A DNA stretch of 64,000 nucleotides, taken from the NCBI GenBank assembly GCA_049516255.1, contig JBEKTH010000011.1, forward strand, positions 10,348-74,347, read 5' to 3'. This DNA comes from Verrucomicrobiota bacterium. Lineage in GTDB: Bacteria; Verrucomicrobiota; Verrucomicrobiia; Limisphaerales; UBA11358. The notes under the pieces were generated by a model. That model made no database searches and was not told the DNA's origin. It saw only the letters and a program-made list of their open reading frames with translations. This document shows, one piece after another, positions 1-64,000 of the stretch. The position numbers were made by a program, and so were the translations under genes. Position 1 is the first letter of the stretch, and the number at the start of each line of letters is the position of its first letter.

Positions 1-79
1 CAGGAATGTCCGCGTTACAATAATAAAGCTGAAACCGCTTTAACCACGGACGGAGGCAGCGGTAGTAGGCAGGGTTCCG

Positions 80-709
80 TCATTCCTGAATAAAATAGCT
101 CAGGTTTTCCAGTTCGATGGCCAGGTTGACGTTGCTGACCATGACTTCTTCCGGCACGGAAATGGCGATCGGTGCGAAGTTCAAAATCCCCATGATGCCG
201 GCCGCCACGAGCTGGTTGGCGACTTCCTGGGCGGCGGCGGCGGGCACGGTCAGGATGGCCATTTTAATGCCATGCTGACGGACAAATTCCGCGGCCCGGT
301 TCATCCCCAGAATCGGCTGGCCGACTTTTTTGTCGCGATGGCGGCGCGGGTCGGCATCAAAGGCGGCCACGATTTCGAATCCCTCCTTGCCGAAGCCGCG
401 ATAGGAAAGCAGCGCCAGCCCCAGATGTCCGGCCCCGACCAGAATGACCGGTTGCAGGCGCGAGGTGCCGAGTTCATCGGCAATTTTTTTTGACAACTCC
501 GCCACGTCATAGCCGAGGCCGCGCGTGCCGAAGGTGCCGAAATAGGCGAGGTCCTTGCGCAGTTGCGTGGATTTGACGCCGGCGGCCTTGGCGAGCGCCT
601 CGCTGGAGACGGTGCCGATGCCGTTCTCCCGCAGCCGCGCCAGGCAGCGGAGATAAATCGAGAGACGATAGATCGTCTTGCGCGGAATGACTGTACCGGT
701 TTTCTTCAA
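80..709 (-). CDS. rex: Redox-sensing transcriptional repressor Rex
   Basis: 209 aa. N-terminal winged helix (TIYRLSIYLRCL...SSEALA) plus a Rossmann GxGxxG segment (ILVGAGHLG), typical of Rex. Confidence 0.9.
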   Translation of the reverse strand: MKKTGTVIPRKTIYRLSIYLRCLARLRENGIGTVSSEALAKAAGVKSTQLRKDLAYFGTFGTRGLGYDVAELSKKIADELGTSRLQPVILVGAGHLGLALLSYRGFGKEGFEIVAAFDADPRRHRDKKVGQPILGMNRAAEFVRQHGIKMAILTVPAAAAQEVANQLVAAGIMGILNFAPIAISVPEEVMVSNVNLAIELENLSYFIQE

Positions 710-841
710 GGCCGCAGAAATTAAGCAAACGAATGTTCAAGAGCAAGAGCGCGAATGACCGTCGATGGTGCGCATGGGCCACGGGCAATTTCCTGCTGGC
801 CAAACGCGGGGTTTGGGCTAATTTACCCGCCTGATAAAGTC

Positions 842-1717
842 ATGTTCACCGGAACCTACACCGCCCTCGTAACGCCGTTCAAAAACGGCCAGCTCGACTC
901 GCCCGCCCTGGAACGCCTCGTCCGGATGCAAATCAAGGCGGGCGTGGACGGTGTGGTGCCCGTGGGCACCACCGGCGAATCGCCGACAGTGGATTACGAG
1001 GAACATCTCGAAATCATCGCCCTCACGGTGAAATGTTGTGCGGGCAAAATCAAGGTGCTTGCGGGCACCGGCGGCAATTCGACGAGCGAGGCGGTTTATC
1101 TGACGCGCGAAGCCGAGAAAATCGGCGCGGATGGCTCGCTGCAGGTCGCACCGTATTACAACAAGCCGACGCAGGAAGGTTTGTTCCAGCATTTCAGTGA
1201 AATTGCGCGTGAGACCCGCCTGCCCATCGTGCTGTACAGCATTCCGGGGCGTTGCGGCATTGAAATCGGCATCGAGACCGTCCGGCGTCTGGCGCGCGAA
1301 TGCAAAAACATCATCGGCATCAAGGAAGCCGGCGGCAGTTGCGACCGCGTGTCGGCGTTGCGCGCGGCGCTTGGTCCGAAATTTGACATTATGTCCGGCG
1401 ACGATTCGCTCACGTTGCCGTTCATGGCGGTGGGCGCCGACGGCGTCATCAGCGTGGCGTCCAATATCGTTCCGCGCCCGGTCGCGCAGATGGTGGCCGC
1501 GTTCCGGCGCGGTCAAATCCGGAAGGCATCGCAACTGCACGCGAAGCTTTACCCGCTGTTCAAGGATTTGTTCATCGAGACCAACCCGGTTCCCGTCAAG
1601 GCCGCGCTGGTGATGATGGGCTTGATTGACGAGGAATATCGTTTGCCGCTGGTGCCGATGGGTGCGGCGAACCGCGCGAAATTGCGCGCCACCATGAAGG
1701 CGGGCGGCGTCTTATAA
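842..1717 (+). CDS. dapA: 4-hydroxy-tetrahydrodipicolinate synthase
   Basis: MFTGTYTALVTPF...VPVGTTGES...APYYNKP motifs. I moved the start to the ATG at 842, because the ORF-track extension from 755 has no homology-like sequence. Confidence 0.95.
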   Translation: MFTGTYTALVTPFKNGQLDSPALERLVRMQIKAGVDGVVPVGTTGESPTVDYEEHLEIIALTVKCCAGKIKVLAGTGGNSTSEAVYLTREAEKIGADGSLQVAPYYNKPTQEGLFQHFSEIARETRLPIVLYSIPGRCGIEIGIETVRRLARECKNIIGIKEAGGSCDRVSALRAALGPKFDIMSGDDSLTLPFMAVGADGVISVASNIVPRPVAQMVAAFRRGQIRKASQLHAKLYPLFKDLFIETNPVPVKAALVMMGLIDEEYRLPLVPMGAANRAKLRATMKAGGVL

Positions 1718-1718
1718 T

Positions 1719-1812
1719 AGGAGATGGCAGACGGGAGATGGGAGTTAGGAAAAACAACAAAGCAAAATATGTCGAATCTGATTCCCCCATCTGCCATCTG
1801 CAAACTCCCAAC
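1719..1812. repeat. Tandem-repeat-armed inverted repeat (unit about GGAGATG/GCAGATG)
   Basis: Left arm ggagatg gcagacg ggagatg ggagtta. Right arm cccccat ctgccat ctgcaaa ctcccaa is its imperfect complement. It fills the dapA-dapB gap. Confidence 0.7.
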
Positions 1813-1823
1813 TGCTATTTGCT

Positions 1824-2555
1824 ATGACTAGAATTATCATTACCGGGGCCAAGGGCCGGATGGGCCAGACGCTGGTGGCCTGTGCGAAGAACTTTCGCGA
1901 AGTGCAAATCGGCGCGCAAATTGACATGGGGGACGACCTTCCCGCCGCCGCCGCGCAGGGCGACGTGGTGGTGGATTTCAGTACGCATACGGCGACGGCG
2001 GACATCGCAGGGGTGTGTGCGCGGCACAAGAAAGCGCTGGTGATCGGCACCACGGGACATACGAACGCCGAACGAAATGAAATTTTAAAGTTCAAAACGA
2101 AAATCCCGATGGTTTGGACCGCGAACTTTTCGACCGGCGTCAACACGTTGTTCTGGCTGACGCGCAAGGCGGCGGAGATTTTGGGGCCGGACTTCGATCT
2201 GGAAATCGCCGAAATGCACCACCGCATGAAGCTGGACGCGCCGAGCGGTACGGCCAAGGCGCTGGCGCAAATCCTGGCCGAGGTGCGCAAGCAACATCTG
2301 GACAAGGTGGCGCGGCACGGCCGGCTGGGCATCGGCGAGCGTGCGCCGGGGGAGATCGGCATTCATTCCCTGCGGGGCGGCGACGTGGTGGGCGATCACA
2401 CGGTGATTTTTGCCGCCAACGGCGAGCGCATCGAATTGACGCACAAGGCTTCCAGCCGCGACTCCTTTGCCAACGGCGCGTTGCGCGCGGCGATCTGGGT
2501 GGCCAAGCAAAAGCCCGGCCTTTACGACATGCAGGACGTGCTCGGTTTGAAGTAG
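1824..2555 (+). CDS. dapB: 4-hydroxy-tetrahydrodipicolinate reductase
   Basis: 243 aa. ITGAKGRMG N-terminus and the EMHHRMKLDAPSGTA motif are characteristic of DapB. Confidence 0.95.
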   Translation: MTRIIITGAKGRMGQTLVACAKNFREVQIGAQIDMGDDLPAAAAQGDVVVDFSTHTATADIAGVCARHKKALVIGTTGHTNAERNEILKFKTKIPMVWTANFSTGVNTLFWLTRKAAEILGPDFDLEIAEMHHRMKLDAPSGTAKALAQILAEVRKQHLDKVARHGRLGIGERAPGEIGIHSLRGGDVVGDHTVIFAANGERIELTHKASSRDSFANGALRAAIWVAKQKPGLYDMQDVLGLK

Positions 2556-2589
2556 GACAGGCTTCCAGCCCGTCTCCATTTTTAATTCC

Positions 2590-3111
2590 TTGATGCAGAC
2601 AGAAATTCAGAGACAGGCGCGACGCCTGTCCTACGTTGCGCTTGGCTCCAATCTCGGTGATTCGCGCAAAATCATTTTGGAAGCGATGGCGCGGCTGCAA
2701 AACTGGTCAGACCGGCCGATACTTAAATCCTCGCTCTGGCAGACGTCACCGGTGAATTGTCCGCCAGGTTCACCCCGGTTTGTCAACGCAGTGGTGGGCC
2801 TGGCGCCGCGAACCGAAGAAACGCCGGAATCGTTGCTGGAAAAACTGCGGTCGCTCGAAAAGGAATTTGGCCGCCGGCCGAAAACAGCCTTAAACGAACC
2901 CCGACCCTTGGATCTGGATTTGATTGCGTTCGGCGCCGAAACGCGCGCCACGCCGGAGCTGATTTTGCCGCATCCCCGGGCGCATCTGCGGCGGTTTGTG
3001 CTTCGGCCATTGAGTGAGATCGCGCCGGAGCTGGTTTTGCCGGGGCAGGGGAAGACCGTGGTCCAACTGCTGGCCGGGCTTGCGGATGATGAAACGGTCA
3101 AACGGCTCTGA
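2590..3111 (+). CDS. folK: 2-amino-4-hydroxy-6-hydroxymethyldihydropteridine diphosphokinase (HPPK)
   Basis: YVALGSNLGD...LDLDLI...LILPHPRAHLRRFVLxPL signature of FolK. Confidence 0.9.
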   Translation: MMQTEIQRQARRLSYVALGSNLGDSRKIILEAMARLQNWSDRPILKSSLWQTSPVNCPPGSPRFVNAVVGLAPRTEETPESLLEKLRSLEKEFGRRPKTALNEPRPLDLDLIAFGAETRATPELILPHPRAHLRRFVLRPLSEIAPELVLPGQGKTVVQLLAGLADDETVKRL

Positions 3112-3127
3112 ATCGATCAATTCACGA

Positions 3128-3200
3128 TGTGCGATTTACGATTTACGAGGTCCTTTCGTAATTTGAGCGGCGCGTCAATCGTCAATCGTAAATCGAAAAT
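3128..3200. repeat. Tandem-heptad inverted repeat (unit ATTTACG / CGTAAAT)
   Basis: Left arm gcgatttacgatttacg. Right arm cgtcaat cgtcaat cgtaaat cgaaaat, with a 12-nt perfect complement (cgatttacgatt). It lies between the convergent folK and dgt 3' ends, so it may be a bidirectional terminator. Confidence 0.75.
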
Positions 3201-3226
3201 AAGAGTTCAGCTCCCGTCATTCCATC

Positions 3227-4384
3227 TCAGGCTTTGGAGGTTTTTCCAAAAATCCGCTTATATTCGAGTCCGACGTAACGGTCGGTCATGCCGGCGAGAT
3301 AATCGCACACGGCGCGATGCAGGCCGGCCTTTTGAATCCGCCGGCGTGCGCTGGCGCCGATTTCCTTCGGATGCGCCAGGTAATAGCGGAAAAGCTGTTC
3401 GAGCATTTTCAAGGAGCGCCGATTCAGCCAGCGGAGCGAGGGATGGTAATAAAGGTTTTTGTACAGGTAATCGCGCAGCTCCAGATTCAGCAGGCGGCGT
3501 TCCGGACTGTGCTGCACGAGCGCCTTGGGGAAAAGCCGGACTTCGTCCGCCGACTGCACGCCGGCGTCGGCAATGAGCCGCTCGCTGGTATTGACGACGT
3601 CGTGGATTTGCAGGTCAATGATGGTGCGAATGATGAAGTAACGGCGGCATTCGTCGGGCAAATCGCCATGTTCCTTTTTCACCAGCCGCGCGGCCTGGGC
3701 CCAGAGGCGGACGTCGCGGCGCAGGTTGTCTTCGGACAACAATCCGGAATCCAGCCCGTCGTCGAGGTCGTGGCTGTAGTAGGTGATTTCGTCGGCGAGA
3801 TTGGCGATCTGCGCTTCGAGCGAGGAATTTTTGGCATCGAAGCCTTTCCGCCGGCCGGGATGATCGTAGGCGGTATAATGTTTTACCAGACCTTCGCGGA
3901 CTTCCCAGGTAAGGTTCAGGCCGTGGAAATCCGGGTATTTTTGCTCCAATTCCTCGACGATGCGCAGGCTTTGGCGGTTGTGCTCGAAACCGCCGTGTTT
4001 TCTCATCAGACGATTTAAAACCGTCTCGCCCTTGTGGCCAAAGGGGGAATGTCCGAGGTCATGGGCGAGCGCGATGCTTTCGGCCAGGTCCTCGTTTAGT
4101 TTGAGCGCGCTGGCAATGTTGCGCGAAACGGCGGCGACCTCGATGGTATGGGTGAGCCGGGTGCGGAGATGATCGCCGGTGCCATTGAGAAAAACCTGGG
4201 TTTTGTATTCAAGCCGGCGGAAGGCGCGCGAATGGATGACGCGGTCGCGGTCGCGCTGGTATTGCGTGCGCCATTGGGGCGGCGATTCCGGGTAATTACG
4301 CCCGCGGGTGTCGCCGCTGAGCTGGGCGTAGGGCGCGAGGATTTGCCGTTCGATGTATTCCAGTTCCTGGCGCGTGCGGGGCAT
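3227..4384 (-). CDS. dgt: dGTP triphosphohydrolase-like HD-domain protein
   Basis: 385 aa. Has RTRLTHTIEV...LAHDLGHSPFGH HD motif and DLDD, as in the dGTPase family. Confidence 0.85.
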   Translation of the reverse strand: MPRTRQELEYIERQILAPYAQLSGDTRGRNYPESPPQWRTQYQRDRDRVIHSRAFRRLEYKTQVFLNGTGDHLRTRLTHTIEVAAVSRNIASALKLNEDLAESIALAHDLGHSPFGHKGETVLNRLMRKHGGFEHNRQSLRIVEELEQKYPDFHGLNLTWEVREGLVKHYTAYDHPGRRKGFDAKNSSLEAQIANLADEITYYSHDLDDGLDSGLLSEDNLRRDVRLWAQAARLVKKEHGDLPDECRRYFIIRTIIDLQIHDVVNTSERLIADAGVQSADEVRLFPKALVQHSPERRLLNLELRDYLYKNLYYHPSLRWLNRRSLKMLEQLFRYYLAHPKEIGASARRRIQKAGLHRAVCDYLAGMTDRYVGLEYKRIFGKTSKA

Positions 4385-4393
4385 GGTTCAAGG

Positions 4394-4494
4394 TGGTGAC
4401 CAGTGACGGGTGACAGGTGACAGGAAAGGCATTCTGGTGGCGAGCGGATTTTTGCCCGCCACGGGTCACCGGCCACCTGCCACGTCAGGTGGCC
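4394..4494. repeat. Tandem-heptad inverted repeat (unit GGTGACA)
   Basis: Left arm ggtgacc agtgacg ggtgaca ggtgaca. The right arm holds complementary gtcacc/gccacc units. It lies between the ispH stop and the dgt start. Confidence 0.7.
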
Positions 4495-5711
4495 AGCAAT
4501 TTCTGGACGGAGATGCCGCGCAGTCCAAACAGCCGGTGAATCACGTCTTCGATCAGGTTGTTCGGGCACGACGCGCCGGCGGTGATGCCGACGGTGATTT
4601 TGCCGGACGGCAGCCAGTCACGGGTCTCGGTTTCCTTTTTGGTGTGCTGGTCGTAATGGCGGATGAGCCGGTCCGACTCCATTTTGGCCGCGTTTTTGAT
4701 GAAGTAGGTCGGCAGTTTGGCCTCACCCATTTCGGCGAGGTGCGACGTGTTGGACGAATTGTAACCGCCGATGACGAGCAGCAAATCCATCGGCTCACGC
4801 AACAGTTTTTGGAGCGCGTCCTGGCGGTCCTGGGTCGCACCGCAAATCGTGTCGAAAAACCGGAAATGTTCGGCGACGTTTTCGGGGCCGTATTTTTTCT
4901 CCATGGCGGCCTTGAAACGGCGTTGCACCTCCTCGGTTTCGCCGCGCAACATGGTGGTCTGGTTCGCCACACCGACCGCCTGCAAATGCAGTTCCGGGTC
5001 GAACCCCTGCGAATACGCGCCCTTGAACTTTTCCAGGAATTCCTGCTTGTCGCCGCCTTGAACAATGTAATTGCAGACGTAATCGGTCTCCGCGAGGTTG
5101 AAGACGACGAGATAATGTCCGCTGCCATAGGCGCGGGCCTGGGAGCTGGTGGCCTTGGTTTCCTCGTGCCACGCCTTGCCGTGGATGATGCTCGTGACGC
5201 TGTCCTTGGAATATTGCCGGACACGCTTCCAGACGCTCATCACGTCACCACAGGTGGTGTCCACGAGCACACAGCCTTTCTCTTCGAGTCGTTTGCGCGT
5301 GCCAACCTCGGTGCCAAACGCGGGAATCATCACCACGTCTCCGGGATTCAGGCGGGTCATCTCCTCCTCGGTCGGCTTGGGCGAGATGATCTGGATGCCC
5401 ATGTTGCGGATCTGGTCGTTGACCTCCGGGTTGTGGATGATTTCGCCGAGCAGATAAATGGGTTTTTCCGGCGGGAAATATTTCCGCGCGGCGTAGGCGA
5501 GGTCAATTGCCCGCTCGACGCCATAGCAGAAGCCGAACTCCTTCGCGAGCTTCACGGTGAGGCTGTCGGCGGAAAGCACGCAGCCGTTCGCGCGGACGCG
5601 TTCGACGAGTTCGCTGCGATAATGGGAGAGCACCTGGGCCTGCACGGCCTCAAGGATGTCGGGCCGGCGGAGGTTGACTTTTTTTTGCGCGGCGGGCGCT
5701 TCGGTTGACAT
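4485..5711 (-). CDS. ispH: 4-hydroxy-3-methylbut-2-enyl diphosphate reductase (long form)
   Basis: 408 aa. GFCYGVERAI and later conserved Cys/His segments are present. It has an N-terminal extension of about 90 aa compared with the E. coli-type enzyme. Confidence 0.93.
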   Translation of the reverse strand: MSTEAPAAQKKVNLRRPDILEAVQAQVLSHYRSELVERVRANGCVLSADSLTVKLAKEFGFCYGVERAIDLAYAARKYFPPEKPIYLLGEIIHNPEVNDQIRNMGIQIISPKPTEEEMTRLNPGDVVMIPAFGTEVGTRKRLEEKGCVLVDTTCGDVMSVWKRVRQYSKDSVTSIIHGKAWHEETKATSSQARAYGSGHYLVVFNLAETDYVCNYIVQGGDKQEFLEKFKGAYSQGFDPELHLQAVGVANQTTMLRGETEEVQRRFKAAMEKKYGPENVAEHFRFFDTICGATQDRQDALQKLLREPMDLLLVIGGYNSSNTSHLAEMGEAKLPTYFIKNAAKMESDRLIRHYDQHTKKETETRDWLPSGKITVGITAGASCPNNLIEDVIHRLFGLRGISVQKLLAT

Positions 5712-5767
5712 AACAAAGGAAGTGTAACACGCGAACGGGCATCGTCTAGCGCGAAAGCCACGGTGAA

Positions 5768-5838
5768 ATGGATTGATGGATTTTTGGATTATTGACGTGG
5801 TCCCCGGCCGCGCTCCTCCAATAATCCACCAATCCGGC
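5768..5838. repeat. Tandem-repeat inverted repeat (period about 8, unit TGGATTnn)
   Basis: Left arm tggattga tggatttt tggattat. Right arm ccaataatccaccaatcc, with a 10-nt perfect complement (tggattattg). It lies upstream of tRNA-Pro. Confidence 0.7.
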
Positions 5839-5913
5839 GCTTCAATACTTTCCTGCCTTAAACGAATGTCATTGCGAATCCAACTGAATGCGGGGATACT
5901 TCAGTCTGCAAGT

Positions 5914-5990
5914 CGGAGCGTAGCTCAGCTTGGTAGAGCACCAGCTTTGGGAGCTGGCTGTCGCAGGTTCAAATCCTGTCGCTCCGACCA
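5914..5990 (+). tRNA. tRNA-Pro (anticodon TGG), CCA encoded
   Basis: Acceptor cggagcg/cgctccg, anticodon stem-loop ccagc-tttggga-gctgg, T-arm ggttcaaatcc. Confidence 0.9.
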
Positions 5991-6136
5991 TTTCTTCACC
6001 TTTTGTCCAGGTGTGACCTGGTCCGGACGAACCATGGCCGCAACCCGTTGTCCCGGGGAGAATTCCGGCTTTTGCTTGTCATGCGGGAATGCCCATACTT
6101 TAATTTAATCAGCGAACGGGCTTTCGAACCATTCCG

Positions 6137-8581
6137 ATGAAGAAGCGACCAATCCTGCTGACGTTGACCATGTTTCTGGTGCTGACGACCGGGCGGGCCA
6201 ATCCGTTGAGCGTGACCGTTCCCGTCCCTCCGCCCCCGCAGAGCGCTGGATTCGACATGGGCCAGTCACGCCGGCCGGATGGTTCGACCATTACACTCGA
6301 CAGTGATTCGCTGTTGCTGGATGGCAAGCCCTGGATGCCGGTGATGGGGGAATTTCATTATGCGCGTTACCCGGAAGCCGAATGGCGGGAAGAATTGCTG
6401 AAGCTGAAGGCCGGGGGCGTGGACATCGTTTCCACGTATGTATTCTGGATACACCATGAGGAAATCAAGGGCCAGTTTGACTGGTCGGGGCGGCGGAATT
6501 TGCGCCGGTTCGTTGAGCTTTGCCAGCAGGTGGGATTGAAAGTGATCGTGCGTTGCGGTCCGTGGGATCATGGTGAGGTGCGTAACGGGGGATTTCCGGA
6601 CTGGCTGGTAAGCAAAGGGTGGAACCTGCGTTCCGACGATTCCAATTATCTGGCGGCGGTCCAGGTGCTGTATGGTCAGATAGCCGGACAACTCCAGGGA
6701 TTGCTGTGGAAGGAAGGCGGGCCGGTGATCGGGATTCAGGTCGAAAACGAATACTACGGACCAGCCGAACATTTATTGAGGCTCAAAGGGCTGGCGCGGC
6801 AGGCAGGTCTGGACGTGCCGCTCTACACGCGGACGGGCTGGCCGTCCTTGAGCACGACGATGCCTTTCGGAGAGATTGTGCCGCTGTACGGTGTGTATGC
6901 GGAGGGTTTTTGGGACCGGACGCTGGCGGCGATGCCCGGCAGTTATTGGCAGGGATTTTCTTTCAGCGGGCTGCGCACCGATGCGGCGATCGGCAGTGAC
7001 AGCCTGGGCCAACGCGGTGCCAGCGATCCCCCCGATGTGAGGCGGTATCCGTATCTGACCTGCGAAATCGGGGCGGGGATGATGGCGAGTTATCATCGGC
7101 GGATTCTGGTATACCCTGAGGACGCGGAAGCGACGGCGCTGGTAAAGCTGGGCTCGGGCAGTGCGTCGCTGGGTTACTACATGTATCACGGGGGCGAGAA
7201 TCCCGACGGCAAACTGACAACGCTGATGGAATCGCAGGCGACCGGTTATTGGAACGATCTGCCGGTCAAAACGTATGATTTCCAGACGGCGCTGGGTCAA
7301 TACGGCCAGATCCGGCCGCAATATCACCTGCTGGGCCGGCTGCACCTGTTTCTGCACGAATGGGGTCCTGAACTGGCCGACATGCCCTCAACCATGCCCG
7401 ACCAGCGTCCGAAAGGAAGAGCTGACCTGGACACGCTGCGTTGGTGTGTCCGGTCGAACGGAACGAACGGTTTTGTGTTCGTGAACAATTATCAGCGTTT
7501 TCAAGCCATGCCGGCCAGGACCAACGTGCAGTTTACGATCCATCTGCCTTCGGGCCTGCTGACGTTTCCGGCGCAACCGGTTACGATCCCGCCGGACGCG
7601 TGTTTCCTCTGGCCGTTCAACCTGGATCTGGGCCAGGGAGTGCGACTGGCCTGGGCGACAGCGCAGCCGCTCACGGCAATTGACGAGGGCAGCGTGCGTA
7701 CGGTCTTTTTTGCCCAAACCCCGGGGGTTCGGGCAAAGTTTGCGTTTAGCAATGGTGCCGGATTGAAGGTCATTTCCGGACGTGCCACGAGCGGCCACGA
7801 GCAGACGATTGTCGGCGATGTCCACCACGGCGTCGGCGCCGCCCTGCAAATCGTGGGAACCAATGGCACGGTGCAAATTGTGCTGCTGGATGACGACCAG
7901 TCGCTGGCGGTGTGGAAGGGACAATGGCAGGGGCAGGACCGGGTCTTCCTGACTCATGCCGGACTGGTCCTGGACGGCGACCACCTGCGGCTGACGTCGG
8001 ACAACCGCGCCGACCTCAATGTCAGTGTTTATCCCGCACCCGCGATCGTCGCGTTCAACGATAAACATTTACGGGGCGGGAGACACGGTGTGTTTGAGGT
8101 ATTCACGCCGCCCGCACCTCCCGTGGTCGCGCTCAAAGTCGCGCTGGAAACCATTCAACCGGCCGGCCCGGCGCGCAACATTCCGCTGGGCAAAATCCGG
8201 GATGCGGTCGCGGCAGAACCGGAGGACGCGGATTTTAAAGGGGCGGCAATCTGGCGGATCAGGCTGCCGGGTAACCTGGATTTGAACACCGACCCGCTGT
8301 TGCGCCTGCATTATGTGGGCGACGTGGCGCGGATCACGCTGGACGGCAGACTGCTGACGGACAATTTTTACAACGGGACGGTGTTTGAAGTGGGCTTGCG
8401 CCGATACGCGCCGGAGATTCTGACGGGCGATCTGCGGGTGGAAATTCTGCCGCTGCGCCAGGACGCGCCGATCCTGCTGGCCCGGGAGGCGCGGCCGGAC
8501 TTTGGCGACACACCGAGCGTGGTTTCCCTGAACAACGTGGAAATCGTCCCGCGATACCAGACGCAACTCAGCGCGCGGTAA
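6137..8581 (+). CDS. Glycoside hydrolase family 35 beta-galactosidase (secreted)
   Basis: 814 aa with an N-terminal signal-like segment. GEFHYARYP...VSTYVFWIHHE...GPWDHGEVRNGGFP...QVENEY motifs are typical of GH35. Confidence 0.85.
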   Translation: MKKRPILLTLTMFLVLTTGRANPLSVTVPVPPPPQSAGFDMGQSRRPDGSTITLDSDSLLLDGKPWMPVMGEFHYARYPEAEWREELLKLKAGGVDIVSTYVFWIHHEEIKGQFDWSGRRNLRRFVELCQQVGLKVIVRCGPWDHGEVRNGGFPDWLVSKGWNLRSDDSNYLAAVQVLYGQIAGQLQGLLWKEGGPVIGIQVENEYYGPAEHLLRLKGLARQAGLDVPLYTRTGWPSLSTTMPFGEIVPLYGVYAEGFWDRTLAAMPGSYWQGFSFSGLRTDAAIGSDSLGQRGASDPPDVRRYPYLTCEIGAGMMASYHRRILVYPEDAEATALVKLGSGSASLGYYMYHGGENPDGKLTTLMESQATGYWNDLPVKTYDFQTALGQYGQIRPQYHLLGRLHLFLHEWGPELADMPSTMPDQRPKGRADLDTLRWCVRSNGTNGFVFVNNYQRFQAMPARTNVQFTIHLPSGLLTFPAQPVTIPPDACFLWPFNLDLGQGVRLAWATAQPLTAIDEGSVRTVFFAQTPGVRAKFAFSNGAGLKVISGRATSGHEQTIVGDVHHGVGAALQIVGTNGTVQIVLLDDDQSLAVWKGQWQGQDRVFLTHAGLVLDGDHLRLTSDNRADLNVSVYPAPAIVAFNDKHLRGGRHGVFEVFTPPAPPVVALKVALETIQPAGPARNIPLGKIRDAVAAEPEDADFKGAAIWRIRLPGNLDLNTDPLLRLHYVGDVARITLDGRLLTDNFYNGTVFEVGLRRYAPEILTGDLRVEILPLRQDAPILLAREARPDFGDTPSVVSLNNVEIVPRYQTQLSAR

Positions 8582-8796
8582 GCTTTGCTCCATAAACCGG
8601 CGGAATGTCCTTTGGACGCCGCTGCAAATTATTAGCCGGGTTATTCACAATTCTTGCGCTGGCGAAAATTTTGTTCCGTGCGCAAAAGGAAACAGAAATA
8701 ACTGCTTCCTTGGATGCGGGGCAAATTTTAATATATGCCTGGAATCCCTTGTAAAACCGGCAGTTATTTGATTTCCGTCCGGAAAATTTTTCCCGC

Positions 8797-8812
8797 TGGC
8801 ATCGCCGTTGCT
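8797..8812 (+). promoter_or_regulatory. Candidate sigma54 (-24/-12) promoter for glnB-amtB
   Basis: TGGCATcgccgTTGCT, with GG and GC at the canonical spacing. It lies about 146 nt upstream of the glnB ATG. Confidence 0.55.
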
Positions 8813-8891
8813 AAACGCGCGTGAGCCAATCACAGCCGAGCACAGACGCATACTATATACCGCTCGTGAATTGCGGGCGGAAGCTGGGTGA

Positions 8892-9296
<405 letters not shown>

Positions 9297-9332
9297 TCAG
9301 CGAACAACTTGAACCTCACTCGAATTAAAACC

Positions 9333-10928
9333 ATGAAACGATATTTACTGACCCTCGCTTTAATTACCACCACTGCATTCGGCGTCGCTTCACTGCGCGC
9401 GCAAACGAACACAATGGCATCCACCAACGCGCCGGTCGCGGCTTGGACGACCAATGCGCCAACGACCGAAGAGCGCCTGGAATCCGTCGAGGCGTATTTT
9501 CAGAACGGCGACCCAACCCTTCCTTACAAGGACACCAACGGCAACTGGACGGTGAATTTTGGGCTTGGTGCTTCCATCATCAACACCAACCTGATTAACA
9601 GCCAGGGCAACTATGTATCGTTCCCCGGCGCCGGTCACAACGCCTGGTTGCTGACCAGTACGGCGTTGGTGTTGTTTATGACGCTGCCCGGTCTGGCCCT
9701 GTTCTACGGCGGTCTCGTCCGCAAAAAGAACGTCCTGTCCGTGCTGGCCCAATGCTTCCTGATTACCGGTTTAACGACGATCCTGTGGATTATCTGCAGT
9801 TACGGGATGATCTTCGGCGGCGATGGCACCCCTACCGGCCCGTTGGGCATGACCCACGACTGGGTTAAAGGCATCGTCGGCAATCCCGGCGTTTGCTGGA
9901 TGTTCAAGGGCGTCACCTCGGCGCCGAATCCGGGTTACTCTTATTGGGTGTCGGAAAACGTCTATTCCATGTTTCAATTGATGTTCGCCATCATCACGCC
10001 GGCGCTGATCGTGGGTTCGATTGCAGAACGCATGAAATTCTCGGCCATCCTCGTTTTCATGACCCTGTGGATCCTGATTGTGTACAATGCGCAAGGTCAC
10101 ATGGTTTGGGGTGTCAACGGCATGATGAACGGCTGTTGGAACCCGGCCGCGACGATTAAAGGCCTGGACTTTGCCGGTGGTACGGTCGTGCACATGTCCT
10201 CCGGTTGGTCGGGTCTGGTGTTGTGCATCATCCTGGGCAAACGGCTTGGTTTCGGGAAGGAAAACTTCACCCCCCACAGCATCGTGTTGACTTACATTGG
10301 TGCTTCCATGTTGTGGGTCGGCTGGTACGGGTTCAATTCCGGCAGCGCGGTAGCGGGTGACGTGATTGCCGCCAATGCCTTCACCACCACCACGATTGCC
10401 ACGGCGATTGGTTCGTTCGTGTGGCCGATGTGGGAATGGGTTGTCAAAGGCAAGCCGAGCGTGCTTGGATTCTGCTCCGGCGCGGTGGCGGGCCTGGTGC
10501 TCATCACCCCTGCTTGCGGCTATGTACTGCCGTCAGGCGCCATCTGGATTGGCATTGCTGCCGGAACCATCCCTTGGTTCTTCTGCTACAAAGTCAAGGG
10601 TTGGCTGGGCATGGATGATGCGTTGGACGCCTGGAGCGTCCACGGCATCGGTGGTATGTGCGGTGCGATCATGACCGGCATGTTTGCCCGCCAGGCGGCC
10701 AATCCGAACCTGGCCACCAACCTGAGCAAAACCGTCACGGACCATATCTTCCAGCCGCAATTATGGGAGCAGATAAAAACCATCGGCGTATCGCTGGTGC
10801 TGTTCATTGTGGGCACGATTGTGATTGCCTACATCACCAAGATGCTGGTGGGCCTGCGGCCGACTGAGGAAGTCGAAATCGCCGGTCTCGACATCAACGA
10901 ACATGGTGAAGAGGGTTATCACTCGTAA
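9333..10928 (+). CDS. amtB: Ammonium transporter (Amt family) with long N-terminal secreted extension
   Basis: Amt signatures FAGGTVVHMSSG and AWSVHGIGGMCG. I set the start at the ATG at 9333 (MKRYLLTLAL signal-like sequence). Confidence 0.93.
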   Translation: MKRYLLTLALITTTAFGVASLRAQTNTMASTNAPVAAWTTNAPTTEERLESVEAYFQNGDPTLPYKDTNGNWTVNFGLGASIINTNLINSQGNYVSFPGAGHNAWLLTSTALVLFMTLPGLALFYGGLVRKKNVLSVLAQCFLITGLTTILWIICSYGMIFGGDGTPTGPLGMTHDWVKGIVGNPGVCWMFKGVTSAPNPGYSYWVSENVYSMFQLMFAIITPALIVGSIAERMKFSAILVFMTLWILIVYNAQGHMVWGVNGMMNGCWNPAATIKGLDFAGGTVVHMSSGWSGLVLCIILGKRLGFGKENFTPHSIVLTYIGASMLWVGWYGFNSGSAVAGDVIAANAFTTTTIATAIGSFVWPMWEWVVKGKPSVLGFCSGAVAGLVLITPACGYVLPSGAIWIGIAAGTIPWFFCYKVKGWLGMDDALDAWSVHGIGGMCGAIMTGMFARQAANPNLATNLSKTVTDHIFQPQLWEQIKTIGVSLVLFIVGTIVIAYITKMLVGLRPTEEVEIAGLDINEHGEEGYHS

Positions 10929-10946
10929 TTAAAAGAAGTCTCAACG

Positions 10947-10992
10947 CTGCGCCGGTTGCTGGCCAAAACCACAACCGGCGCAGTTTTTTTTC
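10947..10992 (+). terminator. Rho-independent terminator after amtB
   Basis: 12-bp stem ctgcgccggttg/caaccggcgcag followed by T8. Confidence 0.8.
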
Positions 10993-11049
10993 TCGAAACC
11001 AGGAGCCGGACGGGGGGTGATCCGGAAAGGTGGCCGTACAAGACTGAAT

Positions 11050-11898
11050 TTAGATCACCTGGACCACCAGGGCGGTCGTGTTGTCGCGGCCATCCTTGTT
11101 CAGTGATTCCTCCACCAGAAGATGCGCCAGATCAGGGACCATCCCGGCGGATTCATCCGGGCGCAATAATTCGACGAGATGCCGGTCGTACAATCCCTCC
11201 ACCAGTCCGTCCGAGCAAAGCAGAAAGGTGTCCCCGGCTTGATAAGCCACCGCGCCCACCTGCGGGTCCACGAACTGGTTGCCGCCGCCCAGGGCCTTTT
11301 GCAAGGCATTGCGCCGGGGATGAGTACGGGCTTCCCGCTCACTGATCTTGCCGTTCCGAAACAGCCAGCCAACATGCGTGTCATCGTGGCTGAGCTGCTG
11401 GATCCGGCTTTTCCGCGCCGGCAGATGATAAATCCGGCTATCGCCGACGTGGCTGAAATACATCCATCCCGGGGTGAACCAGCACAGGCTCAGAGTGGTT
11501 TCCATTCCTGAACATTCCTCGTAGCTGCCGCCGACGTATTGCAGCGCCCGGTGGATTTGATCAAACAATTCGAACAACACGTCCTCAAAACCGATTTCCA
11601 GGCCGGTCGCAGCTTGCTGGAACGACCGCGGCAGCAGGGTGGTGATTTTTTCGATTGCAATCTGGCTGGCGTGCTCGCCCGCCTTCGCCCCGCCCATGCC
11701 GTCGCTCACGGCAAAGGCAAAGTCCATGTCTGCCATCGAGGCCGTGCCGGTTTTTCCCAGACGATGTATTTCCTGCGCATCGAATCGCAATCCCAGAAAG
11801 GCGTCCTCGTTGTTGGGGCGGACCCTGCCGCGGTCCGTCCGTCCGGACCATTTCAGGGAGACGGGGGTGGTGATCGGGCGTATTTGATTGCGGTTCAT
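11050..11898 (-). CDS. PP2C-family Ser/Thr protein phosphatase
   Basis: 282 aa. RPNNEDAF, SDGMGG, GDSR, CSDGL and DNTT motifs in PP2C order. Confidence 0.9.
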   Translation of the reverse strand: MNRNQIRPITTPVSLKWSGRTDRGRVRPNNEDAFLGLRFDAQEIHRLGKTGTASMADMDFAFAVSDGMGGAKAGEHASQIAIEKITTLLPRSFQQAATGLEIGFEDVLFELFDQIHRALQYVGGSYEECSGMETTLSLCWFTPGWMYFSHVGDSRIYHLPARKSRIQQLSHDDTHVGWLFRNGKISEREARTHPRRNALQKALGGGNQFVDPQVGAVAYQAGDTFLLCSDGLVEGLYDRHLVELLRPDESAGMVPDLAHLLVEESLNKDGRDNTTALVVQVI

Positions 11899-12320
11899 GC
11901 CGGCGGCGTTGGCTCAAAACCCGGAAGGATGGCGGCCAGTTCAAAATCCACAATACAAAAGCGTCCGTCCGACTGGCGGTAGGTCACATTGCGAATGTCG
12001 GGATCATCATGCCGCACACCGAAGGGTTCCAGCTCGGCAAACAACTCCCGGATGCGCTCCGCGTCCAGATGTTCCACCCGGCTGCCGCAGTTGGTGGTGA
12101 CGATGCAGAGTTGCCCCGGATCGGTCTCGAGCAGCCGGGGTACGAACCCGCAGTGGCGGGCTTCGAGATGACGGAGAATCCGCACCTCGTTCGCGAACCG
12201 CGCCGGCGCGTCCGAACCATGATAAGCCTTGAGCACACGGCCGTCGAAGGCGAGATTCACGGTCGATCGCAGGGTGTCTTTGACTTGCAACATAGGGACT
12301 TCGTCATCAAGGTCCGGCAA
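11895..12320 (-). CDS. Minimal protein-kinase-like protein (141 aa, or 132 aa from the ATG at 12293)
   Basis: VLKAY (beta3 Lys), NEVRILRHL (alphaC Glu), HDDPDIRNV (HxDxxxxN catalytic loop) and IVDFELA (DFG-like). Its stop overlaps the PP2C start (ATGA). The ORF-track start is a TTG. The function is inferred. Confidence 0.5.
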   Translation of the reverse strand: MPDLDDEVPMLQVKDTLRSTVNLAFDGRVLKAYHGSDAPARFANEVRILRHLEARHCGFVPRLLETDPGQLCIVTTNCGSRVEHLDAERIRELFAELEPFGVRHDDPDIRNVTYRQSDGRFCIVDFELAAILPGFEPTPPA

Positions 12321-12611
12321 TTTTATATTTGCTGATTCCGACGTTACCGGGCCCGGCCAAATTGGTCGCCATTTTCCCTTTCGATTTCAAATATCGTCCA
12401 TTTTGTGCGGCTTGGGAAGTCGCTTCCCGCCGTTCCACTGCATCGGTTAAGACATCAAATTTCAACGGATAAATCAGCGCAGCGTGGATAAATAAATACA
12501 GCCGATTTTCAGTTTGGTTCCCGGGTCAAAAAATCGTCGAGCGCGAAAAAGTCGCGCGGATGCGGGCGATTACCGCCTTTTTTGAAGCCGGTCACGCAGG
12601 TTCCCACGAAA

Positions 12612-12628
12612 TGGTATTTGACCTGCTA
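12612..12628 (+). promoter_or_regulatory. Candidate sigma54 (-24/-12) promoter for glnII
   Basis: TGGTATttgacCTGCT, with GG/GC at canonical spacing. It lies about 87 nt upstream of the glnII ATG. Confidence 0.45.
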
Positions 12629-12714
12629 GTCGATGCGAAACCATCTCCAAGTTGGTAAGAAACTTGAAGATTTGACGTACCAAACCGAACAATAAAACAT
12701 TCTATATTCAATCC

Positions 12715-13755
12715 ATGGCAAAATATAAATTGGAATACCTGTGGCTCGACGGCTATGAACCCGTCGCCAACCTCCGTGGCAAAACCACCATCAAGGAATT
12801 TTCAAAGTTTCCCAAACTCGATGAGCTTCCCTGGTGGAACTTCGACGGCAGTTCGACGCGCCAGGCCGAGGGCCGCACCTCGGATTGCATGCTCAAGCCC
12901 GTGGCCGTCTATCCCGACACCACCAAAAAGAACGGCGCCATCGTCATGTGCGAGGTCTTCATGCCCGACAAAACGACCCCGCACCCGACCAACGCCCGCG
13001 CCACGATTCCCGATGACCCCGGCGCCTGGTTCGGGTTCGAGCAGGAATACTTTCTCTACAAGGACGGCGTGCCGCTCGGTTTCCCGCCCGGTGGCGGCTT
13101 TCCGCCGCCGCAGGGCGAATATTACACCGCCGTCGGCTACAAGAACGTCGGCTGCATCGCGCGCGAGATTGTGGACACGCACCTCGACCTCTGCCTCGAC
13201 GCCGGCATCAACCACGAAGGCATCAATTCCGAAGTCGCCAAGGGTCAGTGGGAATTCCAGATCTTCGGCAAAGGCTCCCGGAACGCCGCCGACCAGATGT
13301 GGGTGGCCCGCTACCTCCTCATGCGCCTCTGCGAAAAATACGGCGTGGACGTGAACTGGTATTGCAAACCGCTCGGCAAGGATGTGGACTGGAACGGTTC
13401 GGGCATGCACACGAACTTCTCCACTGAACACATGCGCGAAGTGGGCGGCAAGGAATATTTCGAGAAACTCATGGCGGCGTTCGACAAATACAAGAACGAG
13501 CACATTGCCGTTTACGGCCCGGACAATCATCTGCGCCTGACCGGGCTGCACGAGACGCAGTCCATTGACAAGTTCAATTACGGCGTGGGCAATCGTGGCG
13601 CCTCCGTCCGCCTGCCGCAAACCTTCATTCCCAGCGGCTACCGCGGTTATCTGGAAGACCGCCGTCCGAACTCCCAGGGCGACCCCTATAAAATCGCCGG
13701 TCGCATCCTCCAGACCATTGCCACGGTGCCAACCAAGAAAGCGGCGAAGAAGTAA
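12715..13755 (+). CDS. glnII: Glutamine synthetase type II (eukaryote-like)
   Basis: 346 aa. MAKYKLEYLWLDG N-terminus, FGFEQEYF, WEFQI and NGSGMHTNFS motifs of GSII. Confidence 0.9.
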   Translation: MAKYKLEYLWLDGYEPVANLRGKTTIKEFSKFPKLDELPWWNFDGSSTRQAEGRTSDCMLKPVAVYPDTTKKNGAIVMCEVFMPDKTTPHPTNARATIPDDPGAWFGFEQEYFLYKDGVPLGFPPGGGFPPPQGEYYTAVGYKNVGCIAREIVDTHLDLCLDAGINHEGINSEVAKGQWEFQIFGKGSRNAADQMWVARYLLMRLCEKYGVDVNWYCKPLGKDVDWNGSGMHTNFSTEHMREVGGKEYFEKLMAAFDKYKNEHIAVYGPDNHLRLTGLHETQSIDKFNYGVGNRGASVRLPQTFIPSGYRGYLEDRRPNSQGDPYKIAGRILQTIATVPTKKAAKK

Positions 13756-13788
13756 TTTTCGAGACCACCAGCCGGGAGGAACTGGGGA

Positions 13789-13824
13789 AAACGGCGCGGG
13801 CAAAGGCCCGTGCCGTTTTTTGTT
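13789..13824 (+). terminator. Rho-independent terminator after glnII
   Basis: Stem acggcgcgggc / gcccgtgccgt followed by T6. Confidence 0.7.
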
Positions 13825-13983
13825 TACGCGAATGCAACCCACGGGCGGGGTGGTTGAAATTGTGAATAAATCGGGCCAAAAAAATGTGGACGCTGCACTG
13901 ATTGGTGGCAGAATCCGACAACGACGCAGCGGTCAATTTCGTTGGCGCCAAACAACCGGAAACAAAAATCTACACATTAAACT

Positions 13984-15396
13984 ATGGCAACTCCCAAGAG
14001 CGTAATTGAACTCGCAAAAAAGGCGGGTGCGAAGATGATGGACATCAAGTTCGTCGACACTTTCGGCACCTGGCAACATTTCAGCTGTCCCGTCAGCGAA
14101 CTGACCGAGGACATTTTCACCGAAGGCCTTGGCTTTGACGGTTCCTCCATTCGCGGCTGGAAAAGTATTGAAGCCTCCGACATGCTGGCCATGCCCGATC
14201 CCGAAACCGCGTTCATTGATCCTTTTTGTGCGGTCCCGACCTTGAGCCTTACCTGCACCATTTCCGAGACCGGCACGTTGGAACCTTACAGCCGCGACCC
14301 GCGCGGCATCGCGCAAAAGGCGGAAAAACATCTCATCTCCACCGGCCTGGCCGACCAGGCGTTCTTTGGCCCGGAAGCCGAATTTTTCATCTTCGACAAC
14401 GTCCAGTTCGACTCCAGGAGCAACGGCACGTTCTATTCCGTTGATTCCGAAGAAGCCGTTTGGAACACGGGCCGCGATGAAATACCCAACCTCGGCTACA
14501 AAATCCGCCACAAGGAAGGTTATTTCCCGGTCGCGCCCGCCGACACCCAGCAGGACATTCGCACCGAAATGTGCCTGGTGATGGAGGAACTGGGCGTCAA
14601 AATCGAACGCCAGCACCACGAAGTCGCCACCGCCGGCCAGGCGGAGATTGATTACCGCTTCAGCACACTGGTAACGGCCGCCGACTGGATGATGATTTAT
14701 AAATATGTCGTCAAAAACATCGCCCGCAAACACGGCAAGACCGCCTGTTTCATGCCCAAGCCGCTCTTTGGCGACAATGGCTCCGGCATGCACACCCATC
14801 AATCGTTGTGGAAAAAGGGCAAGCCGCTCTTCGCCGGCAAGGAATATGGTGGCTTGAGTGAAATGGCCCTCTATTATGCCGGCGGTTTGCTGAAGCACGC
14901 CAAGGCCCTGTGCGCCATCTGTAACCCGACCACGAACAGCTACAAGCGCCTCGTACCCGGTTACGAAGCGCCGGTCAACCTCGCTTACAGCGCGCGCAAC
15001 CGCAGCGCCGCCGTTCGCATCCCGACCTACAGCGAGAATCCCAAGGCCAAACGCCTCGAATATCGTCCGCCGGACCCGGCGGCGAATCCGTATCTCGCCT
15101 TCGCCGCGCTGCTCATGGCCGGGCTCGACGGCATCCAGAACAAAATAAAACCCGGCGCGCCGCTGGACAAAAACATCTACGAACTGCCGCCCGAAGAATT
15201 GAAGAAGGTTCCGAATGTGGCTGGCAGCCTCAGCGAAGCGCTGGATTGCCTGGCGAAGGACCATGCGTTCCTGCTCAAAGGCGACGTCTTCACCGAAGAC
15301 TTCATTGACATGTGGATCAGCAGCAAGCGCAAGGAACACGACGCCATCCGCCTGCGCCCGCATCCGTACGAATTCTTCCTTTACTACGACGTGTAA
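13984..15396 (+). CDS. glnA: Glutamine synthetase type I
   Basis: 470 aa. [44 protein letters not shown] and the RIP region are present. Confidence 0.95.
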
Positions 15397-15425
15397 AGCG
15401 CGCTCCGGAGGAAACGGGGAGCAAC

Positions 15426-15457
15426 GGCGCGGACAAAAGTCCGCGCCATTTTGTTTA
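15426..15457 (+). terminator. Rho-independent terminator after glnA
   Basis: Stem ggcgcggac-aaaa-gtccgcgcc followed by attttgttt. It is nested inside an outer inverted repeat gcgctccgga/tccggagcg. Confidence 0.75.
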
Positions 15458-15594
15458 TGTTCCGTTCCGGAGCGTGAGCGCCGTCTCGGCCTTGGTGGGG
15501 AGGTGCTTGGCAATTTACCGACACGGTGCTAGGCGTACCGCTTCATTACCAGAATGGATTTGCGATTATGGGATTCATTGGTTATCTTTAAAGG

Positions 15595-15771
15595 ATGACA
15601 GAAGTTCAGCAGAAACGACTGAAACGGATCATGAAGGACGCCCTCCGGATTCAAGACCGTTTTGCTGCGGAACCCGTTCTGGCGCGGACGGGAAAGGGAT
15701 ACCTCAAAAGCGACGGCGTCATAACCCTGCAACGGATCAAGGCCGGCTTAAGGAAATCCGCGGCTCATTGA
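15595..15771 (+). CDS. Small hypothetical protein (58 aa, below the ORF-track cutoff)
   Basis: I translated it by hand as MTEVQQKRLKRIMKDALRIQDRF...RKSAAH. It ends 15 nt before the next ORF, and aagg lies just 5' of the ATG. Coding status is uncertain. Confidence 0.3.
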   Translation: MTEVQQKRLKRIMKDALRIQDRFAAEPVLARTGKGYLKSDGVITLQRIKAGLRKSAAH

Positions 15772-15786
15772 AGCAGCCGATTTCCT

Positions 15787-16185
15787 ATGTCGCGCCTTGT
15801 CAAACCTTGGCTCGCCGCTTTCGACTGGGAAATTGTCACCGAAATCAATCGCGGACTTTGCAAGCAGAAGAACGCTCTCCACAAGCCCACCTCCGATGGG
15901 CATTTGCCCGCCAAAACTCTGTGGGAGAAAAACCAATCCAAGGAACTGGCTCTGACTGAAGCGCTCGAAATCTGCCTGCAATGTCATCGCCTTGCGCCTT
16001 TCTGCTTTTACAACGGAAACACTTTTGCCGCCATTGCGCGCGATTTTATCACAGAATTGTCGCCGAAACTGGCCGCCGACAAAGCCCACATCTTGCGCAG
16101 CATCGCCGGCCACATCGTCGCCGGGACCGCCACTGACATCGAACGGAAACAATTGGATTACCTCCTGGCTGGTCTCGAAAAATAG
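15787..16185 (+). CDS. Hypothetical protein (132 aa)
   Basis: ORF in a visibly lower-G+C stretch with no confident family call. It holds a weak Fic/Doc-like string, PFCFYNGNTFAAIAR. Confidence 0.45.
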   Translation: MSRLVKPWLAAFDWEIVTEINRGLCKQKNALHKPTSDGHLPAKTLWEKNQSKELALTEALEICLQCHRLAPFCFYNGNTFAAIARDFITELSPKLAADKAHILRSIAGHIVAGTATDIERKQLDYLLAGLEK

Positions 16186-16230
16186 CTGTTCTTGTTTTAA
16201 AAATAGTCGCGCGAAGGACGCGAAGAGAAT

Positions 16231-16776
16231 TTACAGCCTGTCAGCGTCTTGTTGGGCATGAGGCCCCATATGCAATAGATCTATGAAGTCGCCCCCCGCT
16301 GCGCTCGGAACAAGGAAGTCACCTTTGAGAAACGACGTCACGATATCTTTGAGCCAGATGATTTTTATGCCGTGCCCTTCGATTAGATTAACCTCGTGCT
16401 GAGACTTGACTACGTTCAAGACCAGTTCCGACGACCAAGCCCCTTTCCAAAGTGACCGCATCAATTCCAGTTTCTTTGGATGATGAAATTTCTTGTTGAT
16501 CCACTCAGTGACGCCGTCAACGAGCTCGGTGTCAGAACGCTTTGCACTATTTGCAGCGCGTCCACCTTTTTGGAGTTCTTTCGGGACTCGCGATATGTAA
16601 CTAACCGGTCGCATGGAGGCTTGCACCTCAAGGTGTCGGCATTCGGTGGTGCCATTCGGTTGAGATTTTATTGCCAACAAGTCAATTTCATGAACGCCGA
16701 GTTTTATCCCGCGGATTGTGAAATAGCCTTTCCGGTTTAGCCATTCCTCAACGATCTCTTCAGCAAGAATTGACAT
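16231..16776 (-). CDS. PD-(D/E)xK nuclease-fold-like hypothetical protein (181 aa)
   Basis: The N-terminus EEIVEEWLNRKGY...HEIDLLAIK...RHLEVQAS resembles the E..D..E-x-K/Q core of YraN/restriction-endonuclease-like proteins. It lies in the lower-G+C region. Confidence 0.5.
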   Translation of the reverse strand: MSILAEEIVEEWLNRKGYFTIRGIKLGVHEIDLLAIKSQPNGTTECRHLEVQASMRPVSYISRVPKELQKGGRAANSAKRSDTELVDGVTEWINKKFHHPKKLELMRSLWKGAWSSELVLNVVKSQHEVNLIEGHGIKIIWLKDIVTSFLKGDFLVPSAAGGDFIDLLHMGPHAQQDADRL

Positions 16777-16794
16777 ATGTTTTCCTCATTTCTA

Positions 16795-16905
16795 GCCCCG
16801 TCGGGGCGGCATATTCCATTTATCCGCCCGACGATGTCGCTCCTAACGGAGCTTTGCCGTTTTGAAATTGCCAATATACAAAGATTCCAGCCCTATGGGC
16901 TTTGA
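16795..16905. repeat. Possible MITE/REP-like element (single copy in window)
   Basis: Holds the hairpin gccccgtcggggc and the segment gtcgctcctaacggagc. It reads as SPVGAAYS...VAPNGA in one frame. There is only one copy in the window, so repeat status is inferred. Confidence 0.3.
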
Positions 16906-16907
16906 AA

Positions 16908-16946
16908 AATCTGTGCTCAATCTGTGTTTCATCTGTGGCTAGAAAA
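16908..16946. repeat. ATCTGTG-type tandem repeat (period 11), copy A
   Basis: atctgtgctca atctgtgtttc atctgtggcta, immediately 3' of hemC. Confidence 0.8.
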
Positions 16947-16948
16947 AC

Positions 16949-17971
16949 CTATTTCAACTGCGCCGCCAGTTCCTCACCCAGCGCTGCCGCCTCAGCAATC
17001 GCGCGCTTCCCTTCGCTGTGTTTCGCCGGCCCGTGGTGGAACGAAACCGCGCGCATTTCCACCCGGCTGCCGTTGATTTCAGCGTAGGCGGCCACCGGAC
17101 TCTGGCAGCCGCCGCCCATCGCGCGCAAGAATGCCCGTTCCGCCGTCACGCAATGAAATGTGTTGAAATGATTCAGCCGCTCGCAAATTTTGGCGATGCG
17201 CTCGTCGTCTGCGCGAATCTCAATGCCGATCGCTCCTTGTCCGACACACGGCAACATCACGTCCACGTCCAGAACCGTCGCCAGCAGACCGTCCGGCACC
17301 GCGTCGCCGATGAGCCGTCCGTCCCGTTTGATTTCGAAATTCAACCGCGTGATGCCCGCCAGCGCGAGCACGGTCGCGTCCAGTTCACCACGCTCGGCGA
17401 CCTTCTGCATGCGGGTGGAAACGTTGCCGCGGATTTCCACGACATTTAAATCCGGCCGGGCGGCGAGTAATTGTTCCTTGCGCCGCGTGCTGCTGGTGGC
17501 GATGGTCGCCTTGGCCGGGAAATCCTTCAGTTTCAAGTGCGGCCGGAAACCGCGCAATGCGTCCTGGCCCGGCGCCCAGTCGGCCGAGGCCGTGTCGGTG
17601 GCGCGGCTCTTGATGAATTCGGCATCGCGATAGATCAACACGTCGCGCACGTCGGCGCGCTTGGGGGTGGCGGCGAGCACGAGACCGGCGGGCAGATCGG
17701 TCGGCAAATCCTTCAGGCTGTGCACGGCGAGGTCGGCCTGGCCCTTGACCAGCGCGACTTCAAGTTCCTTGGTAAACAAACCTTTGGGCAGGGCCTCACC
17801 CTTTTTCGCCATCGAGGCGGTCTGCATTTTGTCGCCGGTGGTCTTGATGATTTTTAGTTCGAAGCGCAGCCGGGGAAACGTTTCGCGGCATTGTGCGGCC
17901 ATCAGGTTGGCCTGCGCGAGCGCGAGCGCGCTGCCGCGCGTGGCGATGATGATGGGGCGTTCAACAGCCAT
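16949..17971 (-). CDS. hemC: Hydroxymethylbilane synthase (porphobilinogen deaminase)
   Basis: 340 aa. IIIATRGSALALAQ, LKDLPT and the CQGAIGIE-like (CVGQGAIGIE) region are present. Confidence 0.95.
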   Translation of the reverse strand: MAVERPIIIATRGSALALAQANLMAAQCRETFPRLRFELKIIKTTGDKMQTASMAKKGEALPKGLFTKELEVALVKGQADLAVHSLKDLPTDLPAGLVLAATPKRADVRDVLIYRDAEFIKSRATDTASADWAPGQDALRGFRPHLKLKDFPAKATIATSSTRRKEQLLAARPDLNVVEIRGNVSTRMQKVAERGELDATVLALAGITRLNFEIKRDGRLIGDAVPDGLLATVLDVDVMLPCVGQGAIGIEIRADDERIAKICERLNHFNTFHCVTAERAFLRAMGGGCQSPVAAYAEINGSRVEMRAVSFHHGPAKHSEGKRAIAEAAALGEELAAQLK

Positions 17972-18012
17972 TTTCTAGCCACAGATGAACACAGATAAAC
18001 TCAGATGAAAAG
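17971..18012. repeat. ATCTGTG-type tandem repeat (period 10), copy B, inverted relative to A and C
   Basis: ttttctagccacagatgaacacagataaactcagatgaaaag is the reverse complement of catctgagtttatctgtgttcatctgtggctagaaaa. Confidence 0.8.
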
Positions 18013-18026
18013 AACAACAAATTCCG

Positions 18027-19214
18027 TCAGGGTTTTGCTGGTGCTGTTTCCAATCTATGTGCATCTGTGTTTATCTGTGGCTGGATGATTTTCGGTACAA
18101 GCAGTGGCTTGACCTTCTCGGCAATGATGGCCTCGCACCGCGCGATTTCGTCCTGGCGCTGCTTCAGATAATCGTCGGCGATGGCCTGCAAATCATCGAT
18201 GTTATAAAGATAGACGTTCTCCAGAAAATTCACCGCCGGATCGATGTCGCGCGGCACCGCGATATCAATGAGCAATAAGGGGCGTTGCTTGCGCGCCTTC
18301 ATCAGCGGTTCGAGTTTCGCGCGGTCCAGAATGTGATGCGGCGCCGAGGTGCTGCTGATGACGATGTCGACCTTCTCAAACTCCGTTGCCCAATCGTCAA
18401 AGGGCACGGCGCGCCCGCCGAATTCCCCGGCCAGGACTTGCGCGCGCTCGAACGAACGGCCGGCAATGATGATGCTACGTGCGCCGCGCGAGAGCAGGGC
18501 GCGGGCGGTTTTCTCGCTCATCTCGCCGGCGCCAATGACGAGCACATCGCGGTTGTTGAGCGAGTTGAAAATCTTCTCCGCGAGTTCGACCGCGGCGGAC
18601 GCCACGGAAACGCTGCCGCGCTGGATGCTGGTGTGCGTGCGGACGTGTTTGGCCACGTGAAAAGCGCGTTGGAACGCCTTGTTCAACCGCGCGCCGGTAT
18701 GGCCATGCTGCTGCGCGAGCGCGTAAGCCTCTTTGAGCTGGCCCAGGATTTCCGTTTCACCGAGCACCATCGAGTCCAGTCCGCACGCCACCTTGAACAG
18801 GTGCTGCAGGCTCTGCGGCTCGGCCAGCGTGTAAAGTTCATCACCAGACAACTGGACTCCCTCGCCCCGCCCAAGCGGGGAGAGGGAAGGGGCAAGGGGA
18901 TTTGAATTTGAGAAAACGGCCTCCTCTCCCCGGCCCGCTCCTCGTTGAGGAGAGGGAGAATGTTCCAGTAATTGGGAGTTTCCACTCCACTGGATCAGGA
19001 ATTTTTTCAGTTCCTCAAACGCCACCGCCGGTCCCTGGGCCGCGGCGGCGTAGATTTCCACGCGATTGCACGTGGAAAGGATGACGGCTTCGGCGATACC
19101 CGATTCACGGAGCGATTTGAGCGCGGCGGGGATTTTCGTTTCGGCAAAGGTGAACCGTTCCCGCAGTTCCACGGGCGACGAATGATGGCTCAAACCGATG
19201 ACGACGACGTTCAT
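18027..19214 (-). CDS. hemA: Glutamyl-tRNA reductase
   Basis: MNVVVIGLSHHSSPVELRE...STCNRVEIY...GLDSMVLGETEILGQLK...VIGAGEM motifs. The start is set at the ATG at 19214. It contains an in-frame repeat insertion and a repeat-encoded C-terminal tail. Confidence 0.9.
   Translation of the reverse strand: MNVVVIGLSHHSSPVELRERFTFAETKIPAALKSLRESGIAEAVILSTCNRVEIYAAAAQGPAVAFEELKKFLIQWSGNSQLLEHSPSPQRGAGRGEEAVFSNSNPLAPSLSPLGRGEGVQLSGDELYTLAEPQSLQHLFKVACGLDSMVLGETEILGQLKEAYALAQQHGHTGARLNKAFQRAFHVAKHVRTHTSIQRGSVSVASAAVELAEKIFNSLNNRDVLVIGAGEMSEKTARALLSRGARSIIIAGRSFERAQVLAGEFGGRAVPFDDWATEFEKVDIVISSTSAPHHILDRAKLEPLMKARKQRPLLLIDIAVPRDIDPAVNFLENVYLYNIDDLQAIADDYLKQRQDEIARCEAIIAEKVKPLLVPKIIQPQINTDAHRLETAPAKP
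18050..18085. repeat. ATCTGTG-type tandem repeat (period 10), copy C
   Basis: atctatgtgc atctgtgttt atctgtggct. It lies inside the last codons of the hemA ORF and is inverted relative to copy B, 37 nt away. Confidence 0.8.
18857..18960. repeat. Two GC-rich palindromic (REP-like) units inside the hemA coding sequence
   Basis: Unit 1 is ctccctcgccccgc-ccaa-gcggggagaggga. Unit 2 is ctcctctcc...ggagagggag. In the hemA frame they encode SPSPQRGAGRGEE...SLSPLGRGEGV. Confidence 0.75.
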
Positions 19215-19218
19215 TGCA

Positions 19219-19303
19219 GGCAGGTGACGGGTGACAAGTGGCAGGTGACAAGACAAGGCAGGCTATCCAGCCCGCGCCACTTTTCACTTGTCACTTGCCA
19301 CAT
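19219..19303. repeat. Tandem-heptad inverted repeat (unit GGTGACA)
   Basis: Left arm caggtga cgggtga caagtgg caggtga caag. Right arm ccacttttcacttgtcacttgccac, with 10 of 11 complementary (gtgacaagtgg). It lies between the hemX-like gene and hemA. Confidence 0.8.
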
Positions 19304-19308
19304 TGTTT

Positions 19309-20130
19309 TCATGGATGATGCAGTGGTGAGAGGAGGTTCGTGCCCCAAAAGGTCAGGAGCAGGAAGACAAACGCAGCGATGACGCCGTAGGCGAATCGGC
19401 GGCTGGATTGGGCAAAACCCAGGCGCGATACCAGCAGCGCCAGATAAACCAGCCACATGAAGGCGGACCAGATCACTTTCGGGTCCGACCAGTAACCCGC
19501 GTCCGCGGCGCGGGGCAGGTAACGGCCGGCTTCGAGGCCGATGGTAAAAAGAACGAAGCCGGCCAGCACGAGACGGCCGGTGACGATTTCGAGCCGTTGA
19601 ATCGGCGGCAGCAAAGACAGCACGGCGCGAAGTTTGTGGAATTTTAAATCATGTTGTTCGGTCAGGAACATGCCCGCGGCCGCCGCGCCCAGGCCGAATG
19701 CGCCGTACGCCAGCAGAATGGTCGCCGCGTGCAGACTGGTCAGCGCGCCGGTGAATTGCGGTGCCGGACCATGCGGCGGATCCAGTTCCGGCATCAACGC
19801 AAACACGCCGATGGCGAACAACACCGGTGATGCAAACGCGCCGAGGAATCGCAGCTTGGGCAGCAGGCCGATGACAAGATAGGCGGCGGCGGCGCTCCAG
19901 GCAATGAACACGGTGGCTTCGAACAGATTGTTGACCGGGCAATGGTTGACGGAGAAGCCGCGCCGGACCATTGCCACCGTATGCAGCACAAATGCCGTGA
20001 GCAGCAAAAGGTAATTCACGTGGTCGTCCTTGCGAAAACCTTTTCGCCACAAGAAAACCGAATACACCGTGCTTAAACCGTAAACGGCAACGGCGAGCAG
20101 AAAGAAATGACGGTCAGTGAACCAAGCCAC
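19309..20130 (-). CDS. CcsA/HemX-like cytochrome c assembly family membrane protein
   Basis: 273 aa and polytopic. It sits upstream of hemA, as hemX does in hemAXC-type operons. GTG start. Confidence 0.75.
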   Translation of the reverse strand: MAWFTDRHFFLLAVAVYGLSTVYSVFLWRKGFRKDDHVNYLLLLTAFVLHTVAMVRRGFSVNHCPVNNLFEATVFIAWSAAAAYLVIGLLPKLRFLGAFASPVLFAIGVFALMPELDPPHGPAPQFTGALTSLHAATILLAYGAFGLGAAAAGMFLTEQHDLKFHKLRAVLSLLPPIQRLEIVTGRLVLAGFVLFTIGLEAGRYLPRAADAGYWSDPKVIWSAFMWLVYLALLVSRLGFAQSSRRFAYGVIAAFVFLLLTFWGTNLLSPLHHP

Positions 20131-20214
20131 GATGACAGGTTAAACGTGGAATCGAACGCTGCAAGCGGCAATTCTATCGCCGGCATCAGGGTCGCCTGGT
20201 TTCAGGTTCTCTGC

Positions 20215-20679
20215 TCATAACCCCAGGCGAAAGGGGACCATTCGGGAACGAACAAAACCGGACTGCTGATAAAAACGCATCGCCGGCTTATTAGTGGCGT
20301 CGGTCAACAACGTGATGCGGCGGCATCCGGCGGCCCGTGCTCCACGGATGGCCTCCCGCAACAACCGCCGGCCAATCTGTTGACCGCGCCGGGTCGGGTG
20401 GACGACCATGTCTTCCAGCCACGCCGCGCGACCGCCCTCGGCCGTGCTCACGGTGAAAAGAATGCTTACCATGCCGATAATGGTCTTTCCTTCGGTTGCA
20501 CAATAAACGCGCCCCACCTCCGGTTGTTCGAGAAGGAGTCGAAGCCCGCGCGCCTGTTTCCGGGCACTCGGTTTGAAGTCAGCCTCCTGCGTGAACAGAA
20601 TGGCCAATAGCTCGCAAAGCTGAGGGATGTCGTTTGCGGTCGCCAGCCTTACGGAAATCTTGTCAGCTATTTTCGGCAT
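20215..20679 (-). CDS. GNAT family N-acetyltransferase
   Basis: 154 aa. The acetyl-CoA motif region is V..RRGQQIGRRLL...A...G. Confidence 0.85.
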   Translation of the reverse strand: MPKIADKISVRLATANDIPQLCELLAILFTQEADFKPSARKQARGLRLLLEQPEVGRVYCATEGKTIIGMVSILFTVSTAEGGRAAWLEDMVVHPTRRGQQIGRRLLREAIRGARAAGCRRITLLTDATNKPAMRFYQQSGFVRSRMVPFRLGL

Positions 20680-20727
20680 AATGTGTAGTGCGGCCTGATA
20701 GTAAAAGCTGAGCTGGGCTGAGCCTGG

Positions 20728-22170
20728 ATGTCAACCGTGAAGCAAAGGAAGCCGGGCGGATGCGATTCTCAATGCAATCTTGCCAAGCGCGTTGGTGTTT
20801 TGTCTAATCCGTCCGTGCTCAATCAGCAGACGCTCAACCGTCCCGCCAGTTTTTCCGGCATCGGCCTGCACAGCGGCAACCGGGTGAACATGACCATTCT
20901 GCCCGCGCCGGCGAACAGCGGCGTGCGATTCCGCCGCGTGGATCTGGAAGGCAAACCGGAAATTGAGGCCCGCGTGGAAAACGTGGGCGAGACCACCCGC
21001 TCGACCACGCTGGCCCGGGGCAACGTGAAAATCCACACCGTCGAGCACGTGCTGGCGGCGCTTGCCGGCTACGGCATTGACAACGCCATCATTGAACTGG
21101 ATTCCAACGAGCCGCCGATTGCCGACGGCAGTTCGCGCGAGTTCTGCAAAATCATCCAGGCCGCCGGCATCGTGCCGCAGGCGGAAAAGCGCGAGACGTA
21201 TTTGCCGACCGAGCCGATTGAACTGGAATCCGGCGAGACGGTGATGACGTTGTTTCCCGATGACGGTTTCAAGATCACCTGCACGAGCGCGGACAAGAGC
21301 GGCCGGTTCACGCAGTTTTACAGCACGGAAGTCACGCCCAAAACCTGGGAACGGGAACTGTCCCACGCGCGGACGTTTTGCTTTTACGAGGAGATCGAGC
21401 ATCTCATCAAAAACAATCTGATCAAGGGCGGCAGCCTGGAAAACGCGGTGGTCATCCGCGACGACGCGGTGCTGACGACCGAGCCGCTGCGGTATCCCGA
21501 GGAATTTGTGCGGCACAAGATGCTCGATATCGTGGGCGATCTCTCGTTGCTGGGACGCCCGGTGCGCGGGCATTTGATTGCCGTCCGGCCAAGCCACGCC
21601 GCGAATTGCGAGATGGTCCGCCTGATTTCCGCGCAGATGAACCGGCCATTGCGCGCGGCCCAGGCTTTTGGCCCACCGCCCGTTCCCGCCAAGGCGGACG
21701 GCGGAAGAACCGCCGCCCTGACCGAACTGATAAATGCCGGAACCGGATTGGACGCGATGCAGGTGATGCAAATCATTCCGCATCGCTACCCATTTTTGAT
21801 GGTGGATCGCGTGGTGAAAATTGACGGCAACAAAATCACGGCGATAAAAAACATCACGAACAACGAGCCGTATTTTCAAGGGCACTTTCCCGGACACCCC
21901 ATCATGCCGGGCGTGTTGCAGTTGGAAGCCATGGCGCAGGTCGCGGGCATTCTGATGTTGCGGCAGGCGGAGAACGCGGGGCAAATCGCCTACTTCATGT
22001 CCGCCGAGGAAGTGAAATGGCGCAAGCCCGTTCTGCCGGGGGATGTGCTGATCATCGAGGTCGAACTGGTCCGGTCGCGCGGAAAAATCGGCAAGGCCCA
22101 GGGCGTCTGCAAGGTCGGTGAGGAAATTGTAAGTGAAGCGGAAGTCACCTTCATGTTGCGCGACGCCTAA
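20728..22170 (+). CDS. lpxC/fabZ: Bifunctional UDP-3-O-acyl-GlcNAc deacetylase / 3-hydroxyacyl-ACP dehydratase
   Basis: 480 aa. The LpxC part has GIGLHSG, TVEHVLAAL and HKMLDIVGDL. The FabZ part has IPHRYPFLMVDRV and FQGHFPGHPIMPGVL. The exact start is uncertain. Confidence 0.93.
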   Translation: MSTVKQRKPGGCDSQCNLAKRVGVLSNPSVLNQQTLNRPASFSGIGLHSGNRVNMTILPAPANSGVRFRRVDLEGKPEIEARVENVGETTRSTTLARGNVKIHTVEHVLAALAGYGIDNAIIELDSNEPPIADGSSREFCKIIQAAGIVPQAEKRETYLPTEPIELESGETVMTLFPDDGFKITCTSADKSGRFTQFYSTEVTPKTWERELSHARTFCFYEEIEHLIKNNLIKGGSLENAVVIRDDAVLTTEPLRYPEEFVRHKMLDIVGDLSLLGRPVRGHLIAVRPSHAANCEMVRLISAQMNRPLRAAQAFGPPPVPAKADGGRTAALTELINAGTGLDAMQVMQIIPHRYPFLMVDRVVKIDGNKITAIKNITNNEPYFQGHFPGHPIMPGVLQLEAMAQVAGILMLRQAENAGQIAYFMSAEEVKWRKPVLPGDVLIIEVELVRSRGKIGKAQGVCKVGEEIVSEAEVTFMLRDA

Positions 22171-22332
22171 TGATTTGCGATTTGGGATATACGATTTACG
22201 CGCCCTCAAACAAATCGAAATCCCAACCCTTATGAATCACGAAGAAATGAAGGCTCGGAAACAAGAACCGCGCGCATCTCGCGCAGCGCGTAAATCGTGA
22301 ATCGTAAATCGTAAATCGTAAATTGTAAATCC
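22171..22332. repeat. Tandem-heptad inverted repeat (unit ATTTACG / CGTAAAT), largest copy
   Basis: Left arm gatttgc gatttgg gatatac gatttac gcg. The right arm is 6 heptads: cgtaaat cgtgaat cgtaaat cgtaaat cgtaaat tgtaaat. There is a 12-nt perfect complement and a spacer of about 86 nt with a GC-rich palindrome. It fills the lpxC/fabZ-lpxA gap. Confidence 0.85.
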
Positions 22333-22334
22333 TC

Positions 22335-23102
22335 ATGGTTCATCCAACTGCCATCATCCATCCCCGGGCGCGGATCGGCGCCGGTTGTGACATCGGTCCC
22401 TACTGCGTCATCGGCGAACACGTCGTGCTGGGCGACCGATGCAGGCTCCATTCCCACGTGGTCGTTGACGGTCATACCCGGATGGGCCGGGAGAACGAAA
22501 TTTTCCCCTTTGCCAGCATTGGGTTGAAGACGCAGGATTTGAAATGGAAGGGCGGGGTTACCCGCGTGGAAATCGGAAGTCACAATACCTTCCGTGAATA
22601 CGTCACGATCCACAGCGCGACCGGCGACGGCGAGGTGACGCGTGTCGGTTCGCACAATCACACTCTGGCTTATTGCCATATCGCGCACAATTGCCTGCTG
22701 GGCGATCATATCATCATGTCCAACGTGGCGACGCTGGCAGGGCACGTGACGGTGGAGGATTACGCGGTGATTGGCGGGCTGGCGGCCATCCATCAGTTTT
22801 GCCGGATTGGCAAAATGGCGATGATTGGTGGTTGCTCGAAGGTGGTGCAGGACGTGCCACCGTTCATGATGGCCGACGGCAATCCGGCGGAGACGCGCAC
22901 CATCAATAAAATTGGCATGGAACGGAACGGAGTTTCCGAAAAGGCCCAGGGCGCATTGCGCCAGGCCTACAAGATATTGTTCCGGGAGGGCCTGACCGTT
23001 CGCAACGCCGTGGTAAAGGTGGAGAAAAAGCTGCCGGGAATGGAGGAAATCGGCCATTTGGTTCAATTTGTACGGTCCAGCGAGCGGGGAATCAGCAAAT
23101 AA
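22335..23102 (+). CDS. lpxA: Acyl-ACP--UDP-N-acetylglucosamine O-acyltransferase
   Basis: 255 aa. MVHPTAIIHPRARIG start and hexapeptide repeats throughout. Confidence 0.95.
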   Translation: MVHPTAIIHPRARIGAGCDIGPYCVIGEHVVLGDRCRLHSHVVVDGHTRMGRENEIFPFASIGLKTQDLKWKGGVTRVEIGSHNTFREYVTIHSATGDGEVTRVGSHNHTLAYCHIAHNCLLGDHIIMSNVATLAGHVTVEDYAVIGGLAAIHQFCRIGKMAMIGGCSKVVQDVPPFMMADGNPAETRTINKIGMERNGVSEKAQGALRQAYKILFREGLTVRNAVVKVEKKLPGMEEIGHLVQFVRSSERGISK

Positions 23103-23121
23103 AATTAAGTTAAAAAACCTG

Positions 23122-23149
23122 TTGACAGGGCGGGTGGAATTGCTAGTTT
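23122..23149 (+). promoter_or_regulatory. Candidate sigma70 promoter for the tRNA-Thr/tuf unit
   Basis: TTGACA, 16 nt, TAGTTT, preceded by an A/T-rich UP-like stretch aaaattaagttaaaaaa. Confidence 0.35.
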
Positions 23150-23273
23150 GCAGGGCGTCAGGGCCGTAAAAAGTTAAAGAGCCGGTTGCCCCTCGGATTT
23201 TCGAAAGAAAAGAAGTGAGGGGAAGCGGTTTTTTGTCTTTTGACGTATCTGGTCGGACTAATGATTTCAGTGT

Positions 23274-23349
23274 GCCCATGTAGCTCAGTTGGTAGAGCAC
23301 ATCCTTGGTAAGGATGAGGTCATCAGTTCGATCCTGATCATGGGCTCCA
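23274..23349 (+). tRNA. tRNA-Thr (anticodon GGT), CCA encoded
   Basis: Acceptor gcccatg/catgggc, anticodon stem-loop catcc-ttggtaa-ggatg, T-arm agttcgatcct. Confidence 0.9.
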
Positions 23350-23397
23350 GACAAATTTGTTGATAAAAAATAACGAAACCAACGCAGGAGAAATAAA

Positions 23398-24588
23398 ATG
23401 GCTAAAGAGCAATTTCAACGAACGAAACCGCACGTCAATGTCGGAACCATCGGACACATTGACCACGGCAAATCCACTTTAACCGCTGCGCTTGTCGAGG
23501 TTCAGTCGAAGAAAGGTCTGGCGACGCCCATTTCCTACGCCGACATCACCAAGGGCGGCACGGTGCGCGACGAAACCAAAACGGTGACCATTGCGGTTTC
23601 GCACGTCGAGTATCAGAGCGACAAGCGGCACTATGCCCACATTGACTGCCCCGGCCATGCCGACTTCATCAAGAACATGATTACTGGCGCGGCGCAGATG
23701 GATGGGGCCATTCTCGTGGTGGATGCCTCGGAAGGCCCGATGCCACAAACCAAGGAACACGTGCTCCTGGCCCGCCAGGTCGGCGTGCCCGCCATTGTGG
23801 TTTTCCTGAACAAGGTTGATCTCGTGGACGACAAGGAACTGCTCGACCTCGTCGAAATGGAAGTCCGCGACCTGTTGACCAAGTATGAATTTCCGGGAGA
23901 CAAGACGCCCGTCATTCGCGGCAGCGCGAAAAAGGCACTCGCGCATGATCCTGAAGGCGCGAAATGCATTCAGGAATTGCTGGAAGCGATTGACGCGTTC
24001 ATTCCGCTCCCGGCGCGCGAAGTGGACAAGCCGTTCCTGATGTGCATCGAAGACGTGTTCAACATTGAAGGCCGTGGCACGGTGGTGACCGGCCGGGTGG
24101 AGCGCGGTGTTCTCGATCGTATGTCCGAAGTTGAAATCGTCGGCCTGCGGGACACCGCCAAGACCGTGGCCACCGACATCGAAATGTTCCGCAAGTTGCT
24201 CGACAAGGCGACGGCAGGCGACAACGTCGGAGTTCTTCTGCGCGGCACTAAAAAGGAAGATGTGGAACGCGGCATGGTATTGGCCAAGCCCGGGTCGATC
24301 ACGCCGCACACAAAGTTCAAGGCGGAGGTTTACGTGCTGTCGAAGGATGAGGGTGGTCGTCACACGCCGTTCTTCACCAATTACCGGCCGCAGTTCTATT
24401 TCCGCACCAGCGATGTCACCGGCACCTTGACGCTGCCGGCGAACGTCGAGATGGTGATGCCCGGCGACAACGTTTCGGTGGAAGTGGTCCTGCAAAAGCC
24501 GGTGGCCATGGAAAAGGGCCAGCGATTCGCGATTCGCGAAGGCGGTCGCACCATAGGCGCCGGCCGGATCAGCGAAGTGGTCGCCTAA
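23398..24588 (+). CDS. tuf: Elongation factor Tu
   Basis: 396 aa. [17 protein letters not shown] and NKVD motifs. Confidence 0.98.
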
Positions 24589-24608
24589 AGCGGTTTCAAA
24601 TTCGGGAA

Positions 24609-24640
24609 CGCGGGACCATGAACCCCGCGCCTCCTTTTTT
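24609..24640 (+). terminator. Possible terminator after tuf
   Basis: cgcggg-accatgaac-cccgcg followed by cctcctttttt. Confidence 0.45.
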
Positions 24641-24668
24641 GTCTGAAAAACAAACGAGATTGGGTGAT

Positions 24669-24744
24669 ACGGCAGTAGCTCAATTGGTAGAGTAGCGGTC
24701 TCCAAAACCGTTGGTTGGGGGTTCAAGTCCCTCCTGCCGTGCCA
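24669..24744 (+). tRNA. tRNA-Trp (anticodon CCA), CCA end encoded
   Basis: Acceptor acggcag/ctgccgt, anticodon loop ctccaaa, T-arm ggttcaagtcc. It is in the usual position between tuf and secE. Confidence 0.88.
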
Positions 24745-24750
24745 GCCGGA

Positions 24751-24846
24751 GAGGATGGGTGGGTGGATGAATGGATTGCTGGATAAATTGGTTTGGTGGA
24801 TTGGATGAGGGCATTCATCCCGTAATCCATCAATCCACAAATCCAG
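24751..24846. repeat. TGGATT-type tandem inverted repeat (period about 8)
   Basis: The left arm has irregular ggatg/tggatt units. The right arm has aatccaNN four times at 8-nt spacing. The central hairpin is ggatga-gggcat-tcatcc. It lies between tRNA-Trp and tRNA-Ser. Confidence 0.7.
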
Positions 24847-24855
24847 TCTGTCATT

Positions 24856-24945
24856 GGAGAGGTGGCAGAGTGGTCTATCGCGGCGGTCTTGAAAACCGCT
24901 TTGGGTGAAAGCCCAACGGGGGTTCGAATCCCTCCCTCTCCGCCA
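24856..24945 (+). tRNA. tRNA-Ser (anticodon TGA), long variable arm, CCA encoded
   Basis: Acceptor ggagagg/cctctcc, anticodon stem-loop gcggt-cttgaaa-accgc, extra arm tttgggtgaaagcccaa, T-arm ggttcgaatcc. Confidence 0.88.
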
Positions 24946-24955
24946 GAACTGGAAA

Positions 24956-25043
24956 GATTATGATTAAGAAGAAGATTGCGATTAAGAAACCGGACGTCGA
25001 AGAACTCCTTTGTTTTTAATCTTAAAAGTACTCTTAATCTCAC
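24956..25043. repeat. GATTAAG-type tandem inverted repeat (period about 6)
   Basis: Left arm gattatgattaagaagaagattgcgattaagaaa. The right arm has two taatct units. It lies upstream of secE. Confidence 0.65.
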
Positions 25044-25050
25044 ATTTAAC

Positions 25051-25305
25051 GTGAACAGTTGGACTAAAATTTTGATCTGGGCGGCGGCGGTGGGTGCGGT
25101 CTTTGCCTATTTATGGTGGCAGGGACAAATCCGGCGTTTGGCCGACTATTGCGGGGAGACATTGGAAGAATTAAAAAAATGCTCGTGGCCAACGTGGGAT
25201 GAATTAAAAGGCTCAACGATGGTAATTGCCATTTGCATTGGCCTGCTCGGCGGTTTTGTTTACGCCGTGGACCAGATCTTTTTCGCAATTTTCTTTAAAC
25301 TCTGA
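25051..25305 (+). CDS. secE: Preprotein translocase subunit SecE
   Basis: 84 aa from an in-frame GTG. It has the ELKKCSWPTWDEL motif and one C-terminal TM helix. The ORF-track extension from 24976 is encoded by the repeat. Confidence 0.8.
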   Translation: MNSWTKILIWAAAVGAVFAYLWWQGQIRRLADYCGETLEELKKCSWPTWDELKGSTMVIAICIGLLGGFVYAVDQIFFAIFFKL

Positions 25306-25310
25306 GCAAC

Positions 25311-25859
25311 ATGCGCAGCCAGTGGTTTGTCATACATACGCTTTCGGGCCAGGAGCAGAAGGTCAAGGAAAGCATTGAAAAGCGCGTCAAGACCGACGAG
25401 ATGCAGGACTTTGTCAAAGAGGTCCTGGTGCCGATGGAAAAGGTCGTTGAAGTGCGCAATCAGAAGAAGACCGTGTCGAGCCGCAAGCTCTGGCCGGGCT
25501 ACGTGTTTGTGGACATGGTGTTGCTGGATGAAAACAACCGCATCATCGAGGAACCGTGGTATTTCATCAAGGAAACGCAGGGAGTGATTGGTTTTGTGGG
25601 TGGCGAGCCGCCGACGCCAACGCCGGCCGAGGAAGTCGAGTCCATCAAGGCCCAGATTTCGGCGTCGGAGGAGACGGAGAAGCCCAAGGTCAATTTTGAA
25701 GTCGGCGAGACGATTAAAATCAACAACGGGCCGTTCCTGAATTTCAGCGGGATCATCGAGGAAATTGATCCGGAACGCGGCAAGTTGAAGGTGACCGTGA
25801 ACATTTTTGGACGCAACACGCCGGTGGAACTCGAATACTGGCAGGTGGAAAAGGCATAG
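25311..25859 (+). CDS. nusG: Transcription termination/antitermination factor NusG
   Basis: 182 aa. [17 protein letters not shown] domain and a KOW region ([11 protein letters not shown]). Confidence 0.95.
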
Positions 25860-25866
25860 ACGCTTT

Positions 25867-26292
25867 ATGGCAAAGAAAGTCACAGGACAGATTAAATTGC
25901 AGATTCCGGCAGGGCAGGCGAATCCCGCGCCCCCGGTGGGGCCGGCGCTGGGCCAGCACGGCGTCAACATCATGGGCTTCTGCAAGGAATTTAATGCGGC
26001 GACCAAGGCCGACGCGGGTTTGGTGATTCCCGTTGTCATCACGGTTTATCAGGACAAGTCGTTCACGTTCATCACCAAATCGCCGCCGGCGTCGATCCTG
26101 TTGAAAAAGGCGGCGGGCATCACGGCCGGTTCCAAAACGCCGAACAAGGACAAGGTCGGCAAGGTGACGCGCAAACAGGTTTTGGACATCGTCAAGATGA
26201 AGTCAAAGGATTTGAACGCGAATTCGCCCGAGGCGGCGTTCCGGGTCGTTGCCGGCACGGCGCGCAGCATGGGTATTGAAGTCGTCGAATAA
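25867..26292 (+). CDS. rplK: 50S ribosomal protein L11
   Basis: [36 protein letters not shown]. Confidence 0.97.
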
Positions 26293-26303
26293 TTTAACCA
26301 CCC

Positions 26304-26388
26304 GATTGAGATGAAAATTAAGATGATGAAGCCGTCGGTGAATTCGACAGATTGCATTCCTGATCTTAATATCCAACTTAATCCAAAC
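26304..26388. repeat. GATTAAG-type tandem inverted repeat
   Basis: Left arm gattgagatgaaaattaagatgatgaag. Right arm ctgatcttaatatccaacttaatcc, with 9 of 10 complementary (attaagatga). It lies between rplK and rplA. Confidence 0.65.
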
Positions 26389-26444
26389 TAGAAACCGCGG
26401 GAGAGTTCCGCAGTGCGGAACTCGGTTGCACCGCAACCAGACAA

Positions 26445-27140
26445 ATGCCAAGCAAACGATACAAAAAAGCACTCGAAGTCCTGGACGCCCGGAAAGCGTA
26501 TCCGCTCAAGGAAGCGGTCGGCGTCCTCGCCAAATTTCCCAAGGCCAAATTCAACGAGACGGTTGATCTCGCGTTCCGTCTTGGGGTGGATCCGAAACAG
26601 TCCGACCAGATGGTGCGCGGCACCGTCCCGCTGCCGCACGGCAGCGGCAAGACCGTCCGCGTGCTGGTGTTCGCCCGGAGCGGCGCGGGGGCGGACGCGG
26701 CCAAGGCCGCGGGCGCGGAATATGTGGGTTTTGAGGACATGATCAAGAAGTGCAACGAAGGCTGGTCGGATTTTGACGTGGCGATTGCCACGCCGGAAGC
26801 GATGATCGAAGTCCGCAAGCTCGGCAAGGTGCTGGGGCCGCGCGGCCTCATGCCGAATCCGAAAACCGGCACGGTGACGGACGACACGGCCAGGGCCGTG
26901 AAGGAAGTCAAGGCGGGTCGTGTTGAGTTCAAAATTGACAAGGCGGGCAACGTGCACGTGCCCGTGGGCAAGGTGTCATTTGCGCCGGACCAGATTGAGG
27001 AAAACGCGCGCGCGGTGATTGAGGCCGTGGCCAAGGCGCGGCCGCACAGTGTCAAAGGCACTTATATTCATTCCTGCACGATTTCGGCGACGATGAGTCC
27101 GCCGGTGCGGGTGGACGTGCGGGAATTTTCAAACAATTAA
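26445..27140 (+). CDS. rplA: 50S ribosomal protein L1
   Basis: 231 aa. MPSKRYKKALE...MVRGTVPLPHGSGK. Confidence 0.97.
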   Translation: MPSKRYKKALEVLDARKAYPLKEAVGVLAKFPKAKFNETVDLAFRLGVDPKQSDQMVRGTVPLPHGSGKTVRVLVFARSGAGADAAKAAGAEYVGFEDMIKKCNEGWSDFDVAIATPEAMIEVRKLGKVLGPRGLMPNPKTGTVTDDTARAVKEVKAGRVEFKIDKAGNVHVPVGKVSFAPDQIEENARAVIEAVAKARPHSVKGTYIHSCTISATMSPPVRVDVREFSNN

Positions 27141-27154
27141 CGAGGATTTGAATC

Positions 27155-27679
27155 ATGCGTGCTGAAAAACAAATTTTGACGAAGGAATACGTGGCGCGGC
27201 TGAACGGCTCACCGTTCTTCATCGTCTTGGATTATCGGGGGCTGAAGGTTCTCCACCTGACTGAACTGCGGAAGCGCCTGGCGCTGGCGGGCGCGGAAAT
27301 TCACGTGGTGAAAAATTCCATTTTCCAGATTGCGGCCAAAGAGGCCGGCATTGGCGAATTGAACGGGGCGCTGGGCGGGCAGATGGCCGTGGTCACCGGG
27401 CGGAAGGAAATTTCCGCCGCGGCGAAGGCGCTGAAAAATTTCAGTGCGGAGTTTGACAAGCCGAAGGTCAAGTTCGGCTATTTGAACAATCAACGGCTTG
27501 AAGAGGCGGCGATCAAGGCGCTGGCCGATTTGCCGAGCCTGGATGTTTTGCGGGCCACGCTGCTCGGCTTGCTGAATGCGCCGGCGACCAAATTGGCGGT
27601 CCTGATCAACACGCCCGCGTCGCAACTCGCGCGTGTCATCAAGGCGAAGTCCGAAGCGACCGAGCCGCCGAAGAGCTGA
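27155..27679 (+). CDS. rplJ: 50S ribosomal protein L10
   Basis: 174 aa, placed between rplA and rplL. L10-like sequence. Confidence 0.93.
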   Translation: MRAEKQILTKEYVARLNGSPFFIVLDYRGLKVLHLTELRKRLALAGAEIHVVKNSIFQIAAKEAGIGELNGALGGQMAVVTGRKEISAAAKALKNFSAEFDKPKVKFGYLNNQRLEEAAIKALADLPSLDVLRATLLGLLNAPATKLAVLINTPASQLARVIKAKSEATEPPKS

Positions 27680-27687
27680 ATTTTAAC

Positions 27688-27738
27688 GGTAGGGACGCGC
27701 TGCCGCGCGTCCAGGCCGACCGGCAGGTCGGCCCTGCC
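27688..27738. repeat. GC-rich REP-like element (two hairpins inside an outer stem)
   Basis: Layout is ggtaggg [ggacgcg-ctgc-cgcgtcc] a [ggccgacc-ggca-ggtcggcc] ctgcc. It lies in the rplJ-rplL spacer. Confidence 0.7.
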
Positions 27739-27872
27739 AAAGTGGTTTCCGGCCGTCTCAATCGGTGGTCGGAGAAATAAACAGGAAACAACAACGTAAA
27801 TCGTCGGTTTCACGGGCCGTGAACTGAAAACCGCCGTGGCCGCGGCGGACGACGAGACGAACGAAAGGTAAT

Positions 27873-28262
27873 ATGGCTGACATTGGAAACCTCGTAGAGG
27901 AATTGAGCAAGTTGACGGTGATTGAAGCCGCCGATTTGGTGAAGAAACTGGAAGAAAAATGGGGCGTTTCCGCTGCCGCGCCGGTCGCGGTGGCGGCGGC
28001 CGGGGCTCCGGCTGGCGGCGCCGCCGCTCCGGCGGCTGCGGCCAAGGACACGTTTGACGTGGTCCTCGTATCCCTGCCGGCGGACAAGAAAATTGCCGTC
28101 ATCAAGGCGGTCCGCGAAGTGAAGGCCGGACTGGGCCTGGCGGAAGCCAAGGCGCTGGTCGAGGGCGCGCCCAAGCCGGTGCTCGAAGGCGCCAACAAGG
28201 CGGATTCGGACGCGGCCAAGAAGAAACTCGAAGAAGCCGGCGCGAAAGTGGAAGTCAAGTAA
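27873..28262 (+). CDS. rplL: 50S ribosomal protein L7/L12
   Basis: 129 aa. Ala-rich hinge and [24 protein letters not shown]. Confidence 0.97.
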
Positions 28263-28277
28263 AGTTGAATTATATTG

Positions 28278-28310
28278 GGCGGCGCCCGTTGGTCGGACGC
28301 CGCCTTATTC
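28278..28310 (+). terminator. Hairpin/attenuator between rplL and rpoB
   Basis: ggcggcg-N13-cgccgcc followed by ttattcc (weak U tract). Confidence 0.4.
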
Positions 28311-28465
28311 CCGCAATTTTGCGGGCGGAAGATTTGGAAATTACGAACAGTAACAAACAGCAGTTTGGTTTGGCAGGCCGGCCGTTGAACGCGGCGCGCC
28401 TGCCTTGTGTCGTTGAATGAGAAACGTCGGTCCGGCGCGGTCGCCGGCCAAACCGGAAAGTCCCA

Positions 28466-31400
28466 ATGCCATCGCGAATTACAGAACGAATCAACTTCGG
28501 CAAGATCAAAGAGATCGTGGTGCCGCCGAACATGATTGAATTGCAGACCAATTCCTACAAGGAATTCCTGCAGGCGGATGCCCCACCGAAACGCCGCCAG
28601 AAGCACGCCGGCCTGGAGTCGGTCTTCCGCGAGGTGTTTCCCATCGAGAGCTACGATGGCAAGTGCATGCTCGATTACGATTCCTATGAAATCGGCGAGC
28701 CGAAGGTGGATTGGCTCGAATGCCTGCGCGAGGGCCTCACCTACGGCGCGCCGCTTTACGTCACCTTCCTGCTCAAGGAGGAAGGCAAGAGCGCCAAGGA
28801 GGAAAAGGTGTTCATGGGTGAATTGCCGCTGATGACCCCGCAGGGCACGTTTGTCATCAATGGCGCGGAACGCGTGGTGGTGAGCCAGTTGCACCGTTCG
28901 CCGGGCATTGCCTTTGAGGCCACGCAGCATCCGAACGGCAAGATTTTGCACAGCTTCCGCGTCATTCCCGACCGCGGCTCATGGTACGAGGCGCAATTTG
29001 ACACGAGCGACCTGCTTTACGTTTATCTCGACCGCAAGAAACGCCGCCGGAAATTTTTGACGACGACATTTTTCCGCGCGCTGAGCTTTCTGGACGTGGA
29101 AGGGGCCACCGGCAAGGGCAAGGACAAGGATGGCGGTGAGACACGGGGGACGGATGAGGAAATCATCAAGTTGTTTTACGACATCGAGGAACTCTCGGTC
29201 AAAGAGGCCGAGAAACTCGAGGACCTTTCGAGCCGCGTTTTGATTCATGACGCCGTGGATGAGGAAAAAGGCCTGGTCGTCGCGCGCGCCTTTGAGCCCT
29301 TGTCCAAGGCGGTGGTCAAACAGATCGCCGAACTGGGCGTCAACAAAATCAAGGTCGTGGACACCTCTGTGGACGAAGGTGTCTTGATCAAGTGTCTCAA
29401 GAAGGACCCGGCCAAGAACGAAGACGAGGCGCTCAAGGACATTTACCGGCGTTTGCGTCCGGGCGACCCGCCGACGGCGGCCAACTCGCGCGCGTTGCTC
29501 AAGCGGTTGTTCTTTGACCCGAAGCGCTATGATTTGGGCCGGGTGGGCCGTTACAAGATCAACCAGAAGCTTGGCCTCAAGGACAAGGAAGAGTCGCGCA
29601 TTTTGACGAAAGACGATTTGATTGCCGCGACGAAGTATCTGCTCCGCCTTAAAAAGGGTGAGGGGTCGCTCGACGACATTGACCATCTCGGCAGCCGCCG
29701 CATCCGCACGGTCGGCGAGTTGCTGGCCAACCAGTGCCGGGTCGGGCTCGCCCGCACCGAACGCCTGGTCAAGGAGCGCATGACGCTGTTCGATCAAAGT
29801 GTCGAGGCCATGACGCCGCAGAAACTCATCAATCCCAAGGCGCTTTCGGCGGTCATTCGCGATTTCTTCGGCCGCTCGCAGTTGAGCCAGTTCATGGATC
29901 AGATCAATCCGCTGGCGGAATTGACGCACAAGCGCCGTCTCAGCGCGCTGGGGCCGGGCGGCTTGAGCCGCGACCGCGCGGGCTTCGAAGTCCGCGACGT
30001 GCATCCGTCGCACTACGGCCGCATCTGCCCGATTGAGACGCCGGAAGGCCCGAACATCGGTTTGATTGCGTCACTGGCCACCTTTGCGCGCATCAACGAA
30101 TTCGGCTTCCTGGAAACGCCTTATCGCAAGGTCGAAAACGGCCGGGTCACCGAGAAAATTGACTATCTTACCGCCGACCGCGAGGAACAATTCATCGTCG
30201 CGCAGGCGAATACCTTGATTGACGACAAGGGCCACTTCCTCAGCGACCGCGTCGTCTGCCGGGCGCGCGGCGAATTCGTGGACGTCGAGCCGGCGCGGGT
30301 GAATTACATGGACGTTTCGCCCAAGCAACTGGTCTCGGTGGCCGCGTCACTGATTCCGTTTTTGGAGCACGACGATGCGAACCGGGCGTTGATGGGTTCG
30401 AACATGCAACGCCAGGCCGTGCCCTTGCTCGTGACCGAGGCGCCGCTGGTCGCCACCGGCCTCGAGGACCGGGTGGCCCGCGACTCGCGCGCCGTGGTGG
30501 TATCCGATGAAAGCGGCAAGGTCGCCTCCGTCAGCGGCAGCCAGATCATCGTCACCGAGGACGGCAAGCTGCCCGAGGGGAAAAAGAAGATTAAACACGA
30601 TCCGGAACATGGCGTCTGGGTATATCCCGTCCGCAAGTTCATGCGGTCGAACGCCGCCACGTGCATCAACCAGAAAATTCTGGTGCACAAGGGCGAGCAT
30701 GTGAAGAAAGGCCAGATCATTGCCGACGGGCCCTGCACGCGCGACGGCGAACTGGCGTTGGGCCGCAACGTGTTGGTGGCCTTCATGCCCTGGAACGGCT
30801 ACAACTTCGAGGACGCCATTCTCATCAGTGAAAAAATCGTGAAGGAGGACATCTTCACGAGCATCCACATTGACGAATTCGAGGTCAGCGCACGCGACAC
30901 CAAACTCGGCCCCGAGGAAATCACGCGCGACATTCCCAACCTGGGCGATGAAGCGTTGAAAAATCTTGGCGCCGACGGCGTCATCCGCGTCGGCGCGGAG
31001 GTGAAGCCCGGCGACATTCTGGTCGGAAAAATCACGCCGAAGTCCGAGACCGAACTCGCGCCGGAGGAACGCCTGTTGCGCGCCATCTTTGGTGAAAAGG
31101 CCGCCGACGTGAAGGACACGTCGCTCAAGGTTCCGTCCGGCACCTACGGCATTGTCATGGACGTGAAGGTGTCGGCCAAAAAGGACAGCGATCGCGCCAA
31201 AACGAGTTCCAGCGACGAGCGGCGTCACTCGAAGCAAATCGAAGAGGATCACAAGAAAAAGACCGACGAACTGCGCGACCAGTTGACGGAGGCGTTGAGC
31301 AACATTCTGCTCGGTGAAAAAATCCCGCTCGACGTGGTCAACAGCGAGACCGGCGAAATCATCATCCCGGCCAATCGCAAGATCACCAAGACGCTGTTGC

Positions 31401-32353
31401 GCAAACTGGCGACGGTTTATGACCGCATCGAAATTGATCCGTCGCCCATCCGCAACAAGATCAATGAAATTATCGGGCAGTTCAAAAAGAAGTTCGACGA
31501 TTTGCAGATGCAGTATGACGAGGAAATGGAGCGCGCCGAGGCGGGCGAGGGCGTGGAAGCGGGCATTGTCAAATCGGTGAAGGTTTACATTTCCTCCAAG
31601 CGCAAGTTGTCCGTCGGTGACAAGATGGCCGGACGCCACGGCAACAAGGGCGTGGTCGCGCGCATCGTGAAGGAGGAAGACATGCCGTTCCTGGAGGACG
31701 GAACGCCGGTGGAAATCGTATTGAACCCGCTGGGCGTGCCGTCACGCATGAACGTCGGTCAGGTGCTGGAGACGCACCTGGGCTGGGCGGCGAAAATCCT
31801 GGGGATGAAGTTTGCGACGCCGGTCTTTGACGGCATCAAGGAAAAGAACATCCGCAACTATCTCAAGGACGCGAAATTGCCGGAGCATGGCAAGACCCAT
31901 TTGATTGATGGCCGCACCGGCGAGCAGTTCGACCAGGAAATCGTGGTCGGCTACATTTACATGATGAAGCTCGGCCATCTGGTCGCCGACAAAATTCACG
32001 CCCGCGCGGTGGGACCGTATTCGCTCGTCACCCAGCAACCGCTGGGCGGCAAGGCGCAGTACGGCGGCCAGCGCTTCGGCGAAATGGAGGTGTGGGCGAT
32101 GGAAGCCTATGGCGCGGCCTATACCTTGCAGGAATTGCTCACCGTCAAGTCCGACGATGTGCAGGGCCGCACGCGCATTTATGAAAGCATTGTCAAGGGC
32201 GACAACGCCCTGGAGGCGGGCATTCCCGAATCCTTCAACGTGCTCGTCAAGGAAATGCAATCACTCGGCCTCGATGTCAAGGTCGGGTATTCCAATCCAG
32301 TTGAACATGCCGCCAACGGTGAAACAGCGGCCACCACGTTGGCCACGATTTAA
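28466..32353 (+). CDS. rpoB: DNA-directed RNA polymerase subunit beta
   Basis: 1295 aa, with conserved RpoB blocks throughout (for example [13 protein letters not shown]). Confidence 0.98.
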
Positions 32354-32389
32354 TTTGTAACCAAAAATATTCGCTGAACCCAAACGCGT

Positions 32390-35300
32390 ATGATCAGCAC
32401 CAAAGAAAGCGCCCGTGAATTGCTCGGGCTGGACAAGGTCAATCAGGTGGACTACGTCGCGATTTCCATCGCGTCGCCGGAAGCCATCCGTTCCTGGTCC
32501 AAGGGGGAGGTCAAGAACCCCGAAACCATCAATTACCGCACGTTCAAACCGGAAAAAGGCGGCCTGTTCTGCGAACGCATTTTCGGCCCGGTCAAGGACT
32601 GGGAATGCTCGTGCGGCAAGTACAAGCGCATCAAGCACCGCGGCATCGTCTGCGACCGTTGCGGCGTTGAAGTGACCCTCGCCCGCGTCCGGCGCGAACG
32701 CATGGGTCACATTGAACTGGCCGTGCCCGTCTGCCATATCTGGTTTTTCAAATGCATGCCGTCGCGCATCGGCCTGGTGCTCGACATGACGGCGCGCAAC
32801 CTGGAGCGCGTGATTTATTACGAGGATTACCTGGTGATCGATCCGGGCAACACGCCATTGAAGCAGAACCAGTTGCTCAACGAGCATGAATATCGCGAGG
32901 CGCGTGAGACCTACGGCGCGGACGCCTTTCAGGCCAAAATGGGCGCCGAAGCCGTGCGCGATGCGCTGGCCAAGGTGGACCTGGCCAAGGGCGTGGACCA
33001 GTTGCAGGTGGCAATGACTGAAACCAAGAGCAAACAGATCCGCAAGAAACTCGCGAAGCGGATCAAGCTGCTTCAGGGCCTGCAGATTTCCAAGAGCCGT
33101 CCGGAATGGATGATTCTGACAGTGTTGCCGGTGATTCCGCCGGATTTGCGCCCGCTCGTGCCGCTCGAAGGCGGCCGGTTCGCCACGTCCGACCTGAACG
33201 ACCTGTATCGCCGCGTCATCAACCGGAACAATCGTCTCAAGACGTTGCTCCAGCTCAAGACGCCCGAAGTCATCATCCGCAACGAAAAACGCATGTTGCA
33301 GGAGGCGGTGGACGCGCTGTTCGACAATGGCCGTCATGGCCGTCCCGTGACCGGTGCGGGCAATCGATCGTTGAAATCCCTGAGCGACATGCTCAAAGGC
33401 AAGGGCGGACGGTTCCGCCAGAATCTGCTGGGCAAACGCGTGGATTACTCCGGCCGTTCCGTCATCGTCATTGGACCCGAACTCAAACTCAATCAATGCG
33501 GCTTGCCAAAGAAGATGGCGTTGGTTTTGTTCGAACCGTTCATCATCCGCCGCCTGAAGGAACTCGGCTACGTCCATACGGTGCGTTCGGCCAAGAAGAT
33601 GATCGAGCGCCAGACGAAGGAAGTCTGGGACGTTTTGGAAGAGGTGACCAAGGGTCATCCGGTGCTGCTCAATCGCGCGCCGACGCTGCACCGTTTGTCC
33701 GTGCAGGCGTTCGAGCCGCAATTGATCGAGGGCGAGGCCATCCGCATTCATCCATTGGTCTGCACCGCGTATAATGCGGACTTCGACGGCGACCAGATGG
33801 CCGTGCACGTGCCGCTATCGGTGGAGGCGCAAATGGAGGCGCGTCTGTTGATGATGGCGACCAACAACATTTTCAGTCCGTCGTCCGGCAAACCTATTAT
33901 CACCCCGACGCAGGACATCACGCTCGGTTGTTATTATCTCACCGCCGAGCCGCGCACGCCCATGCCGTCCGACGTGAACAAACTGTCGCTGTTCGGCACG
34001 AAGGAAGAGGTGTTGTTTGCCTATAGTGACGGTGCGTTGAAGACGCATGATCGTGTTCGCCTGTCCAATCCGGATATCGGCCGGCAGACGGTTTTCGGCG
34101 ACACGAACAAGAAACTCATCGAGACCACCGTCGGGCGCGTGGTTTTCAGCGAAATCTGGCCGCCGGAACTCGGCTTTTACAACAAGGCCGCCGGCAAGAG
34201 CCAGCTCGGCGATCTCATTTGGAAATGTTACAAGTTTGCCGGCCACGAGAAGACCGTGACCATGCTCGACAAACTCAAGGAACTGGGCTTTCGCGAGGCG
34301 ACCAAGTCCGGCGTGTCCATCGGCATTGACGACATGATCGTGCCCAAGGAACGGGACGAGCAGATCGACGCCGCCCAGAAACAGATCAAGGAAGTAGAGA
34401 AGCAGTATCGCAAGGGCGTCATCACGCCGGGCGAACGTTACAACAAGATTGTGGATATCTGGACGCATTGCACCGACCAGATTTCCGGCGTCATGTTCCG
34501 CACACTCGAAGCCAACCAGGGCAAGAAGGAGTACAACCCGGTTTACCTGATGGTGGATTCCGGCGCGCGCGGCAACAAGCAGCAGGTGCGCCAGCTCGCC
34601 GGATTGCGCGGCCTCATGGCCAAGCCCAGCGGCGACATCATCGAAAAACCGATTCTCGCGAACTTCCGCGAAGGCCTCTCGGTGCTGGAATACTTCATCT
34701 CCACGCACGGCGCCCGCAAGGGTCTGGCCGACACCGCGCTCAAGACCGCGGATTCCGGTTACATGACCCGCAAGCTGGTGGACGTGGCGCAGGACGTCAT
34801 CATCCAGGAACAGGATTGCGGCACGTCAAACGGCATTTGGGTCACGGCGGTGTACGAAGGAGAGGACGAAGTGGTCCGGTTGGGCGACCGCCTGATCGGC
34901 CGGTTCGCCTGCGACGACACGGTGAATCCAACGAACCCGAAGGAATTTCTCATTCGCGCCAACGAGGAGATTGACGAGGAAAAGGCCAAGCGCATTGAAG
35001 CCGCGGGCATTGAACGCCTGCGCATCCGCTCGGTGCTGACCTGTGAAAGCAAGAAGGGCGTGTGCATCAACTGCTACGGCCGCAATCTCGCGACCGGCGG
35101 CCTGGTGAAACTCGGCGAGGCCGTTGGCATCATCGCCGCGCAATCCATCGGCGAGCCGGGCACGCAGCTCACCATGCGGACGTTCCACATCGGTGGCACG
35201 GCGGCCGGTGTGTTCAAAATTCCGCAAATCAAGGCGAAGTTCGAAGGCACGGTCCGATACAACGAACTGCGCCTGGTACGGCTCGAAGACGGCAATAACA

Positions 35301-36535
35301 TCGTGCTGAACAAAAACGGCTCGGTTTCCATTCTCGCCGGCGACGGTCGCGAACTGGAAAACCACAACATTGTGGTCGGCTCGGTCATTTCCGTGCCGGA
35401 CGGCGGCCAGGTGAAGAAGGGTGAAACCTTCGTGCAGTGGGATCCCTACAACGTCCCGATTCTCTCGGAGAAGGCTGGCAAGGTGAAATTCCATGACATC
35501 ATCGAAGGTGTCACGATGAAGCAGGAGATGGACGAAACCACCGGCCAGGAAGCCATGGTCGTCATCGAGCACAAGGAGGATTTGCACCCGCAAATCATCA
35601 TCAGCGGCGCGGATGACGAGGTGGTGGCGAATTATCCGATTCCTTCCGGCGCGCACATTGTCGTGAAGGAACGCAGCGACATTTTCCCCGGCACGTTGAT
35701 GGCCAAGACGCCGCGCAAGATGGCCAAGACCAAGGACATTACCGGTGGTCTGCCGCGCGTGGCCGAATTGTTCGAGGCCCGCCGCTCGAAAGACGCGTCG
35801 GAAATCTCCAAGATTGAAGGCCTGGTGGACTTTGGCGCCAGCGTGCGCGGCAAGCGTTGCATTGTCATCCAAGACACACAGACCAAGGCGGAGGAGGAAC
35901 ACCTCATTCCGATCGGCAAACACGTCATCGTCTTCAAGGGCGACATGGTGAAAAAGGGCCAGCAATTGACCGAAGGCCCGATGGACCCGCACGAAATCCT
36001 CGAGGTTTGCGGCCCGCAGGAATTGCAGGAACACCTCGTCAGCGAAGTGCAGGAGGTCTATCGCCTCCAGGGCGTCACCATCAATGACAAGCACATTGAA
36101 ATCATTGTGCGCCAGATGCTCCGCAAGGTGCGCATCACCGAACCCGGTGACACCTCGTTCCTGTGGGGCGAACAGATTGACAAGCTCGACTTCGAGGAAG
36201 AGAACGAGCGAGTGGACAAGATGGGCGGGAAGCCGGCCGAGGCCTCGCCGGTGTTGCTGGGCATCACCAAGGCGTCGCTGGAAACCGACAGCTTCCTCAG
36301 CGCCGCGTCCTTCCAGGACACGACCCGCGTCCTGACCGAGGCCGCCACGCGGTCCAAGATCGACAGCCTGCGCGGTTTCAAGGAAAATGTCATCATGGGT
36401 CACATCATTCCGGCGGGCACCGGCTTTGACCACCACCGCAAGGTGCATCTCAAGATGTTGGTTGAAGTCAGCGACGAACCCGAGCCGGAGGAGCCGGCGG
36501 CGGTGGTGGCCGCGGAAAATCCGTTACTGGCCTAA
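32390..36535 (+). CDS. rpoC: DNA-directed RNA polymerase subunit beta'
   Basis: 1381 aa. Zn-binding CxCGKY...CxxCG and the NADFDGD active site. Confidence 0.98.
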
Positions 36536-36560
36536 GCGCGAGCGAAATCAATTACACAGA

Positions 36561-36592
36561 GCGTCCGACGAAAGTTGGACGCCCTTTTTGTT
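36561..36592 (+). terminator. Rho-independent terminator after rpoC
   Basis: gcgtccgac-gaaa-gttggacgc followed by cctttttgtt. Confidence 0.75.
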
Positions 36593-36783
36593 CAACCCTG
36601 ATGATAGCTGTTGTTTGACGGCCAAGGAGTCAAGTTAACGCTCAGGTCGCGGCCGACGCCGTTCCGGAGCCATCATCGTATGCGTTGCTCGGTCTCCTTT
36701 TGTTCCATTGGCCGTACGCGGCACGTTTGCACGCAAAGGCAAGGCCGTGATCGCCTGAACGCCATGGAAATCAGTTGATGCAG

Positions 36784-36815
36784 GGCGTCTGACGGATGTT
36801 GGGCGCCTTTTTAGC
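36784..36815 (+). terminator. Second terminator-like hairpin, a near copy of the rpoC terminator
   Basis: ggcgtctgac-ggat-gttgggcgcc (with G-U pairs) followed by ttttt. Confidence 0.55.
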
Positions 36816-36876
36816 CGCAACCAGTGACTGATGTATCATACCGTGGTGAAAGTCTGAAAACTGTGTTGGCGGCCGA

Positions 36877-38136
36877 TCAATTGAAACGGCTGGGGGGCTG
36901 TTCGCGCTCGCGCTCGCGTTCGTCATCAAGCTTCTTGCGGACCAGCATCAATGTCGCCTTGGCCAGCTCGCGCACCTCTTCGCGCTGGGATTCGACCTCT
37001 TTCTCAAGTTCAGCGACGCGCTTTTCGTAGGCGCGGATGCGTTCCTGCAACGGCAGTTGCAGGGCGGCAAGCCGGGCTTCGAGTTCCATCATGGCTTGCG
37101 CGGCCTTTTGCTGCGTTTCCAGCAGGGCATTCCGTTGGGTGTACAGACCCTGAACCAGGCTTTGCTTCGCAAATTCGGTCAGTTCGGGCATGATCTGCTC
37201 GCGAAGCATCTGGCCCTGCTTGCCCGCCATCGCCTCAGCCGTGAGCGCACGCTGCCTCCACTCTTCCGCAGCTGCCGGGTCCTCGTCGCCATTGCCCGGC
37301 GATGGCAACATGGCCGTGGAACTGGCGGCGGGTGAATCAACCCGATCCCGCCGCCAAAACAGGAGGACCAGGCAAGCCAGCAGGGAGATGATTATCATCA
37401 GTGAGCCCAGGATCCACCAGATTGAACGCTCCGGAGTTTGTATAACCGGCGTCGTGGCTGGTTCGGGTGGTGCCGCTTTTGCCATTGCCGGAAGTGGCGG
37501 CAGTTGAGCCGGAGACGCTGGCTTCACTGCTCTTGCCGCCACCGGCTGCACCTTGGCGTCCAATTGGACGTCATCCACATAAAATGTGTTCGTGACTTCG
37601 CCGGCCAGAACGATTTCGATGCCGGTAAAGTTGGTCTTGTCGGCGACACCGATGTCCGAGAGTGAAACCTTATACTGCCGCCAGCGGTTGGGGGGCAGCA
37701 CCGGCACGTTATCTCCAAGCACTTCCTTGCCGCTTAGCATGCCCCGGATCCTCAGAAGCTGCAAGCCGTGTTCGCCGCCGTTCGCCCAGAAACTCACGCT
37801 CTCGTAACCGGCGGTGCTCATGGGGCGATGCCAGAAATAAAGGCCCTCCCAGGTTTTGGCCGTCACACTCACGGAAACGCTTCCAGAGTGAATTGGATCG
37901 GTATTGAGTATATTCCGCGTCGCCCAGCTCCAATCCTCGAATCCATTCTCCATGCCGTCGTCGTAAATGACCAGGTCATTCGTGCCCGCCTGGGACCAAA
38001 CCTTGAGGACCGGTGCCAGTAGCAACAGGGCGGCAATGGCCAGCCGGTAAAAATTTTTCAAATACTGCACAAGCCCATCATGATGAATTGGTTCACGCTG
38101 TGCAACCCGGGAATATTCACTTTGTCCCGGGTGCAA
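36877..38136 (-). CDS. Single-pass membrane protein: beta-rich carbohydrate-binding-like ectodomain plus cytoplasmic coiled coil
   Basis: Signal-like [19 protein letters not shown]. The ectodomain ends in [11 protein letters not shown] segment [22 protein letters not shown]. The C-terminus is heptad-rich and charged. The ORF-track start is a TTG, and an in-frame GTG at 38070 is an alternative. Confidence 0.6.
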
Positions 38137-38202
38137 CAGGAATCCGTTAAAGCGCTTTACATCAGGGTAACGGTTGGCTACACTCCGCCACTCTTATTGA
38201 TT

Positions 38203-38460
38203 ATGGAAGCGAAGGCGAAAACGATTGAACAATTTAAATTGCACGCGCAGGACACGGGTTCGGCGGACGTGCAGATTGCGCTGTTGACCGAACGGATTAA
38301 TCACTTGACCGAGCATTTGCAGACCAACAAAAAGGACCATAGCTCGCGCCGTGGTTTGCTGGTGATGGTCGGCCAGCGCCGCCGGCTGCTGGATTATTTG
38401 GAAAGCACGGACCGGAAGCGCTATCAAACCGTCACCAAGAAGTTGAAACTGCGCCACTAA
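38203..38460 (+). CDS. rpsO: 30S ribosomal protein S15
   Basis: 85 aa from the ATG at 38203. [35 protein letters not shown]. Confidence 0.95.
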
Positions 38461-38658
38461 TTTGCGGCGGCGCGGCTTAGGCCTTTTGCTGCAAGCTGCC
38501 TTCCGCTTTTGGATTTGAGCCGGGAAACGCGAACGGCCCGATTCCCCAACCAAAAAAAACCTCGCGTAAGAATAAAACGTCACTCCGGGAAATTTCATTC
38601 AGTCCCGATTGTTTCGGGATTCACTGAAGTTCCTCCGGCGGTGACGGGAAAGTTAGAC

Positions 38659-40797
38659 ATGTCAGAAAAAATCGTTGCCCAGGTGGGCGATAAACAGATC
38701 GTCATTGAAACCGGAAAACTGGCCAAACAGGCCGACGGCGCCGTTACCGTCCAGCTCGGAGAAACCATCGTCGTGGTGGCTGCGGTCGCCGCGACCAAGG
38801 CCAAGGCGGGCCAGGAATTCTTCCCCCTGACCGTGGACTACCGCGAGAAGGCGGCCGCCGCGGGAAAATTCCCCGGCGGTTACTTCAAGCGTGAAGGCCG
38901 TCCGACCGAAAAGGAAATTCTCACCTCGCGCCTGACCGACCGGCCGATTCGCCCGCTTTTTCCCAAGGGGATGTATAACGAGGTCCAGGTCCAGAGCATT
39001 GTGCTGAGCGCGGATGGTGAAAACGACCCTGACATTCTGAGCATCGTCGGCGCCTCTGCAGCGCTCATGGTAAGTGACATCCCATGGGCCGGGCCGCTCG
39101 GTGCGGTGCGGGTCGGCCGCGTTCAAGGCAAGTTTGTCGCCAATCCGACCCATGCCGAGATGAAGGAAAGCGATCTCGACCTCGTTTATGTCGGCAACGA
39201 AACCGACATTGTGATGTACGAAGGTTCGGCGAAGGAAATCAGCGAGGCCGATTTCAATGCCGCGTTGAAGTTCGGCCAGGAAAGCTGCCAGCCGCTGATC
39301 GCCGCCCAGAAGGAACTGGTCGCGAAAGCAGGCAAGAAGAAACGTGAAATCAAGCTCACGGTTGTTCCCGACGAAATCCTCGAGGAGGCAAAAAAACTTG
39401 CCGGCGACCGTTTTGTACCCGCCCTGTTGACGCCCGGCAAACTGGCGCGCGAGGACGCGTGCAAGGCGATTCAGGACGAGGTGGGCGCAAAACTCGTTGA
39501 AAAGTTCGGCGAAGAAAAGGTGACCGATTTTGTCATCAAGGACGCCTTTTATTACATTCAAAAGGAGGCCGTTCGGACTTTGATTTTGGAAAACGGCAAG
39601 CGCCTGGATGGCCGCGGCTTTGACGTGGTGCGCCCGATTTCCAGCGAGGTCGGCATCCTGCCGCGCGCGCATGGTTCGGCCCTTTTCTGTCGCGGCGAAA
39701 CCCAGGCGGTGACGCTCGCCACGCTCGGCACCGGTGACGATGTGCAGGAATTTGACTCCTACACCGGGGGCGAGAACGAAAAGAAATTCATCCTGCACTA
39801 CAATTTCCCGAATTTCTCCGTCGGCGAAACCGGCCGCATTGCCGGCCCGGGCCGCCGCGAGATCGGCCACGGCGCCCTGGCCGAACGTTCCATCGAACCG
39901 ATGATACCCGTCGAAAATTATCCGTATTCCATCCGCGTCACGAGCGAGATCATGGAATCGAACGGCTCGACCTCCATGGCGAGCGTGTGCGGCGGCACTT
40001 TGGCGTTGATGGACGCGGGCGTGCCGATGATCCGGCCGGTCGCCGGCATCAGCATCGGCATTTGCACCGCCTACGGCCCCGACCATAAAATCGCAAAGTA
40101 CAAACTCCTCACCGACATCATCGGCTGGGAAGACGCGTATTGCGACATGGATTGCAAGATCGCCGGCACGGAAAAGGGCATCACCGGTTTCCAACTCGAC
40201 CTGAAGCTGAAGGGCATCCCGCACACCATGATGGCTGAGGCCGTTGAGAACGCGCGCGTCGCCCGGTTGTTCATTCTCGGTGAAATGGCCAAGACCCTGG
40301 CCGAGCCGCGCAAGGAAATCAGCAAGTACGCGCCGCGCATCCAGACCGTCAAGATCAATCCGGAGAAGATTGGCGCGCTCATCGGACCCGGTGGCAAGAA
40401 CATCAAGAAGCTGGTCGAGGAATCCGGCTGCGAAATCGACATCGAGGACGATGGTACGGTAAACATCTTCTCGGTGTCGCCCGAAGGCATGAAGATTGCC
40501 CTCGACGCCATCACAGGGATGACCGCCGAGGCCGAGGTGGGCAAGGTTTATCGCGGCAAGGTCGTCACCATCAAGGAATTCGGCGCGTTCGTGGAATTCC
40601 TGCCGGGTAAGGACGGCCTCGTGCACATCAGCGAACTGGCCAATTTCCGCGTCAAGAAGACCGAGGACATCGTCAAAATGGGCGATGAAATCTGGGTCAA
40701 ATGCCTGGGCGTGGATGAAAAGGGCAGGGTGCGCCTGTCCCGCAAGGCCGCCATGGAAGAGCGCGACCAGGAAATGGCCGAGCCGGAAAAAAAGTAA
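38659..40797 (+). CDS. pnp: Polyribonucleotide nucleotidyltransferase (PNPase)
   Basis: 712 aa from the ATG at 38659. Two RNase PH domains, a KH domain ([10 protein letters not shown]) and an S1 domain ([15 protein letters not shown]). Confidence 0.96.
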
Positions 40798-40821
40798 AAC
40801 GGCCAACTATTTCTACCCAAA

Positions 40822-40865
40822 CCTCGGCATGGGCAAAAAAACCTGTGCCGAGGTTAATCTTTTTA
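40822..40865 (+). terminator. Possible terminator after pnp
   Basis: cctcggca-N16-tgccgagg, then ttaatcttttt. Confidence 0.5.
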
Positions 40866-40875
40866 CGGCTTTTGA

Positions 40876-40992
40876 ATTAACCGCGAAATGCGCGAAATAC
40901 GCTAACAGGATTTAAAACTTTTTCGTGTATTTAGCGGTTTAAACGGCTTCCCGGCAAATTAACGTTTCGTATTTTTTGTGTTTGGCGGTTCA
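40876..40992. repeat. CGCGAAATA-type palindromic repeat, upstream flank of the GxxExxY gene
   Basis: ttaaccgcgaaatgcgcgaaatacgctaacaggat, followed by two complementary arms (ttttcgtgtatttagcggttt and cgtttcgtattttttgtgtttggcggtt). Confidence 0.75.
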
Positions 40993-41007
40993 GTTATTCT
41001 TTTCCCC

Positions 41008-41409
41008 ATGAAAACTGAATTATTATTCAAAGAGGAAAGTTATAAGATCGTTGGAGCGTGTTTTGAAGTTTATCGTGAGAAAGCCTGTGGTTTCCTTGAA
41101 CCGGTGTATCAGGAATGCATGGAGATTGAATTACGCCTGCAAGGAATTCCGTTTGTGCCTCAGAAGCCGCTGGCACTCGAATACAAGGGTTGTCCGCTGC
41201 GTTCAAAATATGTGCCGGATTTTGTCTGTTACGACAAGATCATGTTGGAACTGAAAGCTGTGACCGAGCTGACTGATGAACATCGGGCGCAAGTACAGAA
41301 TTATCTGACAGCGACGGGACTGAAACTCGGATTGCTGGTCAATTTGGGACATTATCCCAAGGCTGAGGTTGAACGTATCGTGGCTGAAAAGGGCCGATAC
41401 GCACATTAA
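41008..41409 (+). CDS. GxxExxY family protein (PD-(D/E)xK-like)
   Basis: 133 aa from the ATG at 41008. IVGACFEVYREKACGFLEPVYQECMEIEL...PDFVCYDKIMLELKAV...QNYL. Confidence 0.85.
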   Translation: MKTELLFKEESYKIVGACFEVYREKACGFLEPVYQECMEIELRLQGIPFVPQKPLALEYKGCPLRSKYVPDFVCYDKIMLELKAVTELTDEHRAQVQNYLTATGLKLGLLVNLGHYPKAEVERIVAEKGRYAH

Positions 41410-41468
41410 CCGCGAAATACGCTAACAGGATAATTTTTTTTCGCGTATTTCGTGTATTTTGCGGTTTA
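41406..41468. repeat. CGCGAAATA-type palindromic repeat, downstream flank of the GxxExxY gene
   Basis: ttaaccgcgaaatacgctaacaggat, then the complementary arm tttttcgcgtatttcgtgtattttgcggtt. Its first 26 nt match the upstream copy apart from one 9-nt unit. Confidence 0.8.
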
Positions 41469-41469
41469 A

Positions 41470-42045
41470 TTAAATTCTTTTCGCCAGTTCCGCCTGGCTC
41501 TTCGCAAACACTTCCTTGTGCAGCGAATTGCCGTGCGCGTCCATGGTCACCACGGCGGGGAAGTTTTCGACTTCAAATTCCCAGATGGCTTCCGGCGCGC
41601 CAAATTCTTTCATCATATAAACGTTGCGCACCTTCTTGATGCAGTCGGCCAGCACCTGTGCCGCGCCGCCAACCGCGTGCAGATAGACGCAGCCAAAGTC
41701 CTTGCACGCTGCGAGCGTCTTGTCGCCCATGCCACCCTTGCCGATGACACCACGAATGCCGAAGTCCTTGATGATTTGCGCCTGATACGGTTCTTCGCGA
41801 ATGGACGTCGTTGGGCCGGCGGCAGTGGCTTTCCAGGTACCGTCGTCCTGTTTCATCACGACCGGGCCGCAATGATAAAGGATGCCGTCGCGCAGGTTCA
41901 CGCCCGGCGGCAGCTTGCCGCCCTCGTGCAAGTATTTGTGGACCGCGTCGCGCCCGGTGAACACGACGCCGGAAATCAGCACCTCATCGCCGACTTTCAG
42001 TGCCCGGATTTTTTCTTCGGAAAATGGGAATGAAAGTTTAATCAT
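41470..42045 (-). CDS. Class I (Fe-S) fumarate hydratase / tartrate dehydratase beta subunit
   Basis: 191 aa. LKVGDEVLISGVVFTGRDAVHK...IGKGGM. Confidence 0.88.
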   Translation of the reverse strand: MIKLSFPFSEEKIRALKVGDEVLISGVVFTGRDAVHKYLHEGGKLPPGVNLRDGILYHCGPVVMKQDDGTWKATAAGPTTSIREEPYQAQIIKDFGIRGVIGKGGMGDKTLAACKDFGCVYLHAVGGAAQVLADCIKKVRNVYMMKEFGAPEAIWEFEVENFPAVVTMDAHGNSLHKEVFAKSQAELAKRI

Positions 42046-42058
42046 AACAACATCTAAA

Positions 42059-43075
42059 CTAGAACCGTGGTTCGTCGGCCACCGCTGGCTTAAACCGTTG
42101 GATGACTCTTTGAATCCGTTCAGGTACGTTGAACGAGCTCTCTACTTGCTCATTTTTTTTGCACGCGGCTTCCATCCGCGTGAGTTGCTCCGAGGTGAAG
42201 AACTTGAGGCCTTCAATCTTTCCAGCAATGGCCTTGGAAGCTGCGAATGAAGGTGCTTTTTCCAAACCTACAACCAGCGCTTCTCGCATCGTGCCTGCGG
42301 TCGTTTTGTTCTTCAGCAACAAATCCACCACGTCGGCGGCAAGCGCGTCGTGTGCGTCGAGCTTGCCCGGCGAACCTTGCAGTTTGCCGATGAAGCCGTA
42401 AGGGTCTAGGCCAAGCCTGACAGGAATTACTAGCACGCCTTTGCCGATTGCGAAGCCCACTTCCTGGTCAGTCCACTTGCTTTCATGGAAATCAGGCGTG
42501 AGCAATGCGACAAAGGCGTGCATGGAGCGTAGTGCGAGTTCGATTTCACGCTGCCACTCAAGATTCGGCTCGATGTCTTCGTGCGCAACGAACGATGAAA
42601 CACCAAACTTTCGAAACTCCCACTTCAGCTTGGACACCGCAACCTTGTGGGTGGAGACGTGGCTGAGAAATAGTCGCAGCATGCCCGGCAGCCACAAATG
42701 CTCGACATCAACAGGAGCTATCTTTGGGTCAACGGCTTTTGGAGGTTGTTCCAAGATAAGACTGATTGCAACTTCGCGCAGCAACGTATTGCCAGTGTTG
42801 CGCAAAACAGAGGGGAGCTTCCCAGCAATGGCCTTCTCCATTTGCGACACGTCCGGCTCAATGGGTGCGAACACTTTCAATGGCAAATCCAAGAACAGGG
42901 TGAAAAGATACTGCCCGCTATCCCAGTTGTCGTAACCCGTCTCCTCAATTCTTGGTTTGGCGTTTTCTAGAACCTCACAAGCTGAATGATTTCCCTGATG
43001 GCGAAACAACTCGGTCAGCGTCGCCGCCACCGCTTCGGCGCTTTTAGGAAATGCTATTGGAGCTTCATCGTTCAT
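42059..43075 (-). CDS. TIR-like domain protein with an unknown N-terminal domain
   Basis: 339 aa from the ATG at 43075. The core LFLSHVSTHKVAVSKL...FVAHEDIEPNLEWQREI...ALLTPDFHESKWTDQEVGFAIG...VIPV matches the bacterial TIR-like pattern. G+C is visibly lower than in the flanks. Confidence 0.6.
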   Translation of the reverse strand: MNDEAPIAFPKSAEAVAATLTELFRHQGNHSACEVLENAKPRIEETGYDNWDSGQYLFTLFLDLPLKVFAPIEPDVSQMEKAIAGKLPSVLRNTGNTLLREVAISLILEQPPKAVDPKIAPVDVEHLWLPGMLRLFLSHVSTHKVAVSKLKWEFRKFGVSSFVAHEDIEPNLEWQREIELALRSMHAFVALLTPDFHESKWTDQEVGFAIGKGVLVIPVRLGLDPYGFIGKLQGSPGKLDAHDALAADVVDLLLKNKTTAGTMREALVVGLEKAPSFAASKAIAGKIEGLKFFTSEQLTRMEAACKKNEQVESSFNVPERIQRVIQRFKPAVADEPRF

Positions 43076-43110
43076 CGGTTTAACTTCTGCTTGACGAGAT
43101 TCTCGATTAT

Positions 43111-43989
43111 TCAATACAACCACTTCCCAATTTTCCCCTCCGCATCCAGCGTCACGCCCTGGCGGCGGTAGGCCCAGCACATGTAGCTGATGCTGACGAA
43201 ATAGGAAGCAGGCAGACGGTTCGCCGCGCATATCTTCACGCCCAATAGCGTGGTCTTGCCGCCGAAACCCATCGGGCCGATGCCGAGTTCGTTCGCTGTC
43301 TTCAAAATGTCCTGCTCCAGCTTGTCCAGTTCGGGATTCGGATTGCGGTCGGGAATCAACCGCAGGAACTGCGTCTTGCTCAGTTCGTAACCGGTCGCCC
43401 GGTCACCGCCGATGCACACGCCGAGGATGCCCGGGCCGCAGCCCTTGCCCTGCGCCTGCAACACCGCGTCGAGAATCGCCTTGCGGCACCCGTCGAGGTC
43501 GCGATTGGCCTGAAGCTTCTCATTCGGCAACGAGTATTGCGCGCCAACGTTTTCGCAGCCGCCGCCCTTGAGCACCAGCCGCACGCTGACTTCCGGTGAA
43601 CGATGCTGATGGAAATGAAATGCCGGCGCGCCGGGGCCGACGTTGGTACCGTCGTTCACTCCGGTGAGCGAATCCACCGAGTTCTGGCGGAGAAATCCTT
43701 TTTTGGTCGCCAGTTTCACGGCTTCCTTCGCCGTTTCCTCAAACGCGATCGGGTCGAAACCGACCGGACAATCCACGTAAAAGAGGATGCTGCCGGTGTC
43801 CTGGCAGATGGGCTGCGACTTGCGTTTGGCAAGCTGGATGTTCTGGTCGATGATTTTCAGTGCGCTTTCGGCAATCGTGCCTTTTTTTTCCTGTTCCAGG
43901 GATGCGAGGATGGATTGGTTGACGTCGTCGGGAATTTCCGCCGAGGTGCGCCGGATCAATTCGAGCAAGGAATTTTGCAATTCACTCAT
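43111..43989 (-). CDS. Class I (Fe-S) fumarate hydratase / tartrate dehydratase alpha subunit
   Basis: 292 aa from the ATG at 43989. Has the CQDTG motif, and the ...GGGCENV and GPGILGVCIGG regions. Confidence 0.88.
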   Translation of the reverse strand: MSELQNSLLELIRRTSAEIPDDVNQSILASLEQEKKGTIAESALKIIDQNIQLAKRKSQPICQDTGSILFYVDCPVGFDPIAFEETAKEAVKLATKKGFLRQNSVDSLTGVNDGTNVGPGAPAFHFHQHRSPEVSVRLVLKGGGCENVGAQYSLPNEKLQANRDLDGCRKAILDAVLQAQGKGCGPGILGVCIGGDRATGYELSKTQFLRLIPDRNPNPELDKLEQDILKTANELGIGPMGFGGKTTLLGVKICAANRLPASYFVSISYMCWAYRRQGVTLDAEGKIGKWLY

Positions 43990-44141
43990 AAAGCTGCCGA
44001 CAGCGTAAGGCTTTGGAATGCCAGCGTCAATTGGTGGGGCGAGCGTATTCGCGAGCCGGCTAACGGTCAAAGCAGGGCAGCGACGGCTCGTCAGTAGCCT
44101 CGCCCCACCAAATCGGCGCCGGTCATATACCGACGCTACAA

Positions 44142-44573
44142 CTACGCGGCGTCAATCAAGTCAATCCGATGTTGATGCCGGCCGCCTTGGAATGGCGTTT
44201 CCAGCCACACCCGGACAATTTCGAGCGCCATTTCAAGACTGACCATTCGTTCGCCGATGGAAATGACATTGGCGTTGTTGTGCAGGCGACCGAGACGGGC
44301 AGACTCCACGTTCCAGCATAGGGCGCAACGGACGCCCTTGACGCGGTTGGCGGTGATGGCTTCGCCGTTGCCGGAACCACCCAGCACGATGCCGCGTTCG
44401 AATTCGCCCCGCGCGACGCCTTCCGCCACGGGCCGGATGAACAGGGGATAATCTACCAGTTCCTCCGAATGCGTTCCGAAATCCGTGACGTCATGTCCGA
44501 GGTTCTGCAGCAGTTCCTTGATTTTTTCCTTGTACCTGAATCCGGCGTGATCTGACCCAATGGCAATTTTCAT
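44142..44573 (-). CDS. rpiB: Ribose-5-phosphate isomerase B
   Basis: 143 aa. MKIAIGSDHAGFRYKE...GIVLGGSGNGEAITANR. Confidence 0.93.
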   Translation of the reverse strand: MKIAIGSDHAGFRYKEKIKELLQNLGHDVTDFGTHSEELVDYPLFIRPVAEGVARGEFERGIVLGGSGNGEAITANRVKGVRCALCWNVESARLGRLHNNANVISIGERMVSLEMALEIVRVWLETPFQGGRHQHRIDLIDAA

Positions 44574-44642
44574 GGCTCACTCTCCGCACCAGCATGACAC
44601 GCGGGTCTTGACTTTTCCAGCCCGGAGCGCCTTTTCTGCCGG

Positions 44643-46697
44643 GTGAAGTCCGTCCTGCACGTGGCCACGCCGCCGGCGAAACCGTTGATGGTTTATGACG
44701 GCGACTGCAATTTCTGCACGATCTGGATCCGCCGGTGGCAACAGATGACCGGCCAGAGCGTGGACTTTCTGCCGGCGCAGGATCCAGGCATCCCGGCGCA
44801 GTTTCCTGAAATTCCCCGCGAACAGTTTGATACCGCCGTCCAGCTTGTCGAATCCGACGGTACGGTTTATTCCGGCGCCGAAGCGGTGTTTCGCACGCTG
44901 GCGCACAGTTCCCATCGTCAATGGCCGTTGCGCCTTTACCAAGACTCGCCGTTCCTTGCGAACATCACGGAATGGGCTTACCGCCAGGTCGCGACCCATC
45001 GGGCTTTTTTCTCCCTCCTGACGCGCTGGTTTTGGGGACGGCACGTCGAACCGCCGGCGCAAGTTCTCACGCGCTGGATTTTTCTGCGTGCGCTGGCCGT
45101 AATTTACCTGATGGCGTTCGTTTCGTTGTGGACGCAAATCGACGGCCTGATCGGTCACGACGGTATTTTGCCGACCGACCAGTATGTGGCGGCGGCGCGG
45201 CAGCAATGCGACTTGGAGGGGATCGGCCCGGACCGGTTTCGTTTAATACCCACGTTCTGCTGGTTCGATTCATCCGATGGCTTTCTTGGTTTTCAATGCG
45301 CGGCCGGCGTGGGGCTGGCGGTCCTTTTGATGGTTGGCGTTGCACCCGTGCCATGTCTCACCTTGCTGTGGCTGTTGTATCTTTCGCTCGCGACCGTTGG
45401 GCGCGATTTTCTCGGTTTCCAATGGGACAACCTGCTGCTCGAAGCCGGCTTTCTCGCGATCTTTCTGGCGCCGTGGCAATGGCTGCCGCGCTGTTTCCTG
45501 GGAGCGCTGGCATCTTGCCGGCGTGGAGTTGTTGGATCTGGCCGGCAAGATGCCGGCGCTCCGGCTCAAGAAGCGCCACCTTCCCGCATCGTGTTGTGGC
45601 TGCTGCGATTATTGCTGTTCAAACTGATATTTTCATCCGGCTGTGTGAAGCTGTTCAGCGGCGACCCGAATTGGCGCAACCTTACCGCGCTGACTTTTCA
45701 CTATCAAACGCAGCCGCTGCCGACGTGGATTGGCTGGTACGCGCAGCAACTGCCATTGTGGTTTCAAAAGGCGTCCTGTGCCGGGATGTTCGCGATTGAA
45801 CTGGGTGCGCCGTTCCTGATCTTTATGCCACGGCGACTGCGGTTTTGCGGCGGGGCAGCCATCGCGTTTCTCCAAATCCTGATCCTGTTGACCGGCAATT
45901 ACACCTTTTTCAACTGGCTCACGCTGGCATTATGCCTGTTGCTGCTGGATGATTTCGTATTGAAGAAGGTTGTGCCGTTAAAACTCCGGCGTTTGTTTGC
46001 CTTCAACCCTCAACCTTCAACCTTCAACCGGTCCCGGCGCTGGCCGCGTTTCATCACCGTTCCGCTCGCGATGGTGGTGACGATCCTTTACCTGTTTCAG
46101 ATCAGCCTGACGTTCGGCGCCCGGCCGGTCTGGCTGTATCCGGTGGCCGTAGCGGATGCCTGGCTCGAACCTTTTCGGACATTCAACGGGTACGGTTTGT
46201 TCGCCGTGATGACCACCGAACGGCGCGAGATCGTCGTGGAAGGTAGCGATGACGGCATGAACTGGCGGCCGTATGAATTCAAAAACAAACCCGGTGACGT
46301 GGACCGGCGTCCGGCCTTTGTCGCGCCGCACCAGCCGCGCCTGGACTGGCAGATGTGGTTCGCGGCGCTGGGCGATTACCGGGAGAACCCGTGGTTTGTA
46401 AATTTCTGCCTGCGCCTGCTGCAAGGTTCACCGGAGGTGGCGGCGTTGCTGGCCAAAAATCCGTTTCCGGATCACCCGCCGCGCTACCTTCGCGCCGGGC
46501 TTTACGACTATCAATTTACCAGTTTTGCCGAACGGCACGCCTCCGGCGCGTGGTGGAAACGGGAGCGGGTGGGCGAATACCTGCCGCCGGTGTCACTTTC
46601 CGATTTTGAAAAAAATCAGAACTTCCTCTCGACAGACAACCACACATTGTTAATTTCGCAACGGCCATGGCCAAAACCAAACGTATCGGGATACTGA
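44643..46697 (+). CDS. Fusion protein: DCC-type thiol-disulfide oxidoreductase (DUF393) + lipase maturation factor (LMF) family membrane domain
   Basis: 684 aa with a GTG start. The N-terminus has VYDGDCNFC. The LMF-like blocks are [28 protein letters not shown] and [22 protein letters not shown]...[14 protein letters not shown]. It carries two in-frame repeat elements. Confidence 0.8.
45501..45562. repeat. 22-bp-stem GC-rich palindrome inside the LMF coding sequence
   Basis: ggagcgctggcatcttgccggc, an 18-nt loop, then gccggcaagatgccggcgctcc (21 of 22 complementary). It encodes ...[21 protein letters not shown]... Confidence 0.85.
45958..46031. repeat. Tandem-heptad inverted repeat (unit CTTCAAC) inside the LMF coding sequence
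   Basis: Left arm tattgaagaaggttgtg. Right arm cttcaac cctcaac cttcaac cttcaac. It encodes ...[24 protein letters not shown]... Confidence 0.8.
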
Positions 46698-47794
46698 CCT
46701 CGGGCGGCGACAGCCCCGCCTTGAACGCCGCCATCCGGGGTGTGGGCAAGACCGCGCTCGGCTTTTACGGCATGGAAATCATCGGTTTCCGCGACGGCTT
46801 TCGGGGGCTGGTGGAAGACCGGCGGTTGAAACTCGACAAGGCCGCGCTCTCCGGAATTCTCACCGTCGGCGGCACCATTCTCGGCACGAGCCGCGACAAA
46901 CCGCACCGGATGTTGATTGACGGGCGCACGCGCGACATGACGGACGTCATCGTTGAAAATTACAAAAAATACGAGCTCGGCGCGCTGGTGTGTCTCGGGG
47001 GCGGCGGCACGCAAAAGAACGCGCTGTATCTGGCCAAGGCCGGACTCAATGTCATCACCCTGCCCAAGACAATTGATAACGACGTCGTGCTGACGGATTC
47101 CACCTTTGGCTTTGCCACGGCGCTGGACATTGCGACCGAGGCAATTGACCGGTTGCACAGCACGGCGCACAGTCATCATCGCATCGTGGTGGCCGAAATC
47201 ATGGGGCATCGCGCGGGCTGGCTGACCTTGGGTGCCGGCGTCGCGGGTGGTGCGGACGTGATTTTAATTCCGGAGATTCCCTACGACGTTCAGAAAATCG
47301 CCGATGCCATCAAGCGGCGCAGCCGGCATGGGACGAATTTCAGCATTGTGGCCGTCGCCGAAGGCGCGATGAGCATTGACGACGCGCGCGCGTTCAAATC
47401 CGCCGAAGGCAAACGCGAACGCGCCCGCACCTTGCACGACAAAAAAGAGGCGAAGAACGAACTCGCCGCCCTCGAAGCGCGTCATACCGGAAACACGTTG
47501 CGGCTGGCCCGGCAACTGGAAGACCTCACGCACCTCGAATCACGCGTGACCATCCTCGGCTACGTGCAACGCGGCGGCACGCCGTCGCCGGCCGATCGGC
47601 TGTTGGCCACGCGGTTGGGCAGTGCGTGTGCGGATTTGATCAATGAAGGCGTCTTTGGTGTGATGGTGGCCGCTCGCGGGGACCGGACGGAGCCGGTGCC
47701 TCTGGAAAAGGTTGCCGGCAAACGCAAGATTGTTTCGCCTGACCATCCCTGGGTGGAAACCGCGCGGCGCGTGGGAACGTGTTTGGGGGACTAG
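46667..47794 (+). CDS. pfk: 6-phosphofructokinase (phosphoryl donor not assignable from sequence)
   Basis: 375 aa. [27 protein letters not shown] and MGHRAGWL motifs. It overlaps the preceding ORF by 31 nt. Confidence 0.9.
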
Positions 47795-48966
47795 CTTTTG
47801 ATCACCACGGCGCCGGACGCCGGACGCGAACTGAAAATGGTGGCATCAATGCCGGTTTTGGCTTTGTAGCCGGTGGCAACGGTTTTTGAAATGGTTTCGA
47901 CGGCGCCGGCTTTTACCAGGGCGACTGTGCAGCCGCCAAACCCGCCGCCGGTCATGCGGCAGCCGTAAACGCCACCCTTCACACCGATGGCTTCCGCCAG
48001 CTCGACGACCGCGTCCAGCTCCCGGCAACTTACCTCGTAATCGTCACGCAATGAGGCGTGGCTCGCATACATCAAATTACCCACCGTTGGCCAGTTGGAG
48101 GCCCGAATTCCCTCGGCGGCGTGCAACGTGCGCTCGATTTCGCCAATCACGTGCCGCGCGCGGCGGTAAACCACCTCGTCCATTTTGTTTTTTGCGTTCT
48201 CCAGTGAATTGGGATCCGCGTCACGCAACGACGACACGCCGAGAATTTTCGCTGCGGCTTCGCATTGGGTGCGGCGTTTGGCGTATTCACCACTGCCCAG
48301 TTCGTGCCTGACATTGGTGTTGATGATGAGCAGTGCAACCGACGGGTCGTTCATCGGCACCAGCTCGGTCTGGCGCGAGCGGCAATCGAGGAGCAGCAGA
48401 TGATTTTCCCGGCCCATCACGGAAATGAACTGGTCCATGATGCCGCACGGCACGCCGGCAAACTCATGTTCCGCCGTCTGGCAGAGCAGGGCCTTTTCGA
48501 CGGGATCCAGTTTTTTGCCGGTGACGGCTTCAAACAGGGTCGCGGTGCCAACTTCGAGCGCGGCGCTGCTGGAAAGTCCGCCGCCCAGTGGCACGGTGGA
48601 ATGCAACAGCACATCGAGCCCGCCGGGATTGATGCCGCGCGCCAGACAACCGGCAAGGACACCGCGCGAGTAGTTCGACCACCTTGGCGCGCCGAGTTTG
48701 ACGGGAACGGCCAGGTCAATCGTGGCCGGTTCAACGCCTTCGGCCGTGTCACGGATTTGAATGGTCTTCCGGCCACCGGCGGGTTTATCGGCGGCCAGGA
48801 GGGTGTAGCGTTCGATGGCCATGGGCAGCACGAACCCGTCGTTGTAATCGGTGTGTTCGCCGATGACATTGACGCGGCCGGGGGCGGCGGCGATCCAACG
48901 CGGCGGGCGGCCGTAGGTTTTGGCAAATTGTTGTGAAACGTAGGTGGCAAGTTCCGGGAGTGTCAT
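47791..48966 (-). CDS. galK: Galactokinase
   Basis: 391 aa. [22 protein letters not shown] and [11 protein letters not shown] (GHMP) motifs. Confidence 0.95.
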
Positions 48967-49024
48967 GAATAAATAAAAAACGCCGGTCAGTGTAACCTGC
49001 CGGCGAAGCGAAAATCAATGGTTT

Positions 49025-49240
49025 TCAGGCCGACGGCGGGTTTTTTCTGCCCCGGATGGCGCCCAGCAGCATCAGCACACCAAACACGAGCAGAACGACG
49101 CCCCACCAAAGGTTGATGTCGATTTCCTGCCCATCAATGTTGGTGACGGACGCGGCGCGGTTGACCGCGCCGTAGCCGGTCAGCAGCACGCCGATGAACG
49201 TAAACATGAGGCCGATTGGCCAGCGGATATCGAGTCCCAT
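49025..49240 (-). CDS. Small two-TM membrane protein downstream of the SSS transporter
   Basis: 71 aa with two hydrophobic helices. It is co-oriented and 31 nt downstream of the symporter gene. Confidence 0.5.
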   Translation of the reverse strand: MGLDIRWPIGLMFTFIGVLLTGYGAVNRAASVTNIDGQEIDINLWWGVVLLVFGVLMLLGAIRGRKNPPSA

Positions 49241-49271
49241 AATGGTTTCTCTCAGTTTGAGGTTTTTGGGT

Positions 49272-51266
49272 TCACCAGAAAATAAAGTTCAGAACGACGC
49301 AGGCGGCGAGCAGCACGGTGCCGACGACCGCGGGCCGCTGCCAGACCGGCACGTTGTGGTCCACGATTTTTGGCGTAAGTGAATAGACGAGGCCTTTCAA
49401 CTGCTCGTCGCTCCGGGTGCGCCGGGTGGCGAGCGAAATCACCAGCGTCAACCCGAAACAGACACAGAAGGCAAAGGTGGCCAACCAGAAATTCTGTGCC
49501 ATTTCGCTGGGGAATATACAGCTTTTAGGAACCTCATGGCCAAGGATACGCCAAAGATAGGCACCTTTCACACCCGGCACGTTGCCCATTGCAATCGTCA
49601 GCGCGTGGAAGACCGTTGAGCCGGCGATGCCGCCGAACAGGCCGCAAAAGGCGGCGATGCTGGTGGTGCGTTTCCAGAACATGCCCAGCAGGAACGTCGC
49701 GAACACCGGCGCGTTCACGAAGCCGAACACCAGTTGAATGATGTCCATCGCATTGTTGTATTGCCGGGCGAAGTAAGCGCAGAGGATGCTCAAGCCAATG
49801 CCAACGACCGTGATGAATTTGCCCATCCAGAAATAATGCCCGTCACTTTTATTCGGGACAAAGAAGGCCTGGTAGAGGTTGTAAGTCCAGACGGTGTTGA
49901 AGGCGGTGACATTTCCCGCCATGCCGGACATGAACGAGGCCAGCAGGGCGGTGAGCGCCAGGCCCAGCAGGCCGGCCGGACAATACTTTTTCACGAGCGA
50001 GAAGATGACGCTGTCGTAGTCGTAAGCGGCCACAGCGTTGTAAACGCCCTCCTTGATTTGATCATCGGAAAGTTTCGTCGTGGCGTTGGCGGCGATGAGC
50101 GCGGTGATTTTGTCCGCATTCACTTTTTGTCCGAGCGCGTCGCCGACGTCCTTGATTTCGGCGGCGGGATTCGGCTGATTGGTGTTTTTGATGACGTCCA
50201 CGGCCCTGGCATAATTCTCCGGCGCGATGATGGGCGGCGGGATGCGGTAGTTTTTATCCGGCATCGCCGTCAAAGCCACCGCCAGCATGCCCGGCAGGAT
50301 GACCAGCGCGGGAAAGAGCATCTTTGGAAGGGCGGCGACGATGGGGGTGTTGCGCGCGGCGGTCATGTTTTTGGCGGCCATGGCGCGCTGGACGACAAGG
50401 AAGTTGGTGCACCAGTATCCGAACGAAAGGACGAAACCGAGACCGAAGACGATGGCAAATACGTTCACGCCCATCGGATTGGCGTCATATCCTCCCAGGA
50501 GCGGCTTCCACGCGCTCGTCCAGGCGTCCGGCGCGAACGCCCTGGTGTTCAAATCCAGTGCCATTGGATTTTGAGCGACGGCGTGGAGTTTGTCGGTCAT
50601 CGCGGTCCAGCCGCCGACGTCTTTCAAGGCGAGATAAACCACGGGCGCGAAACCGAGCACGATCATGAAGAATTGCAGCACCTCGGTGTAAATGGCCGAG
50701 GTCAATCCGCCTTTTAAAACGTAAATCAGCACGACGCCGGAGCAAATCCACAAATAAACATCATAGCTGACAAGGTGGGCAAAACCTAAATTCAAACTAA
50801 GTTGCCAGGGTAACAAATTGGCCAGCATTTTCGCCAGCGCGTTCATGGAAATGCCGGAGGCGAACACCGTCATGACGGCGAAGCCAATGGCGTTCAATCC
50901 CATCACCGGTTTATTAAACCGCATCTGCAGATACTCCGGCACGGACCGCGCCTTGGAGCCGTAGTAAAACGGCATCATAAACACGGCGAGGAAAATCATC
51001 GCGGGGATGGCCCCGACCCAGTAGAAGTGCGCGGTGGCAATGCCATATTTCGCGCCGCTGGCGGCCATGCCGACCAGTTCCAGCGCTCCGAGGTTGGCGG
51101 AAATGAACGCCAGGCCGGTCACCCACGTCGGAATCGAGCGCGCGGACGTGAGAAAGTCCGACGAGGTTTTCATGTAGCGTGCCAGCGCCCAACCAATTCC
51201 CAAAACGAACGCGACATAGGCGATGAGAATGGTGTAATCAACCCAAGCGAGATGAATTGGTTGCAT
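49272..51266 (-). CDS. Sodium:solute symporter family transporter (SGLT-like, probably a sugar substrate)
   Basis: 664 aa and polytopic, SSS-like (GAxELVGMAASG...). It lies between galK and galM. Confidence 0.85.
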   Translation of the reverse strand: MQPIHLAWVDYTILIAYVAFVLGIGWALARYMKTSSDFLTSARSIPTWVTGLAFISANLGALELVGMAASGAKYGIATAHFYWVGAIPAMIFLAVFMMPFYYGSKARSVPEYLQMRFNKPVMGLNAIGFAVMTVFASGISMNALAKMLANLLPWQLSLNLGFAHLVSYDVYLWICSGVVLIYVLKGGLTSAIYTEVLQFFMIVLGFAPVVYLALKDVGGWTAMTDKLHAVAQNPMALDLNTRAFAPDAWTSAWKPLLGGYDANPMGVNVFAIVFGLGFVLSFGYWCTNFLVVQRAMAAKNMTAARNTPIVAALPKMLFPALVILPGMLAVALTAMPDKNYRIPPPIIAPENYARAVDVIKNTNQPNPAAEIKDVGDALGQKVNADKITALIAANATTKLSDDQIKEGVYNAVAAYDYDSVIFSLVKKYCPAGLLGLALTALLASFMSGMAGNVTAFNTVWTYNLYQAFFVPNKSDGHYFWMGKFITVVGIGLSILCAYFARQYNNAMDIIQLVFGFVNAPVFATFLLGMFWKRTTSIAAFCGLFGGIAGSTVFHALTIAMGNVPGVKGAYLWRILGHEVPKSCIFPSEMAQNFWLATFAFCVCFGLTLVISLATRRTRSDEQLKGLVYSLTPKIVDHNVPVWQRPAVVGTVLLAACVVLNFIFW

Positions 51267-51396
51267 AAGGATTGGCGGACGATTTATGCGATTTCATGAG
51301 TGATGTCAACCGATAACCTTTCGTCAGGTGAATTATTTTAAATGGAATTTTAGTGGAAACTGGACTGGGCGCGCGGCGCCTTGTAGACTACCACCG

Positions 51397-52473
51397 ATGT
51401 CTCATTTACATGACTCAACGGGTTCGATTACCAGTACACATTTTGGCAGTGCGTCCGACGGCCGGGCGGTGGAGATTTACACGCTCCGGAACGGCCACGG
51501 CATGGAAGCGCGGATCGCGACTTACGGCGGCATCGTGGTGTCCCTGACCGCGCCCGACCGCGACGGTAAATTCGCCGACGTGGTGCTGGGCTTTGACCGG
51601 CTGGAGGATTACCTGAAATTCTCGCCTTATTTCGGCGCCATTGTGGGGCGTTACGCGAACCGGATCAGTGGCGCGAAATTCACGTTGGCGGGCCGGACCT
51701 ACACGCTCGCCCAAAACAGCGGACCGCATTCCCTCCACGGCGGAATCAAGGGATTCGACAAGGTCATCTGGACCGCCCGAACCCTGAAATCGGCGAAGGG
51801 GCCCGCGCTCGAGCTCACTTATTTCAGCCGGGATGGCGAGGAGGGTTACCCCGGCAACCTCACGGTGAAGGCCGTTTATTCCCTCACGAATGAAAACGGG
51901 CTGCGGATCGATTTCAGTGCGACGACCGATGCGACGACCATTTGCAGCCTCACGCACCATTCCTATTTTAATCTGGCCGGCCAGGGTGACGTGCTGAATC
52001 ACGAGGTTTGCATCAACGCGAGCCATTTTACGCCCATCGATGCCGCGCTCATTCCGACCGGCGAAATAAGGCCGGTGGCCGGCACGCCCTTTGACTTTCG
52101 CAAATCCACGGCCATTGGCGCGCGCATCCAGGCGGACGACCCGCAACTCAAGCTGGCCGGCGGCTACGACCAGAACTTTGTCATCGACAACCCGCCCGGC
52201 CAGCTCGGCCGGCACGCCCGGGTTTTTGAACCGACGACCGGTCGCGTCATGGAAGTGCTGAGCACGGAGCCGGGATTGCAGTTCTACACGTCCAACCATT
52301 TCGATGGCTCCACCCTGGGCAAGCAGGGGGCGGTGTATCAACGGTACGCGGCGCTCTGTCTGGAACCGCATCATTTTCCCGATTCGCCCAACAAGCCGAA
52401 CTTTCCATCAGTGGTTTTGTCGCCGGGCCAGGTTTATCGCAACACCATCATTTACCAGTTTTCCGCCGGATAG
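51397..52473 (+). CDS. galM: Aldose 1-epimerase (galactose mutarotase)
   Basis: 358 aa from the ATG at 51397. GRYANRI, LHGG, THHSYFNL and FCLEPQ-like (LCLEPHHFPDS) motifs. Confidence 0.92.
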   Translation: MSHLHDSTGSITSTHFGSASDGRAVEIYTLRNGHGMEARIATYGGIVVSLTAPDRDGKFADVVLGFDRLEDYLKFSPYFGAIVGRYANRISGAKFTLAGRTYTLAQNSGPHSLHGGIKGFDKVIWTARTLKSAKGPALELTYFSRDGEEGYPGNLTVKAVYSLTNENGLRIDFSATTDATTICSLTHHSYFNLAGQGDVLNHEVCINASHFTPIDAALIPTGEIRPVAGTPFDFRKSTAIGARIQADDPQLKLAGGYDQNFVIDNPPGQLGRHARVFEPTTGRVMEVLSTEPGLQFYTSNHFDGSTLGKQGAVYQRYAALCLEPHHFPDSPNKPNFPSVVLSPGQVYRNTIIYQFSAG

Positions 52474-53445
52474 GATGGTCGGGGATTGCGGGTGCTGCCG
52501 CGAAAGGCGCGGGGACAGCGGATATTTTTGGAGCCGGGTCAGGGCCTTGAGAAAGCGCTGGTCATAAGCGGCCGGACTGCCCCGTTGCCGGCGATATTCG
52601 GAAGGGGTGGTGCCCGCCAGTTTTTGAAACACGCGGGAAAAGTACTGGCTGGAGCCAAAACCCGAATCGAAGGCGATTTCGGTGATGGGCTGGCTGCCGC
52701 TTTTGAGGAGCTGCTGGGCCTGTCGGACCCGGAACCGGTTCAACAAAAGCAAGGGACTGTCTCCAGTGAGTTCCTTGGTGAGGGTTTCGAACCGGGTGCG
52801 CTTGAGCCGGCACGCCGCGGCCATGCTGTTCAGGCTCCACGGTCTGGAACAATTCAAGCGCAGGTCGTCCACGAACCGGAGCACCTGCCGTTCGCTGGGA
52901 GAAATATCATGGTTCCGGTTCCGCTGGGAATGAACGGCTCCGACCAGCTCGCATAATGCCATCCTGGACAAGGCGATCACATGGGCCCGGGCCATGATTC
53001 CCGGGCGGGCCAGTTCCCGCACCAGCCGGACAATGGTCCAGCCCAGGTCCCGGCCGGCGGCAAAGCACCGGGTGCGGGCGGACAACAGTTTGCGGAAAAT
53101 CTGGTCCTGTTCCGCTTCGGAAAGGCCGAACCCCGGGACCAGCCTCAACGGCTTCGAACCCGTTTTCCATCCACCCTCCAGGCGAAAGACGGCGAAATGA
53201 AAAAAATGCCCCGGTTCAAAATCCACACAACTCCCGTGCTTTTCCCAGGGAAACGTGAAAAAAACCGAGTGCGGCGGAACCAGAAACGGGCGCCCTTCAA
53301 TTTCCCAATGGAGATGTCCCTCGGCAATGTAGTGCAGTTCGAACCCGCCGTTTTGATGCGTGGGCAGCCGCGCGATGCTGCCGCTGCCGAATTCCTCGAA
53401 CAAATCGAAAAACCGGCGTGGTTTGCGGGGCAATCGGCGGATCAT
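52408..53445 (-). CDS. AraC family transcriptional regulator
   Basis: 345 aa. Cupin-like N-terminus and a C-terminal dual HTH (IAFDSGFGSSQYFSRVFQKLAGTTPSEYRRQ). A tail of about 60 aa overlaps the galM 3' end. Confidence 0.85.
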   Translation of the reverse strand: MIRRLPRKPRRFFDLFEEFGSGSIARLPTHQNGGFELHYIAEGHLHWEIEGRPFLVPPHSVFFTFPWEKHGSCVDFEPGHFFHFAVFRLEGGWKTGSKPLRLVPGFGLSEAEQDQIFRKLLSARTRCFAAGRDLGWTIVRLVRELARPGIMARAHVIALSRMALCELVGAVHSQRNRNHDISPSERQVLRFVDDLRLNCSRPWSLNSMAAACRLKRTRFETLTKELTGDSPLLLLNRFRVRQAQQLLKSGSQPITEIAFDSGFGSSQYFSRVFQKLAGTTPSEYRRQRGSPAAYDQRFLKALTRLQKYPLSPRLSRQHPQSPTILSGGKLVNDGVAINLARRQNH

Positions 53446-53574
53446 GCCTGCATTTAACCGGTGTAAAATTCCGGTGTCAATCCTTGTGTATTTTTTACCA
53501 CCGGGAATATGGGCAAGCCATTTCCTGCCCGGCTGGTTAGATTGATTAAAACCATCGAAACTGAATATAAGAGC

Positions 53575-54609
53575 ATGAACAAAATCATCATTTCACCCAA
53601 AAAGGGAAAACAGGGGATCGGCGCGGGCGTTTGGAATCTGGGCCCGGGGCGCGATCCGTTCGGCGGCCCCACCCGCGAGGAAATCCCCGTCCTGGATCGC
53701 ATCCCACTGCTGGCGAAGGCCGGCATCACCTATGTCGAGGCGCATGACGTGGAAATTCCCTTGCGCGATGTTCCCAAGGCCAGAAAACTTCTGAAACAAT
53801 ACGGCCTGAGAATGGGCATGTACACGCCGTCGTTTTTTGCTGATCCGGTTTTCAAGGATGGGGCGATGACCAGCAACGACAGCCATGTCCGCCGGCAGGC
53901 ATTGCGCAACGCCCTGCTGGCGGTGGACGCCACCGTGGAACTGGGCGCCGAGGTGATGGTTTTCTGGAACGGCCGCGAAGGGTTTGATTTTGTGCTCGCC
54001 AAGAACGGGCGCGATGCCTTCCGCCGGCTGATCGACGGTTTCAACGCCGTGGGCGAGTACGCGAAGCAGAAATACGGGAAAAAGTCCCCGGTGTTTGCCC
54101 TGGAGCCAAAGCCGAACGAACCACGCGCCAACATGTATCTGGGCAACGTGGGTGAGGTGCTTTATTTGATCAGCCGTCTGGACCCCGCCTTCCAGCCATT
54201 GTTTGGCGTCAATCCCGAAACGGCGCACAGCCGGATGGCCGGCCTGGATTATGTCTGGGACGTGGAGCTTTGCCTGGAAGCCGGGAAGCTGTTCCACATC
54301 CATTTGAATTCGCAGGACACCACCCGTTACGACCAGGACATGCCGTTCGGTTACATGGAGCCCTTGAAGGACCTGGCCCTGTGCGTGGTGCTGCAGGACG
54401 CGAAATGGGAGGGCATCCTCGCGTTTGATGTCAAGGCCCCGCGCACCGACCGGCAGGAGGACATCGCCGACATCCTGCACACCAGCGCCGCCAACCTGCA
54501 ACGGCTCTGGGCCAGGGCGCTCAAGGTGGACCGGCGGAAGGTCGCCGAATTTCGTTCGACGCAGCAATACACGGCCCTGGGCGGGTATCTGGCCAAATGC
54601 CTGTACTGA
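53575..54609 (+). CDS. xylA: Xylose isomerase, class I (actinomycete-type short form)
   Basis: 344 aa from the ATG at 53575. FADPVFKDGAMTSND, WNGREG, LEPKPNEPR, GVNPETAHSRMAGL and FHIHLN blocks parallel those of Streptomyces-type XylA. Confidence 0.8.
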   Translation: MNKIIISPKKGKQGIGAGVWNLGPGRDPFGGPTREEIPVLDRIPLLAKAGITYVEAHDVEIPLRDVPKARKLLKQYGLRMGMYTPSFFADPVFKDGAMTSNDSHVRRQALRNALLAVDATVELGAEVMVFWNGREGFDFVLAKNGRDAFRRLIDGFNAVGEYAKQKYGKKSPVFALEPKPNEPRANMYLGNVGEVLYLISRLDPAFQPLFGVNPETAHSRMAGLDYVWDVELCLEAGKLFHIHLNSQDTTRYDQDMPFGYMEPLKDLALCVVLQDAKWEGILAFDVKAPRTDRQEDIADILHTSAANLQRLWARALKVDRRKVAEFRSTQQYTALGGYLAKCLY

Positions 54610-54757
54610 CCTTTATTTGACGAGATCAACCGGATTGCAGAATACCGTGCCGGTGTCGCCAGTTTATCGTTAAAAAACAAATTTGACCGACGCGCATGCC
54701 GTTGCACAATTCCGGGATGCATCCATGGGTCCCTGAACGGAAATCAACACACATTTT

Positions 54758-56194
54758 ATGTCACGAACACTAAACCGCTACGTCGTTCTACTCACCCTCA
54801 TCGCCACCCTCGGGGGTTTGCTTTTTGGCTATGACACCGCCGTCATCTCGGGAGCGGTGGGCAGTCTGAAGGCATATTTTATTGATCCCCGGAATCTGAC
54901 TGACCCCAATGCCGCCAACTCGCTGTGGGGCATCGTCAATTCCAGCGCGCTCATCGGCTGCATCATTGGCGGCATCATCGGCGGCTGGGTCAGCACCCGC
55001 ATCGGCCGCAAACGCGGATTGATCGTTGCCGCGGTTTTGTTTCTGGTTTCCGCGCTCGGGGCCGCCGCGCCGGAATTTCCCTTCGCCCCCATCGGCCACG
55101 GCGGACCGGGATACATGTGGAATTTTGTGTTTTACCGCATCCTCAGCGGCATCGGGGTGGGGCTGGCTTCCATGCTGTCACCCATGTACATCGCGGAAAT
55201 CGCGCCGGCGAAGATCCGCGGCAATCTGGTGGCCTGGAACCAGTTTGCCATCATCTTCGGCATGCTGGTGATTTATTTTGTCAACTATGGCATTTCCCGG
55301 GCGGGCAGCGGCGATGTCTGGCTTAATACCATAGGCTGGCGTTACATGTTCCTGTCCGGCGCCATCCCCTCGGTGGCGTTCCTGCTCCTGCTGTTTTTCG
55401 TTCCGGAGACGCCGCGTTACCTGATGTTGAAAGGTAACGAGGCCGGTGCGCGCGCAGTGCTGGCCCGATTGACGACGGCGGAGGAGGGCGAACAGGAAAT
55501 CGCCGACATCCGTGCTTCCCTGGCCGAACATCATTCCGGCCGCCTGTTTTCCTTCGGCGTAATGCTCATCTTCATCGGCATCATGCTGTCGGTCTTCCAG
55601 CAGTTCGTCGGCATCAACGTCGTCCTCTATTATGCCCCGGAAATTTTCAAGAACGTGGGTTTTGACACCAATGCCTCGCTGTTCCAGACCATCATCGTCG
55701 GCGCGGTCAACCTGATCTTCACCGTGGTGGCCATTGTTACCGTGGATAAACTGGGCCGCAAACCCCTGCAAATCATCGGCGCGCTCGTCATGGCGGTGGC
55801 CATGTTTGCCCTGGGCGGCGCTTTCGCCCTCCAAATCAAGGGTGTGATGGCCCTCCTTTGCATGTTGCTCTACATCGCCGGTTTCGCGGTGTCCTGGGGC
55901 CCGGTGGTTTGGGTCCTGTTAAGCGAGATTTTCCCCAACCAGGTCCGCGGCAAGGCCATGGCCGTGGCGGTGGCCGCCCAATGGATCGCCAATTTCCTCG
56001 TCAGTTGGACCTTCCCGGTTCTCAACGACAATCCTTATCTGTTGAACGCCTTCCATCATGGGTTCGCCTACTGGATCTATGGCGTGATGAGCTTCCTCGC
56101 GGCCCTGTTCATGTGGAAATGGGTCCCGGAAACCAAGGGACGCACGTTGGAACAAATGGAAGCACTCTGGCTGACACATGAAAAAAAACACTGA
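54758..56194 (+). CDS. MFS sugar porter (XylE/GalP-like sugar:H+ symporter)
   Basis: 478 aa. GYDTAVISGA, GRKRGL, PMYIAEIAPAKIRG and PETKGRTLEQME signatures. Confidence 0.9.
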   Translation: MSRTLNRYVVLLTLIATLGGLLFGYDTAVISGAVGSLKAYFIDPRNLTDPNAANSLWGIVNSSALIGCIIGGIIGGWVSTRIGRKRGLIVAAVLFLVSALGAAAPEFPFAPIGHGGPGYMWNFVFYRILSGIGVGLASMLSPMYIAEIAPAKIRGNLVAWNQFAIIFGMLVIYFVNYGISRAGSGDVWLNTIGWRYMFLSGAIPSVAFLLLLFFVPETPRYLMLKGNEAGARAVLARLTTAEEGEQEIADIRASLAEHHSGRLFSFGVMLIFIGIMLSVFQQFVGINVVLYYAPEIFKNVGFDTNASLFQTIIVGAVNLIFTVVAIVTVDKLGRKPLQIIGALVMAVAMFALGGAFALQIKGVMALLCMLLYIAGFAVSWGPVVWVLLSEIFPNQVRGKAMAVAVAAQWIANFLVSWTFPVLNDNPYLLNAFHHGFAYWIYGVMSFLAALFMWKWVPETKGRTLEQMEALWLTHEKKH

Positions 56195-56272
56195 GCCGGA
56201 TTGGGTTTGTCACTGGCCGACAACCGGAATCGTAATTGACAGTCATTTCATTCAAACAGTATTCAATTTCTA

Positions 56273-59107
56273 ATGTCCGCCATTCACCGGTATCGCTCTA
56301 TGCACGCAAAATATCTTTCTTTCCTCACCGCGATTGTCATCGCGGTCTCATGGTCGGCCGGCGCGGCCCCGAAACCGCCGGAAAAAGTCGCGGACGGCAT
56401 CGTTGTTCCCGTCAATGACACTTTTCTGAAAGTACAGGTTTATGCCGGCAACGTGGTGCGCATCGCGTGCGCGAGGGACCGTGCGTTCTTCGATCGCCAG
56501 AGCGTGGTCACGGAACCGAAGCGCGCCGTCAAAACCGACTGGTCGCTGAGGACCGAAAATGGCGAGGCCATCCTCTCCACGGCGAGGCTCCAGGTCCACG
56601 TGAACCTTACCAACGGCGCGGTTTCATTTTTCGATGCCGGTGGCAAATCCATTCTGGCCGAAACACCCGATGGCCGGATGATCACGCCCGCCGAGGTACA
56701 GGGCGAGCAGACGTTCCATGTCCGCCAGGAATGGGAACCGAACGCCGACGAGTCGTTGTACGGTCTGGGCCAGCGGCAGATCGGCATCCTGGACATCAAG
56801 GGCTACGACCTGGATTTGTGGCAGCACAACACGCACGTGGTGGTGCCATTGCTGGTTTCCAGCCGCGGTTACGGTGCGCTGTGGGACAATCTTTCTTACA
56901 CACGCTTTGGCGACCTGCGTGAATTTGAACCCATTCCGCCGGATTGCCTCCTGGATGATTCCAATCAGCCCGGCGGCCTCACGACCGGCACGTTCACGCC
57001 GGACCAGCCCGGCCAGTTGGAAAATGAGCATGCCACCAACGAAATTGCCTTCGCGTCCTCCGGTCACGAAGATGGTGGCTCACGCGGCTGGAATCGCTGG
57101 GAAGGTGAACTCGTCCCACCTGTCAACGGCGATTATCAACTGAAAACCTACTCCAACGGCCACATCAAGGTCTGGCTGGATGGCAAGCTGGTCATTGACC
57201 ATTGGCGGCAAGGCTGGTTGACGGCCGAAGATCAAATCAAGGTTCATCTCGAAGCCGGACGTCATTATCCCATCCGGATCGAGTCCGGCGGCGACCAGCG
57301 GTCCACCATGGAACTGACCTGGAAAACCCCCGACCCCGACGAGAATACTTCCCTGTGGTCCGAGGTGGGTGGCGGGGTGGATTATTACTTCATATACGGT
57401 CCGGCGCTCGACCAGGTTGTCGCCGGTTTCCGCAGTCTTACGGGCCAGGCGCCGATGATGCCGGAGTGGGCGTTTGGCTTGTGGCAGTCGCGGCAGCGTT
57501 ATGAAACCGCGCAACAAAGCCTCGACGTGGTCAAAGAATATCGCCGCCGGGCCATTCCCTTCGACGACATCGTGCAGGACTGGCAATACTGGACGCCCGA
57601 CAAGTGGGGTTCCCACGAGTTCGATCCCCGTCGCTTTCCCGATCCGGATGGCTGGCTCAACGAGTTGCATGCGCTGCACGCGCACGTCATGATTTCCGTT
57701 TGGGGCAAATTCTACACGGGCACGGGCAATTTTGACGCCATGCAAAAGGCCGGCTTCCTGTATCAGCCCAACCTGAAGGAGGGAATCGCCGATTGGATCG
57801 GCTATCCCTACACCTTTTACGACGCGTTCAATCCCGGTGCCCGCCAGTTGTTCTGGTCGCAAATCAATACCGCACTGTTCAGCAAGGGTATTGACGCCTG
57901 GTGGATGGATGCCAGCGAGCCCGACTTGACGCCGTCGCCGCCGACGCTGGAAGGGCAGCTCACCCACATGAATCCGACGGCAATGGGACCGGCGTCAAAG
58001 GTGTTGAATGGTTATCCGCTGATGAACAGCATGACGATTTATGAAGGGCAACGCAGCGTGAAGCCCGACCAGCGCGTGTTCATCCTCACGCGTTCCGGTT
58101 TTGCCGGCAGTCAGCGTTACGCCGCCGCCACCTGGTCCGGTGACGTCACCGCCACCTGGACCGCCCTGCGCAAACAAATCCCCGCCGGCCTGGGCTTCTG
58201 TCTTTCCGGCATCCCGTATTGGACGAGCGACAGCGGCGGTTACACGATGGAGTCACGCTTCTCGGCGGAGAACCCGAAGCCGGCCGATTTTCAGGAGTGG
58301 TGCGAATTGAACGCGCGCTGGTTCGAGTTTGCCACGTTCTGTCCATTGACGCGCCTGCACGGCGAATTGAAGCCGCGCGAGCCGTGGACTTTTGGCGGCG
58401 ATTCCGGTCCGGCCTATCAAACCATCGTCAAGTTCGACCAGTTGCGCTACCGGCTGTTGCCTTACATTTATTCACTCGCCGGGGAGGTGACGTTCGATGC
58501 CGGCACGATGATGCGGCCGCTGGTCATGGATTTTCCTGACGATGTGAATGCGCGGGACATCACCGATGAATACCTGTTCGGCCCGGCATTGCTCGTGGCG
58601 CCGGTCACCACCTACGAGGCGCGCAGTCGCAGTGTTTATCTGCCAACCACCCCGGGCGGCTGGTACGATTTCTGGACGGGCGCCGGCACACCGGGTGGCC
58701 AAACCATTGACTCGCCTGCGCCTTACGACGCCATTCCCCTTTACGTGCGGGCCGGGTCGATTATCCCGGCCGGGCCGGAAATCCAATACACGGGCGAGAA
58801 ACCCGCCGACCCGGTCACGCTCCACGTTTATGCAGGCGCGGATGGCAGGTTCGCGCTTTACGAGGATGACGGTCTGACTTACAACTACGAACACGGTGCG
58901 TTCACCCGGATTCCCATTCTTTGGGATGAAGCCAGACGCACGCTGACCATCGGCAAACGTGAGGGCTCGTTCAAAGGAATGTTGAAGGAACGCACCTTCA
59001 ACGTGGTGCTCGTCACCCCGGACAAGCCAGCCGGATTTTTGTCCATGCCCGCCCCGGAACAGACCGTGAAATACAACGGCAAACTGCTGCGCCTCAAACT
59101 CGATTAA
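56273..59107 (+). CDS. GH31 glycosidase with an inserted PA14-like domain (alpha-xylosidase-like)
   Basis: 944 aa, secreted. GH31 blocks are GIDAWWMDASEP and ...WSGDV... The inserted segment GDYQLKTYSNGHIKVWLDGKLVIDHW resembles PA14. An alternative start is at 56300. Confidence 0.85.
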   Translation: MSAIHRYRSMHAKYLSFLTAIVIAVSWSAGAAPKPPEKVADGIVVPVNDTFLKVQVYAGNVVRIACARDRAFFDRQSVVTEPKRAVKTDWSLRTENGEAILSTARLQVHVNLTNGAVSFFDAGGKSILAETPDGRMITPAEVQGEQTFHVRQEWEPNADESLYGLGQRQIGILDIKGYDLDLWQHNTHVVVPLLVSSRGYGALWDNLSYTRFGDLREFEPIPPDCLLDDSNQPGGLTTGTFTPDQPGQLENEHATNEIAFASSGHEDGGSRGWNRWEGELVPPVNGDYQLKTYSNGHIKVWLDGKLVIDHWRQGWLTAEDQIKVHLEAGRHYPIRIESGGDQRSTMELTWKTPDPDENTSLWSEVGGGVDYYFIYGPALDQVVAGFRSLTGQAPMMPEWAFGLWQSRQRYETAQQSLDVVKEYRRRAIPFDDIVQDWQYWTPDKWGSHEFDPRRFPDPDGWLNELHALHAHVMISVWGKFYTGTGNFDAMQKAGFLYQPNLKEGIADWIGYPYTFYDAFNPGARQLFWSQINTALFSKGIDAWWMDASEPDLTPSPPTLEGQLTHMNPTAMGPASKVLNGYPLMNSMTIYEGQRSVKPDQRVFILTRSGFAGSQRYAAATWSGDVTATWTALRKQIPAGLGFCLSGIPYWTSDSGGYTMESRFSAENPKPADFQEWCELNARWFEFATFCPLTRLHGELKPREPWTFGGDSGPAYQTIVKFDQLRYRLLPYIYSLAGEVTFDAGTMMRPLVMDFPDDVNARDITDEYLFGPALLVAPVTTYEARSRSVYLPTTPGGWYDFWTGAGTPGGQTIDSPAPYDAIPLYVRAGSIIPAGPEIQYTGEKPADPVTLHVYAGADGRFALYEDDGLTYNYEHGAFTRIPILWDEARRTLTIGKREGSFKGMLKERTFNVVLVTPDKPAGFLSMPAPEQTVKYNGKLLRLKLD

Positions 59108-59259
59108 ACGGCCACACAACCAGGATGGGCGGATGACCACGAAATTCGATTTCCGGCCTCGGTATGTCTTTAATTCCCTGGCGGCGCTCGGGACGGCAAC
59201 CCGTTTTTCCCTTCGGATTTGGCCTGACTTATTGAAGCATTTGTGCTAGACTCATTGCC

Positions 59260-59676
59260 ATGACGACTCAAACCGTGGAAAACACGATTATCGAAAAGAC
59301 CAAGGCGCTGTGTCAGGCCATCGTGGACCAGCCTGAAATGTCATCCATCCGGCAGCGCATCAGCAGTTTCATGTCCGACACCGCCGCCCGTGGCCAGTAC
59401 GAAGCCGTAATGAGCAAAGGCCAGGCGCTTCAGGAAAAACAATCTCAAGGACAGCAACTGGCGGACACCGAGATTGCCGATTTTGAACAACACCGTGACG
59501 CGCTGTTGAACAATCCCGTCGGCCGCGGTTTTCTCGACGCGCGCGAGGAACTTCAAGAAATCCAGCATTCCATCCAGAAATACGTCTCCAAAACGCTGGA
59601 ACTCGGCCGCGTTCCCACCGAGGAGGACATGGAAGACCATGCCTGCGGCGAGGGCGGCTGCGGCTGCCACCACTGA
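59260..59676 (+). CDS. YlbF/YmcA-like helical protein with a Cys/His-rich C-terminus
   Basis: 138 aa. The helical, Q/E-rich body resembles the YlbF family. The tail is HACGEGGCGCHH. Confidence 0.55.
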   Translation: MTTQTVENTIIEKTKALCQAIVDQPEMSSIRQRISSFMSDTAARGQYEAVMSKGQALQEKQSQGQQLADTEIADFEQHRDALLNNPVGRGFLDAREELQEIQHSIQKYVSKTLELGRVPTEEDMEDHACGEGGCGCHH

Positions 59677-59710
59677 GATTTTCTGAAGGACAGCCGGTTC
59701 GGCTTTGACT

Positions 59711-61492
59711 TCAAGTGGTTCCCGCCCCATTGGCGAGGAAAATGGCCAGCGCATACACCAGCGCGGAATTCCAGTTGATGGCGATTTCATTAACCCGGTA
59801 GTTGCCCTGTTCGTCGTGCCAATCGGTGGCCTTGGGATTAGCACCGCCAACCAGGTAGCCGGGCCAGGGATGATTCAGGTATACACCGGTGTCGCGACGA
59901 TCATGCGGGTGCACCGGCGGCTCAAAACCGAGGCCGGTGACAAACGACCGGCCGTAGTAATTGCGGCCCAACAGGTGATTCAAGGCATCCAGGCAGGTGT
60001 CACGATAGACACCCTTGGATGACAGCCAAGAGATTTTGTGGCGGGTCGCCTGATCGGCCGCCATAAGAATGATGGCCTGGCGCGCCACCCCGCCGTTGTC
60101 ACCCCAGTAATAGTGCGATCCCAAAGGACGGGCGTAAGCATCGTGTTTGCAGTCCTGGACGATTTCATCCGCGGTTGCCAGCAGGTTGCGACGCACGAGT
60201 TTCACCAGGGCGTTGTCGCGCCCGGGACGTTCCGAAAACAAATAGGTGAGCAGTCCCAGATCCTTGGTTTCATCCCAGTCAAAATCCGGACTTACCTGGC
60301 CATTCACCGCTTTTACCCGGGCTTCCAGGTCGCGCAACACGTCAGGCGAGCCGGTTGTTTCCCAAAGCTCCGCCGCCGCCCATAAACGGTTTTGCGGAAT
60401 GCGGTTCAGGCGGTGATTCGGTTCGTTGATTTCATAGAGGCCGGTGGTGAAGCCGGTCTGGTCGGCCTGATGATATTCCGGATGCGCCCGCAAAAACTGG
60501 TAGCTCAGTCGGGCGGCCTTCAGGCAACGATCGGCAAACGCCGGGTCGTAGGGCCGGAAAATCCGGGCCGCCTGCGCGGTCATGGCCACAAAGTCCGCCG
60601 TGGCTTCGCTGCCCCAGGGGGTGAAATAGCGTTCGGTCGTCTCGGATTCCGGCGGGATAAAACCGCCGAAGCTCCGGGTGCTGAGTTTGTGATACACCGA
60701 ACCGTCCGGCGCCTGCATGGTCAGCACCCAATCCATTTCCCATTTGATCTCGGCCAGAAAATCCGGCAGCGGGCCGCCGGATTCCGGAAGGTCGAGCCGG
60801 ACGGCCTGGATTTGCGGACCGAAATCCTCCCAGGCGCGAAACAAAGAACCTACCGTAATCCCGGCGTTGACGACGTATTTGTTATAGTCACCGGCGTCAT
60901 GCCAGCCTTTCGTGCTGTTCTTTTGCGTGTGGCCGCCGCCCACATAATCCAGCCAGGCGTCGTTCGTGTGACAGATGTCGTGGGCGAACGTTATGCCTTG
61001 ATAGGTGGCGCTGACTGCCATGTCGCAGCGCCACAGGTAAAATCCGCGCATGACCAGGTAAAACGGTTCGCGATAAACATCCGATGCCACGTGGAACGGC
61101 GCCGACCGGCCCAGGCCCGGCACTTCGAGCTGATAATCACCGGGCTGTTCGAGCTTTGAAAAATCCGCTGTGTAAAGCTGCTCCTGCGTGTCCGCATCGA
61201 AAACCGGGCCGGTGACCTTGCCTTGAAAAACCGTTGCCCCATCGGGCAGACGGACAACCATGAAGTTGGTGCAGGGCAGGGCAATGCTGGCCTGTTTCTC
61301 CGCGTCCGGCAGGTAACCAACGGTGTTGAGCCGGATGGGAAGCGATGCTTCCGTCGCTTTGGTCTGATGAATGGGCAGAAGCGCCAGGGTAACTGCGGCA
61401 AGCGATGCCGTGGCCATCATACCCGGGCGGGGAAATCGCGTGGTCATCCAAACAGTCAACCGGTTTTTGGGTTCGAGAACAAGCAGTGACAC
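59711..61492 (-). CDS. GH9 endoglucanase with an N-terminal Ig-like domain
   Basis: WHDAGDYNKYVVNAG, YYWGDNGG and later conserved blocks. The probable start is the ATG at 61447, which gives a signal peptide. Confidence 0.85.
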   Translation of the reverse strand: MSLLVLEPKNRLTVWMTTRFPRPGMMATASLAAVTLALLPIHQTKATEASLPIRLNTVGYLPDAEKQASIALPCTNFMVVRLPDGATVFQGKVTGPVFDADTQEQLYTADFSKLEQPGDYQLEVPGLGRSAPFHVASDVYREPFYLVMRGFYLWRCDMAVSATYQGITFAHDICHTNDAWLDYVGGGHTQKNSTKGWHDAGDYNKYVVNAGITVGSLFRAWEDFGPQIQAVRLDLPESGGPLPDFLAEIKWEMDWVLTMQAPDGSVYHKLSTRSFGGFIPPESETTERYFTPWGSEATADFVAMTAQAARIFRPYDPAFADRCLKAARLSYQFLRAHPEYHQADQTGFTTGLYEINEPNHRLNRIPQNRLWAAAELWETTGSPDVLRDLEARVKAVNGQVSPDFDWDETKDLGLLTYLFSERPGRDNALVKLVRRNLLATADEIVQDCKHDAYARPLGSHYYWGDNGGVARQAIILMAADQATRHKISWLSSKGVYRDTCLDALNHLLGRNYYGRSFVTGLGFEPPVHPHDRRDTGVYLNHPWPGYLVGGANPKATDWHDEQGNYRVNEIAINWNSALVYALAIFLANGAGTT

Positions 61493-61673
61493 CGTCGTAT
61501 CATGTAACCAATTTCAGTGACAAGTCGTTGAGGGGTTCGTCCTTGACGCTGGTCGTCGACAAAATATGCTCACGACCATGAATTACCCCTTGTGTGGCTC
61601 TACTGCCTGCCCGGATTCTGCCTGCAAAACACTCGCCCGCGAATCAATTCCCTGATCCCACCATACCAACCCT

Positions 61674-63524
61674 ATGCAACTTCATTGGATCGACATTGGC
61701 ATCATCGTCTTGTATCTGATCGCCACGATTTTTGTCGGCTTTTGGGTTTCCAAACGGGCGTCCCAGAGCATGAAGCACTATTTTCTGGGTGGAAATCAAC
61801 TGCCCTGGTACATGCTGGGCGTTTCCAACGCGTCGGGCATGTTCGATATTTCGGGGACCATGTGGCTGGTTTATGTGACGGTAGCGTACGGCATGAAGGG
61901 AGTATGGCTGCCGTGGATTTGGCCGGTGTTTAACCAGATTTTCCTGATGGTCTACATGTCCGTCTGGCTGCGGCGATCGAACGTGATGACCGGTGCGGAA
62001 TGGATCCAGACCCGGTTTGGCAAGGGCACCGGCGCCACGGCCGCGCACATCATTGTGGTGGTGTTTGCGCTGGTGAGCGTGATCGGATTTCTGGCCTACG
62101 CTTCCAAGGGCATCGGCAAGTTCGCCGGTGAGTTTCTACCCGGGCATCTGTCGGACGACACCTACGCGTGGATCCTGATGGGCATCACGACCTTCTATGT
62201 CGTCAAAGGCGGCATGTTCAGCGTGGTGTTCACCGAGGTCGTCCAGTTCTGCATCCTGACCGTTGCGTCCATTGCCATCGGCATCATTGCCATGGTCAAG
62301 GTCGCCCCGGACATGCTGAACCGGGTGGTGCCGGCCGGCTGGCACGACCTGTTCTTCGGCTGGAATCTCAATCTGAACTGGACCACCATTCCCGAAATTA
62401 ACAACAAGATCGCCTCTGACGGTTATTCGCTCTTCGGGATTTTCTTCATCATGATGTGTTTCAAGGGCATCCTGATCAGCGCGGCCGGCCCGGCGCCGAA
62501 TTATGACATGCAACGCGTGCTCTCGACCAAGGGCCCCCGCGAGGCGGCACTCATGAGTTCAACGGTCAATGTGGTGCTGTTTTTCCCCCGGTACATGATG
62601 ATCACCGGCCTCACCGTTCTGGCCCTGGCCTTTTACACTCCGGATTTGGCGGCGATGGGCGACAAACTGGACCTCGAAAAAATCCTGCCGCTGGCCCTGG
62701 CGAAATTTGTCCCGGTGGGCATCCTGGGTCTGCTCATGGCCGGCCTGCTCGCGGCGTTCATGTCGAATTTTGCGGCGACGGTCAACGCGGCGCCGGCCTA
62801 TCTCGTCAACGACATTTACAAGCGGTACATCAATCCCAATGCCCCGCAAAAGCGCTACGTCTGGCTGAGTTATATCGTCTCCTTCTCCGTGGTCGTCGTC
62901 GGCCTTGTATTCGGCCTTTTCACGCATTCCATCAATGACATTGTGGGGTGGATTGTATCGGGTCTGTGGGGTGGCTACACAGCCTCGAACGTTCTGAAGT
63001 GGTATTGGTGGCGGTTCAATAGCTGGGGGTATTTTTGGGGCATGCTCGCCGGTATCGCCAGTTCGCTGACCGTACCCAAGATATTTCCCGACGTCCATGC
63101 CATCAATACGTTCCCGATCATTCTCGGCATTTCGCTAATCGTTTGTTTGATCGCCACCTTCCTGACCAAAGCGGAAGAGATGGGGGTTCTGAAGGATTTT
63201 TACCGCCGGGTGCGGCCGTGGGGTTTCTGGGGACCCGTCCATGCACTGGTGGTCAAAGAAGATCCGACCTTCCAGCGGAACAAGGATTTCTTCCGCGACA
63301 TGTTCAACATCGTGTTCGGCACCATCTGGCAGACCTGCTTCATTGTGCTCGCCATGTTCCTGGTGACGCGCCATTTCCGCAATATGCTGATCACGCTCGC
63401 CGTCCTCGTCATCACGTCGATCATCTTGAAGTTCAACTGGTACGACAAATTGCCGCCGCCCACGCCCGATGCCGCTCCTGAAGCTCAGGATAAGCCGGGC
63501 GTAACCGCAACCATGGCCCATTAA
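61674..63524 (+). CDS. Sodium:solute symporter family transporter
   Basis: 616 aa and polytopic, SSS-like. It lies between GH9 and GH94. Confidence 0.8.
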   Translation: MQLHWIDIGIIVLYLIATIFVGFWVSKRASQSMKHYFLGGNQLPWYMLGVSNASGMFDISGTMWLVYVTVAYGMKGVWLPWIWPVFNQIFLMVYMSVWLRRSNVMTGAEWIQTRFGKGTGATAAHIIVVVFALVSVIGFLAYASKGIGKFAGEFLPGHLSDDTYAWILMGITTFYVVKGGMFSVVFTEVVQFCILTVASIAIGIIAMVKVAPDMLNRVVPAGWHDLFFGWNLNLNWTTIPEINNKIASDGYSLFGIFFIMMCFKGILISAAGPAPNYDMQRVLSTKGPREAALMSSTVNVVLFFPRYMMITGLTVLALAFYTPDLAAMGDKLDLEKILPLALAKFVPVGILGLLMAGLLAAFMSNFAATVNAAPAYLVNDIYKRYINPNAPQKRYVWLSYIVSFSVVVVGLVFGLFTHSINDIVGWIVSGLWGGYTASNVLKWYWWRFNSWGYFWGMLAGIASSLTVPKIFPDVHAINTFPIILGISLIVCLIATFLTKAEEMGVLKDFYRRVRPWGFWGPVHALVVKEDPTFQRNKDFFRDMFNIVFGTIWQTCFIVLAMFLVTRHFRNMLITLAVLVITSIILKFNWYDKLPPPTPDAAPEAQDKPGVTATMAH

Positions 63525-63547
63525 TATCTTGTTCGGAAATCATCAAT

Positions 63548-64000
63548 ATGCGTTTTGGACATTTCGACGACCATAAACGGGAATACGTCATCACCCAACC
63601 CAACACCCCGCTGCCGTGGATCAATTACATCGGCTGCGAATCCTATTTCGGCCTAATCTCGAACACCGCCGGCGGCTATTCCTTTTACCGGGACGCCCGC
63701 CTGCGCCGCCTGACGCGCTACCGCTACAACAATGCCCCGTTCGATTTTGGCGGACGCTACCTCTATCTCCGCGACAACGACACCGGCAGGTTCTGGTCGC
63801 CCTCCTGGCAGCCCACGCGCACCCAACTGGACAAGTACGAATGCCGCCACGGCATGGGCTATACCCTCATCGGTTCGAGCTGTCACCAGATCGAGGCGCA
63901 GACGTGTTATTTTGTGCCGATGGGCGAAACGCTGGAGATCTGGAAATTCCAGGTGACCAATCGCCGCAAAAAACCGGCCAGGCTCTCCGTTTTTTCCAGC
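63548..64000 (+). CDS. GH94 cellobiose/cellodextrin phosphorylase, N-terminal part (runs off the window)
   Basis: Hand translation gives MRFGHFDDHKREYVITQPNTPLPWINYIGCESYFGLISNTAGGYSFYRDARLRRLTRYRYNN..., which is characteristic of GH94. It is absent from the ORF track because there is no stop in the window. Confidence 0.85.
   Translation, partial: MRFGHFDDHKREYVITQPNTPLPWINYIGCESYFGLISNTAGGYSFYRDARLRRLTRYRYNNAPFDFGGRYLYLRDNDTGRFWSPSWQPTRTQLDKYECRHGMGYTLIGSSCHQIEAQTCYFVPMGETLEIWKFQVTNRRKKPARLSVFSS

Follow-up and report, generated by a model that had tools for sequence, protein, structure and literature searches.

The window, that is, the whole 64,000-nt stretch of DNA that was analysed, comes from a peat-soil Limisphaerales bacterium (Verrucomicrobiota). 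An earlier note had described a layout recurring at its gene boundaries, in which tandem copies of a short unit are followed, after a spacer, by tandem copies of the complementary unit, and TRF tandem arrays and inverted repeats are found where that note had placed them.

The first hairpin (1719..1814; hairpins are given without a strand) lies between dapA and dapB, with the stop codon ending at 1717 and the dapB start at 1824. Its units of about 7 nt, GGAGATG/GGCAGAC, pair with CATCTGC/CATCTCC, and the fold reaches -34.4 kcal/mol (z -5.4; each stem was compared to 200 dinucleotide shuffles). The convergent genes folK and dgt are separated by a hairpin (3125..3200; z -3.1, registers 0 and 7) built from the unit CGATTTA / TAAATCG. 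A GGTGACA-unit hairpin fills the dgt/ispH gap (4394..4484; z -4.1), leaving 9 nt on the side of the dgt start and 0 nt on that of the ispH stop, and contains a GC-rich mini-hairpin in its loop, and the divergent region between ispH and tRNA-Pro carries a hairpin with the 8-nt unit TGGATTnn (5762..5841; z -3.8, registers 0 and 8). True GTAG-type REPs coexist in the genome as a separate family (window 2552-2634), and a canonical terminator is present in the window after pnp.

The interval 16908-18085, listed earlier as a single element, resolves into two elements flanking hemC, which had been misnamed hemX, the following gaps being hemC/hemA and hemA/ccsB. The element between orf181 and hemC (16790..16945), recognised by its sequence, a TRF array and a match to the arm at 17974, is degenerate: its outer ends, TCTAGCC...GGCTAGA, and an array of the 3' type, ATCTGTGnnn (16908-16945), are preserved, and other sequence has taken the place of the 5' arm. 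The hemC/hemA hairpin (17974..18085; z -8.2, registers 0, 10, and 20) has the 10-nt unit (G/A)AACACAGAT, and its 3' arm (18053-18085) falls within the last codons of the hemA open reading frame as called. Orthologous copies are found in the related loci L004, L006, L012, L017, and L024, and in L016 the arms surround a DUF4279 gene.

Between hemA and ccsB lies a 98-nt insertion (19215..19312) composed of a GGTGACA-unit hairpin (19219-19303; z -4.0) and a second TTCAT copy. The hairpin between lpxC-fabZ and lpxA (22172..22331; registers 0, 14, and 21; z -3.0 for 22180-22325) fills its gap from 1 nt past the stop to 3 nt ahead of the ATG, with CGATTTA-family arms around an 82-nt loop. Another TGGATTnn hairpin occupies the tRNA-Trp/tRNA-Ser spacer (24749..24851; z -3.6). 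The stem proposed for the tRNA-Ser/secE spacer (24956..25043), with GATTAAG / CTTAATC units, is marginal (z -1.8; 11 of 200 shuffles fold equally well); the layout is kept in L004-L010. The rplK/rplA hairpin with the GATTAAG unit (26304..26388; z -3.7) sits past the rplK stop and upstream of a conserved L1-leader-like motif.

Farther along, a 133-aa GxxExxY / PDDEXK_3 gene (41008..41409, plus strand; Pfam PF13366, E 4e-39) is preceded by a hairpin (40876..40945; z -4.3) with the 9-nt unit CGCGAAATA and TTAACC...GGTTAA ends. The downstream hairpin (41406..41469; z -3.3, registers 0 and 9), which extends over the stop codon, repeats the upstream one in direct orientation, loop included. The hairpin claimed inside a gene is not supported: the linker of an LMF1-family gene does contain a real tandem array, CCTTCAA x4.3 (45958..46031, plus strand; detected by TRF), but the partner arm is marginal (z -1.2; 22 of 200 shuffles fold equally well). 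The array encodes FNPQPSTFN, which lies in the variable linker between PF06762 and PF25179 and is kept in homologs of 66-88% identity.

Folding and placement of the hairpins

Eleven of the 13 listed stems fold far better than their shuffles (z -3 to -8). Ten hairpins in the window pair in at least two registers, compared to 2.0±1.4 (maximum, 7) in 60 dinucleotide shuffles and 1.95±1.3 in 150-nt block shuffles; three pair in at least three registers, compared to 0.05 and 0.02, respectively, and 7 of the 10 multi-register hairpins are intergenic. These numbers confirm that the layout is real, non-random and recurrent at gene boundaries and that the arms can pair in several registers. The elements recur in three independent 100%-identical assemblies and also in a fourth, more divergent one with many indels and fragmented genes, indicating that they are no assembly artefact.

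At 7 of 10 gaps, the distance between the hairpin and the flanking stop and start codons is 0-10 nt. A scan for a stem plus T-tract flagged 0 tandem-arm stems, and terminator-like matches were not enriched over shuffles, which argues against the termination sites considered earlier.

Comparison with related loci

Set beside about 90 related loci, including rplK/rplA from 80 species and nusG/rplK from 79 species, the hairpins are seen at the sequence level to be insertions into originally tiny gene junctions. In L012 the hemA/ccsB site is empty and has the sequence ..acgacGTTCATGGATGATGCA, the start and stop codons overlapping as ATGA, and relative to it the 98 nt in the window are inserted between TTCAT copies, giving a 5-bp target duplication (19210-19214 and 19308-19312). 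This is the one clean empty/filled pair, and flanking duplications elsewhere vary from 5 to 12 nt.

The rplK/rplA gap measures ~50-60 nt (the L1 leader only) in most of the species and ~150 nt with a hairpin, the insert being patchily distributed over the window clade, L013, L016-18, and the distant L083. The nusG/rplK gap is 30 nt or shorter in 27 species; in 51 it reaches 40 nt or more, and 20 of these 51 fold with a z of -2.5 or lower, which applies to 12 of 12 close relatives (L013-L025) with a gap of at least 40 nt. The same gap carries different units in different related species, and the hairpins sit within ribosomal-protein and tRNA operons of which closely related species have hairpin-free versions. 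The tRNA-Trp/tRNA-Ser gap is 103-115 nt long, with whole-unit length variants in L004, L005, L008, and L010 and an unrelated hairpin in place of the TGGATTnn one in L006. Units in the GCGGATT arm number about 3-4 in some relatives and reach 17 in L174. Such whole-unit differences between orthologous copies agree with the suggestion that the arms are slippage prone.

The units, previously regarded as unrelated between loci, form dispersed families. CGATTTA-family copies lie at 3125 and 22172 in the window and in L019 (1569), L115 (1272), L119 (34), and L121 (1607), and an irregular unit, GATAT(A/G)C, is common to the lpxC/lpxA and folK/dgt elements and these four loci. The GGTGACA family is found at 4394 and 19219 in the window and at 9363 in L017. 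Conserved mismatches are common to many copies at non-orthologous sites, and one element is nested within the loop of another in L160, L029, L056, and L015. With presence/absence-polymorphic insertions, dispersed sequence families and nesting, the statement that REP- or MITE-type families offer no explanation is not supported.

The irregular units and mismatches shared by non-orthologous copies, the nesting, the whole insertion with a 5-bp target duplication where L012 has the ATGA overlap, and the association, across at least 37 contexts, of the 9-nt hairpin with a single gene family make it unlikely that the hairpins are a local mutational by-product, with slippage amplifying a unit in each gap and an intra-strand template switch copying the inverted partner, with neither movement nor function. 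Such an origin would fit the diversity of the units, the copy number shifts by whole units, the missing G-U or sense-strand bias, as from templated DNA copying, and the fact that no transposase was seen. Heptamer repeats are over-represented in many bacteria, with polymerase slippage as the proposed cause (Mrazek 2007, as quoted in PMC4692102 and PMC4679880).

The two arms co-vary: Watson-Crick pairs occur in 1184 of 1386 anchored arm cells, compared to 1073±10 after partner shuffling, and 80 compensated double changes were counted. GT/TG mismatches (55) are about as frequent as AC/CA mismatches (48) in the arm comparison, and sense and antisense folds number 21 versus 27 and 18 versus 23; the lack of a G-U or sense-strand bias speaks against selection on the RNA alone. 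A TRF-based orientation test of low power gave 9 inverted versus 4 direct neighbouring pairs. No transposase or recombinase was identified for the hairpin elements. Insertion polymorphism, recurrent families, whole-unit change and covariation together point to dispersed palindromic elements rather than site-specific regulators or canonical terminators.

It also seems improbable that the hairpins are selected RNA elements, i.e., RNase III processing sites, 3'-end stabilisers, unconventional terminators or a device that brings stop and start together for translational coupling. The exact placement at stop and start codons, the very stable stems and their retention at the same operon junctions in distant species would suit such functions, and transcript stability or translational coupling has been proposed for the STRR (short tandemly repeated repetitive) hairpins of cyanobacteria (PMC2670836). 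However, some relatives that are just as close have no hairpin in the corresponding gap, others carry an unrelated hairpin or a small ORF in its place, both strands fold equally with balanced mismatches, and the stems have neither a T tract nor an excess of terminator-like matches. The persistence at rplK/rplA, nusG/rplK, and lpxC/lpxA across deep divergence is also what a selected function would produce.

Small genes associated with the hairpins

Some of the elements carry small genes, as read from their sequences, encoding either a GxxExxY PD-(D/E)XK nuclease-like protein or IVP, the four-helix-bundle “23S rRNA IVS protein” (S23p / PF05635). The 9-nt hairpins of the window belong to a GxxExxY (PD-(D/E)XK) gene cassette, this gene being accompanied in all cases by hairpins of its own 9-nt unit. 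The D..ExK and GxxExxY residues of the protein (E20, G28, E31, Y34, D71, E81, and K83) are invariant across phyla, and homologs of 77-100% identity occur in at least 37-45 distinct flank clusters. The 9-nt motif is far commoner within 300 nt of the gene than elsewhere, with hairpin-gene-hairpin as the dominant layout (22 times), followed by gene-hairpin (8 times). The window-type hairpin family flanks the homologs in L091-L170, and a 9-nt CGCGGAT unit accompanies a homolog from Gemmatimonadota.

In relatives, an IVP gene lies within GCGGATT arms at the lpxC/lpxA gap, and GCGGATT is kept around it from 99% down to 61% protein identity. About 37 of 40 IVP homologs have the C-terminus NPQSAIRNPQ, which is what (AATCCGC)n encodes, and over-called N-termini read RIADCGLRIADC, as encoded by (GCGGATT)n. 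All 8 plasmid IVP loci, from Cyanobacteriota, Chloroflexota, Bacteroidota, and Spirochaetota, have complementary tandem-heptamer arrays upstream and downstream, with array scores of 13-26 compared to a shuffle maximum of 10-12. Units shared by this lineage and the surroundings of plasmid-borne cyanobacterial IVP genes include CGTAAAT and GCAGATT.

The lpxC/lpxA loop in the window contains a relic ORF starting at 22232, whose peptide MNHEEMKARKQ matches IVP N-termini at 7 of 11 positions, a value reached by 0 of about 1,580 other peptides, suggesting that this gene-less hairpin is probably a decayed IVP cassette. The top IVP matches with checked DNA lie at a single orthologous site, lpxC/lpxA, and provide no case of IVP movement within the lineage. 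DUF4279 homologs elsewhere have no such hairpins, indicating that not every loop gene is cargo.

That the units are sites for a hairpin-encoded or adjacent protein (IVP, GxxExxY) or a host protein, arrayed in tandem for cooperative binding, is very doubtful, since most window elements have no gene and IVP homologs of similar identity have quite different units in other phyla, even though each gene family keeps its cognate unit over long divergence (GCGGATT for IVP, CGCGAAATA-like for GxxExxY), PF05635 proteins resemble the DGR protein Avd (PMC10053308), and CspB reportedly binds heptamer repeats, with one protein on each heptamer (PMC4679880).

Known systems and proposed mechanism

We favour, with moderate confidence, the reading that the loci are copies of small STRR-type palindromic insertion elements of 60-160 nt, in which a 6-11-nt unit is arrayed in tandem along one arm and in complementary form along the other. 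The elements would spread through copying and insertion at the level of DNA, with short target duplications left behind; arm complementarity would likewise be maintained in the DNA, and slippage would alter the unit copy number. The transcript would fold on itself and put the two gene ends side by side again, which may be why inserts are tolerated in tight stop/start junctions, tRNA spacers and operons.

The STRR sequences of cyanobacteria, found, e.g., between hupS and hupL, likewise consist of ~7-bp tandem units with hairpin potential in co-directional gaps (PMC2670836), whereas the elements described here occur in Verrucomicrobiota (Limisphaerales), with periods of 6 to 11 nt and many unit families per genome. 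Insertion with a target duplication, nesting and the link to IVP and GxxExxY are not described in the published STRR accounts examined. The intergenic GGGAATC heptamer arrays of Xanthomonas include 70 to 75 convergent (inverted) pairs with stem-loop potential and vary in length among related strains, with position and type kept; however, they have one G-rich unit, read as G-quadruplex-forming, with no gene cargo reported (Rehm et al. 2015, PMC4692102), and most of the many units here are unable to form G4. REP and REPIN sequences, associated with RAYT transposases, are also short, dispersed extragenic palindromes that form hairpins at gene ends, with several families per genome and occasional intragenic copies, and have been interpreted as non-autonomous mobile DNA (PMC3116915, PMC3733652). 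REPs measure 20-40 bp and have a GTAG or CGTC tag and non-repetitive arms, in contrast to the untagged tandem-unit arms found here.

Integron cassettes with attC resemble the elements in having a single small promoter-less gene and an imperfect palindrome downstream; the hairpin-gene-hairpin layout recalls a cassette between two att sites, and the conserved stem mismatches recall attC extrahelical bases. In the sequences inspected by eye, however, the ends lacked the R-box consensus (RYYYAAC...GTTRRRY), neither an array nor intI was seen, and the sites are scattered at core-gene boundaries. In the 23S rRNA intervening sequences, too, inverted flanks form a long stem around a loop that contains a four-helix-bundle ORF, S23p / PF05635 occurring in both systems, and insertion is at sites where an additional hairpin in the host RNA is tolerated; their host is an rRNA helix, whereas the elements here lie between protein-coding or tRNA genes and have tandem-heptamer arms. 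Excision by RNase III is established for rRNA intervening sequences, and by analogy the stems may be natural RNase III substrates. On the STRR-type reading, a repeat of the cyanobacterial type would now be seen in another phylum, travelling with two tiny gene families.

Detection and statistical support of the tandem-arm hairpins

The window has a G+C content of 54 to 61% and carries dapA, dapB, folK, dgt, ispH, glnA, hemC, hemA, ccsB, lpxC-fabZ, lpxA, tuf, secE, nusG, rplKAJL, rpoBC, pnp, and others, together with four tRNAs. The Rfam scan of the window returned only tRNAs and no rRNA, and no Rfam family covers the tandem-arm elements. NusG relatives place the host in the Verrucomicrobiota, order Limisphaerales (Pedosphaera-like, subdivision 3), with the closest genomes by NusG being MAGs from peat, bog, and palsa. 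Since 100%-identical DNA is present in three independent metagenome assemblies, and a fourth, more divergent assembly with many indels and fragmented genes also carries these elements, they are not assembly artefacts. Among the comparison loci, which reach ±10 kb, come from related genomes and homolog searches, and carry L numbers and coordinates of their own, L002 (JGI Ga0645787_0010) is 96.5% identical to the window and has many small indels that break rpoB and rpoC into short ORFs, being probably uncorrected sequencing or assembly errors.

The earlier note had described gene-boundary hairpins whose arms are complementary tandem arrays of a short unit. TRF and an inverted-repeat finder recovered these arrays and arms in place, and reading the sequence confirmed the layout. 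TRF periods are 7 to 11 nt in the window, and the census across loci gives 6 to 11 nt. For 11 of the 13 stems, folding is much more stable than in 200 dinucleotide shuffles (z of -3.0 to -8.2). The tRNA-Ser-secE hairpin is marginal (z of -1.8), and the array at 45958, proposed to be a hairpin inside a gene, was rejected as such (z of -1.2).

A strict detector for pairs of exact tandem arrays recovered just 1 of 12 loci, missing most of them because the units are degenerate, and was replaced by a custom multi-register anti-diagonal detector for hairpins with arms pairing in at least two registers. The window contains 10 such hairpins, compared to 2.0 ± 1.4 (maximum 7) in whole-window shuffles and 1.95 ± 1.3 in 150-nt block shuffles; for at least three registers, the numbers are 3 versus 0.05 and 0.02, respectively. 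Within the window, the hairpins are thus in excess over shuffled sequence. Of the 10 hairpins, seven are intergenic and three resemble background. At 7 of 10 gaps, the distance between the element ends and the neighbouring stop or start codons is 0 to 10 nt. Neighbouring TRF arrays are inverted in 9 cases and direct in 4, a test of little power.

Insertion, dispersal, and slippage of the elements

The elements insert into compact gaps, disperse, slip by whole units, covary between their arms, nest in one another, and are linked to genes. Among 79 Limisphaerales species, 27 have a nusG-rplK gap of no more than 30 nt (typically TAA-n-ATTTTTATG), and in 51 the gap measures 40 nt or more. Of these 51 longer gaps, 20 fold with z ≤ -2.5, among them every one of the 12 that belong to the close relatives L013 to L025. 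The units vary by lineage and include CGTGAT(A/G), CGTTGAAT/CGTTAAAT, GGAGTRMT, CACGAATGAA, and others.

The rplK-rplA gap is about 50 to 60 nt in most species, its only content being a conserved L1-leader-like motif. A GATTAAG-unit hairpin of about 95 nt stands directly after the rplK stop codon in the window clade, L013, L016 to L018, and the distant L083, and is absent in L011, L015, and L019 to L021, which are equally close relatives; in the remaining species, the gap holds other hairpins or a small ORF in some cases. Small ORFs of about 85 to 90 residues replace the hairpin in L012 (10983-11318), L022 (9595-9942), L056 (1607-1939), L014 (11046-11383), and L028 (10983-11329), being DUF4177 lipoprotein-like in three species and small membrane proteins in two. 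The motif CGCGGGAGAG..CTCG..GCACCGC, which almost every one of the 80 species has ahead of rplA (window 26395-26440; gaps of L011 to L090), looks like an L1 autoregulatory leader and was not called by Rfam at the gathering score.

The clearest insertion point is the hemA-ccsB junction, which in L012 is a start/stop overlap ATGA (..acgacGTTCATGGATGATGCA). The window has a 98-nt insert at this overlap point with a second TTCAT at its end, a 5-bp target duplication that leaves both codons intact. Two inserts in L013 have flanking repeats of 5 to 12 nt, which are less clean. The same gap in L016 (2266-2362) holds five copies of AAGGTTG followed by four of CAATCGG, adjacent and mutually non-complementary, and so not every array pair forms a hairpin. 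AAGGTTG is also a match to the in-gene CCTTCAA array of the window.

The CGATTTA family is present at two window sites and at unrelated stop/start junctions in L019, L115, L119, and L121, with the irregular unit GATAT(A/G)C common to its copies. The window has two sites for each of the units GGTGACA, TGGATT, and GATTAAG, which are also found in other species, and many elements with a 9- to 10-nt period have the ends TTAACC(A/G)C...G(T/C)GGTTAA in common. Nesting was found in L160, where a GxxExxY gene cassette lies within a CGCAAAGAA-armed hairpin, in L029, where CACAGATGAA arms enclose GCAGATT arms, and in L056, where CACGAATGAA arms enclose a GTAG-type REP.

The earlier note had proposed comparing orthologous gaps for copy-number variation and for compensatory changes between arms, and both were found. 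Orthologous copies in strains that are 94 to 98% identical differ in length by whole units, and a GCGGATT arm has about 3 to 4 copies in some relatives versus 17 in L174 (2869-2978). In 63 distinct hairpins with the anchor AACC...GGTT, Watson-Crick pairs occupy 1184 of 1386 arm cells, compared to 1073 ± 10 with shuffled partners, and 80 double changes are compensated between the arms. Long arrays were also seen in a Bernardetia plasmid (L191, about 17 copies of TAGTGAT upstream of 351) and in L169 (3599-3730), where the 11-nt unit CTAGTACCTCC has about 5 copies per arm.

Three tests for RNA-specific selection gave no bias: the sense and antisense strands of the window stems fold equally well, the same comparison for 94 cassette hairpins gave 21 versus 27 and 18 versus 23, and GT/TG mismatches (55) stand against 48 AC/CA mismatches. 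With neither a sense-strand nor a G-U bias, the arm complementarity looks symmetric at the DNA level.

Genes associated with the hairpins

The GxxExxY gene of the window (PF13366, 41008..41409, plus strand) is flanked by two hairpins with 9-nt units (40876..40945 and 41406..41469), which are direct repeats even in their loops. The metagenome scan gave 80 homologs with 77 to 100% identity, nearly all adjoining a hairpin of the same 9-nt-unit family. The commonest layout is hairpin-gene-hairpin (22), followed by gene-hairpin (8) and some cases of the gene within the loop, and the 9-nt motif is far commoner within 300 nt of the gene than elsewhere. The flanks represent at least 37 to 45 distinct contexts, with both gene orientations seen at the pnp site. 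Conserved mismatches are identical in many hairpin copies, which points to a descent of this family from a master copy.

The D..ExK and GxxExxY residues do not vary among homologs from Verrucomicrobiota to Spirochaetota, Bacteroidota, and Gemmatimonadota. The Gemmatirosa homolog is followed by a hairpin whose 9-nt unit is CGCGGAT, and the Bernardetia homolog lies between inverted arms of CACAGAG units. Sequence and profile searches gave no PDB relative for the protein, and its single-sequence AlphaFold model (pLDDT 37) is unusable. The PDDEXK_3 family is listed as being of unknown function (PMC3424549).

At lpxC-lpxA in L004, L016, L017, L024, and L171 to L176, a gene for the four-helix-bundle 23S rRNA IVS protein (IVP; PF05635) lies within (GCGGATT)n...(AATCCGC)n arms, and about 37 of 40 sampled IVP homologs have the C-terminus NPQSAIRNPQ, which is the translated 3' arm. 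The hits for which the DNA was checked are orthologs at this single site and therefore document persistence rather than mobility; a claim from protein hits that IVP genes with GCGGATT arms occur across phyla was withdrawn. The cross-phylum claim rests instead on eight plasmid loci, from Gloeocapsa, Planktothrix, three Nostoc, Ca. Chlorohelix, Bernardetia, and Treponema, where tandem repeats upstream of the gene and complementary repeats downstream were found in 8 of 8. Their units include GATTTTA, CGTAAAT, GCAGATT, GGAGGTC, TAGTGAT (17 copies), and CTCCGCT, and each locus scores above all 100 shuffles. IVP genes within heptamer-armed hairpins are found in five phyla. On the Nostoc plasmids (L190, 772-1012; L192, from 1032; L193, 857-1021), the hairpin-embedded gene is directly upstream of a site-specific integrase gene in two cases and of an XisH excision-factor gene in one.

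The loop of the window hairpin at lpxC-lpxA (22172..22331) starts with MNHEEMKARKQ, and 7 of these 11 positions match IVP N-termini. As none of the other M-initiated window peptides (about 1,580) reaches 7 matches, the loop ORF is most likely an IVP relic. In L016, a DUF4279 gene is found in the loop of the hemC-hemA hairpin. It was considered as a third cognate cargo and rejected, with five homolog loci elsewhere lacking tandem-arm hairpins; DUF4279 is a passenger. The 3' arm of the hemC-hemA hairpin encodes the final codons of the called hemA ORF (window 18027-18085). IVP ORFs also read into their own 3' arm, the elements reshaping ORF ends.

Relation to known repeats and proposed mechanism

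The architecture itself is known and STRR-like. Cyanobacterial STRR repeats of 7 bp form hairpins between co-directional genes, for example at hupS-hupL, with an unknown function (PMC2670836). The elements likewise combine tandem units of about this length with an adjacent complementary array into an intergenic hairpin (z ≤ -3 for 11 of 13 stems), whereas the classical units belong to filamentous or heterocystous cyanobacteria and those described here are other units in Limisphaerales. The elements work like STRR hairpins but are not members in a taxonomic sense. Xanthomonas has 70 to 75 inverted pairs of GGGAATC repeats, whose length differs from strain to strain (PMC4692102). Many bacteria have an excess of heptamer repeats, and Beggiatoaceae, cyanobacteria, and Bacteroidetes have TAACTGA repeats in common (PMC4679880).

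REP/REPIN elements are the closest mobile counterpart, but these 20- to 40-bp palindromes have GTAG or CGTC tags and non-repetitive arms (PMC3733652, PMC3116915), and the tandem-arm elements have no such end. REPs are present as a separate family, with an inverted GTAG-type pair (GTAGGACAGGC...GCCTGTCCTAC) in the dapB-folK gap (window 2552-2634), whose family fills the hemA-ccsB gap in L006, and GGTAGGG-type REPs in L012, L013, L018, L019, L029, and L056. A REP-like palindrome (CCTGGGAGCGCTGGCATCTTGCCGGC...GCCGGCAAGATGCCGGCGCTCCGG) at window 45497-45565, whose family is intergenic in L020 and L021, lies within an LMF1-family ORF (44643-46697) and may be an in-frame palindromic insertion. A further palindrome of 81 nt (window 44031-44111) between two minus-strand genes has non-tandem 28-nt arms (TTGGTGGGGCGAGCG...CGCCCCACCAA).

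MITEs resemble the elements, whose arms serve as terminal inverted repeats and which measure 60 to 160 nt, with no transposase gene identified. MITEs also have a fixed-length target duplication, for which TTCAT is the one clean case here, and an autonomous parent with matching ends; the gene-bearing form here is limited to the 9-nt family with GxxExxY, which is not a known transposase. The inverted-flank stem enclosing a PF05635 ORF, in the lpxC-lpxA relatives and the plasmid loci, recalls 23S rRNA IVSs, but those sit in a 23S rRNA helix and the window has no rRNA. The PF05635 family, to which ORFs within 23S rRNA IVSs belong, is similar to the DGR protein Avd (PMC10053308).

The organism does use ordinary intrinsic terminators, as a canonical stem with a T-tract directly after pnp (window 40830-40866) indicates. 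Canonical Rho-independent terminators, with a short GC-rich stem and a T/U tract, were rejected for the elements, as the scans gave no enrichment (22 sites versus 17.5 ± 4.7 expected; 11 versus 9.6 ± 3.3) and flagged no tandem-arm stem. Integron attC sites were rejected, as the ends AATTAAC/CATTAAC...GTTTAAA do not fit RYYYAAC...GTTRRRY; no integrase (intI) is among the named window genes. CRISPR arrays, with direct repeats of 24 to 48 nt and unique spacers, do not match head-to-tail units of 6 to 11 nt with an inverted partner.

We infer a copy-and-insert process at the DNA level that would leave a short target duplication, with hairpin loops and stop/start junctions being the sites presumably hit or those where inserts survive. 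An insert may be tolerated because its transcript would fold on itself and bring the two flanking gene ends close together again. rRNA intervening sequences are RNase III substrates, and by analogy the stems of 20 to 35 bp are putative RNase III substrates. The GxxExxY nuclease-fold protein is the sole enzyme-like candidate for an engine, and for its own family only.

A wider reading is tentative, and we consider it rather unlikely: tandem-repeat-armed hairpins could be the chassis of minimal selfish cassettes across phyla, with PF05635 (S23p/Avd-like) genes in the loops, GxxExxY PD-(D/E)XK genes beside or inside them, and gene-less elements as relics or landing sites. A candidate engine would be a structure-specific nuclease that homes into the loops of hairpins. 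If true, this reading would explain the cyanobacterial STRR repeats, account for part of the long-noted bacterial heptamer-repeat excess, and cover the ORFs within 23S rRNA intervening sequences.

Catalogues of heptamer tandem repeats and STRR hairpins go back to the 1990s, and we know of no explanation for them to date; PF05635 and GxxExxY are, to our knowledge, large and widespread families of unknown function. The window and its relatives link such hairpins with both families, making the link testable. The literature searched gave no paper linking PF05635 or GxxExxY to tandem-repeat arms, which is not proof of novelty. The STRR-like architecture is described here for a further phylum, where it has many unit families, a clear insertion behaviour, and a newly documented tie to two enigmatic small-gene families. 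The elements fill the junctions of operons for ribosomal proteins, tRNAs, lipid A, and haem and are hot spots of difference among strains otherwise 94 to 100% identical. These strain differences and the changed ORF ends matter for gene calling and for the strain-resolved metagenomics of soil Verrucomicrobiota.

Follow-up and report, generated by a model that had tools for sequence, protein, structure and literature searches.

The alphaF helix is generally held to be the organising scaffold of kinase cores. Enzymes of the APH family, at ~250-300 aa, carry a helical substrate-binding subdomain. In GlnE (the GSI adenylyltransferase/removase), GlnD, AceK and HPr kinase/phosphorylase, writer and eraser of a modification are joined and linked to the enzyme that they control. 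To our knowledge, bacterial type II glutamine synthetase (GSII) has no dedicated covalent-modification system, and we know of no kinase identified for Ser49 of the PII protein in any organism.

Minimal kinases limited to Hanks motifs I-VII are already known. The effector kinases NleH, OspG and CtkA have neither an activation loop nor the alphaG-alphaI helices (PMC4588518, PMC12756638), an alphaF helix being marked for NleH1 in a figure legend (PMC4588518), and OspG depends on the binding of its partner E2~Ub to be active (PMC11078946). ArkI, an archaeal tRNA 2'-kinase of the AQ578 family with ~170-216 aa, lacks subdomains VIII and X and keeps IX and XI together with an elongated basic alpha7 helix (YKR motif), a tRNA-binding patch; its mark is undone by a dedicated eraser (PMC9095486). 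The family described here is smaller still. Its representative was found in a window of 64,000 nucleotides, the whole stretch of DNA that was analysed, from a Verrucomicrobiota bacterium (contig JBEKTH010000011.1).

Gene, fold and conservation of the mini-kinase

An earlier note, made from the letters of the window, had described a protein of 141 aa with kinase motifs. This length corresponds to the maximal ORF (11895-12320, minus strand), which starts from TTG. Homologues and the public gene call point to an internal ATG, at 12293, as the true start (MLQVKD...), giving a protein of 132 aa instead, and the upstream segment is probably untranslated. The identical 132-aa sequence occurs on 17 contigs in public collections. 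Residues are numbered here in the 132-aa form (+9 for the 141-aa frame).

Table 1 Features of the mini-kinase locus and its nitrogen-gene surroundings (positions in the window).
Feature	Position	Strand	Remarks
PII protein GlnB/GlnK, 112 aa	8958..9296	+	NCBIfam P-II 1.3e-50; T-loop RGS49EY51
Ammonium transporter AmtB	9309..10928	+	Convergent with PP2C gene; NCBIfam amt 6.9e-119
PP2C-type Ser/Thr protein phosphatase, 282 aa	11050..11898	-	Pfam PP2C_2 1.5e-15; NCBIfam Stp1/IreP 4e-49
ATGA overlap, mini-kinase stop (TGA) / PP2C start (ATG)	11895..11898	-	Direct sequence reading
Mini-kinase CDS, 132 aa	11895..12293	-	Coordinates include stop; start set by homologues and exact public match
Codon D116	11946-11948		Catalytic residue
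Codon N102	11988-11990		Catalytic residue
Codon D97	12003-12005		Catalytic residue
Codon H95	12009-12011		Catalytic residue
Codon E36	12186-12188		Catalytic residue
Codon K22	12228-12230		Catalytic residue
5' extension of maximal ORF (TTG start)	12294..12320	-	Best homologues mostly start MLQ/MLKVKD
Putative sigma-54-type -24/-12 element, TGGTAT-N5-CTGCT (GG-N10-GC)	12612..12627	+	~88 nt upstream of glnII
Type II glutamine synthetase, GlnII-like, 346 aa	12715..13755	+	NCBIfam GlnII 4e-103, full-length, below equivalog cut-off
Type I glutamine synthetase GlnA, 470 aa	13984..15396	+	Downstream of glnII; NCBIfam GlnA 8.3e-207, above cut-off

The kinase motifs named in the note (VLKAY, NEVRILRHL, IVTTNCG, HDDPDIRNV and IVDFELA) are all present and in kinase order, reading VLK22AY, NE36VRILRHL, IVTTNCG70, H95-D-D97-PDIR-N102 and IVD116-F-E118-LA. 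The protein also stops soon after the DFG-like motif, as had been described, with the C-terminus lying 14 residues past E118; the conserved part stops ~7-9 residues past E118. The mini-kinase thus consists of Hanks motifs I-VII only, and the sequence ends ~10 residues past subdomain VII. Its net charge is -3 to -4 (family median -1.3), and such an acidic to near neutral domain speaks against nucleic-acid binding. In the beta1-beta2 hairpin, which reads V-K5-D-T-L-R9-S/A, no glycine-rich loop GxGxxG was found. A canonical Hanks-type kinase with twelve subdomains and a glycine-rich loop was therefore rejected, as the protein ends after VII and the hairpin has no glycine. The replacement of the glycine-rich loop by a K5-D-T-x-R9 hairpin is also an observation that counts against the protein-kinase role favoured below.

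The AF2 model of the mini-kinase (pLDDT 94.5, pTM 0.88) comprises beta1-beta3, alphaC, beta4-beta5, one helix and beta6-beta9. Predicted alone, the protein is thus confidently modelled as a kinase-like N-lobe with catalytic and Mg loops; the one helix is alphaE-like and no other C-lobe helix is seen, the activation segment, alphaF and alphaG-alphaI being absent. A Foldseek search of this model against the PDB returned 319 matches at E<=1e-3, of which the best 50 listed are all kinases, and the probability was 1.0 for ArkI, Rio2, PRPK/Bud32, CurKC, NleH, OspG and CK2. At the level of sequence, a single mini-kinase sequence or a shallow profile gave chance matches only against the PDB, and a profile match needed a diverse, domain-only profile of the family. 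In this profile, K22 and E36 align with the beta3 Lys and alphaC Glu of CK2alpha, and H95/D97/N102/D116 with its HRD, Asn and DWG residues. The CK2alpha counterparts of K22, E36, H95, D97, N102 and D116 are K68, E81, H154, D156, N161 and D175, numbered from alignment offsets.

Among curated families, only Pfam APH (PF01636) lies above threshold, with 28.9-29.3 bits over a gathering cut-off of 23.2 and matches to 73/75 members at E<=0.01; no Pkinase match was obtained in the 75 members. The profile searches suggested in the earlier note thus yielded APH above its cut-off and weak matches for Bud32, Kdo and choline-kinase models. That the sole Pfam family above cut-off contains mainly small-molecule kinases is a second observation that weighs against a protein kinase. 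Taken together, modelled fold and catalytic residues support membership of the mini-kinase in the protein-kinase-like (PKL) fold superfamily, with phosphotransferase activity as a prediction.

Homologues of the mini-kinase are abundant. At E<=1e-3 there are 5859, thousands of which belong to Verrucomicrobiota and Planctomycetota, and a set of 185,579 species-representative genomes gave at least 579 matches. The best 120 share 79-98% identity and are mostly 127-132 aa long, longer calls being N-terminal extensions. In distant homologues the kinase-like module always stops at ~residue 125, to be followed by a stop codon, a short tail or a PP2C domain, and no full-length kinase was found among the 150 best cluster representatives. 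K22, E36, H95, D97, R101, N102, D116, F117 and E118 show no variation across 75 sequences that span two phyla and reach down to 43% identity. A truncated remnant or pseudogene was rejected on the basis of these equally short homologues, the missing full-length relatives and the invariant residues. With a confident compact fold model in addition, the idea that the ORF is a remnant of a full-length kinase gene or arose by chance in non-coding DNA, for which its short length alone would speak, is extremely improbable.

The alignment of orthologues therefore bears out the earlier proposal of an unusually small kinase, as both the Lys/Glu/His-Asp/Asn/Asp positions and the short length are conserved, with activity as a prediction. 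The alternative of a pseudokinase, also raised in the note, becomes unlikely as a general reading. A few divergent members (P0209, P0213) have lost Asn102 and/or Asp116, indicating that the domain is able to persist lacking the full catalytic set.

In public collections, thousands of members are labelled 'serine/threonine protein phosphatase', 'Bud32' or 'hypothetical', and JGI calls many of them Bud32. For proteins of 127-132 aa, neither the phosphatase nor the Bud32 label is correct; a Bud32 identity was rejected at 19.9 bits for NCBIfam TIGR03724, far under the 125-bit cut-off.

Split and fused forms of the PP2C partner

A PP2C gene follows downstream of the mini-kinase in 70/71 loci, and the ATGA overlap of the two genes in the window indicates translational coupling. 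By fold and metal-binding motifs, the partner is a PPM-fold PP2C phosphatase: the motifs NED, DGMGG, DG and DN are shared without change by 84 fusions, and its closest PDB relatives are PstP (3.7e-27), tPphA and Stp1, all of them protein phosphatases. TM scores, normalised by target length, are 0.89 against both PstP and tPphA, the identity to tPphA being 29-30%. A specifically PphA-like phosphatase was rejected, since PstP, tPphA and Stp1 match equally well. A 296-aa gene that follows a divergent stand-alone member (L091) was rejected as a cryptic PP2C (hhalign probability 0.15, no Pfam match).

In thousands of relatives, mini-kinase and PP2C are fused as one ~400-aa protein, in which the PP2C fold starts ~15 residues past DFE. 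When the window pair is concatenated, its alignment with these fusions extends end-to-end over 413 aa, the identity being 50-59%. Owing to this collinearity, the window ORF corresponds to the kinase half of a kinase/PP2C module in its split form. The model of a fusion has a pLDDT of 93.8 and a pTM of 0.87 over 399 residues, linker included, and, judged from pTM only, this would imply a fixed packing of the domains. Downstream position, coupling and fusion all agree with the suggestion of the earlier note that the protein is a subunit in need of the coupled PP2C.

A domain that is always attached to or coupled with a PP2C might, however, be no kinase of its own, but a nucleotide-sensing or ATPase regulatory subunit that switches the PP2C on and off while a different kinase writes the phosphate, following the models of Bud32 serving Kae1 in KEOPS and of pseudokinase domains regulating attached enzymes. 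The Bud32-like fold and weak Bud32 sequence match, with the Kae1-Bud32 fusion (3en9) as precedent, the missing substrate-binding C-lobe, and divergent fused members such as P0213 that keep the PP2C without Asn102 and/or Asp116 would all fit such a subunit. We nevertheless consider it unlikely. The full catalytic set is invariant in the 75 sequences, including the catalytic base Asp97, which is required for phosphotransfer and not for binding and whose invariance thus counts against a regulatory subunit. Moreover, protein kinase activity is known for NleH and OspG, which have motifs I-VII only (PMC4588518, PMC11078946).

Nitrogen genes around the module

The glnII gene of the window is transcribed divergently from the mini-kinase. 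A GlnII-like glutamine synthetase is found divergently upstream of the mini-kinase in 57/72 split loci and directly adjoins 6/9 fused genes in both phyla, including those of Pirellulales (Planctomycetota) and Lacunisphaera (Opitutae); 3/9 fused genes and ~20% of split loci have no adjacent GSII. The sigma-54-type element between the two genes is the single match in the window, with 0.03 expected, and appears as a block of conservation when the intergenic regions of 21 loci are aligned. From this sequence pattern we infer that it may act as the promoter of glnII. Scans of the locus region for sigma-70 promoters and terminators gave nothing convincing. The Rfam matches in the window are tRNAs that lie elsewhere; close to the locus, neither a riboswitch nor another RNA was found. 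The conserved GSII neighbour with its putative sigma-54-type promoter makes reversible phosphorylation control of nitrogen assimilation the likeliest job of the module. As a further observation, counting against GSII as target, the synteny could stem from co-regulation and not from an enzyme-substrate relation.

Downstream of the module, the glnB-amtB pair is found at a distance of up to 5 kb in 32/56 loci, including the window, a weaker linkage than that to GSII. Together with the T-loop of the PII protein, which is of the cyanobacterial RGS49EY51 type and identical in 37/42 tblastn matches, and with tPphA among the closest solved PP2C relatives, this location would be consistent with a real kinase/phosphatase pair whose substrate is PII Ser49 in the T-loop and not GSII, comparable to phosphorylated PII of cyanobacteria and its PP2C phosphatase PphA. 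However, PII is missing near 9/9 fused genes examined, 6/9 of which adjoin GSII, and glnB-amtB forms a unit of its own, in convergent orientation. PstP and Stp1 are no worse matches to the PP2C than tPphA, and as the entire T-loop is invariant, the conservation of Ser49 is uninformative, carrying no specific signal. PII in place of GSII as the substrate is thus rather improbable.

Other neighbours of fused genes are GGACT, a Glu/Gln-tRNA synthetase and a peptidase S51, which are tied to glutamyl or nitrogen metabolism. The synthetase gene, which adjoins one fused gene, fits with the notion of a small-molecule or RNA kinase (APH/choline-kinase- or ArkI-like) acting on a glutamine-related metabolite or tRNA, as do APH as the best Pfam family, the weak Kdo and choline-kinase matches and the tRNA kinase ArkI as the best structural match at 25% identity. 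Such an activity is very improbable given the obligatory partner, a PstP/PphA/Stp1-type protein phosphatase, the absence of the helical APH small-substrate subdomain from the model and the acidic to neutral character of a domain that has neither the basic patch nor the elongated tRNA helix of ArkI (PMC9095486).

Proposed role and comparison with known systems

On balance, we judge it probable that the window ORF is the kinase half of a two-part kinase/PP2C module, a writer/eraser pair in nitrogen assimilation with GSII as the likeliest target. The ultra-minimal core of ~125 aa would use beta1-beta3 with the ATP-anchoring Lys22, alphaC with Glu36, beta4-beta5 with the hinge, one alphaE-like helix, the HxDxxxxN catalytic loop and the DFE Mg-binding loop, after which it ends. 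It is predicted to bind ATP/Mg and to pass the phosphate to a Ser/Thr of a protein substrate. As alphaF is missing, the domain may be inactive alone; the PP2C half could pack on the truncated C-lobe, stabilise it and supply or share a substrate-docking surface, and would take off the same phosphate that the mini-kinase adds. The pair would then be a writer/eraser as in other bifunctional nitrogen-control enzymes, with GSII as the likeliest substrate and PII (Ser49) as the second candidate.

A more far-reaching version of this reading is possible, yet doubtful. The family might represent a new class of protein kinase, a bare core docked on its antagonist PP2C, which would replace the missing alphaF and C-lobe scaffold. 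The single kinase/phosphatase enzyme would serve as a dedicated post-translational switch of GSII in Planctomycetota and Verrucomicrobiota, a phosphorylation-based functional analogue of the adenylylation of GSI by GlnE, or else be a PII-Ser49 kinase.

Among natural protein-kinase-like domains in which all catalytic residues are present, the mini-kinase would be the smallest, and it does without alphaF, the scaffold of the kinase core in textbook models. If active, it would define the true minimal kinase and indicate that a partner domain can stand in for the C-lobe. The linkage to glnII in two phyla makes the module a concrete candidate for GSII modification, and it is a candidate PII kinase as well. 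In the literature searched for a kinase/PP2C/GS link in PVC bacteria, GlnII phosphorylation and 'smallest kinase', nothing on the family was found, and no report of phosphorylation control of bacterial GSII.

Among known kinases, NleH1/NleH2, OspG and CtkA share the motif I-VII limit. NleH and OspG match the mini-kinase model with Foldseek E values of 4e-5 to 7e-5 over ~125-139 aligned columns at 12-20% identity, and neither is among the best 60 sequence matches listed. Their crystallised kinase domains have 159-171 residues, compared to ~125 for the mini-kinase, and an alphaF helix is marked for NleH1, whereas the mini-kinase has nothing after the DFE strand. The need of OspG for E2~Ub is analogous to the dependence on PP2C that we propose. 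NleH and OspG are secreted virulence effectors of Proteobacteria, unlinked to PP2C or nitrogen genes; the mini-kinase, in contrast, is found in a housekeeping context of chromosomal nitrogen genes in free-living PVC bacteria.

ArkI (8yv4) gives the best structural match, with an E value of 9e-7 and a TM score of 0.68 over the query. The mini-kinase differs from it in lacking subdomains IX and XI and the basic alpha7 helix and in being acidic, and the eraser is a PP2C protein phosphatase in place of KptA. Bud32/PRPK and RIO are atypical small kinases with reduced C-lobes and Foldseek E values of ~1e-5 to the mini-kinase, and Bud32 shows weak sequence matches (NCBIfam 4e-4; PDB 8unk_B 2.8e-4 over residues 17-123). 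The Bud32-Kae1 fusion of some archaea parallels the kinase-PP2C fusion. Unlike the mini-kinase, however, Bud32 and Rio structures have 203-290 residues and keep C-lobe helices. The genomic context, nitrogen assimilation and PP2C, is also different from KEOPS or ribosome biogenesis, and no Kae1 was found in any locus with genes listed, where the neighbours are PP2C, GlnII, PII and AmtB.

The mini-kinase family is smaller than ArkI, Rio2, Bud32/PRPK, NleH and OspG. The statement of the earlier note that known small kinases are longer and keep C-lobe helices holds for the length, but was too strong for the helices, since NleH/OspG/CtkA are limited to motifs I-VII and ArkI is without VIII and X. 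In the APH family, the match spans the HxDxxxxN and DxE motifs (profile positions 144-198, ~55 of 239), and the C-terminal helical substrate-binding subdomain is missing from the mini-kinase model. GlnE, GlnD, AceK and HPr kinase, finally, are unrelated to the module in fold and chemistry, and no homology was found; what they have in common with a mini-kinase/PP2C module beside GSII is the design principle.

Gene, family and fold of the mini-kinase

The earlier note had described the mini-kinase as a 141-residue protein. This reading frame does exist on the minus strand, but its length did not hold: most of the best homologues begin at an internal methionine (MLQVKD / MLKVKD), and the 132-residue product starting there is found unchanged on 17 contigs of public collections (MGA2684269.1). 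Hence the shorter gene is the real one, and its numbering is used here. All kinase-like motifs listed in the note were found in the order it gave, i.e., K22, E36, a TTNCG70 hinge, H95-D-D97-x4-N102 and D116-F-E118, and the conserved sequence stops about 7-9 residues past the latter.

At E<=1e-3, searches with the mini-kinase returned 5859 clusters at 90% identity and 272 at 50% identity. The short length is conserved, as the best 120 of the 5859 clusters are mostly 127-132 residues long (79-98% identical), and no full-length kinase was present among the best 150 of the 272. Among species-representative genomes at least 579 matches were confirmed; the 80 loci kept from this set are nearly all from Verrucomicrobiota. 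A truncated remnant or a chance reading frame is excluded by these abundant homologues and by the lack of a full-length kinase in the best 150 clusters. Loci L005, L009, L025, L026, L028, L030 and L069 are of the Verrucomicrobiota type in MAG records labelled Bifidobacterium, Klebsiella or Akkermansia muciniphila, probably reflecting mis-binned or mis-labelled contigs.

The motif residues are conserved among homologues, a check proposed with the original description: K22, E36, H95, D97, R101, N102, D116, F117 and E118 are invariant across 75 aligned sequences reaching down to 43% identity. Within a more diverse set of 33 sequences, K22, E36, H95 and D97 are still invariant and N102 and D116-F-E at least 90% conserved. 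Pfam APH (PF01636) scored 28.9 bits, above its gathering score of 23.2, over the catalytic and Mg-loop region and matched 73 of the 75 family members scanned; Kdo/WaaP, choline kinase and Bud32 profiles gave sub-threshold matches only. CK2alpha, Cdc7 and Bud32 were retrieved by sequence alone with a domain-only profile, A4 (E 5e-5 to 3e-4). As this profile aligned GVRH95-D-D97-PxxR-N102 ... ID116-F-E to GIMHRDVKPHN ... IDWG of CK2alpha, and vhK22 / NE36vrvL to the beta3 Lys and alphaC Glu of CK2, the proposed beta3 Lys, alphaC Glu, HxDxxxxN and DFG-like assignments are correct.

An AlphaFold2 model with the 75-sequence alignment as input is compact (pLDDT 94.5, pTM 0.88). It comprises b1 (2-6), b2 (10-14), b3 (20-24), aC (29-45), b4 (54-58) and b5 (63-66), followed by one helix (78-86) and short strands (93-95, 103-106, 111-114, 120-122) around the catalytic loop and DFE, where it ends, in agreement with the predicted N-lobe and catalytic/Mg loops lacking C-lobe helices. 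Foldseek against the PDB gave 319 matches at E<=1e-3, the 50 best of which are all kinases, led by the tRNA kinase ArkI (8yv4; E 9e-7, TM 0.68, 25% identity) and followed by Rio2, PRPK/Bud32, the CurKC kinase domain, CK2, CDK6, NleH1/2, OspG and WbdD. The mini-kinase has a conserved, minimal kinase-like fold with a complete set of catalytic residues.

Coordinates of features in the window, in gene order, and in related loci
Feature	Position	Strand	Remark
PII	8958-9296	+	
AmtB	9309-10928	+	
PP2C gene	11050-11898	-	standard bacterial PPM phosphatase
ATGA overlap	11895-11898	-	mini-kinase stop / PP2C start
Mini-kinase gene, real extent	11895-12293	-	ATG 12293, 132-aa product
Maximal ORF	11895-12320	-	TTG start, 141 aa
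Sigma-54-type -24/-12 element	12612-12627	+	TGGTATTTGACCTGCT, GG-N10-GC; ~88 nt upstream of glnII
GlnII-like GS	12715-13755	+	
GlnA, type I GS	13984-15396	+	glnII-like gene directly upstream
GGACT gene	L084 9218-9577; L085 1464-1823; L086 7475-7834; L094 5194-5565		after fused kinase-PP2C gene
Divergent mini-kinase and following gene	L091 218-655 and 745-1635		stand-alone subfamily

The PP2C partner and kinase-PP2C fusions

The window's phosphatase matched Pfam PP2C_2 (1.5e-15) and NCBIfam Stp1/IreP (4e-49) and, in the PDB, PstP (3.7e-27) and tPphA (1.4e-20). A same-strand PP2C gene follows the mini-kinase in 70 of 71 loci with enough downstream sequence. The representative search also contained proteins of ~400 residues that begin with the mini-kinase (residues 1-124) and continue as PP2C. 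Seeding with one such fusion, P0172, gave 4062 matches, the best 120 of which are almost all 391-443 residues long and come, where named, from Lacunisphaera, Verrucomicrobiales, Pirellulaceae and Pirellulales. The concatenated window proteins aligned end to end with the closer fusions (50-59% identity over 413 residues); in the window, one bifunctional protein is therefore split into two. Across 84 fusions, neither the catalytic residues of the kinase part nor the metal-binding motifs of PP2C (NED, DGMGG, DG, DN) vary. The AlphaFold model of the 399-residue fusion P0311 (pLDDT 93.8, linker block 81) reached a pTM of 0.87, which would be hard to attain unless both domains were confidently placed relative to each other. 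None of the PDB matches to the fusion is a solved structure spanning both domains; they cover the PP2C part only, with query-normalised TM <=0.56.

Public names for the family are inconsistent ('serine/threonine protein phosphatase', 'PPM family protein phosphatase', 'Bud32', 'hypothetical'). The 127-132-residue kinase-like proteins P0023, P0113, P0120 and P0390 bear the first name at NCBI and the second or third at JGI. The phosphatase name, probably transferred from fused homologues, is a misnomer for the kinase half when split.

The PP2C partner is obligatory, often covalently fused and, judged by its residues, catalytically intact. Obligatory attachment and the missing substrate lobe would also suit a regulatory domain that senses nucleotides or acts as an ATPase for PP2C, in the style of Bud32 or a pseudokinase, as would the loss of N102 and/or D116 in a few divergent members (P0209, P0213); the catalytic base, however, is invariant across phyla. 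A small-molecule or RNA kinase, to which the resemblance to APH and ArkI points, is at odds with a protein phosphatase as partner, with the lack of any subdomain for substrate binding and with an acidic protein (net charge -3 to -4 in this copy; median of the family -1.3). Very probably the mini-kinase is a true kinase-like protein of minimal size that partners PP2C, and we lean towards a protein kinase that is active, as the writer of a writer/eraser pair. The earlier interpretation is largely supported: of its three options, a small kinase and a PP2C-dependent subunit are together favoured by the conserved fold, the intact catalytic set and the fixed partner, and a pseudokinase is unlikely for the family in general.

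The mini-kinase would bind ATP/Mg via K22-E36, N102 and D116, with D97 as the putative catalytic base. In the b1-b2 hairpin, K5 and R9 are invariant; together with R101 preceding N102, they may replace the phosphate contacts that a glycine-rich loop and a catalytic-loop Lys usually make. PP2C would pack against the truncated C-lobe on its exposed side, stabilising the mini-kinase, by analogy with OspG stabilised by E2~Ub (PMC11078946), and contributing substrate docking. The pair would thereby write and erase Ser/Thr phosphate on a nitrogen-assimilation protein.

R-N102 is replaced by D-Y in the 401-residue fusion P0213 and in P0209 (145 residues), and P0213 also carries N-F-E for D116-F-E, with its PP2C intact; both are a possible pseudokinase offshoot. 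A divergent stand-alone subfamily (L091; also P0140, P0150, P0178, P0190, P0202) shows 41-52% identity, 145-161 residues and a C-terminal tail of 20-35 residues resembling an amphipathic helix. The 296-residue protein following the L091 mini-kinase had no Pfam match and was rejected as a PP2C; the mini-kinase may have other partners.

Linkage to glnII and candidate substrates

Of 72 loci with sufficient sequence, 57 have the GlnII-like gene no more than 2 kb upstream of the mini-kinase (divergent in 56); PII-AmtB occurs up to 5 kb downstream in 32 of 56. Since this sample of 80 Verrucomicrobiota loci comprises fairly close relatives (67-90% identity), nine fused genes on longer contigs were also examined. 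A GS gene (337-343 residues; a 266-residue fragment in L086) is the immediate neighbour of six: it runs in the same direction in L083, L089 and L095, which are of Pirellulaceae/Pirellulales type, and divergently in L084, L086 and L094, of Lacunisphaera type. Of the other three, L088 adjoins a Glu/Gln-tRNA synthetase gene, L093 a peptidase S51 gene and L087 genes lacking annotation. PII was absent near all nine. Linkage of the module to glnII is conserved; it survives gene fusion, orientation change and the divergence of two phyla, and gives the strongest hint at function. The leading, albeit tentative, candidate for the substrate is GSII, followed by Ser49 of PII. A PII-Ser49 kinase would accord with the RGS49EY51 T-loop of the window's PII, but 37 of 42 tblastn matches to PII in related loci share this loop unchanged, so that its conservation does not discriminate between substrates. 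The loop continues TVDFL and combines a Ser49 of the cyanobacterial type with a Tyr51 of the proteobacterial type.

The GlnII-like GS scored 345 bits over the full NCBIfam GlnII equivalog profile (cut-off 500), is 76-98% identical in most related loci and seems to represent a separate clade of type II GS in PVC bacteria. A GGACT (gamma-glutamylcyclotransferase-like) gene comes after the fusion gene in Lacunisphaera-type loci, overlapping its end in L084, L085 and L094 and separated from it by a short 81-residue gene in L086; this is another link of the fusions to gamma-glutamyl or glutamine chemistry. Assembly GCA_036704275.1 holds three paralogous fusions (P0319, P0358, P0372; loci L087, L089, L093), only one of which adjoins GSII; either the paralogues have come to act on different targets, or the assembly mixes several organisms.

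Among 21 loci, no block between the divergent genes is better conserved than TGGTATTTGACCTGCT. Consistent with a sigma-54 promoter, it suggests NtrC/sigma-54 control of glnII; an NtrC-dependent sigma-54 glnII promoter is known in rhizobia. For the mini-kinase/PP2C operon no promoter was identified.

Comparison with known minimal kinases

In literature searches, neither the mini-kinase/PP2C family nor control of bacterial GSII by phosphorylation turned up; the glnII linkage makes covalent regulation of this enzyme a directly testable question. The mini-kinase consists of Hanks subdomains I-VII only and so falls outside the canonical Hanks kinases; it likewise failed membership of full-length APH and of Bud32 (19.9 bits against a 125-bit cut-off). 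Bud32 and Rio have reduced C-lobes. The secreted effectors NleH1/2, OspG and CtkA retain only motifs I-VII, without activation loop and alphaG-alphaI (PMC4588518, PMC12756638), and ArkI is missing subdomains VIII and X (PMC9095486). With all of these the family shares its general kind, a minimal protein-kinase-like domain. Unlike them, it ends right after the Mg loop without an alphaF equivalent, at ~125 residues versus 159-173 for the crystallised NleH, OspG and ArkI domains; a conserved, catalytically complete core of this kind should surprise kinase specialists. Whereas NleH, OspG and CtkA are secreted effectors, the mini-kinase is encoded on the chromosome in free-living PVC bacteria and is uniquely tied, and often fused, to a PP2C phosphatase and tied to glnII. 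Minimal domains themselves were already known; what is new is the architecture and physiological context of this one.

Follow-up and report, generated by a model that had tools for sequence, protein, structure and literature searches.

Why does the hemA gene of this verrucomicrobial genome carry a 103-nt, GC-rich palindromic sequence inside its reading frame, and does that sequence serve the gene? Coordinates refer to the window, the whole 64,000-nt stretch of DNA that was analysed, and residues are numbered from the ATG at 19214. The coding sequence (18027-19214, minus strand; 395 aa plus stop) was identified as that of glutamyl-tRNA reductase by Pfam, TIGR01035, database records and Foldseek. 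Its ATG is the start chosen in public gene calls; the longest form in the open reading frame list begins at a TTG (18027-19256, minus strand, 409 aa). The product scores 358.3 bits against the NCBIfam equivalog TIGR01035 (hemA), above the curated cut-off of 209.55, with the match divided into two stretches on either side of the insert. Together with this score, the catalytic cysteine motif STCNR places the protein among the HemA enzymes; the motif is intact, S47, T48, C49, N50 and R51 being invariant across 46 aligned sequences including the query. Pfam recognises a GlutR_N and an NADP-binding Shikimate_DH domain, the former matching residues 20-209 of the 409-aa form, that is, 190 residues for a profile of 151 positions, and hemC (16949-17971) lies directly downstream. 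From CNRVEIY to GLDS the protein measures 89 aa compared with 49 aa in most relatives; the 40 extra codons lie in the catalytic domain, where they separate helix 62-84 from strand 128-131. Here the initial annotation had noted palindromic GC-rich units in an unbroken frame, and both position and frame are as it described. It had also called the gene essential, a description weakened by a second complete hemA equivalog (TIGR01035), free of the insert, on contig C23 of the same genome. An assembly artefact is excluded: the identical 395-aa HemA is recorded from 11 contigs and a version identical in 394 of 395 residues from one more, every one of the 12 recorded contigs of this species has the insert, and the same insert is found in MAGs of independent studies.

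The element proper occupies positions 18857-18959 (minus strand; nhmmer E = 3.7e-28, also aligned with full-length copies) and corresponds to HemA residues 86-120 (S86-V120, SPSPQRGAGRGEEAVFSNSNPLAPSLSPLGRGEGV), the frame reading through it as ...EHSPSPQRGAGRGEEAVFSNSNPLAPSLSPLGRGEGVQL... without a stop. In coding sense it opens with the hairpin of the 5' unit, hairpin 1 (18934-18956, minus strand; CTCCCTCTCCTC-AAC-GAGGAGCGGG), which is the inverted repeat I4 with arms of 10 nt at 18934-18943 and 18947-18956 (90% complementary) and falls short of the dispersed copies by 5-6 nt. A middle part follows (18888-18933, minus strand), in which RNAfold and RNAalifold place pairable GGGG..GAGG and CCCC..CCCC segments round an AT-richer spacer (18901-18920); no region of the repeat family is more variable, and the variable columns are mostly unpaired ones, such as those in the loops and in the spacer. 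The hairpin of the 3' unit (18858-18887, minus strand; CCCTCTCCCCGC-TTGG-GCGGGGCGAGGG) closes the element. It is the inverted repeat I1, whose 13-nt arms (18858-18870 and 18875-18887) are 92% complementary and whose pairs show little or no variation among 14 aligned copies. The layout runs from hairpin 1 (CTCCCTCTCC..GGAGAGGG) through the GGGGnGAGGAGG segment, the variable AT-richer spacer and the CCCCTCGCCCC segment to hairpin 2 (CCCTCTCCCCGC..GCGGGGnGAGGG), and the cross-unit inverted repeats I2 and I3 are present as well. Both palindromes named by the initial annotation are real, but they are not two separate insertions: they are the inverted arms of one 103-nt element, as in a REPIN. Between the conserved FL and the element lie eleven further codons, QWSGNSQLLEH (18960-18992, minus strand), which the comparison of loops shows to be absent from the 49-aa baseline loop. 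Relatives have the left arm of another palindromic repeat, RWGETPGEP, at this position, to which QWSGNSQLLEH may bear a faint resemblance.

The element belongs to a dispersed repeat family, as its initial description as REP-type had suggested, and members of this family also lie between genes. A loose hairpin pattern matches 33 sites in the 3.4-Mb, 92-contig genome, and an nhmmer profile built from five full copies retrieves 35 merged loci at E < 1e-3, of which about 12 are complete and the others single units; full-length copies elsewhere in the genome reach E-values of 1e-28 to 1e-33. Alignment of the hemA element with the full-length copies on contigs C17, C19, C24, C55, C20 and C21 gives a copy length of 103-113 nt and common ends, CTCCCTC(T/G)CC...GG(A/C)GAGGGAG. 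The two units of the canonical copy stand in inverted orientation, with a score of 21 for unit 2 against the reverse complement of unit 1, compared with 7 in direct orientation and 13 for the best of 500 shuffles. Within the genus, 17 of the 24 genomes sampled contain the family, as do 8 of 17 genera across the order; in several genomes the matches, which are not exact copy numbers, amount to 20 or more each, and dispersed copies are 85-90% alike between species. Two further copies in the present genome lie directly upstream of the genes for DAHP synthase and squalene-hopene cyclase.

About a quarter of the family loci are intragenic: nine of the 35 stand in frame within long open reading frames with real protein on either side, in eight host genes confirmed by Pfam. 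Besides hemA, these encode an AddA-type UvrD helicase (element at aa 482-520, between DEYQD and GDxKQSIYRFR), RecF (aa 99-137), PriA (aa 754-772, inside PriA_C), Mfd (two elements, aa 361-376 and 1087-1103), AddB (aa 734-761), PurL (from residue 157) and TsaD (aa 161-179, where the domain is split), so that five of the eight genes (addA, addB, recF, priA and mfd) serve replication or repair. The RecF site is empty in most relatives, which read GQGEHE there, and the insert is common to the present genome and genomes G011 and G004; the AddA site is empty in G001, G002, G006, G011 and G012 and filled in G003 and G005. Other genomes add in-frame cases in a deacetylase-like gene (G003) and an Lnt-like gene (G011). 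The idea that element length is adapted to reading frames as a multiple of three was rejected, since copies of 103-113 nt show all residues modulo 3, and the two to five open frames of six in these copies seem unremarkable for GC-rich DNA.

We consider it very probable that the insert is a selfish, non-autonomous palindromic repeat which sits in a permissive loop of HemA, is read through and has been kept because it is harmless. The pattern of variation indicates what is conserved in it. Between species the insert is 86-90% identical overall and 80-89% identical at third positions, where the remainder of hemA reaches only about 60%. In an alignment of seven hemA copies, variation affects 5 of 60 paired columns and 21 of 41 unpaired ones (Fisher p = 1.8e-6), and codon position has no effect: for positions 1, 2 and 3, the variable columns number 1/21, 2/20 and 2/19 among the paired and 5/12, 8/14 and 8/15 among the unpaired. 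The residue is changed in 14 of the 19 variable codons. Variation thus tracks pairing and not codon position, and the constraint therefore lies on the DNA or RNA hairpin, with the peptide free to drift. Intergenic copies behave alike (15 of 60 paired columns variable versus 39 of 47 unpaired), and since the stems are equally invariant there and in unrelated genes, the constraint must be that of the repeat family and not one of hemA regulation. A compensatory change occurs in only one of 30 pairs; stems that hardly differ leave little room for covariation, and its near absence speaks neither for nor against a structural function. If the element is neutral, the near-invariance of its stems needs some cause, for which selection at the level of the family, gene conversion, recognition by a factor and structure are candidates.

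The family has the terminal inverted repeats and the small size (103-113 nt) of a MITE, and the two inverted units with a short spacer of a REPIN, but same-family flanks of a RAYT gene are missing: none of six Y1_Tnp matches in the genome (95.8% complete) is flanked by the hemA-type family. Five of these six Y1-transposase genes are flanked by different hairpins of their own and one has none, and the family copy nearest to the Y1 gene on C17 is about 1.3 kb away with two genes between. At the hairpin flanks we found neither a GTAG nor a CGTC tag, the commonest flanks being CCCCGG or CCCCAA on the 5' side and ACGGGG or AGTTCA on the 3' side. A parent insertion sequence with family ends was not found either, as no pair of ends 0.4-4 kb apart encloses a transposase, and the sole pair of family ends within 4 kb consists of two separate copies on C24. 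Filled and empty recF and addA sites differ by extra non-repeat bases, and no clear target-site duplication can be read from them. Stems that are near-invariant even within reading frames, and loops of HemA, RecF and AddA that serve as landing pads for unrelated families, could mean that a host- or element-encoded factor targets existing hairpins in single-stranded DNA. Mobilisation or maintenance would then be independent of RAYTs and specific to these Verrucomicrobia, and coding loops would be a regular habitat of repeats and not the scene of accidents, a scenario that we regard as unlikely.

If the hairpins instead acted in cis on the hemA transcript, through ribosome pausing, mRNA stability or haem-responsive control, the stems would be kept for the sake of this gene. 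They have hardly altered between species whose hemA genes differ at about 40% of third positions, and a 136-nt stretch comprising the region folds at -60.7 kcal/mol, better than shuffled sequence (z = -2.46). The initial annotation had offered an effect at the mRNA level as one explanation, and its premise holds in so far as the stems are constrained at the nucleotide level; the family-wide nature of this constraint, however, speaks against a role specific to hemA. The element is moreover absent from the closest relatives and from most of the order, a deletion derivative with one hairpin persists in two species, and just the one compensatory change mentioned above was observed. Within the insert we found no terminator- or promoter-like site, and an Rfam search of it returned no family at the gathering threshold; the matches to Antizyme_FSE and miRNA families were sub-threshold, such as GC-rich hairpins yield by chance, and were discarded. 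A regulatory role in cis is therefore decidedly improbable, and a harmless repeat with family-wide stem conservation remains our preferred reading.

How long the repeat has been in hemA can be read from its relatives. The loop between CNRVEIY and GLDS is short in 27 of 29 genus- and order-level relatives, and in a wider GTDB set the 49-aa baseline loop appears in 48 of the 68 sequences read. Expanded loops occur in a group of related MAGs, where they are assembled from recognisable modules. Seven other species-level genomes (L040, L041, L042, L044, L045, L046 and L108) have the present element in full, with site and frame as here, although their hemA DNA is only 78-82% identical to ours and about 60% identical at third positions. 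In two more, L047 and L048, the element has lost 63 nt from its interior without a change of frame, a deletion that we read as having occurred between GGGGCGAGG direct repeats. The other modules are a second long palindrome (read as RWGETPGEP...SGSRGRSPHQ), a GGACGGCGC-AGC-GCGCCGTCC hairpin (DDRTAQRAVPT), a GCGGAGCTCCGC palindrome (GVAELRPPK) and one more repeat, seen in L062. Of four such modules compared with the present genome by blastn, three prove to be dispersed repeats there too (8, at least 12 and 2 hits).

The hemA copies of these species are, to judge by their sequences, orthologous. All aligned copies have the shortened hairpin 1, the orientation and the frame in common. Compared at unpaired positions, the hemA copy of the present genome shares 71-83% identity with its counterparts in other species but only 34-66% with dispersed copies from the same genome; in paired columns its identity to the intergenic copies is 90-95%. 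Orthology across species whose hemA genes have diverged to this extent implies that the insertion is old, contrary to the recent insertion that the initial annotation had entertained: the same copy, with the same site, frame, shortened hairpin 1 and spacer, recurs in at least seven other species. Nor do close relatives share a conserved non-palindromic loop of this length: the closest have other palindromic repeats at the site, and most relatives have none.

The history of the loop was not one of simple inheritance. The nearest hemA relatives, L043 and L062 (87-90% DNA identity, or 80-90% by segment), lack the element and have other modules instead. On the HemA tree, two insert-free sequences are nested in the main insert-bearing clade, and the present genome groups with two element-free genomes, apart from that clade, so that a single old insertion needs several later losses. 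Absence from the nearest relatives and insert-free sequences within the clade together imply repeated gain, loss and replacement at the loop. Import of the loop by recombination from the insert-bearing clade was considered and rejected, as there is no local rise in identity beside it. Could the present copy then be a separate, more recent insertion into a hot spot, not orthologous to those of other species? The grouping with element-free genomes would fit, as would the attraction of several repeat families to this loop and the 85-90% similarity that dispersed copies also show between species. Yet a new arrival would hardly have come with the orientation, the frame and the shortened hairpin 1 of all other hemA copies, its spacer and loops match those copies much better than the dispersed ones of its own genome, and it is fixed in every contig recorded for the species. 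We thus give a separate insertion little credence and retain an old, harmless repeat as the explanation.

A tolerance of the enzyme towards the repeat would fit the structure model. AlphaFold2, run on HemA with the 46-sequence alignment, yielded a model (mean pLDDT 84.8, pTM 0.78) that matches GluTR structures, with 1GPJ and 4N7R as the best Foldseek matches (TM-score 0.72 for 4N7R). Residues 86-118 are its sole segment with pLDDT below 50 and appear there as coil, after helices 62-76 and 80-84 and before strand 128-131, in agreement with the tolerated loop that had been proposed from the DNA. Most likely, the insert is translated and forms a floppy, disordered additional loop of HemA. We infer its translation because the frame has been kept through many loop variants, including the 63-nt deletion; the translated insert would yield the tryptic peptide GEEAVFSNSNPLAPSLSPLGR. 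That the encoded peptide was domesticated and now serves GluTR as a functional loop, for instance a regulatory or partner-binding one, is scarcely credible. The element is kept at one site in at least eight species and its peptide looks conserved (SSPSPRRGEGRGEE...LSPLGRGEGV), but what is conserved depends on base-pairing and not on codon position, and 14 of the 19 variable codons encode different residues. The segment is also predicted to be disordered, the nearest relatives have lost or replaced it, and unrelated proteins contain similar peptides as a mere consequence of reading the same DNA.

The course of events may accordingly be pictured as an accumulation of repeats in a permissive site. 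A REPIN-like repeat, consisting of two inverted hairpin units of about 40 nt, a spacer and CTCCCTC...GAGGGAG ends, would have entered the DNA of a surface loop of hemA long ago, in an ancestor shared by a group of Limisphaerales-type Verrucomicrobia from soil and peat. The gene stayed intact because the length of the whole insert is divisible by three and the frame in use meets no stop codon in it, and the element would have been translated as a disordered, low-complexity loop that HemA tolerates. The loop may then have come to resemble an intergenic repeat cluster, with other palindromic families landing beside the element, parts being deleted in frame and the element being lost in some lineages. 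Selection would not have acted on the peptide, and the stem sequence would have been conserved as a property that the family shows anywhere.

The hemA insert opens no new question, but it provides a clean and well-dated case of repeat DNA in a core enzyme, in which one copy can be traced through at least eight species and insert-bearing species stand beside lineages that lost or replaced it. Within a single frame, two kinds of constraint can be separated, as the stems are conserved and the peptide drifts. For annotation, this means that low-complexity loops of the GEGRGE/SPLP type in verrucomicrobial proteins should be taken as repeat-derived and not as functional motifs.

Among known systems, REPINs come close in architecture; Bertels and Rainey reportedly described them in 2011 as doublets of REPs that form hairpins and are associated with RAYT transposases. 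The present family resembles them in its two inverted units with a short spacer, its dozens of copies per genome and its conservation across related species. It differs in that a cognate RAYT was not found in this genome, in that a single unit already forms a perfect or near-perfect hairpin, and in the quarter of loci that are intragenic.

In-frame repeats are also less unusual than the initial annotation held, since eight further cases occur in this genome alone and others are documented for Rickettsia and Opitutus terrae. Di Nocera, De Gregorio and Rocco (2013, PMC3733652) described intragenic GTAG- and CGTC-tagged REPs, which are most numerous in O. terrae and R. conorii and of which many lie in replication and repair genes, so that both the phenomenon and its bias towards such genes have been described since 2013. 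Like the present family, these REPs are small stem-loops, often arranged as head-to-head dimers, that occur within genes, and their inserts encode some 20-30 or more residues, as here (PMC3733652). Unlike them, our family has no GTAG or CGTC tag and flanks no RAYT gene of the genome, and on both counts it is not a member of those named REP families.

The Rickettsia RPEs are in-frame palindromic repeats in housekeeping genes (Ogata 2000, 2002, as cited in PMC10969869). In the summary given there they are, like the hemA element, dispersed palindromes some 100-150 nt in length, of which many copies lie in frame within housekeeping genes that are unrelated to one another, and they too are read through as an extra peptide at sites compatible with the fold, with insertions common to several species. 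The host differs, being a free-living soil or peat Verrucomicrobium of 58% GC and not an AT-rich obligate intracellular bacterium, and so does the element, which is GC-rich and an inverted dimer of hairpin units. Homology to RPE families 1-10 is unlikely in view of composition and host. In functional terms, the features of an RPE-like class are all present in this verrucomicrobial genome: a dispersed family, nine in-frame copies in eight intact genes, and empty sites in orthologues.

In two relatives (hemA loci L047 and L048), the palindromic element within hemA has lost 63 nt internally, with the reading frame kept. By our reading, this deletion would fall between GGGGCGAGG direct repeats, and a single hairpin, SSPSPQRGEGRGEGVEP, remains after it. 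The HemA loop of relatives is also occupied by a different palindromic repeat family, whose right arm is CCGGCTCGCGAGGACGCTCGCCCCACC and which is read as SGSRGRSPHQ; this repeat has 8 matches in the genome under study (blastn), and a copy of the right arm lies in the window at approximately 44032-44059 (contig C11:54379-54406). On the strand opposite to hemA, at 18853-18902 (+), the Rfam antizyme frameshift element gave a match of 28.8 bits, which is below the gathering score of 40 and is most likely a chance match of a GC-rich hairpin.

The set of genes hit by the hemA repeat family differs from genome to genome. In the related genome G003, a histone-deacetylase-like gene (locus L152, 805-1959 (-)) carries a full-length, in-frame copy ahead of FDFDVHHGNG; in the related genome G011, an Lnt-like N-acyltransferase fusion (locus L153, 131-1990 (+)) carries another such copy. 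In the genome under study, copies at C30:26986-27145 and C42:7401-7459 lie just upstream of genes for DAHP synthase and squalene-hopene cyclase, respectively, possibly inside the 5' untranslated regions of these genes.

A second complete glutamyl-tRNA reductase is encoded on contig C23 of this genome (locus L151, 943-2136 (+)), and several relatives likewise carry two hemA copies. This paralog shares 52% identity with the HemA of the window, scores 383 bits against TIGR01035 and contains the catalytic STCNR; its loop is short and without the repeat. In both paralogs (18027-19214 (-) and L151), the TIGR01035 match covers the 416-position profile only up to about position 330, and no GlutR_dimer domain was found by Pfam in either. 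The C-terminal dimerisation domain seems to be cut down to a single helix, at model residues 354-372, with a disordered tail behind it. Elsewhere in the window, the ORF list includes a 480-aa frame at 20728-22170 (+), which by eye looks like a fusion of an LpxC-type deacetylase and a FabZ-type dehydratase.

Y1-transposase (RAYT-like) genes are present on contigs C8, C16, C1, C17 and C5, each flanked by small perfect hairpins, for example at 58519-58539 and 59009-59029 on C8 and at 49904-49923 and 50474-50493 on C16. These hairpins are particular to each gene and all unlike the hemA repeat, and their distinctness indicates that the genome houses several separate REP-type systems.

Follow-up and report, generated by a model that had tools for sequence, protein, structure and literature searches.

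The gene that separates the fumarase subunit genes fumA and fumB in the window (the whole 64-kb stretch of Verrucomicrobiota DNA analysed here) belongs to a TIR family distributed over many phyla. In these Verrucomicrobia, the junction that it occupies is a hotspot through which many different defence and toxin genes come and go. The pairing of the TIR gene with fumarase is not specific; on our reading it has its cause in the sites open to cassette insertion and not in a common function. The reading that we favour, with slightly more confidence than doubt, is that of an autonomous abortive-infection protein, sensor and NADase in a single polypeptide, encoded by an orphan cassette in the fumA–fumB hotspot and expressed with the fumarase operon.

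The features of the locus are listed in Table 1. The product of fumA is the alpha subunit of a two-subunit enzyme of the class I (Fe-S) fumarate hydratase/tartrate dehydratase family. In the window, the insertion site is bounded upstream by fumA and downstream by fumB. The window fumA is 82–98% identical to the copies in 80 Verrucomicrobiota MAGs, and fumB is 95% identical to that of L020, a relative with an empty site. The original prediction, made from the letters of the window, placed a co-oriented TIR-like gene between two subunit genes that are normally adjacent, and this holds. The gene starts 35 nt after fumA, ends 13 nt before fumB, is oriented like both, and contains the quoted motifs; in relatives, the normal fumA–fumB gap is 0–30 nt (12 nt in L020, L021, L029, and L030). 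On the minus strand, the reading frame ends at 42059 and could start as early as 43231. The start was set at the ATG at 43075 by family alignment, which gives 338 aa. The G+C content is below that of the surroundings, as was predicted, though moderately (0.527 vs. a mean of 0.586, sd 0.026, in 41 long open reading frames of the window; for GC3, 0.593 vs. 0.710, sd 0.074).

Table 1. Features of the fumarase locus and of the TIR-family gene, with positions in the window
Feature	Positions	Strand	Basis
fumA, alpha subunit	43111..43989	-	Pfam Fumerase E 1.1e-68; NCBIfam TIGR00722 E 2.4e-63
fumA–TIR leader, 35 nt, stop to ATG	43076..43110	-	read from sequence
TIR-family gene, 338 aa + stop, accessory defence-type cassette	42059..43075	-	Pfam TIR_2
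N-terminal alpha/beta domain, residues 1–128	42692..43075	-	AF2 pLDDT ~90–95 in core
TIR domain, residues 133–225	42401..42679	-	Pfam TIR_2; Foldseek
Glu205 codon, motif W-T-D-Q-E, predicted catalytic glutamate	42461..42463	-	family alignment
C-terminal helical domain, residues 242–328, five to six helices	42092..42352	-	AF2 pLDDT 93–97
C-terminal tip A-D-E-P-R-F	42062..42079	-	family tail comparison
TIR–fumB spacer, 13 nt, stop to ATG	42046..42058	-	read from sequence
fumB, beta subunit, intact	41470..42045	-	Pfam Fumerase_C E 1e-56; TIGR00723

The TIR gene is most likely transcribed together with the fumarase operon, as judged from the sequence. Co-transcription, already proposed in the original prediction, is plausible since the gaps measure 35 and 13 nt and a scan for promoters and terminators between 40800 and 44800 gave no signal exceeding shuffles; the 35-nt leader is too short for a full promoter. 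Leaders homologous to that of the window precede the TIR gene in the fumA-linked copies L177, L015, and L179. Before fumB, empty sites read GGAGAnnnnnnn-ATG and the window reads TTTAGATGTTGTT-ATG. The GGAG Shine–Dalgarno-like motif that precedes fumB at empty sites is missing from the 13-nt spacer of the window. Target-site duplications or terminal repeats at the window insertion amount to short chance-level repeats at most. Two possible origins of the sequences at the borders were rejected. An origin of the leader from the 3′ end of hsdS finds no support, since the local alignments do not surpass those of shuffles (p ~0.08–0.5). A derivation of the TIR N-terminus (AFPKSAEAVAATL) from the fumB N-terminus (SFPFSEEKIRALK) is set aside since FPxSxExVVATL is kept family-wide in every context. 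Within the window there are no type I restriction-modification (RM) genes, no ssb gene, and no ThsA-type effector gene (SIR2/SLOG, Macro, TM, or similar).

The assignment of the protein to the TIR domains is borne out by profiles and by structure. Residues 136–225 match Pfam TIR_2 (PF13676) with E 6.2e-15 (56.2 bits vs. a cut-off of 28) and, up to E 1, no Pfam families besides the TIR ones match the window protein. The AF2 model (pLDDT 87) contains a flavodoxin-like TIR fold, for which Foldseek returns with probability 1.00 the TIR domains of SARM1 (E 2.8e-4), MAL, AbTir (TMt 0.71), SPARTA TIR-APAZ, and SpbK; the B. cereus TIR protein is matched also, and TMt values range over 0.6–0.71. In the PDB, a profile search matches AbTIR and also 7crb, an NLR NADase from a plant. 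In 61 aligned members of the family, E205, W201, and D203 are invariant. In the alignment, E205 falls on the last Glu but one letter of "WCLDEL" in 7crb and on the Glu of "WTNYEL" in AbTIR, at the WxxxE position that we take to be the catalytic Glu of TIR NADases. With such a catalytic-type Glu, the TIR domain is a predicted NADase. TIR domains can also produce signalling nucleotides, play a scaffolding part, or cut nucleic acids.

For the N-terminal domain, the ~170 aa of the original prediction are reduced to about 110–128 aa, since the beta-A strand of the TIR domain begins at residue 133. Its folded core (residues 13–106) has the order a-a-b-b-a-b in the AF2 model. A fold search in the PDB gave nothing convincing for this domain (best E 4e-3 and TM ≤0.44, with Era KH-like and OsmC-like folds), and a viral fold library gave TIR or deoxyribosyltransferase-like matches to the TIR part and none to the N-domain. 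The domain is not an isolated one, despite its earlier description as unknown. Its profile finds 710 representative proteins or clusters, among which the N-domain is seen joined to AbiJ_NTD3 and Abi_C (HEPN), to AbiJ_NTD3 and AAA_21 (ABC-ATPase), to AbiJ_NTD3 and TIR, or to a nuclease-like C-terminus. Judged by these architectures, it is a swappable module common to AbiJ-type abortive-infection proteins, and a putative sensor or adaptor.

The C-terminal helical domain is conserved family-wide and possibly has a role in oligomerisation or regulation; whole-protein searches gave no Pfam or PDB match for it. The last block of the window protein has a pLDDT of 55, in line with disorder. The tail consensus of the family is D[DE][VI]PF-COOH (as in P0097, DDDIPF, or P0118, DDEDDLPF): among 115 full-length homologues, 61 end in PF and 81 end in F. 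The tip of the window protein is a degenerate form, typical of its clade, in which the terminal Phe and acidic residues are retained and the register is shifted. Our literature searches turned up no TIR protein described as ending in an SSB-like tip.

In total, 2691 homologues were found, with more than 100 full-length sequences at 46–91% identity. The identical TIR protein occurs on 18 peat-metagenome contigs with its context unchanged. The dN/dS ratio is ~0.09 (0.07–0.13 in every pair, fumA-linked copies included), so that the TIR gene is, by this measure, functional and under strong purifying selection. The defence models of PADLOC and NCBIfam give partial matches to the TIR core, far under their cut-offs, and as far as these models reach the family is none of the named systems.

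Comparison of the locus in relatives indicates an accessory, horizontally moving gene. Of the 80 species genomes compared, all from relatives, 23 have fumA directly next to fumB, 29 have bounded inserts, and one has the TIR gene at the junction. The bounded inserts (185–2584 nt) carry unrelated, co-oriented cargo. About 20 different defence or toxin–antitoxin cargoes occur at this same junction in relatives, with MazF, PIN, Zeta, HepT, Fic, GmrSD/HEC-06, Nmad3, and exonuclease among others. Placement in the fumarase operon is therefore not peculiar to the TIR gene, and the usual context of the family, type I RM operons, was out of sight for the original prediction. Between cassettes there often lie relics copied from the fumB 5′ end (the first ~100 nt) or from the fumA 3′ end (the last ~170 nt), and seemingly no attC-like elements. 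Downstream from fumA, in regions without fumB, there is no integrase or transposase among the 25 most frequent Pfam families listed (77 ORFs). The junction appears to tolerate compact, co-oriented, terminator-free genes alone, which also makes transcription of the TIR gene with fumarase likely. We found no report in the literature of a hotspot in a fumarase operon. The GmrSD-like HEC-06 protein found among the cargo is a validated one.

The usual home of the family is different. Hsd genes are present at 15 of the 24 family loci with both flanks informative (~60%), and hsdS lies 2–9 nt upstream of the TIR gene in 29 loci, the typical order being hsdM-hsdS-TIR-...-hsdR. The TIR genes embedded in RM operons are bordered by direct repeats of the hsdS 3′ end, 46–71 nt in length. 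These repeats were defined by local alignment at the DNA level with controls and by a repeat search, since a peptide motif written strictly for the C-terminus of HsdS had been too narrow (8 of 71 loci). Other neighbours of the family are AAA_15/21, PDDEXK_4, Schlafen/AlbA_2, and Nmad2/3. Besides hsd, no partner gene is conserved beside the TIR gene in the 89 loci. The absence of a partner effector noted in the original prediction is thereby extended from the window to the 80-odd homologues. At the position of the TIR gene, RM operons carry other unrelated cargo as well. At least four fumA-linked lineages (the window, L177, L015, and L179) are without adjacent hsd, and so are several other loci. 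Near the TIR gene of L006 there is a weak IS200-like match (E 2.8e-3).

According to the reading preferred here, an orphan copy of a family that is otherwise nested between hsdS and hsdR landed in a lineage-specific fumA–fumB hotspot. The protein would combine an N-terminal sensor or adaptor shared with AbiJ-like proteins, a TIR domain with Glu205, the C-terminal helices, and an acidic, flexible tail whose last residue is Phe. A phage-derived cue would release or assemble the protein, the TIR domains would oligomerise and hydrolyse NAD+, and the loss of NAD+ would stop the growth of the infected cell. SpbK is reportedly a precedent for abortive infection by a single-gene TIR NADase. A counter-point is that the RM complex, a possible requirement given the strong link to type I RM, is absent from the 64-kb window. 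Also against this reading stand the other activities open to TIR domains, the matches to defence models far under their cut-offs, the lack of a recognisable fold relative for the N-domain, and the degenerate tip in the clade of the window. We also put forward, as a tentative extension that we hold to be doubtful, that the cassettes move by means of portable ends of conserved genes (those of fumB, fumA, and hsdS described above). Integration and excision would then be of the Campbell type and need no dedicated integrase, and the interior of a central-metabolism operon would become an array, similar to an integron, of defence and toxin genes that lack promoters. In addition, the D[DE][VI]PF tail, which resembles the SSB tip, might act as a bait or tether for phage or host DNA replication proteins.

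The link to type I RM allows another account, in which the Hsd complex keeps the TIR protein inactive until a phage anti-restriction protein triggers it and the window copy relies on an RM system elsewhere in the genome. The position between hsdS and hsdR, just behind hsdS, at ~60% of the informative loci speaks for such a guardian. PrrC is the textbook precedent: this effector is nested in a type Ic locus, and the Stp peptide of T4 activates it (PMC12707154). Defence functions are enriched among the genes that type I RM loci harbour (10.1101/2024.01.29.577857; PMC11411939). However, in the fumA-linked lineages and the other loci without adjacent hsd the dN/dS ratio is still near 0.09, the window has no hsd genes, the hsdS 3′-end repeats make hsdS look like a target of insertion more than a functional partner, and the same position in RM operons holds unrelated cargo. 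We regard guarding of this kind as unlikely. An even lower probability is given to a signal generator similar to ThsB, in which the TIR domain senses infection and produces a cyclic-ADPR-type or related messenger for an effector encoded elsewhere. The TIR fold resembles that of the B. cereus TIR protein and of ThsB, and the TIR core matches the ThsB and Thoeris type III ThcB4 models weakly. But the Thoeris comparison of the original prediction loses force here: the ThsB models match the TIR core only (E 5e-5 to 2e-3), the ThcB4 match is partial (31.6 bits vs. a curated cut-off of 220), and the 80-odd members have no conserved effector beside them, be it ThsA, Macro, SLOG, SIR2, or another. The sensor-like N-domain and the C-terminal domain suggest instead a self-contained protein.

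The cassette could also be a selfish addiction element that persists mainly since fumB expression or the cell suffers when it is removed or silenced, and not for phage defence. The GGAG before fumB is lost at occupied sites, so translation of fumB may depend on the upstream cassette, and many of the co-resident cargoes are toxin–antitoxin modules. On the other side, purifying selection is strong over the whole protein, catalytic motif included, across phyla and contexts; no antitoxin-like partner is present; and clean empty sites are common, which indicates that loss of the cassette is tolerated. Addiction is improbable on this balance. The operon position and the likely co-transcription, and nothing else, speak for an NAD-linked enzyme or regulator recruited to the TCA-cycle operon as a partner of fumarase. 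This is close to refuted: the toxins and defence proteins listed above occupy the same site in relatives, the site is empty in 23 of the 80 genomes, the main context of the family is RM operons in many phyla, and the composition of the TIR gene is foreign (moderately low G+C).

If the preferred reading of an autonomous defence cassette is true, a large TIR family, present across phyla and uncharacterised to date, is thereby defined, with type I RM operons as its preferred home. The architecture of the family would then be clear: a sensor module of the AbiJ kind, the TIR domain and its catalytic Glu, the helical domain, and a tip similar to that of SSB. Even the 12 nt between the subunit genes of a heteromeric metabolic enzyme would be open to defence and toxin cassettes, which could borrow there the transcription of fumarase and possibly its translation signals. 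The range of places in which to seek defence genes would be wider, and function should be inferred from operon membership with caution. The relic gene ends, present as repeats at both kinds of site, would offer a handle on the movement of small cassettes without integrase.

Among known systems, SpbK of Bacillus subtilis and the AbTir-type NADases share with the window family the TIR fold and the Glu of WxxxE, a single polypeptide that seemingly senses and acts, and a location on mobile or accessory DNA. There is, in contrast, no detectable sequence relationship beyond the TIR core, and the window family has its own N-terminal alpha/beta domain, C-terminal helices, and acidic xPF tail. Thoeris ThsB is likewise a small TIR protein of defence islands, and the PADLOC ThsB model matches the window protein weakly (E 4.9e-5 to 2.4e-3 over ~80 residues); the window protein differs from it by the added N- and C-terminal domains and by the lack of a ThsA partner. 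From the TIR effectors of CBASS and Pycsar (TIR-SAVED, TIR-STING, PycTIR) it differs by the absence, in Pfam searches, of SAVED, STING, and cNMP domains; the PADLOC SAVED_TIR match is confined to residues 134–205, in the TIR part. The tip of bacterial SSB (...DDDIPF in E. coli) has a counterpart in most members of the TIR family, in which a disordered linker leads to an acidic segment that closes with (V/I)PF-COOH. The TIR family has, unlike SSB, no OB fold, and the window tip ADEPRF is degenerate.

Defence hotspots flanked by core genes and "guilt-by-embedding" cassettes were reportedly described by Payne et al. in 2024 and by Hochhauser et al. in 2023. They have in common with the fumA–fumB junction a fixed site with varying defence or toxin–antitoxin cargo between conserved genes. 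The fumA–fumB site is distinct in that it lies inside the two-gene operon of one enzyme, with cargo that is ORF-tight and strictly co-oriented; its cassettes are parted by relic ends of the flanking genes, with no integrase among the families listed. In PrrC (type Ic EcoprrI), as typically in the TIR family, the gene of an effector is nested between hsdS and hsdR. PrrC is, however, an ABC-ATPase-linked anticodon nuclease, whereas the TIR family has a TIR effector, many of its copies, that of the window included, are orphaned from RM, and its hsdS-end repeats point to a preference in insertion site. The AbiJ proteins have variable N-terminal domains (NTD1–5) fused to HEPN or other effectors, are often encoded in R-M operons (Anantharaman et al. 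2013, PMC3710099), and a sensor–effector logic has been proposed for these NTDs (PMC3710099). The window protein differs from them in having neither AbiJ_NTD3 nor HEPN (Abi_C) and no match to a Pfam AbiJ_NTD model. The N-domain of its family recurs, nevertheless, with AbiJ_NTD3 and with alternative effectors, and both follow the same logic of a sensor NTD plus a swappable toxin.

The TIR gene lies between fumA and fumB, as in the original prediction, in the same orientation as both and with short gaps (35 nt from the fumA stop to its ATG, and 13 nt from its stop to the fumB ATG). By their Pfam and NCBIfam matches, the flanking genes belong to the two-subunit Fe–S hydro-lyase family (class I fumarase/tartrate dehydratase). 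The 60 aligned homologues all start at the Met equivalent to 43075, which leaves a longer ORF from 43231, overlapping fumA, without support. With G+C 0.527 and GC3 0.593, vs. 0.586 (sd 0.026) and 0.710 (sd 0.074) over 41 long ORFs of the window, the visibly lower G+C noticed at the outset is genuine, yet the departure from the window mean is moderate. Across 40800–44800, no promoter-like or terminator-like sites rise above shuffles. Co-transcription with fumarase, also proposed, is probable. The fumA of the window is up to 98% identical to copies in Verrucomicrobiota MAGs (Limisphaerales/Pedosphaera-like). An identical TIR protein occurs on 18 metagenome contigs, mostly from peatland, all with the order rpiB–fumA–TIR–fumB–(GxxExxY)–pnp. 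At both ends of the TIR gene, there is a 16-nt imperfect inverted repeat (81% complementary), with GTTAAACCGATGAACGA at the start and the complement ~30 nt ahead of the stop; as the region contains 15 such short pairs, this one may be due to chance.

Coordinates of the features in the window, in the TIR protein, and in the loci of relatives (L numbers)
Feature	Sequence	Position	Strand	Remark
TIR gene	window	42059–43075	–	ORF end 42059, ATG 43075; 338 aa
fumA	window	43111–43989	–	Pfam Fumerase, TIGR00722
fumB	window	41470–42045	–	Pfam Fumerase_C, TIGR00723
Junction	window	42046–43110		equivalent scanned in relatives
fumA	most of L017–L096	about 5001–5879
Region before fumB	window	42046–42058		no GGAG
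Tip ADEPRF	window	42062–42079
Inverted repeat	window	42090–42105 and 43068–43083
GxxExxY/PDDEXK_3 gene	window	40978–41409	+	G+C 0.456
ORF	window	16231–16776	–	G+C 0.487
ORF	window	22230–23354	–	G+C 0.540
ORF	window	25260–26042	–	G+C 0.543
N-terminal α/β domain	TIR protein	helices 13–27, 30–38; hairpin 40–64; helix 66–84; strand 97–106		AlphaFold2 model
TIR domain	TIR protein	133–220		AlphaFold2 model
C-terminal helical domain	TIR protein	242–328		AlphaFold2 model; low-confidence tail follows
fumB 5′-end copy	L019	5906–6010
fumB 5′-end copy	L022	6859–6961
fumB 5′-end copies	L024	7756–7850 and 8815–8911
fumB 5′-end copy	L027	2620–2718
fumB 5′-end copy	L042	7305–7402
fumB 5′-end copy	L179	2132–2230
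fumA 3′-end copy	L041	6781–6949
fumA 3′-end copy	L048	7040–7225
fumA 3′-end copy	L043	5455–5554
hsdS 3′-end repeats	L103	421–466/1529–1574
hsdS 3′-end repeats	L117	2054–2124/3193–3263
hsdS 3′-end repeats	L129	3051–3117/4182–4248
PIN-like + ~80-aa pair	L015	5708–6419
PIN-like + ~80-aa pair	L033	7270–8012
PIN-like + ~80-aa pair	L179	1393–2113
PIN-like + ~80-aa pair	L177	1215–1337

The fumA–fumB junction was compared in 80 loci (one genome per species, fumA 82%–98% identical to that of the window). The site is empty, with fumB 0–62 nt after fumA, in 23 loci; bounded inserts of 185–2584 nt, with co-oriented defence or toxin–antitoxin cargo of unrelated kinds, occur in 29; there is no fumB for at least 2 kb in 20, with different downstream genes in each; and eight contigs are too short to class. 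The insert is not lineage-wide. Species whose fumA is at least 95% identical show both empty sites (L020, L021, L023, L029) and six different occupied states: the content of the junction changes fast. The Pfam-supported cargo is always co-oriented, starting 1–40 nt past the fumA stop and ending 5–20 nt ahead of the fumB ATG. It comprises PemK/MazF toxins (antitoxin upstream, promoter-like CTTGCCAG-N17-TAGATT), PIN, a DUF4258/DUF2283 pair, Fic with DUF6883, Zeta-toxin-like kinases, an MNT–HepT pair, Nmad3, an Rv2179c-like exonuclease (PADLOC “Effector Exonuclease”, E 1e-36), a GmrSD enzyme of the same type as the validated HEC-06 (E 5e-194), a Sll1717-family P-loop ATPase, AAA_21 with DUF4276, 23S-rRNA-IVP four-helix-bundle proteins, and several unknowns. 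The TIR gene occupies the junction in one species representative only (L080, the same as L015), as well as in the metagenome contigs L177 (TIR 91% identical) and L179–L182 (82%); in L015 and these contigs, it directly follows fumA behind a homologous leader. In this group of Verrucomicrobiota, the junction is a hotspot for cassettes inside an operon. Of the meaning first given to the location, the insertion inside the fumarase operon stands, but the TIR gene is not special there, being one alternative cargo among many.

Cassettes also form arrays: fumA, TIR, PIN-like + 80 aa, fumB′ (a relic copy of the fumB 5′ end), MNT–HepT, and fumB in L179; fumA, AAA_21 + DUF4276, fumB′, PIN-like, fumB′, and a toxin–antitoxin (TA) cassette in L024. 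A TA cassette with its own sigma-70-like promoter (the same CTTGCCAG-N17-TAGATT) recurs beside fumB in many species, just past fumB′ relics (L019, L022, L024, L027, L028, L040); its antitoxin starts with MSAAEI..ELPKLT and its toxin is MazF/PemK or PIN. Two genes without Pfam match, one PIN-like of ~155 aa (METxYIETSVVSYLVA...) and the other of ~80 aa, travel as a pair, which in several lineages accompanies the TIR or Nmad3 cassette at the fumarase site. Some MAG records titled Bifidobacteriaceae, Klebsiella, or Akkermansia muciniphila carry a fumA 83%–98% identical to the Verrucomicrobiota gene of the window; these (L019, L045, L047, L055, L061, L066, L067, L069, L077, L078, L094) are probably mislabelled bins.

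In ten loci, pseudo-copies of the fumB 5′ end, eleven in all, lie between cassettes, mostly running from nt 1 to about 95–105 (some stop near nt 60 or nt 127). In three loci, the last 100–185 nt of fumA are copied downstream of a cassette. From these relics, we infer a Campbell-type process: a circle carrying a cassette and a short stretch of flanking gene would integrate by single crossover, leaving gene-end duplications, and recombination between such repeats would excise the cassette again. No integrase is among the Pfam families listed for the regions downstream of fumA. The insertion of the window shows no repeats (a “clean” state). A GGAG Shine–Dalgarno-like motif precedes fumB in empty sites (L020, L021, L029, L030, L079) and is absent in the window and other occupied sites; with this motif missing, fumB translation may be coupled to the inserted upstream gene. 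Between fumB and pnp, the window has a GxxExxY/PDDEXK_3 gene (TIGR04256, E 2.5e-38). In eight of nine relatives with both genes mapped, the fumB–pnp gap is merely 91–168 nt, without that gene, which is a second, independent insertion beside the operon. Three other ORFs of the window without Pfam match, each more than 1 sd under the mean G+C, may be additional foreign genes.

The dN/dS is 0.07–0.13 in all TIR pairs, including fumA-linked ones, which shows that selection maintains the gene. When the window is compared with L015, TIR (0.80) and fumA (0.83) have equal synonymous divergence, consistent with joint descent. In L179, the TIR gene is far more diverged from that of the window than the adjoining fumA 3′ part (1.24 vs. 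0.37), which indicates that alleles have been exchanged at the site. Outside the fumarase context, the closest TIR relatives have different neighbourhoods: in L001 and L016, TIR follows an hsdS-like 3′ end and precedes Nmad3 (also Nmad2 in L001); in L178, only 17 nt are available upstream and an hsdS-type repeat lies downstream. From these neighbourhoods, the cassette has moved at least once between restriction–modification (RM)-type sites and the fumarase site.

The family search gave 2691 matches, with more than 100 full-length members (~338 aa) at 46%–91% identity, annotated as Verrucomicrobiota, Methylomirabilota, Acidobacteriota (Ca. Sulfotelmatobacter), and Zixibacteria. After clustering of the neighbouring proteins in 89 loci, type I RM genes alone recur beside TIR; no dedicated partner is conserved, and the window has none nearby, as originally noted. 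The recurrent genes are HsdS (Methylase_S), directly upstream, co-oriented, 2–9 nt away or overlapping in 29 loci; HsdM (N6_Mtase), farther upstream; and HsdR (HSDR_N/SWI2_SNF2), downstream. After de-duplication, 15/41 loci with at least 1.2 kb of sequence ahead of TIR have HsdS upstream, 15/34 with at least 3 kb behind it have HsdR downstream, and 15/24 with both flanks have Hsd genes. Variable genes lie between TIR and hsdR (an 852-aa AAA_15/21 protein, PDDEXK_4, Schlafen/AlbA_2, Nmad2/Nmad3). In RM loci, TIR is a discrete unit of ~1.1 kb between direct repeats of the hsdS 3′ end (46–71 nt, 84%–96% identical in L103, L117, and L129) encoding ...LRDxLLPKLLSGEL, of the same form as the fumA/fumB end duplications; the repeat score exceeds the 99th percentile of controls in 10 of 61 non-redundant loci. 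Type I RM is the natural context of the family.

In the protein, Pfam TIR_2 covers residues 136–225 (E 6.2e-15, 56 bits vs. a cut-off of 28). In the AlphaFold2 model (61 family members, mean pLDDT 87.4), Foldseek matches in the PDB are confined to the TIR part (SARM1 TIR, E 2.8e-4; MAL; AbTir, TMt 0.71; SPARTA TIR-APAZ; a B. cereus TIR protein; SpbK). Invariant in the family are H139, A164-H165-x-D167, W201, D203, and E205. TIR NADases use a Glu for catalysis; E205 falls at that position and is predicted to be catalytic, since a profile search of PDB sequences aligns SKWTDQEV with SSWCLDEL in 7crb, a plant NLR TIR NADase, and also with KDWTNYEL in AbTIR. The protein passes the TIR superfamily and catalytic-Glu class tests. 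At the C terminus, a variable, low-confidence linker precedes a tip with the consensus D[DE][VI]PF-COOH, which resembles the C-terminal tip of SSB; of 115 full-length homologues, 61 have PF as their last residues and 81 a terminal F. The homologues P0097 (DDDIPF, the E. coli SSB tip), P0118 (DDEDDLPF), and P0021 are examples. In the clade of the window, the tip is shifted (ADEPRF; ADEPLF in L015, ADDPVF in P0001). The literature search found no paper on such a tail in a TIR protein. It could be a tether to SSB-binding proteins, a bait for phage replication proteins, or autoinhibitory.

The N-domain alone (pLDDT 81.5) has neither a convincing match in a fold search nor a Pfam model. Its profile finds 710 representative proteins at E ≤ 1e-3 (315 at E ≤ 1e-10) among 1.84 billion. 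Most have the TIR architecture. The domain is a swappable module, of predicted sensor type, because it also occurs between AbiJ_NTD3 and TIR (P0118, P0153, and P0179), with AbiJ_NTD3 and Abi_C, the HEPN effector of AbiJ (P0241), with AbiJ_NTD3 and an AAA_21/AAA_15 ATPase (P0219), and with a restriction-endonuclease-like C terminus (P0236).

All functional statements on the TIR protein are predictions. The core of the original reading, an accessory defence-type module, holds, and an autonomous sensor-plus-TIR-NADase abortive-infection protein is the best-supported mechanism, with a chance that we put slightly above even. The main rival, a PrrC-like guardian of type I RM, is unlikely; it would fit the Hsd neighbours. 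A ThsB-like signalling role is less likely again: the PADLOC (SAVED_TIR, ThsB) and NCBIfam (ThcB4, retron-TIR) models match the TIR core alone, far under cut-offs, which places the protein outside those systems. The tests for membership in Thoeris and among CBASS/Pycsar effectors had a negative outcome. An addiction-type role is improbable, and a fumarase-related metabolic role, despite the location, is very unlikely.

Type I RM operons with embedded defence genes have been described (“guilt by embedding”; 10.1101/2024.01.29.577857), as for PrrC in EcoprrI (PMC12707154) and TgvAB (PMC11411939). No description of the TIR family, of its SSB-like tip, or of the cassette hotspot in the fumarase operon was found in the literature searched. 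The N-terminal domains of AbiJ are proposed to be sensors holding a suicidal effector in check (PMC3710099), and the combinations of the N-domain follow the pattern described for them. This AbiJ-like exchange of modules is the strongest argument for the predicted self-contained abortive-infection sensor–effector. With AbiJ-type proteins, the TIR protein has in common the architectural logic, but not the domains.
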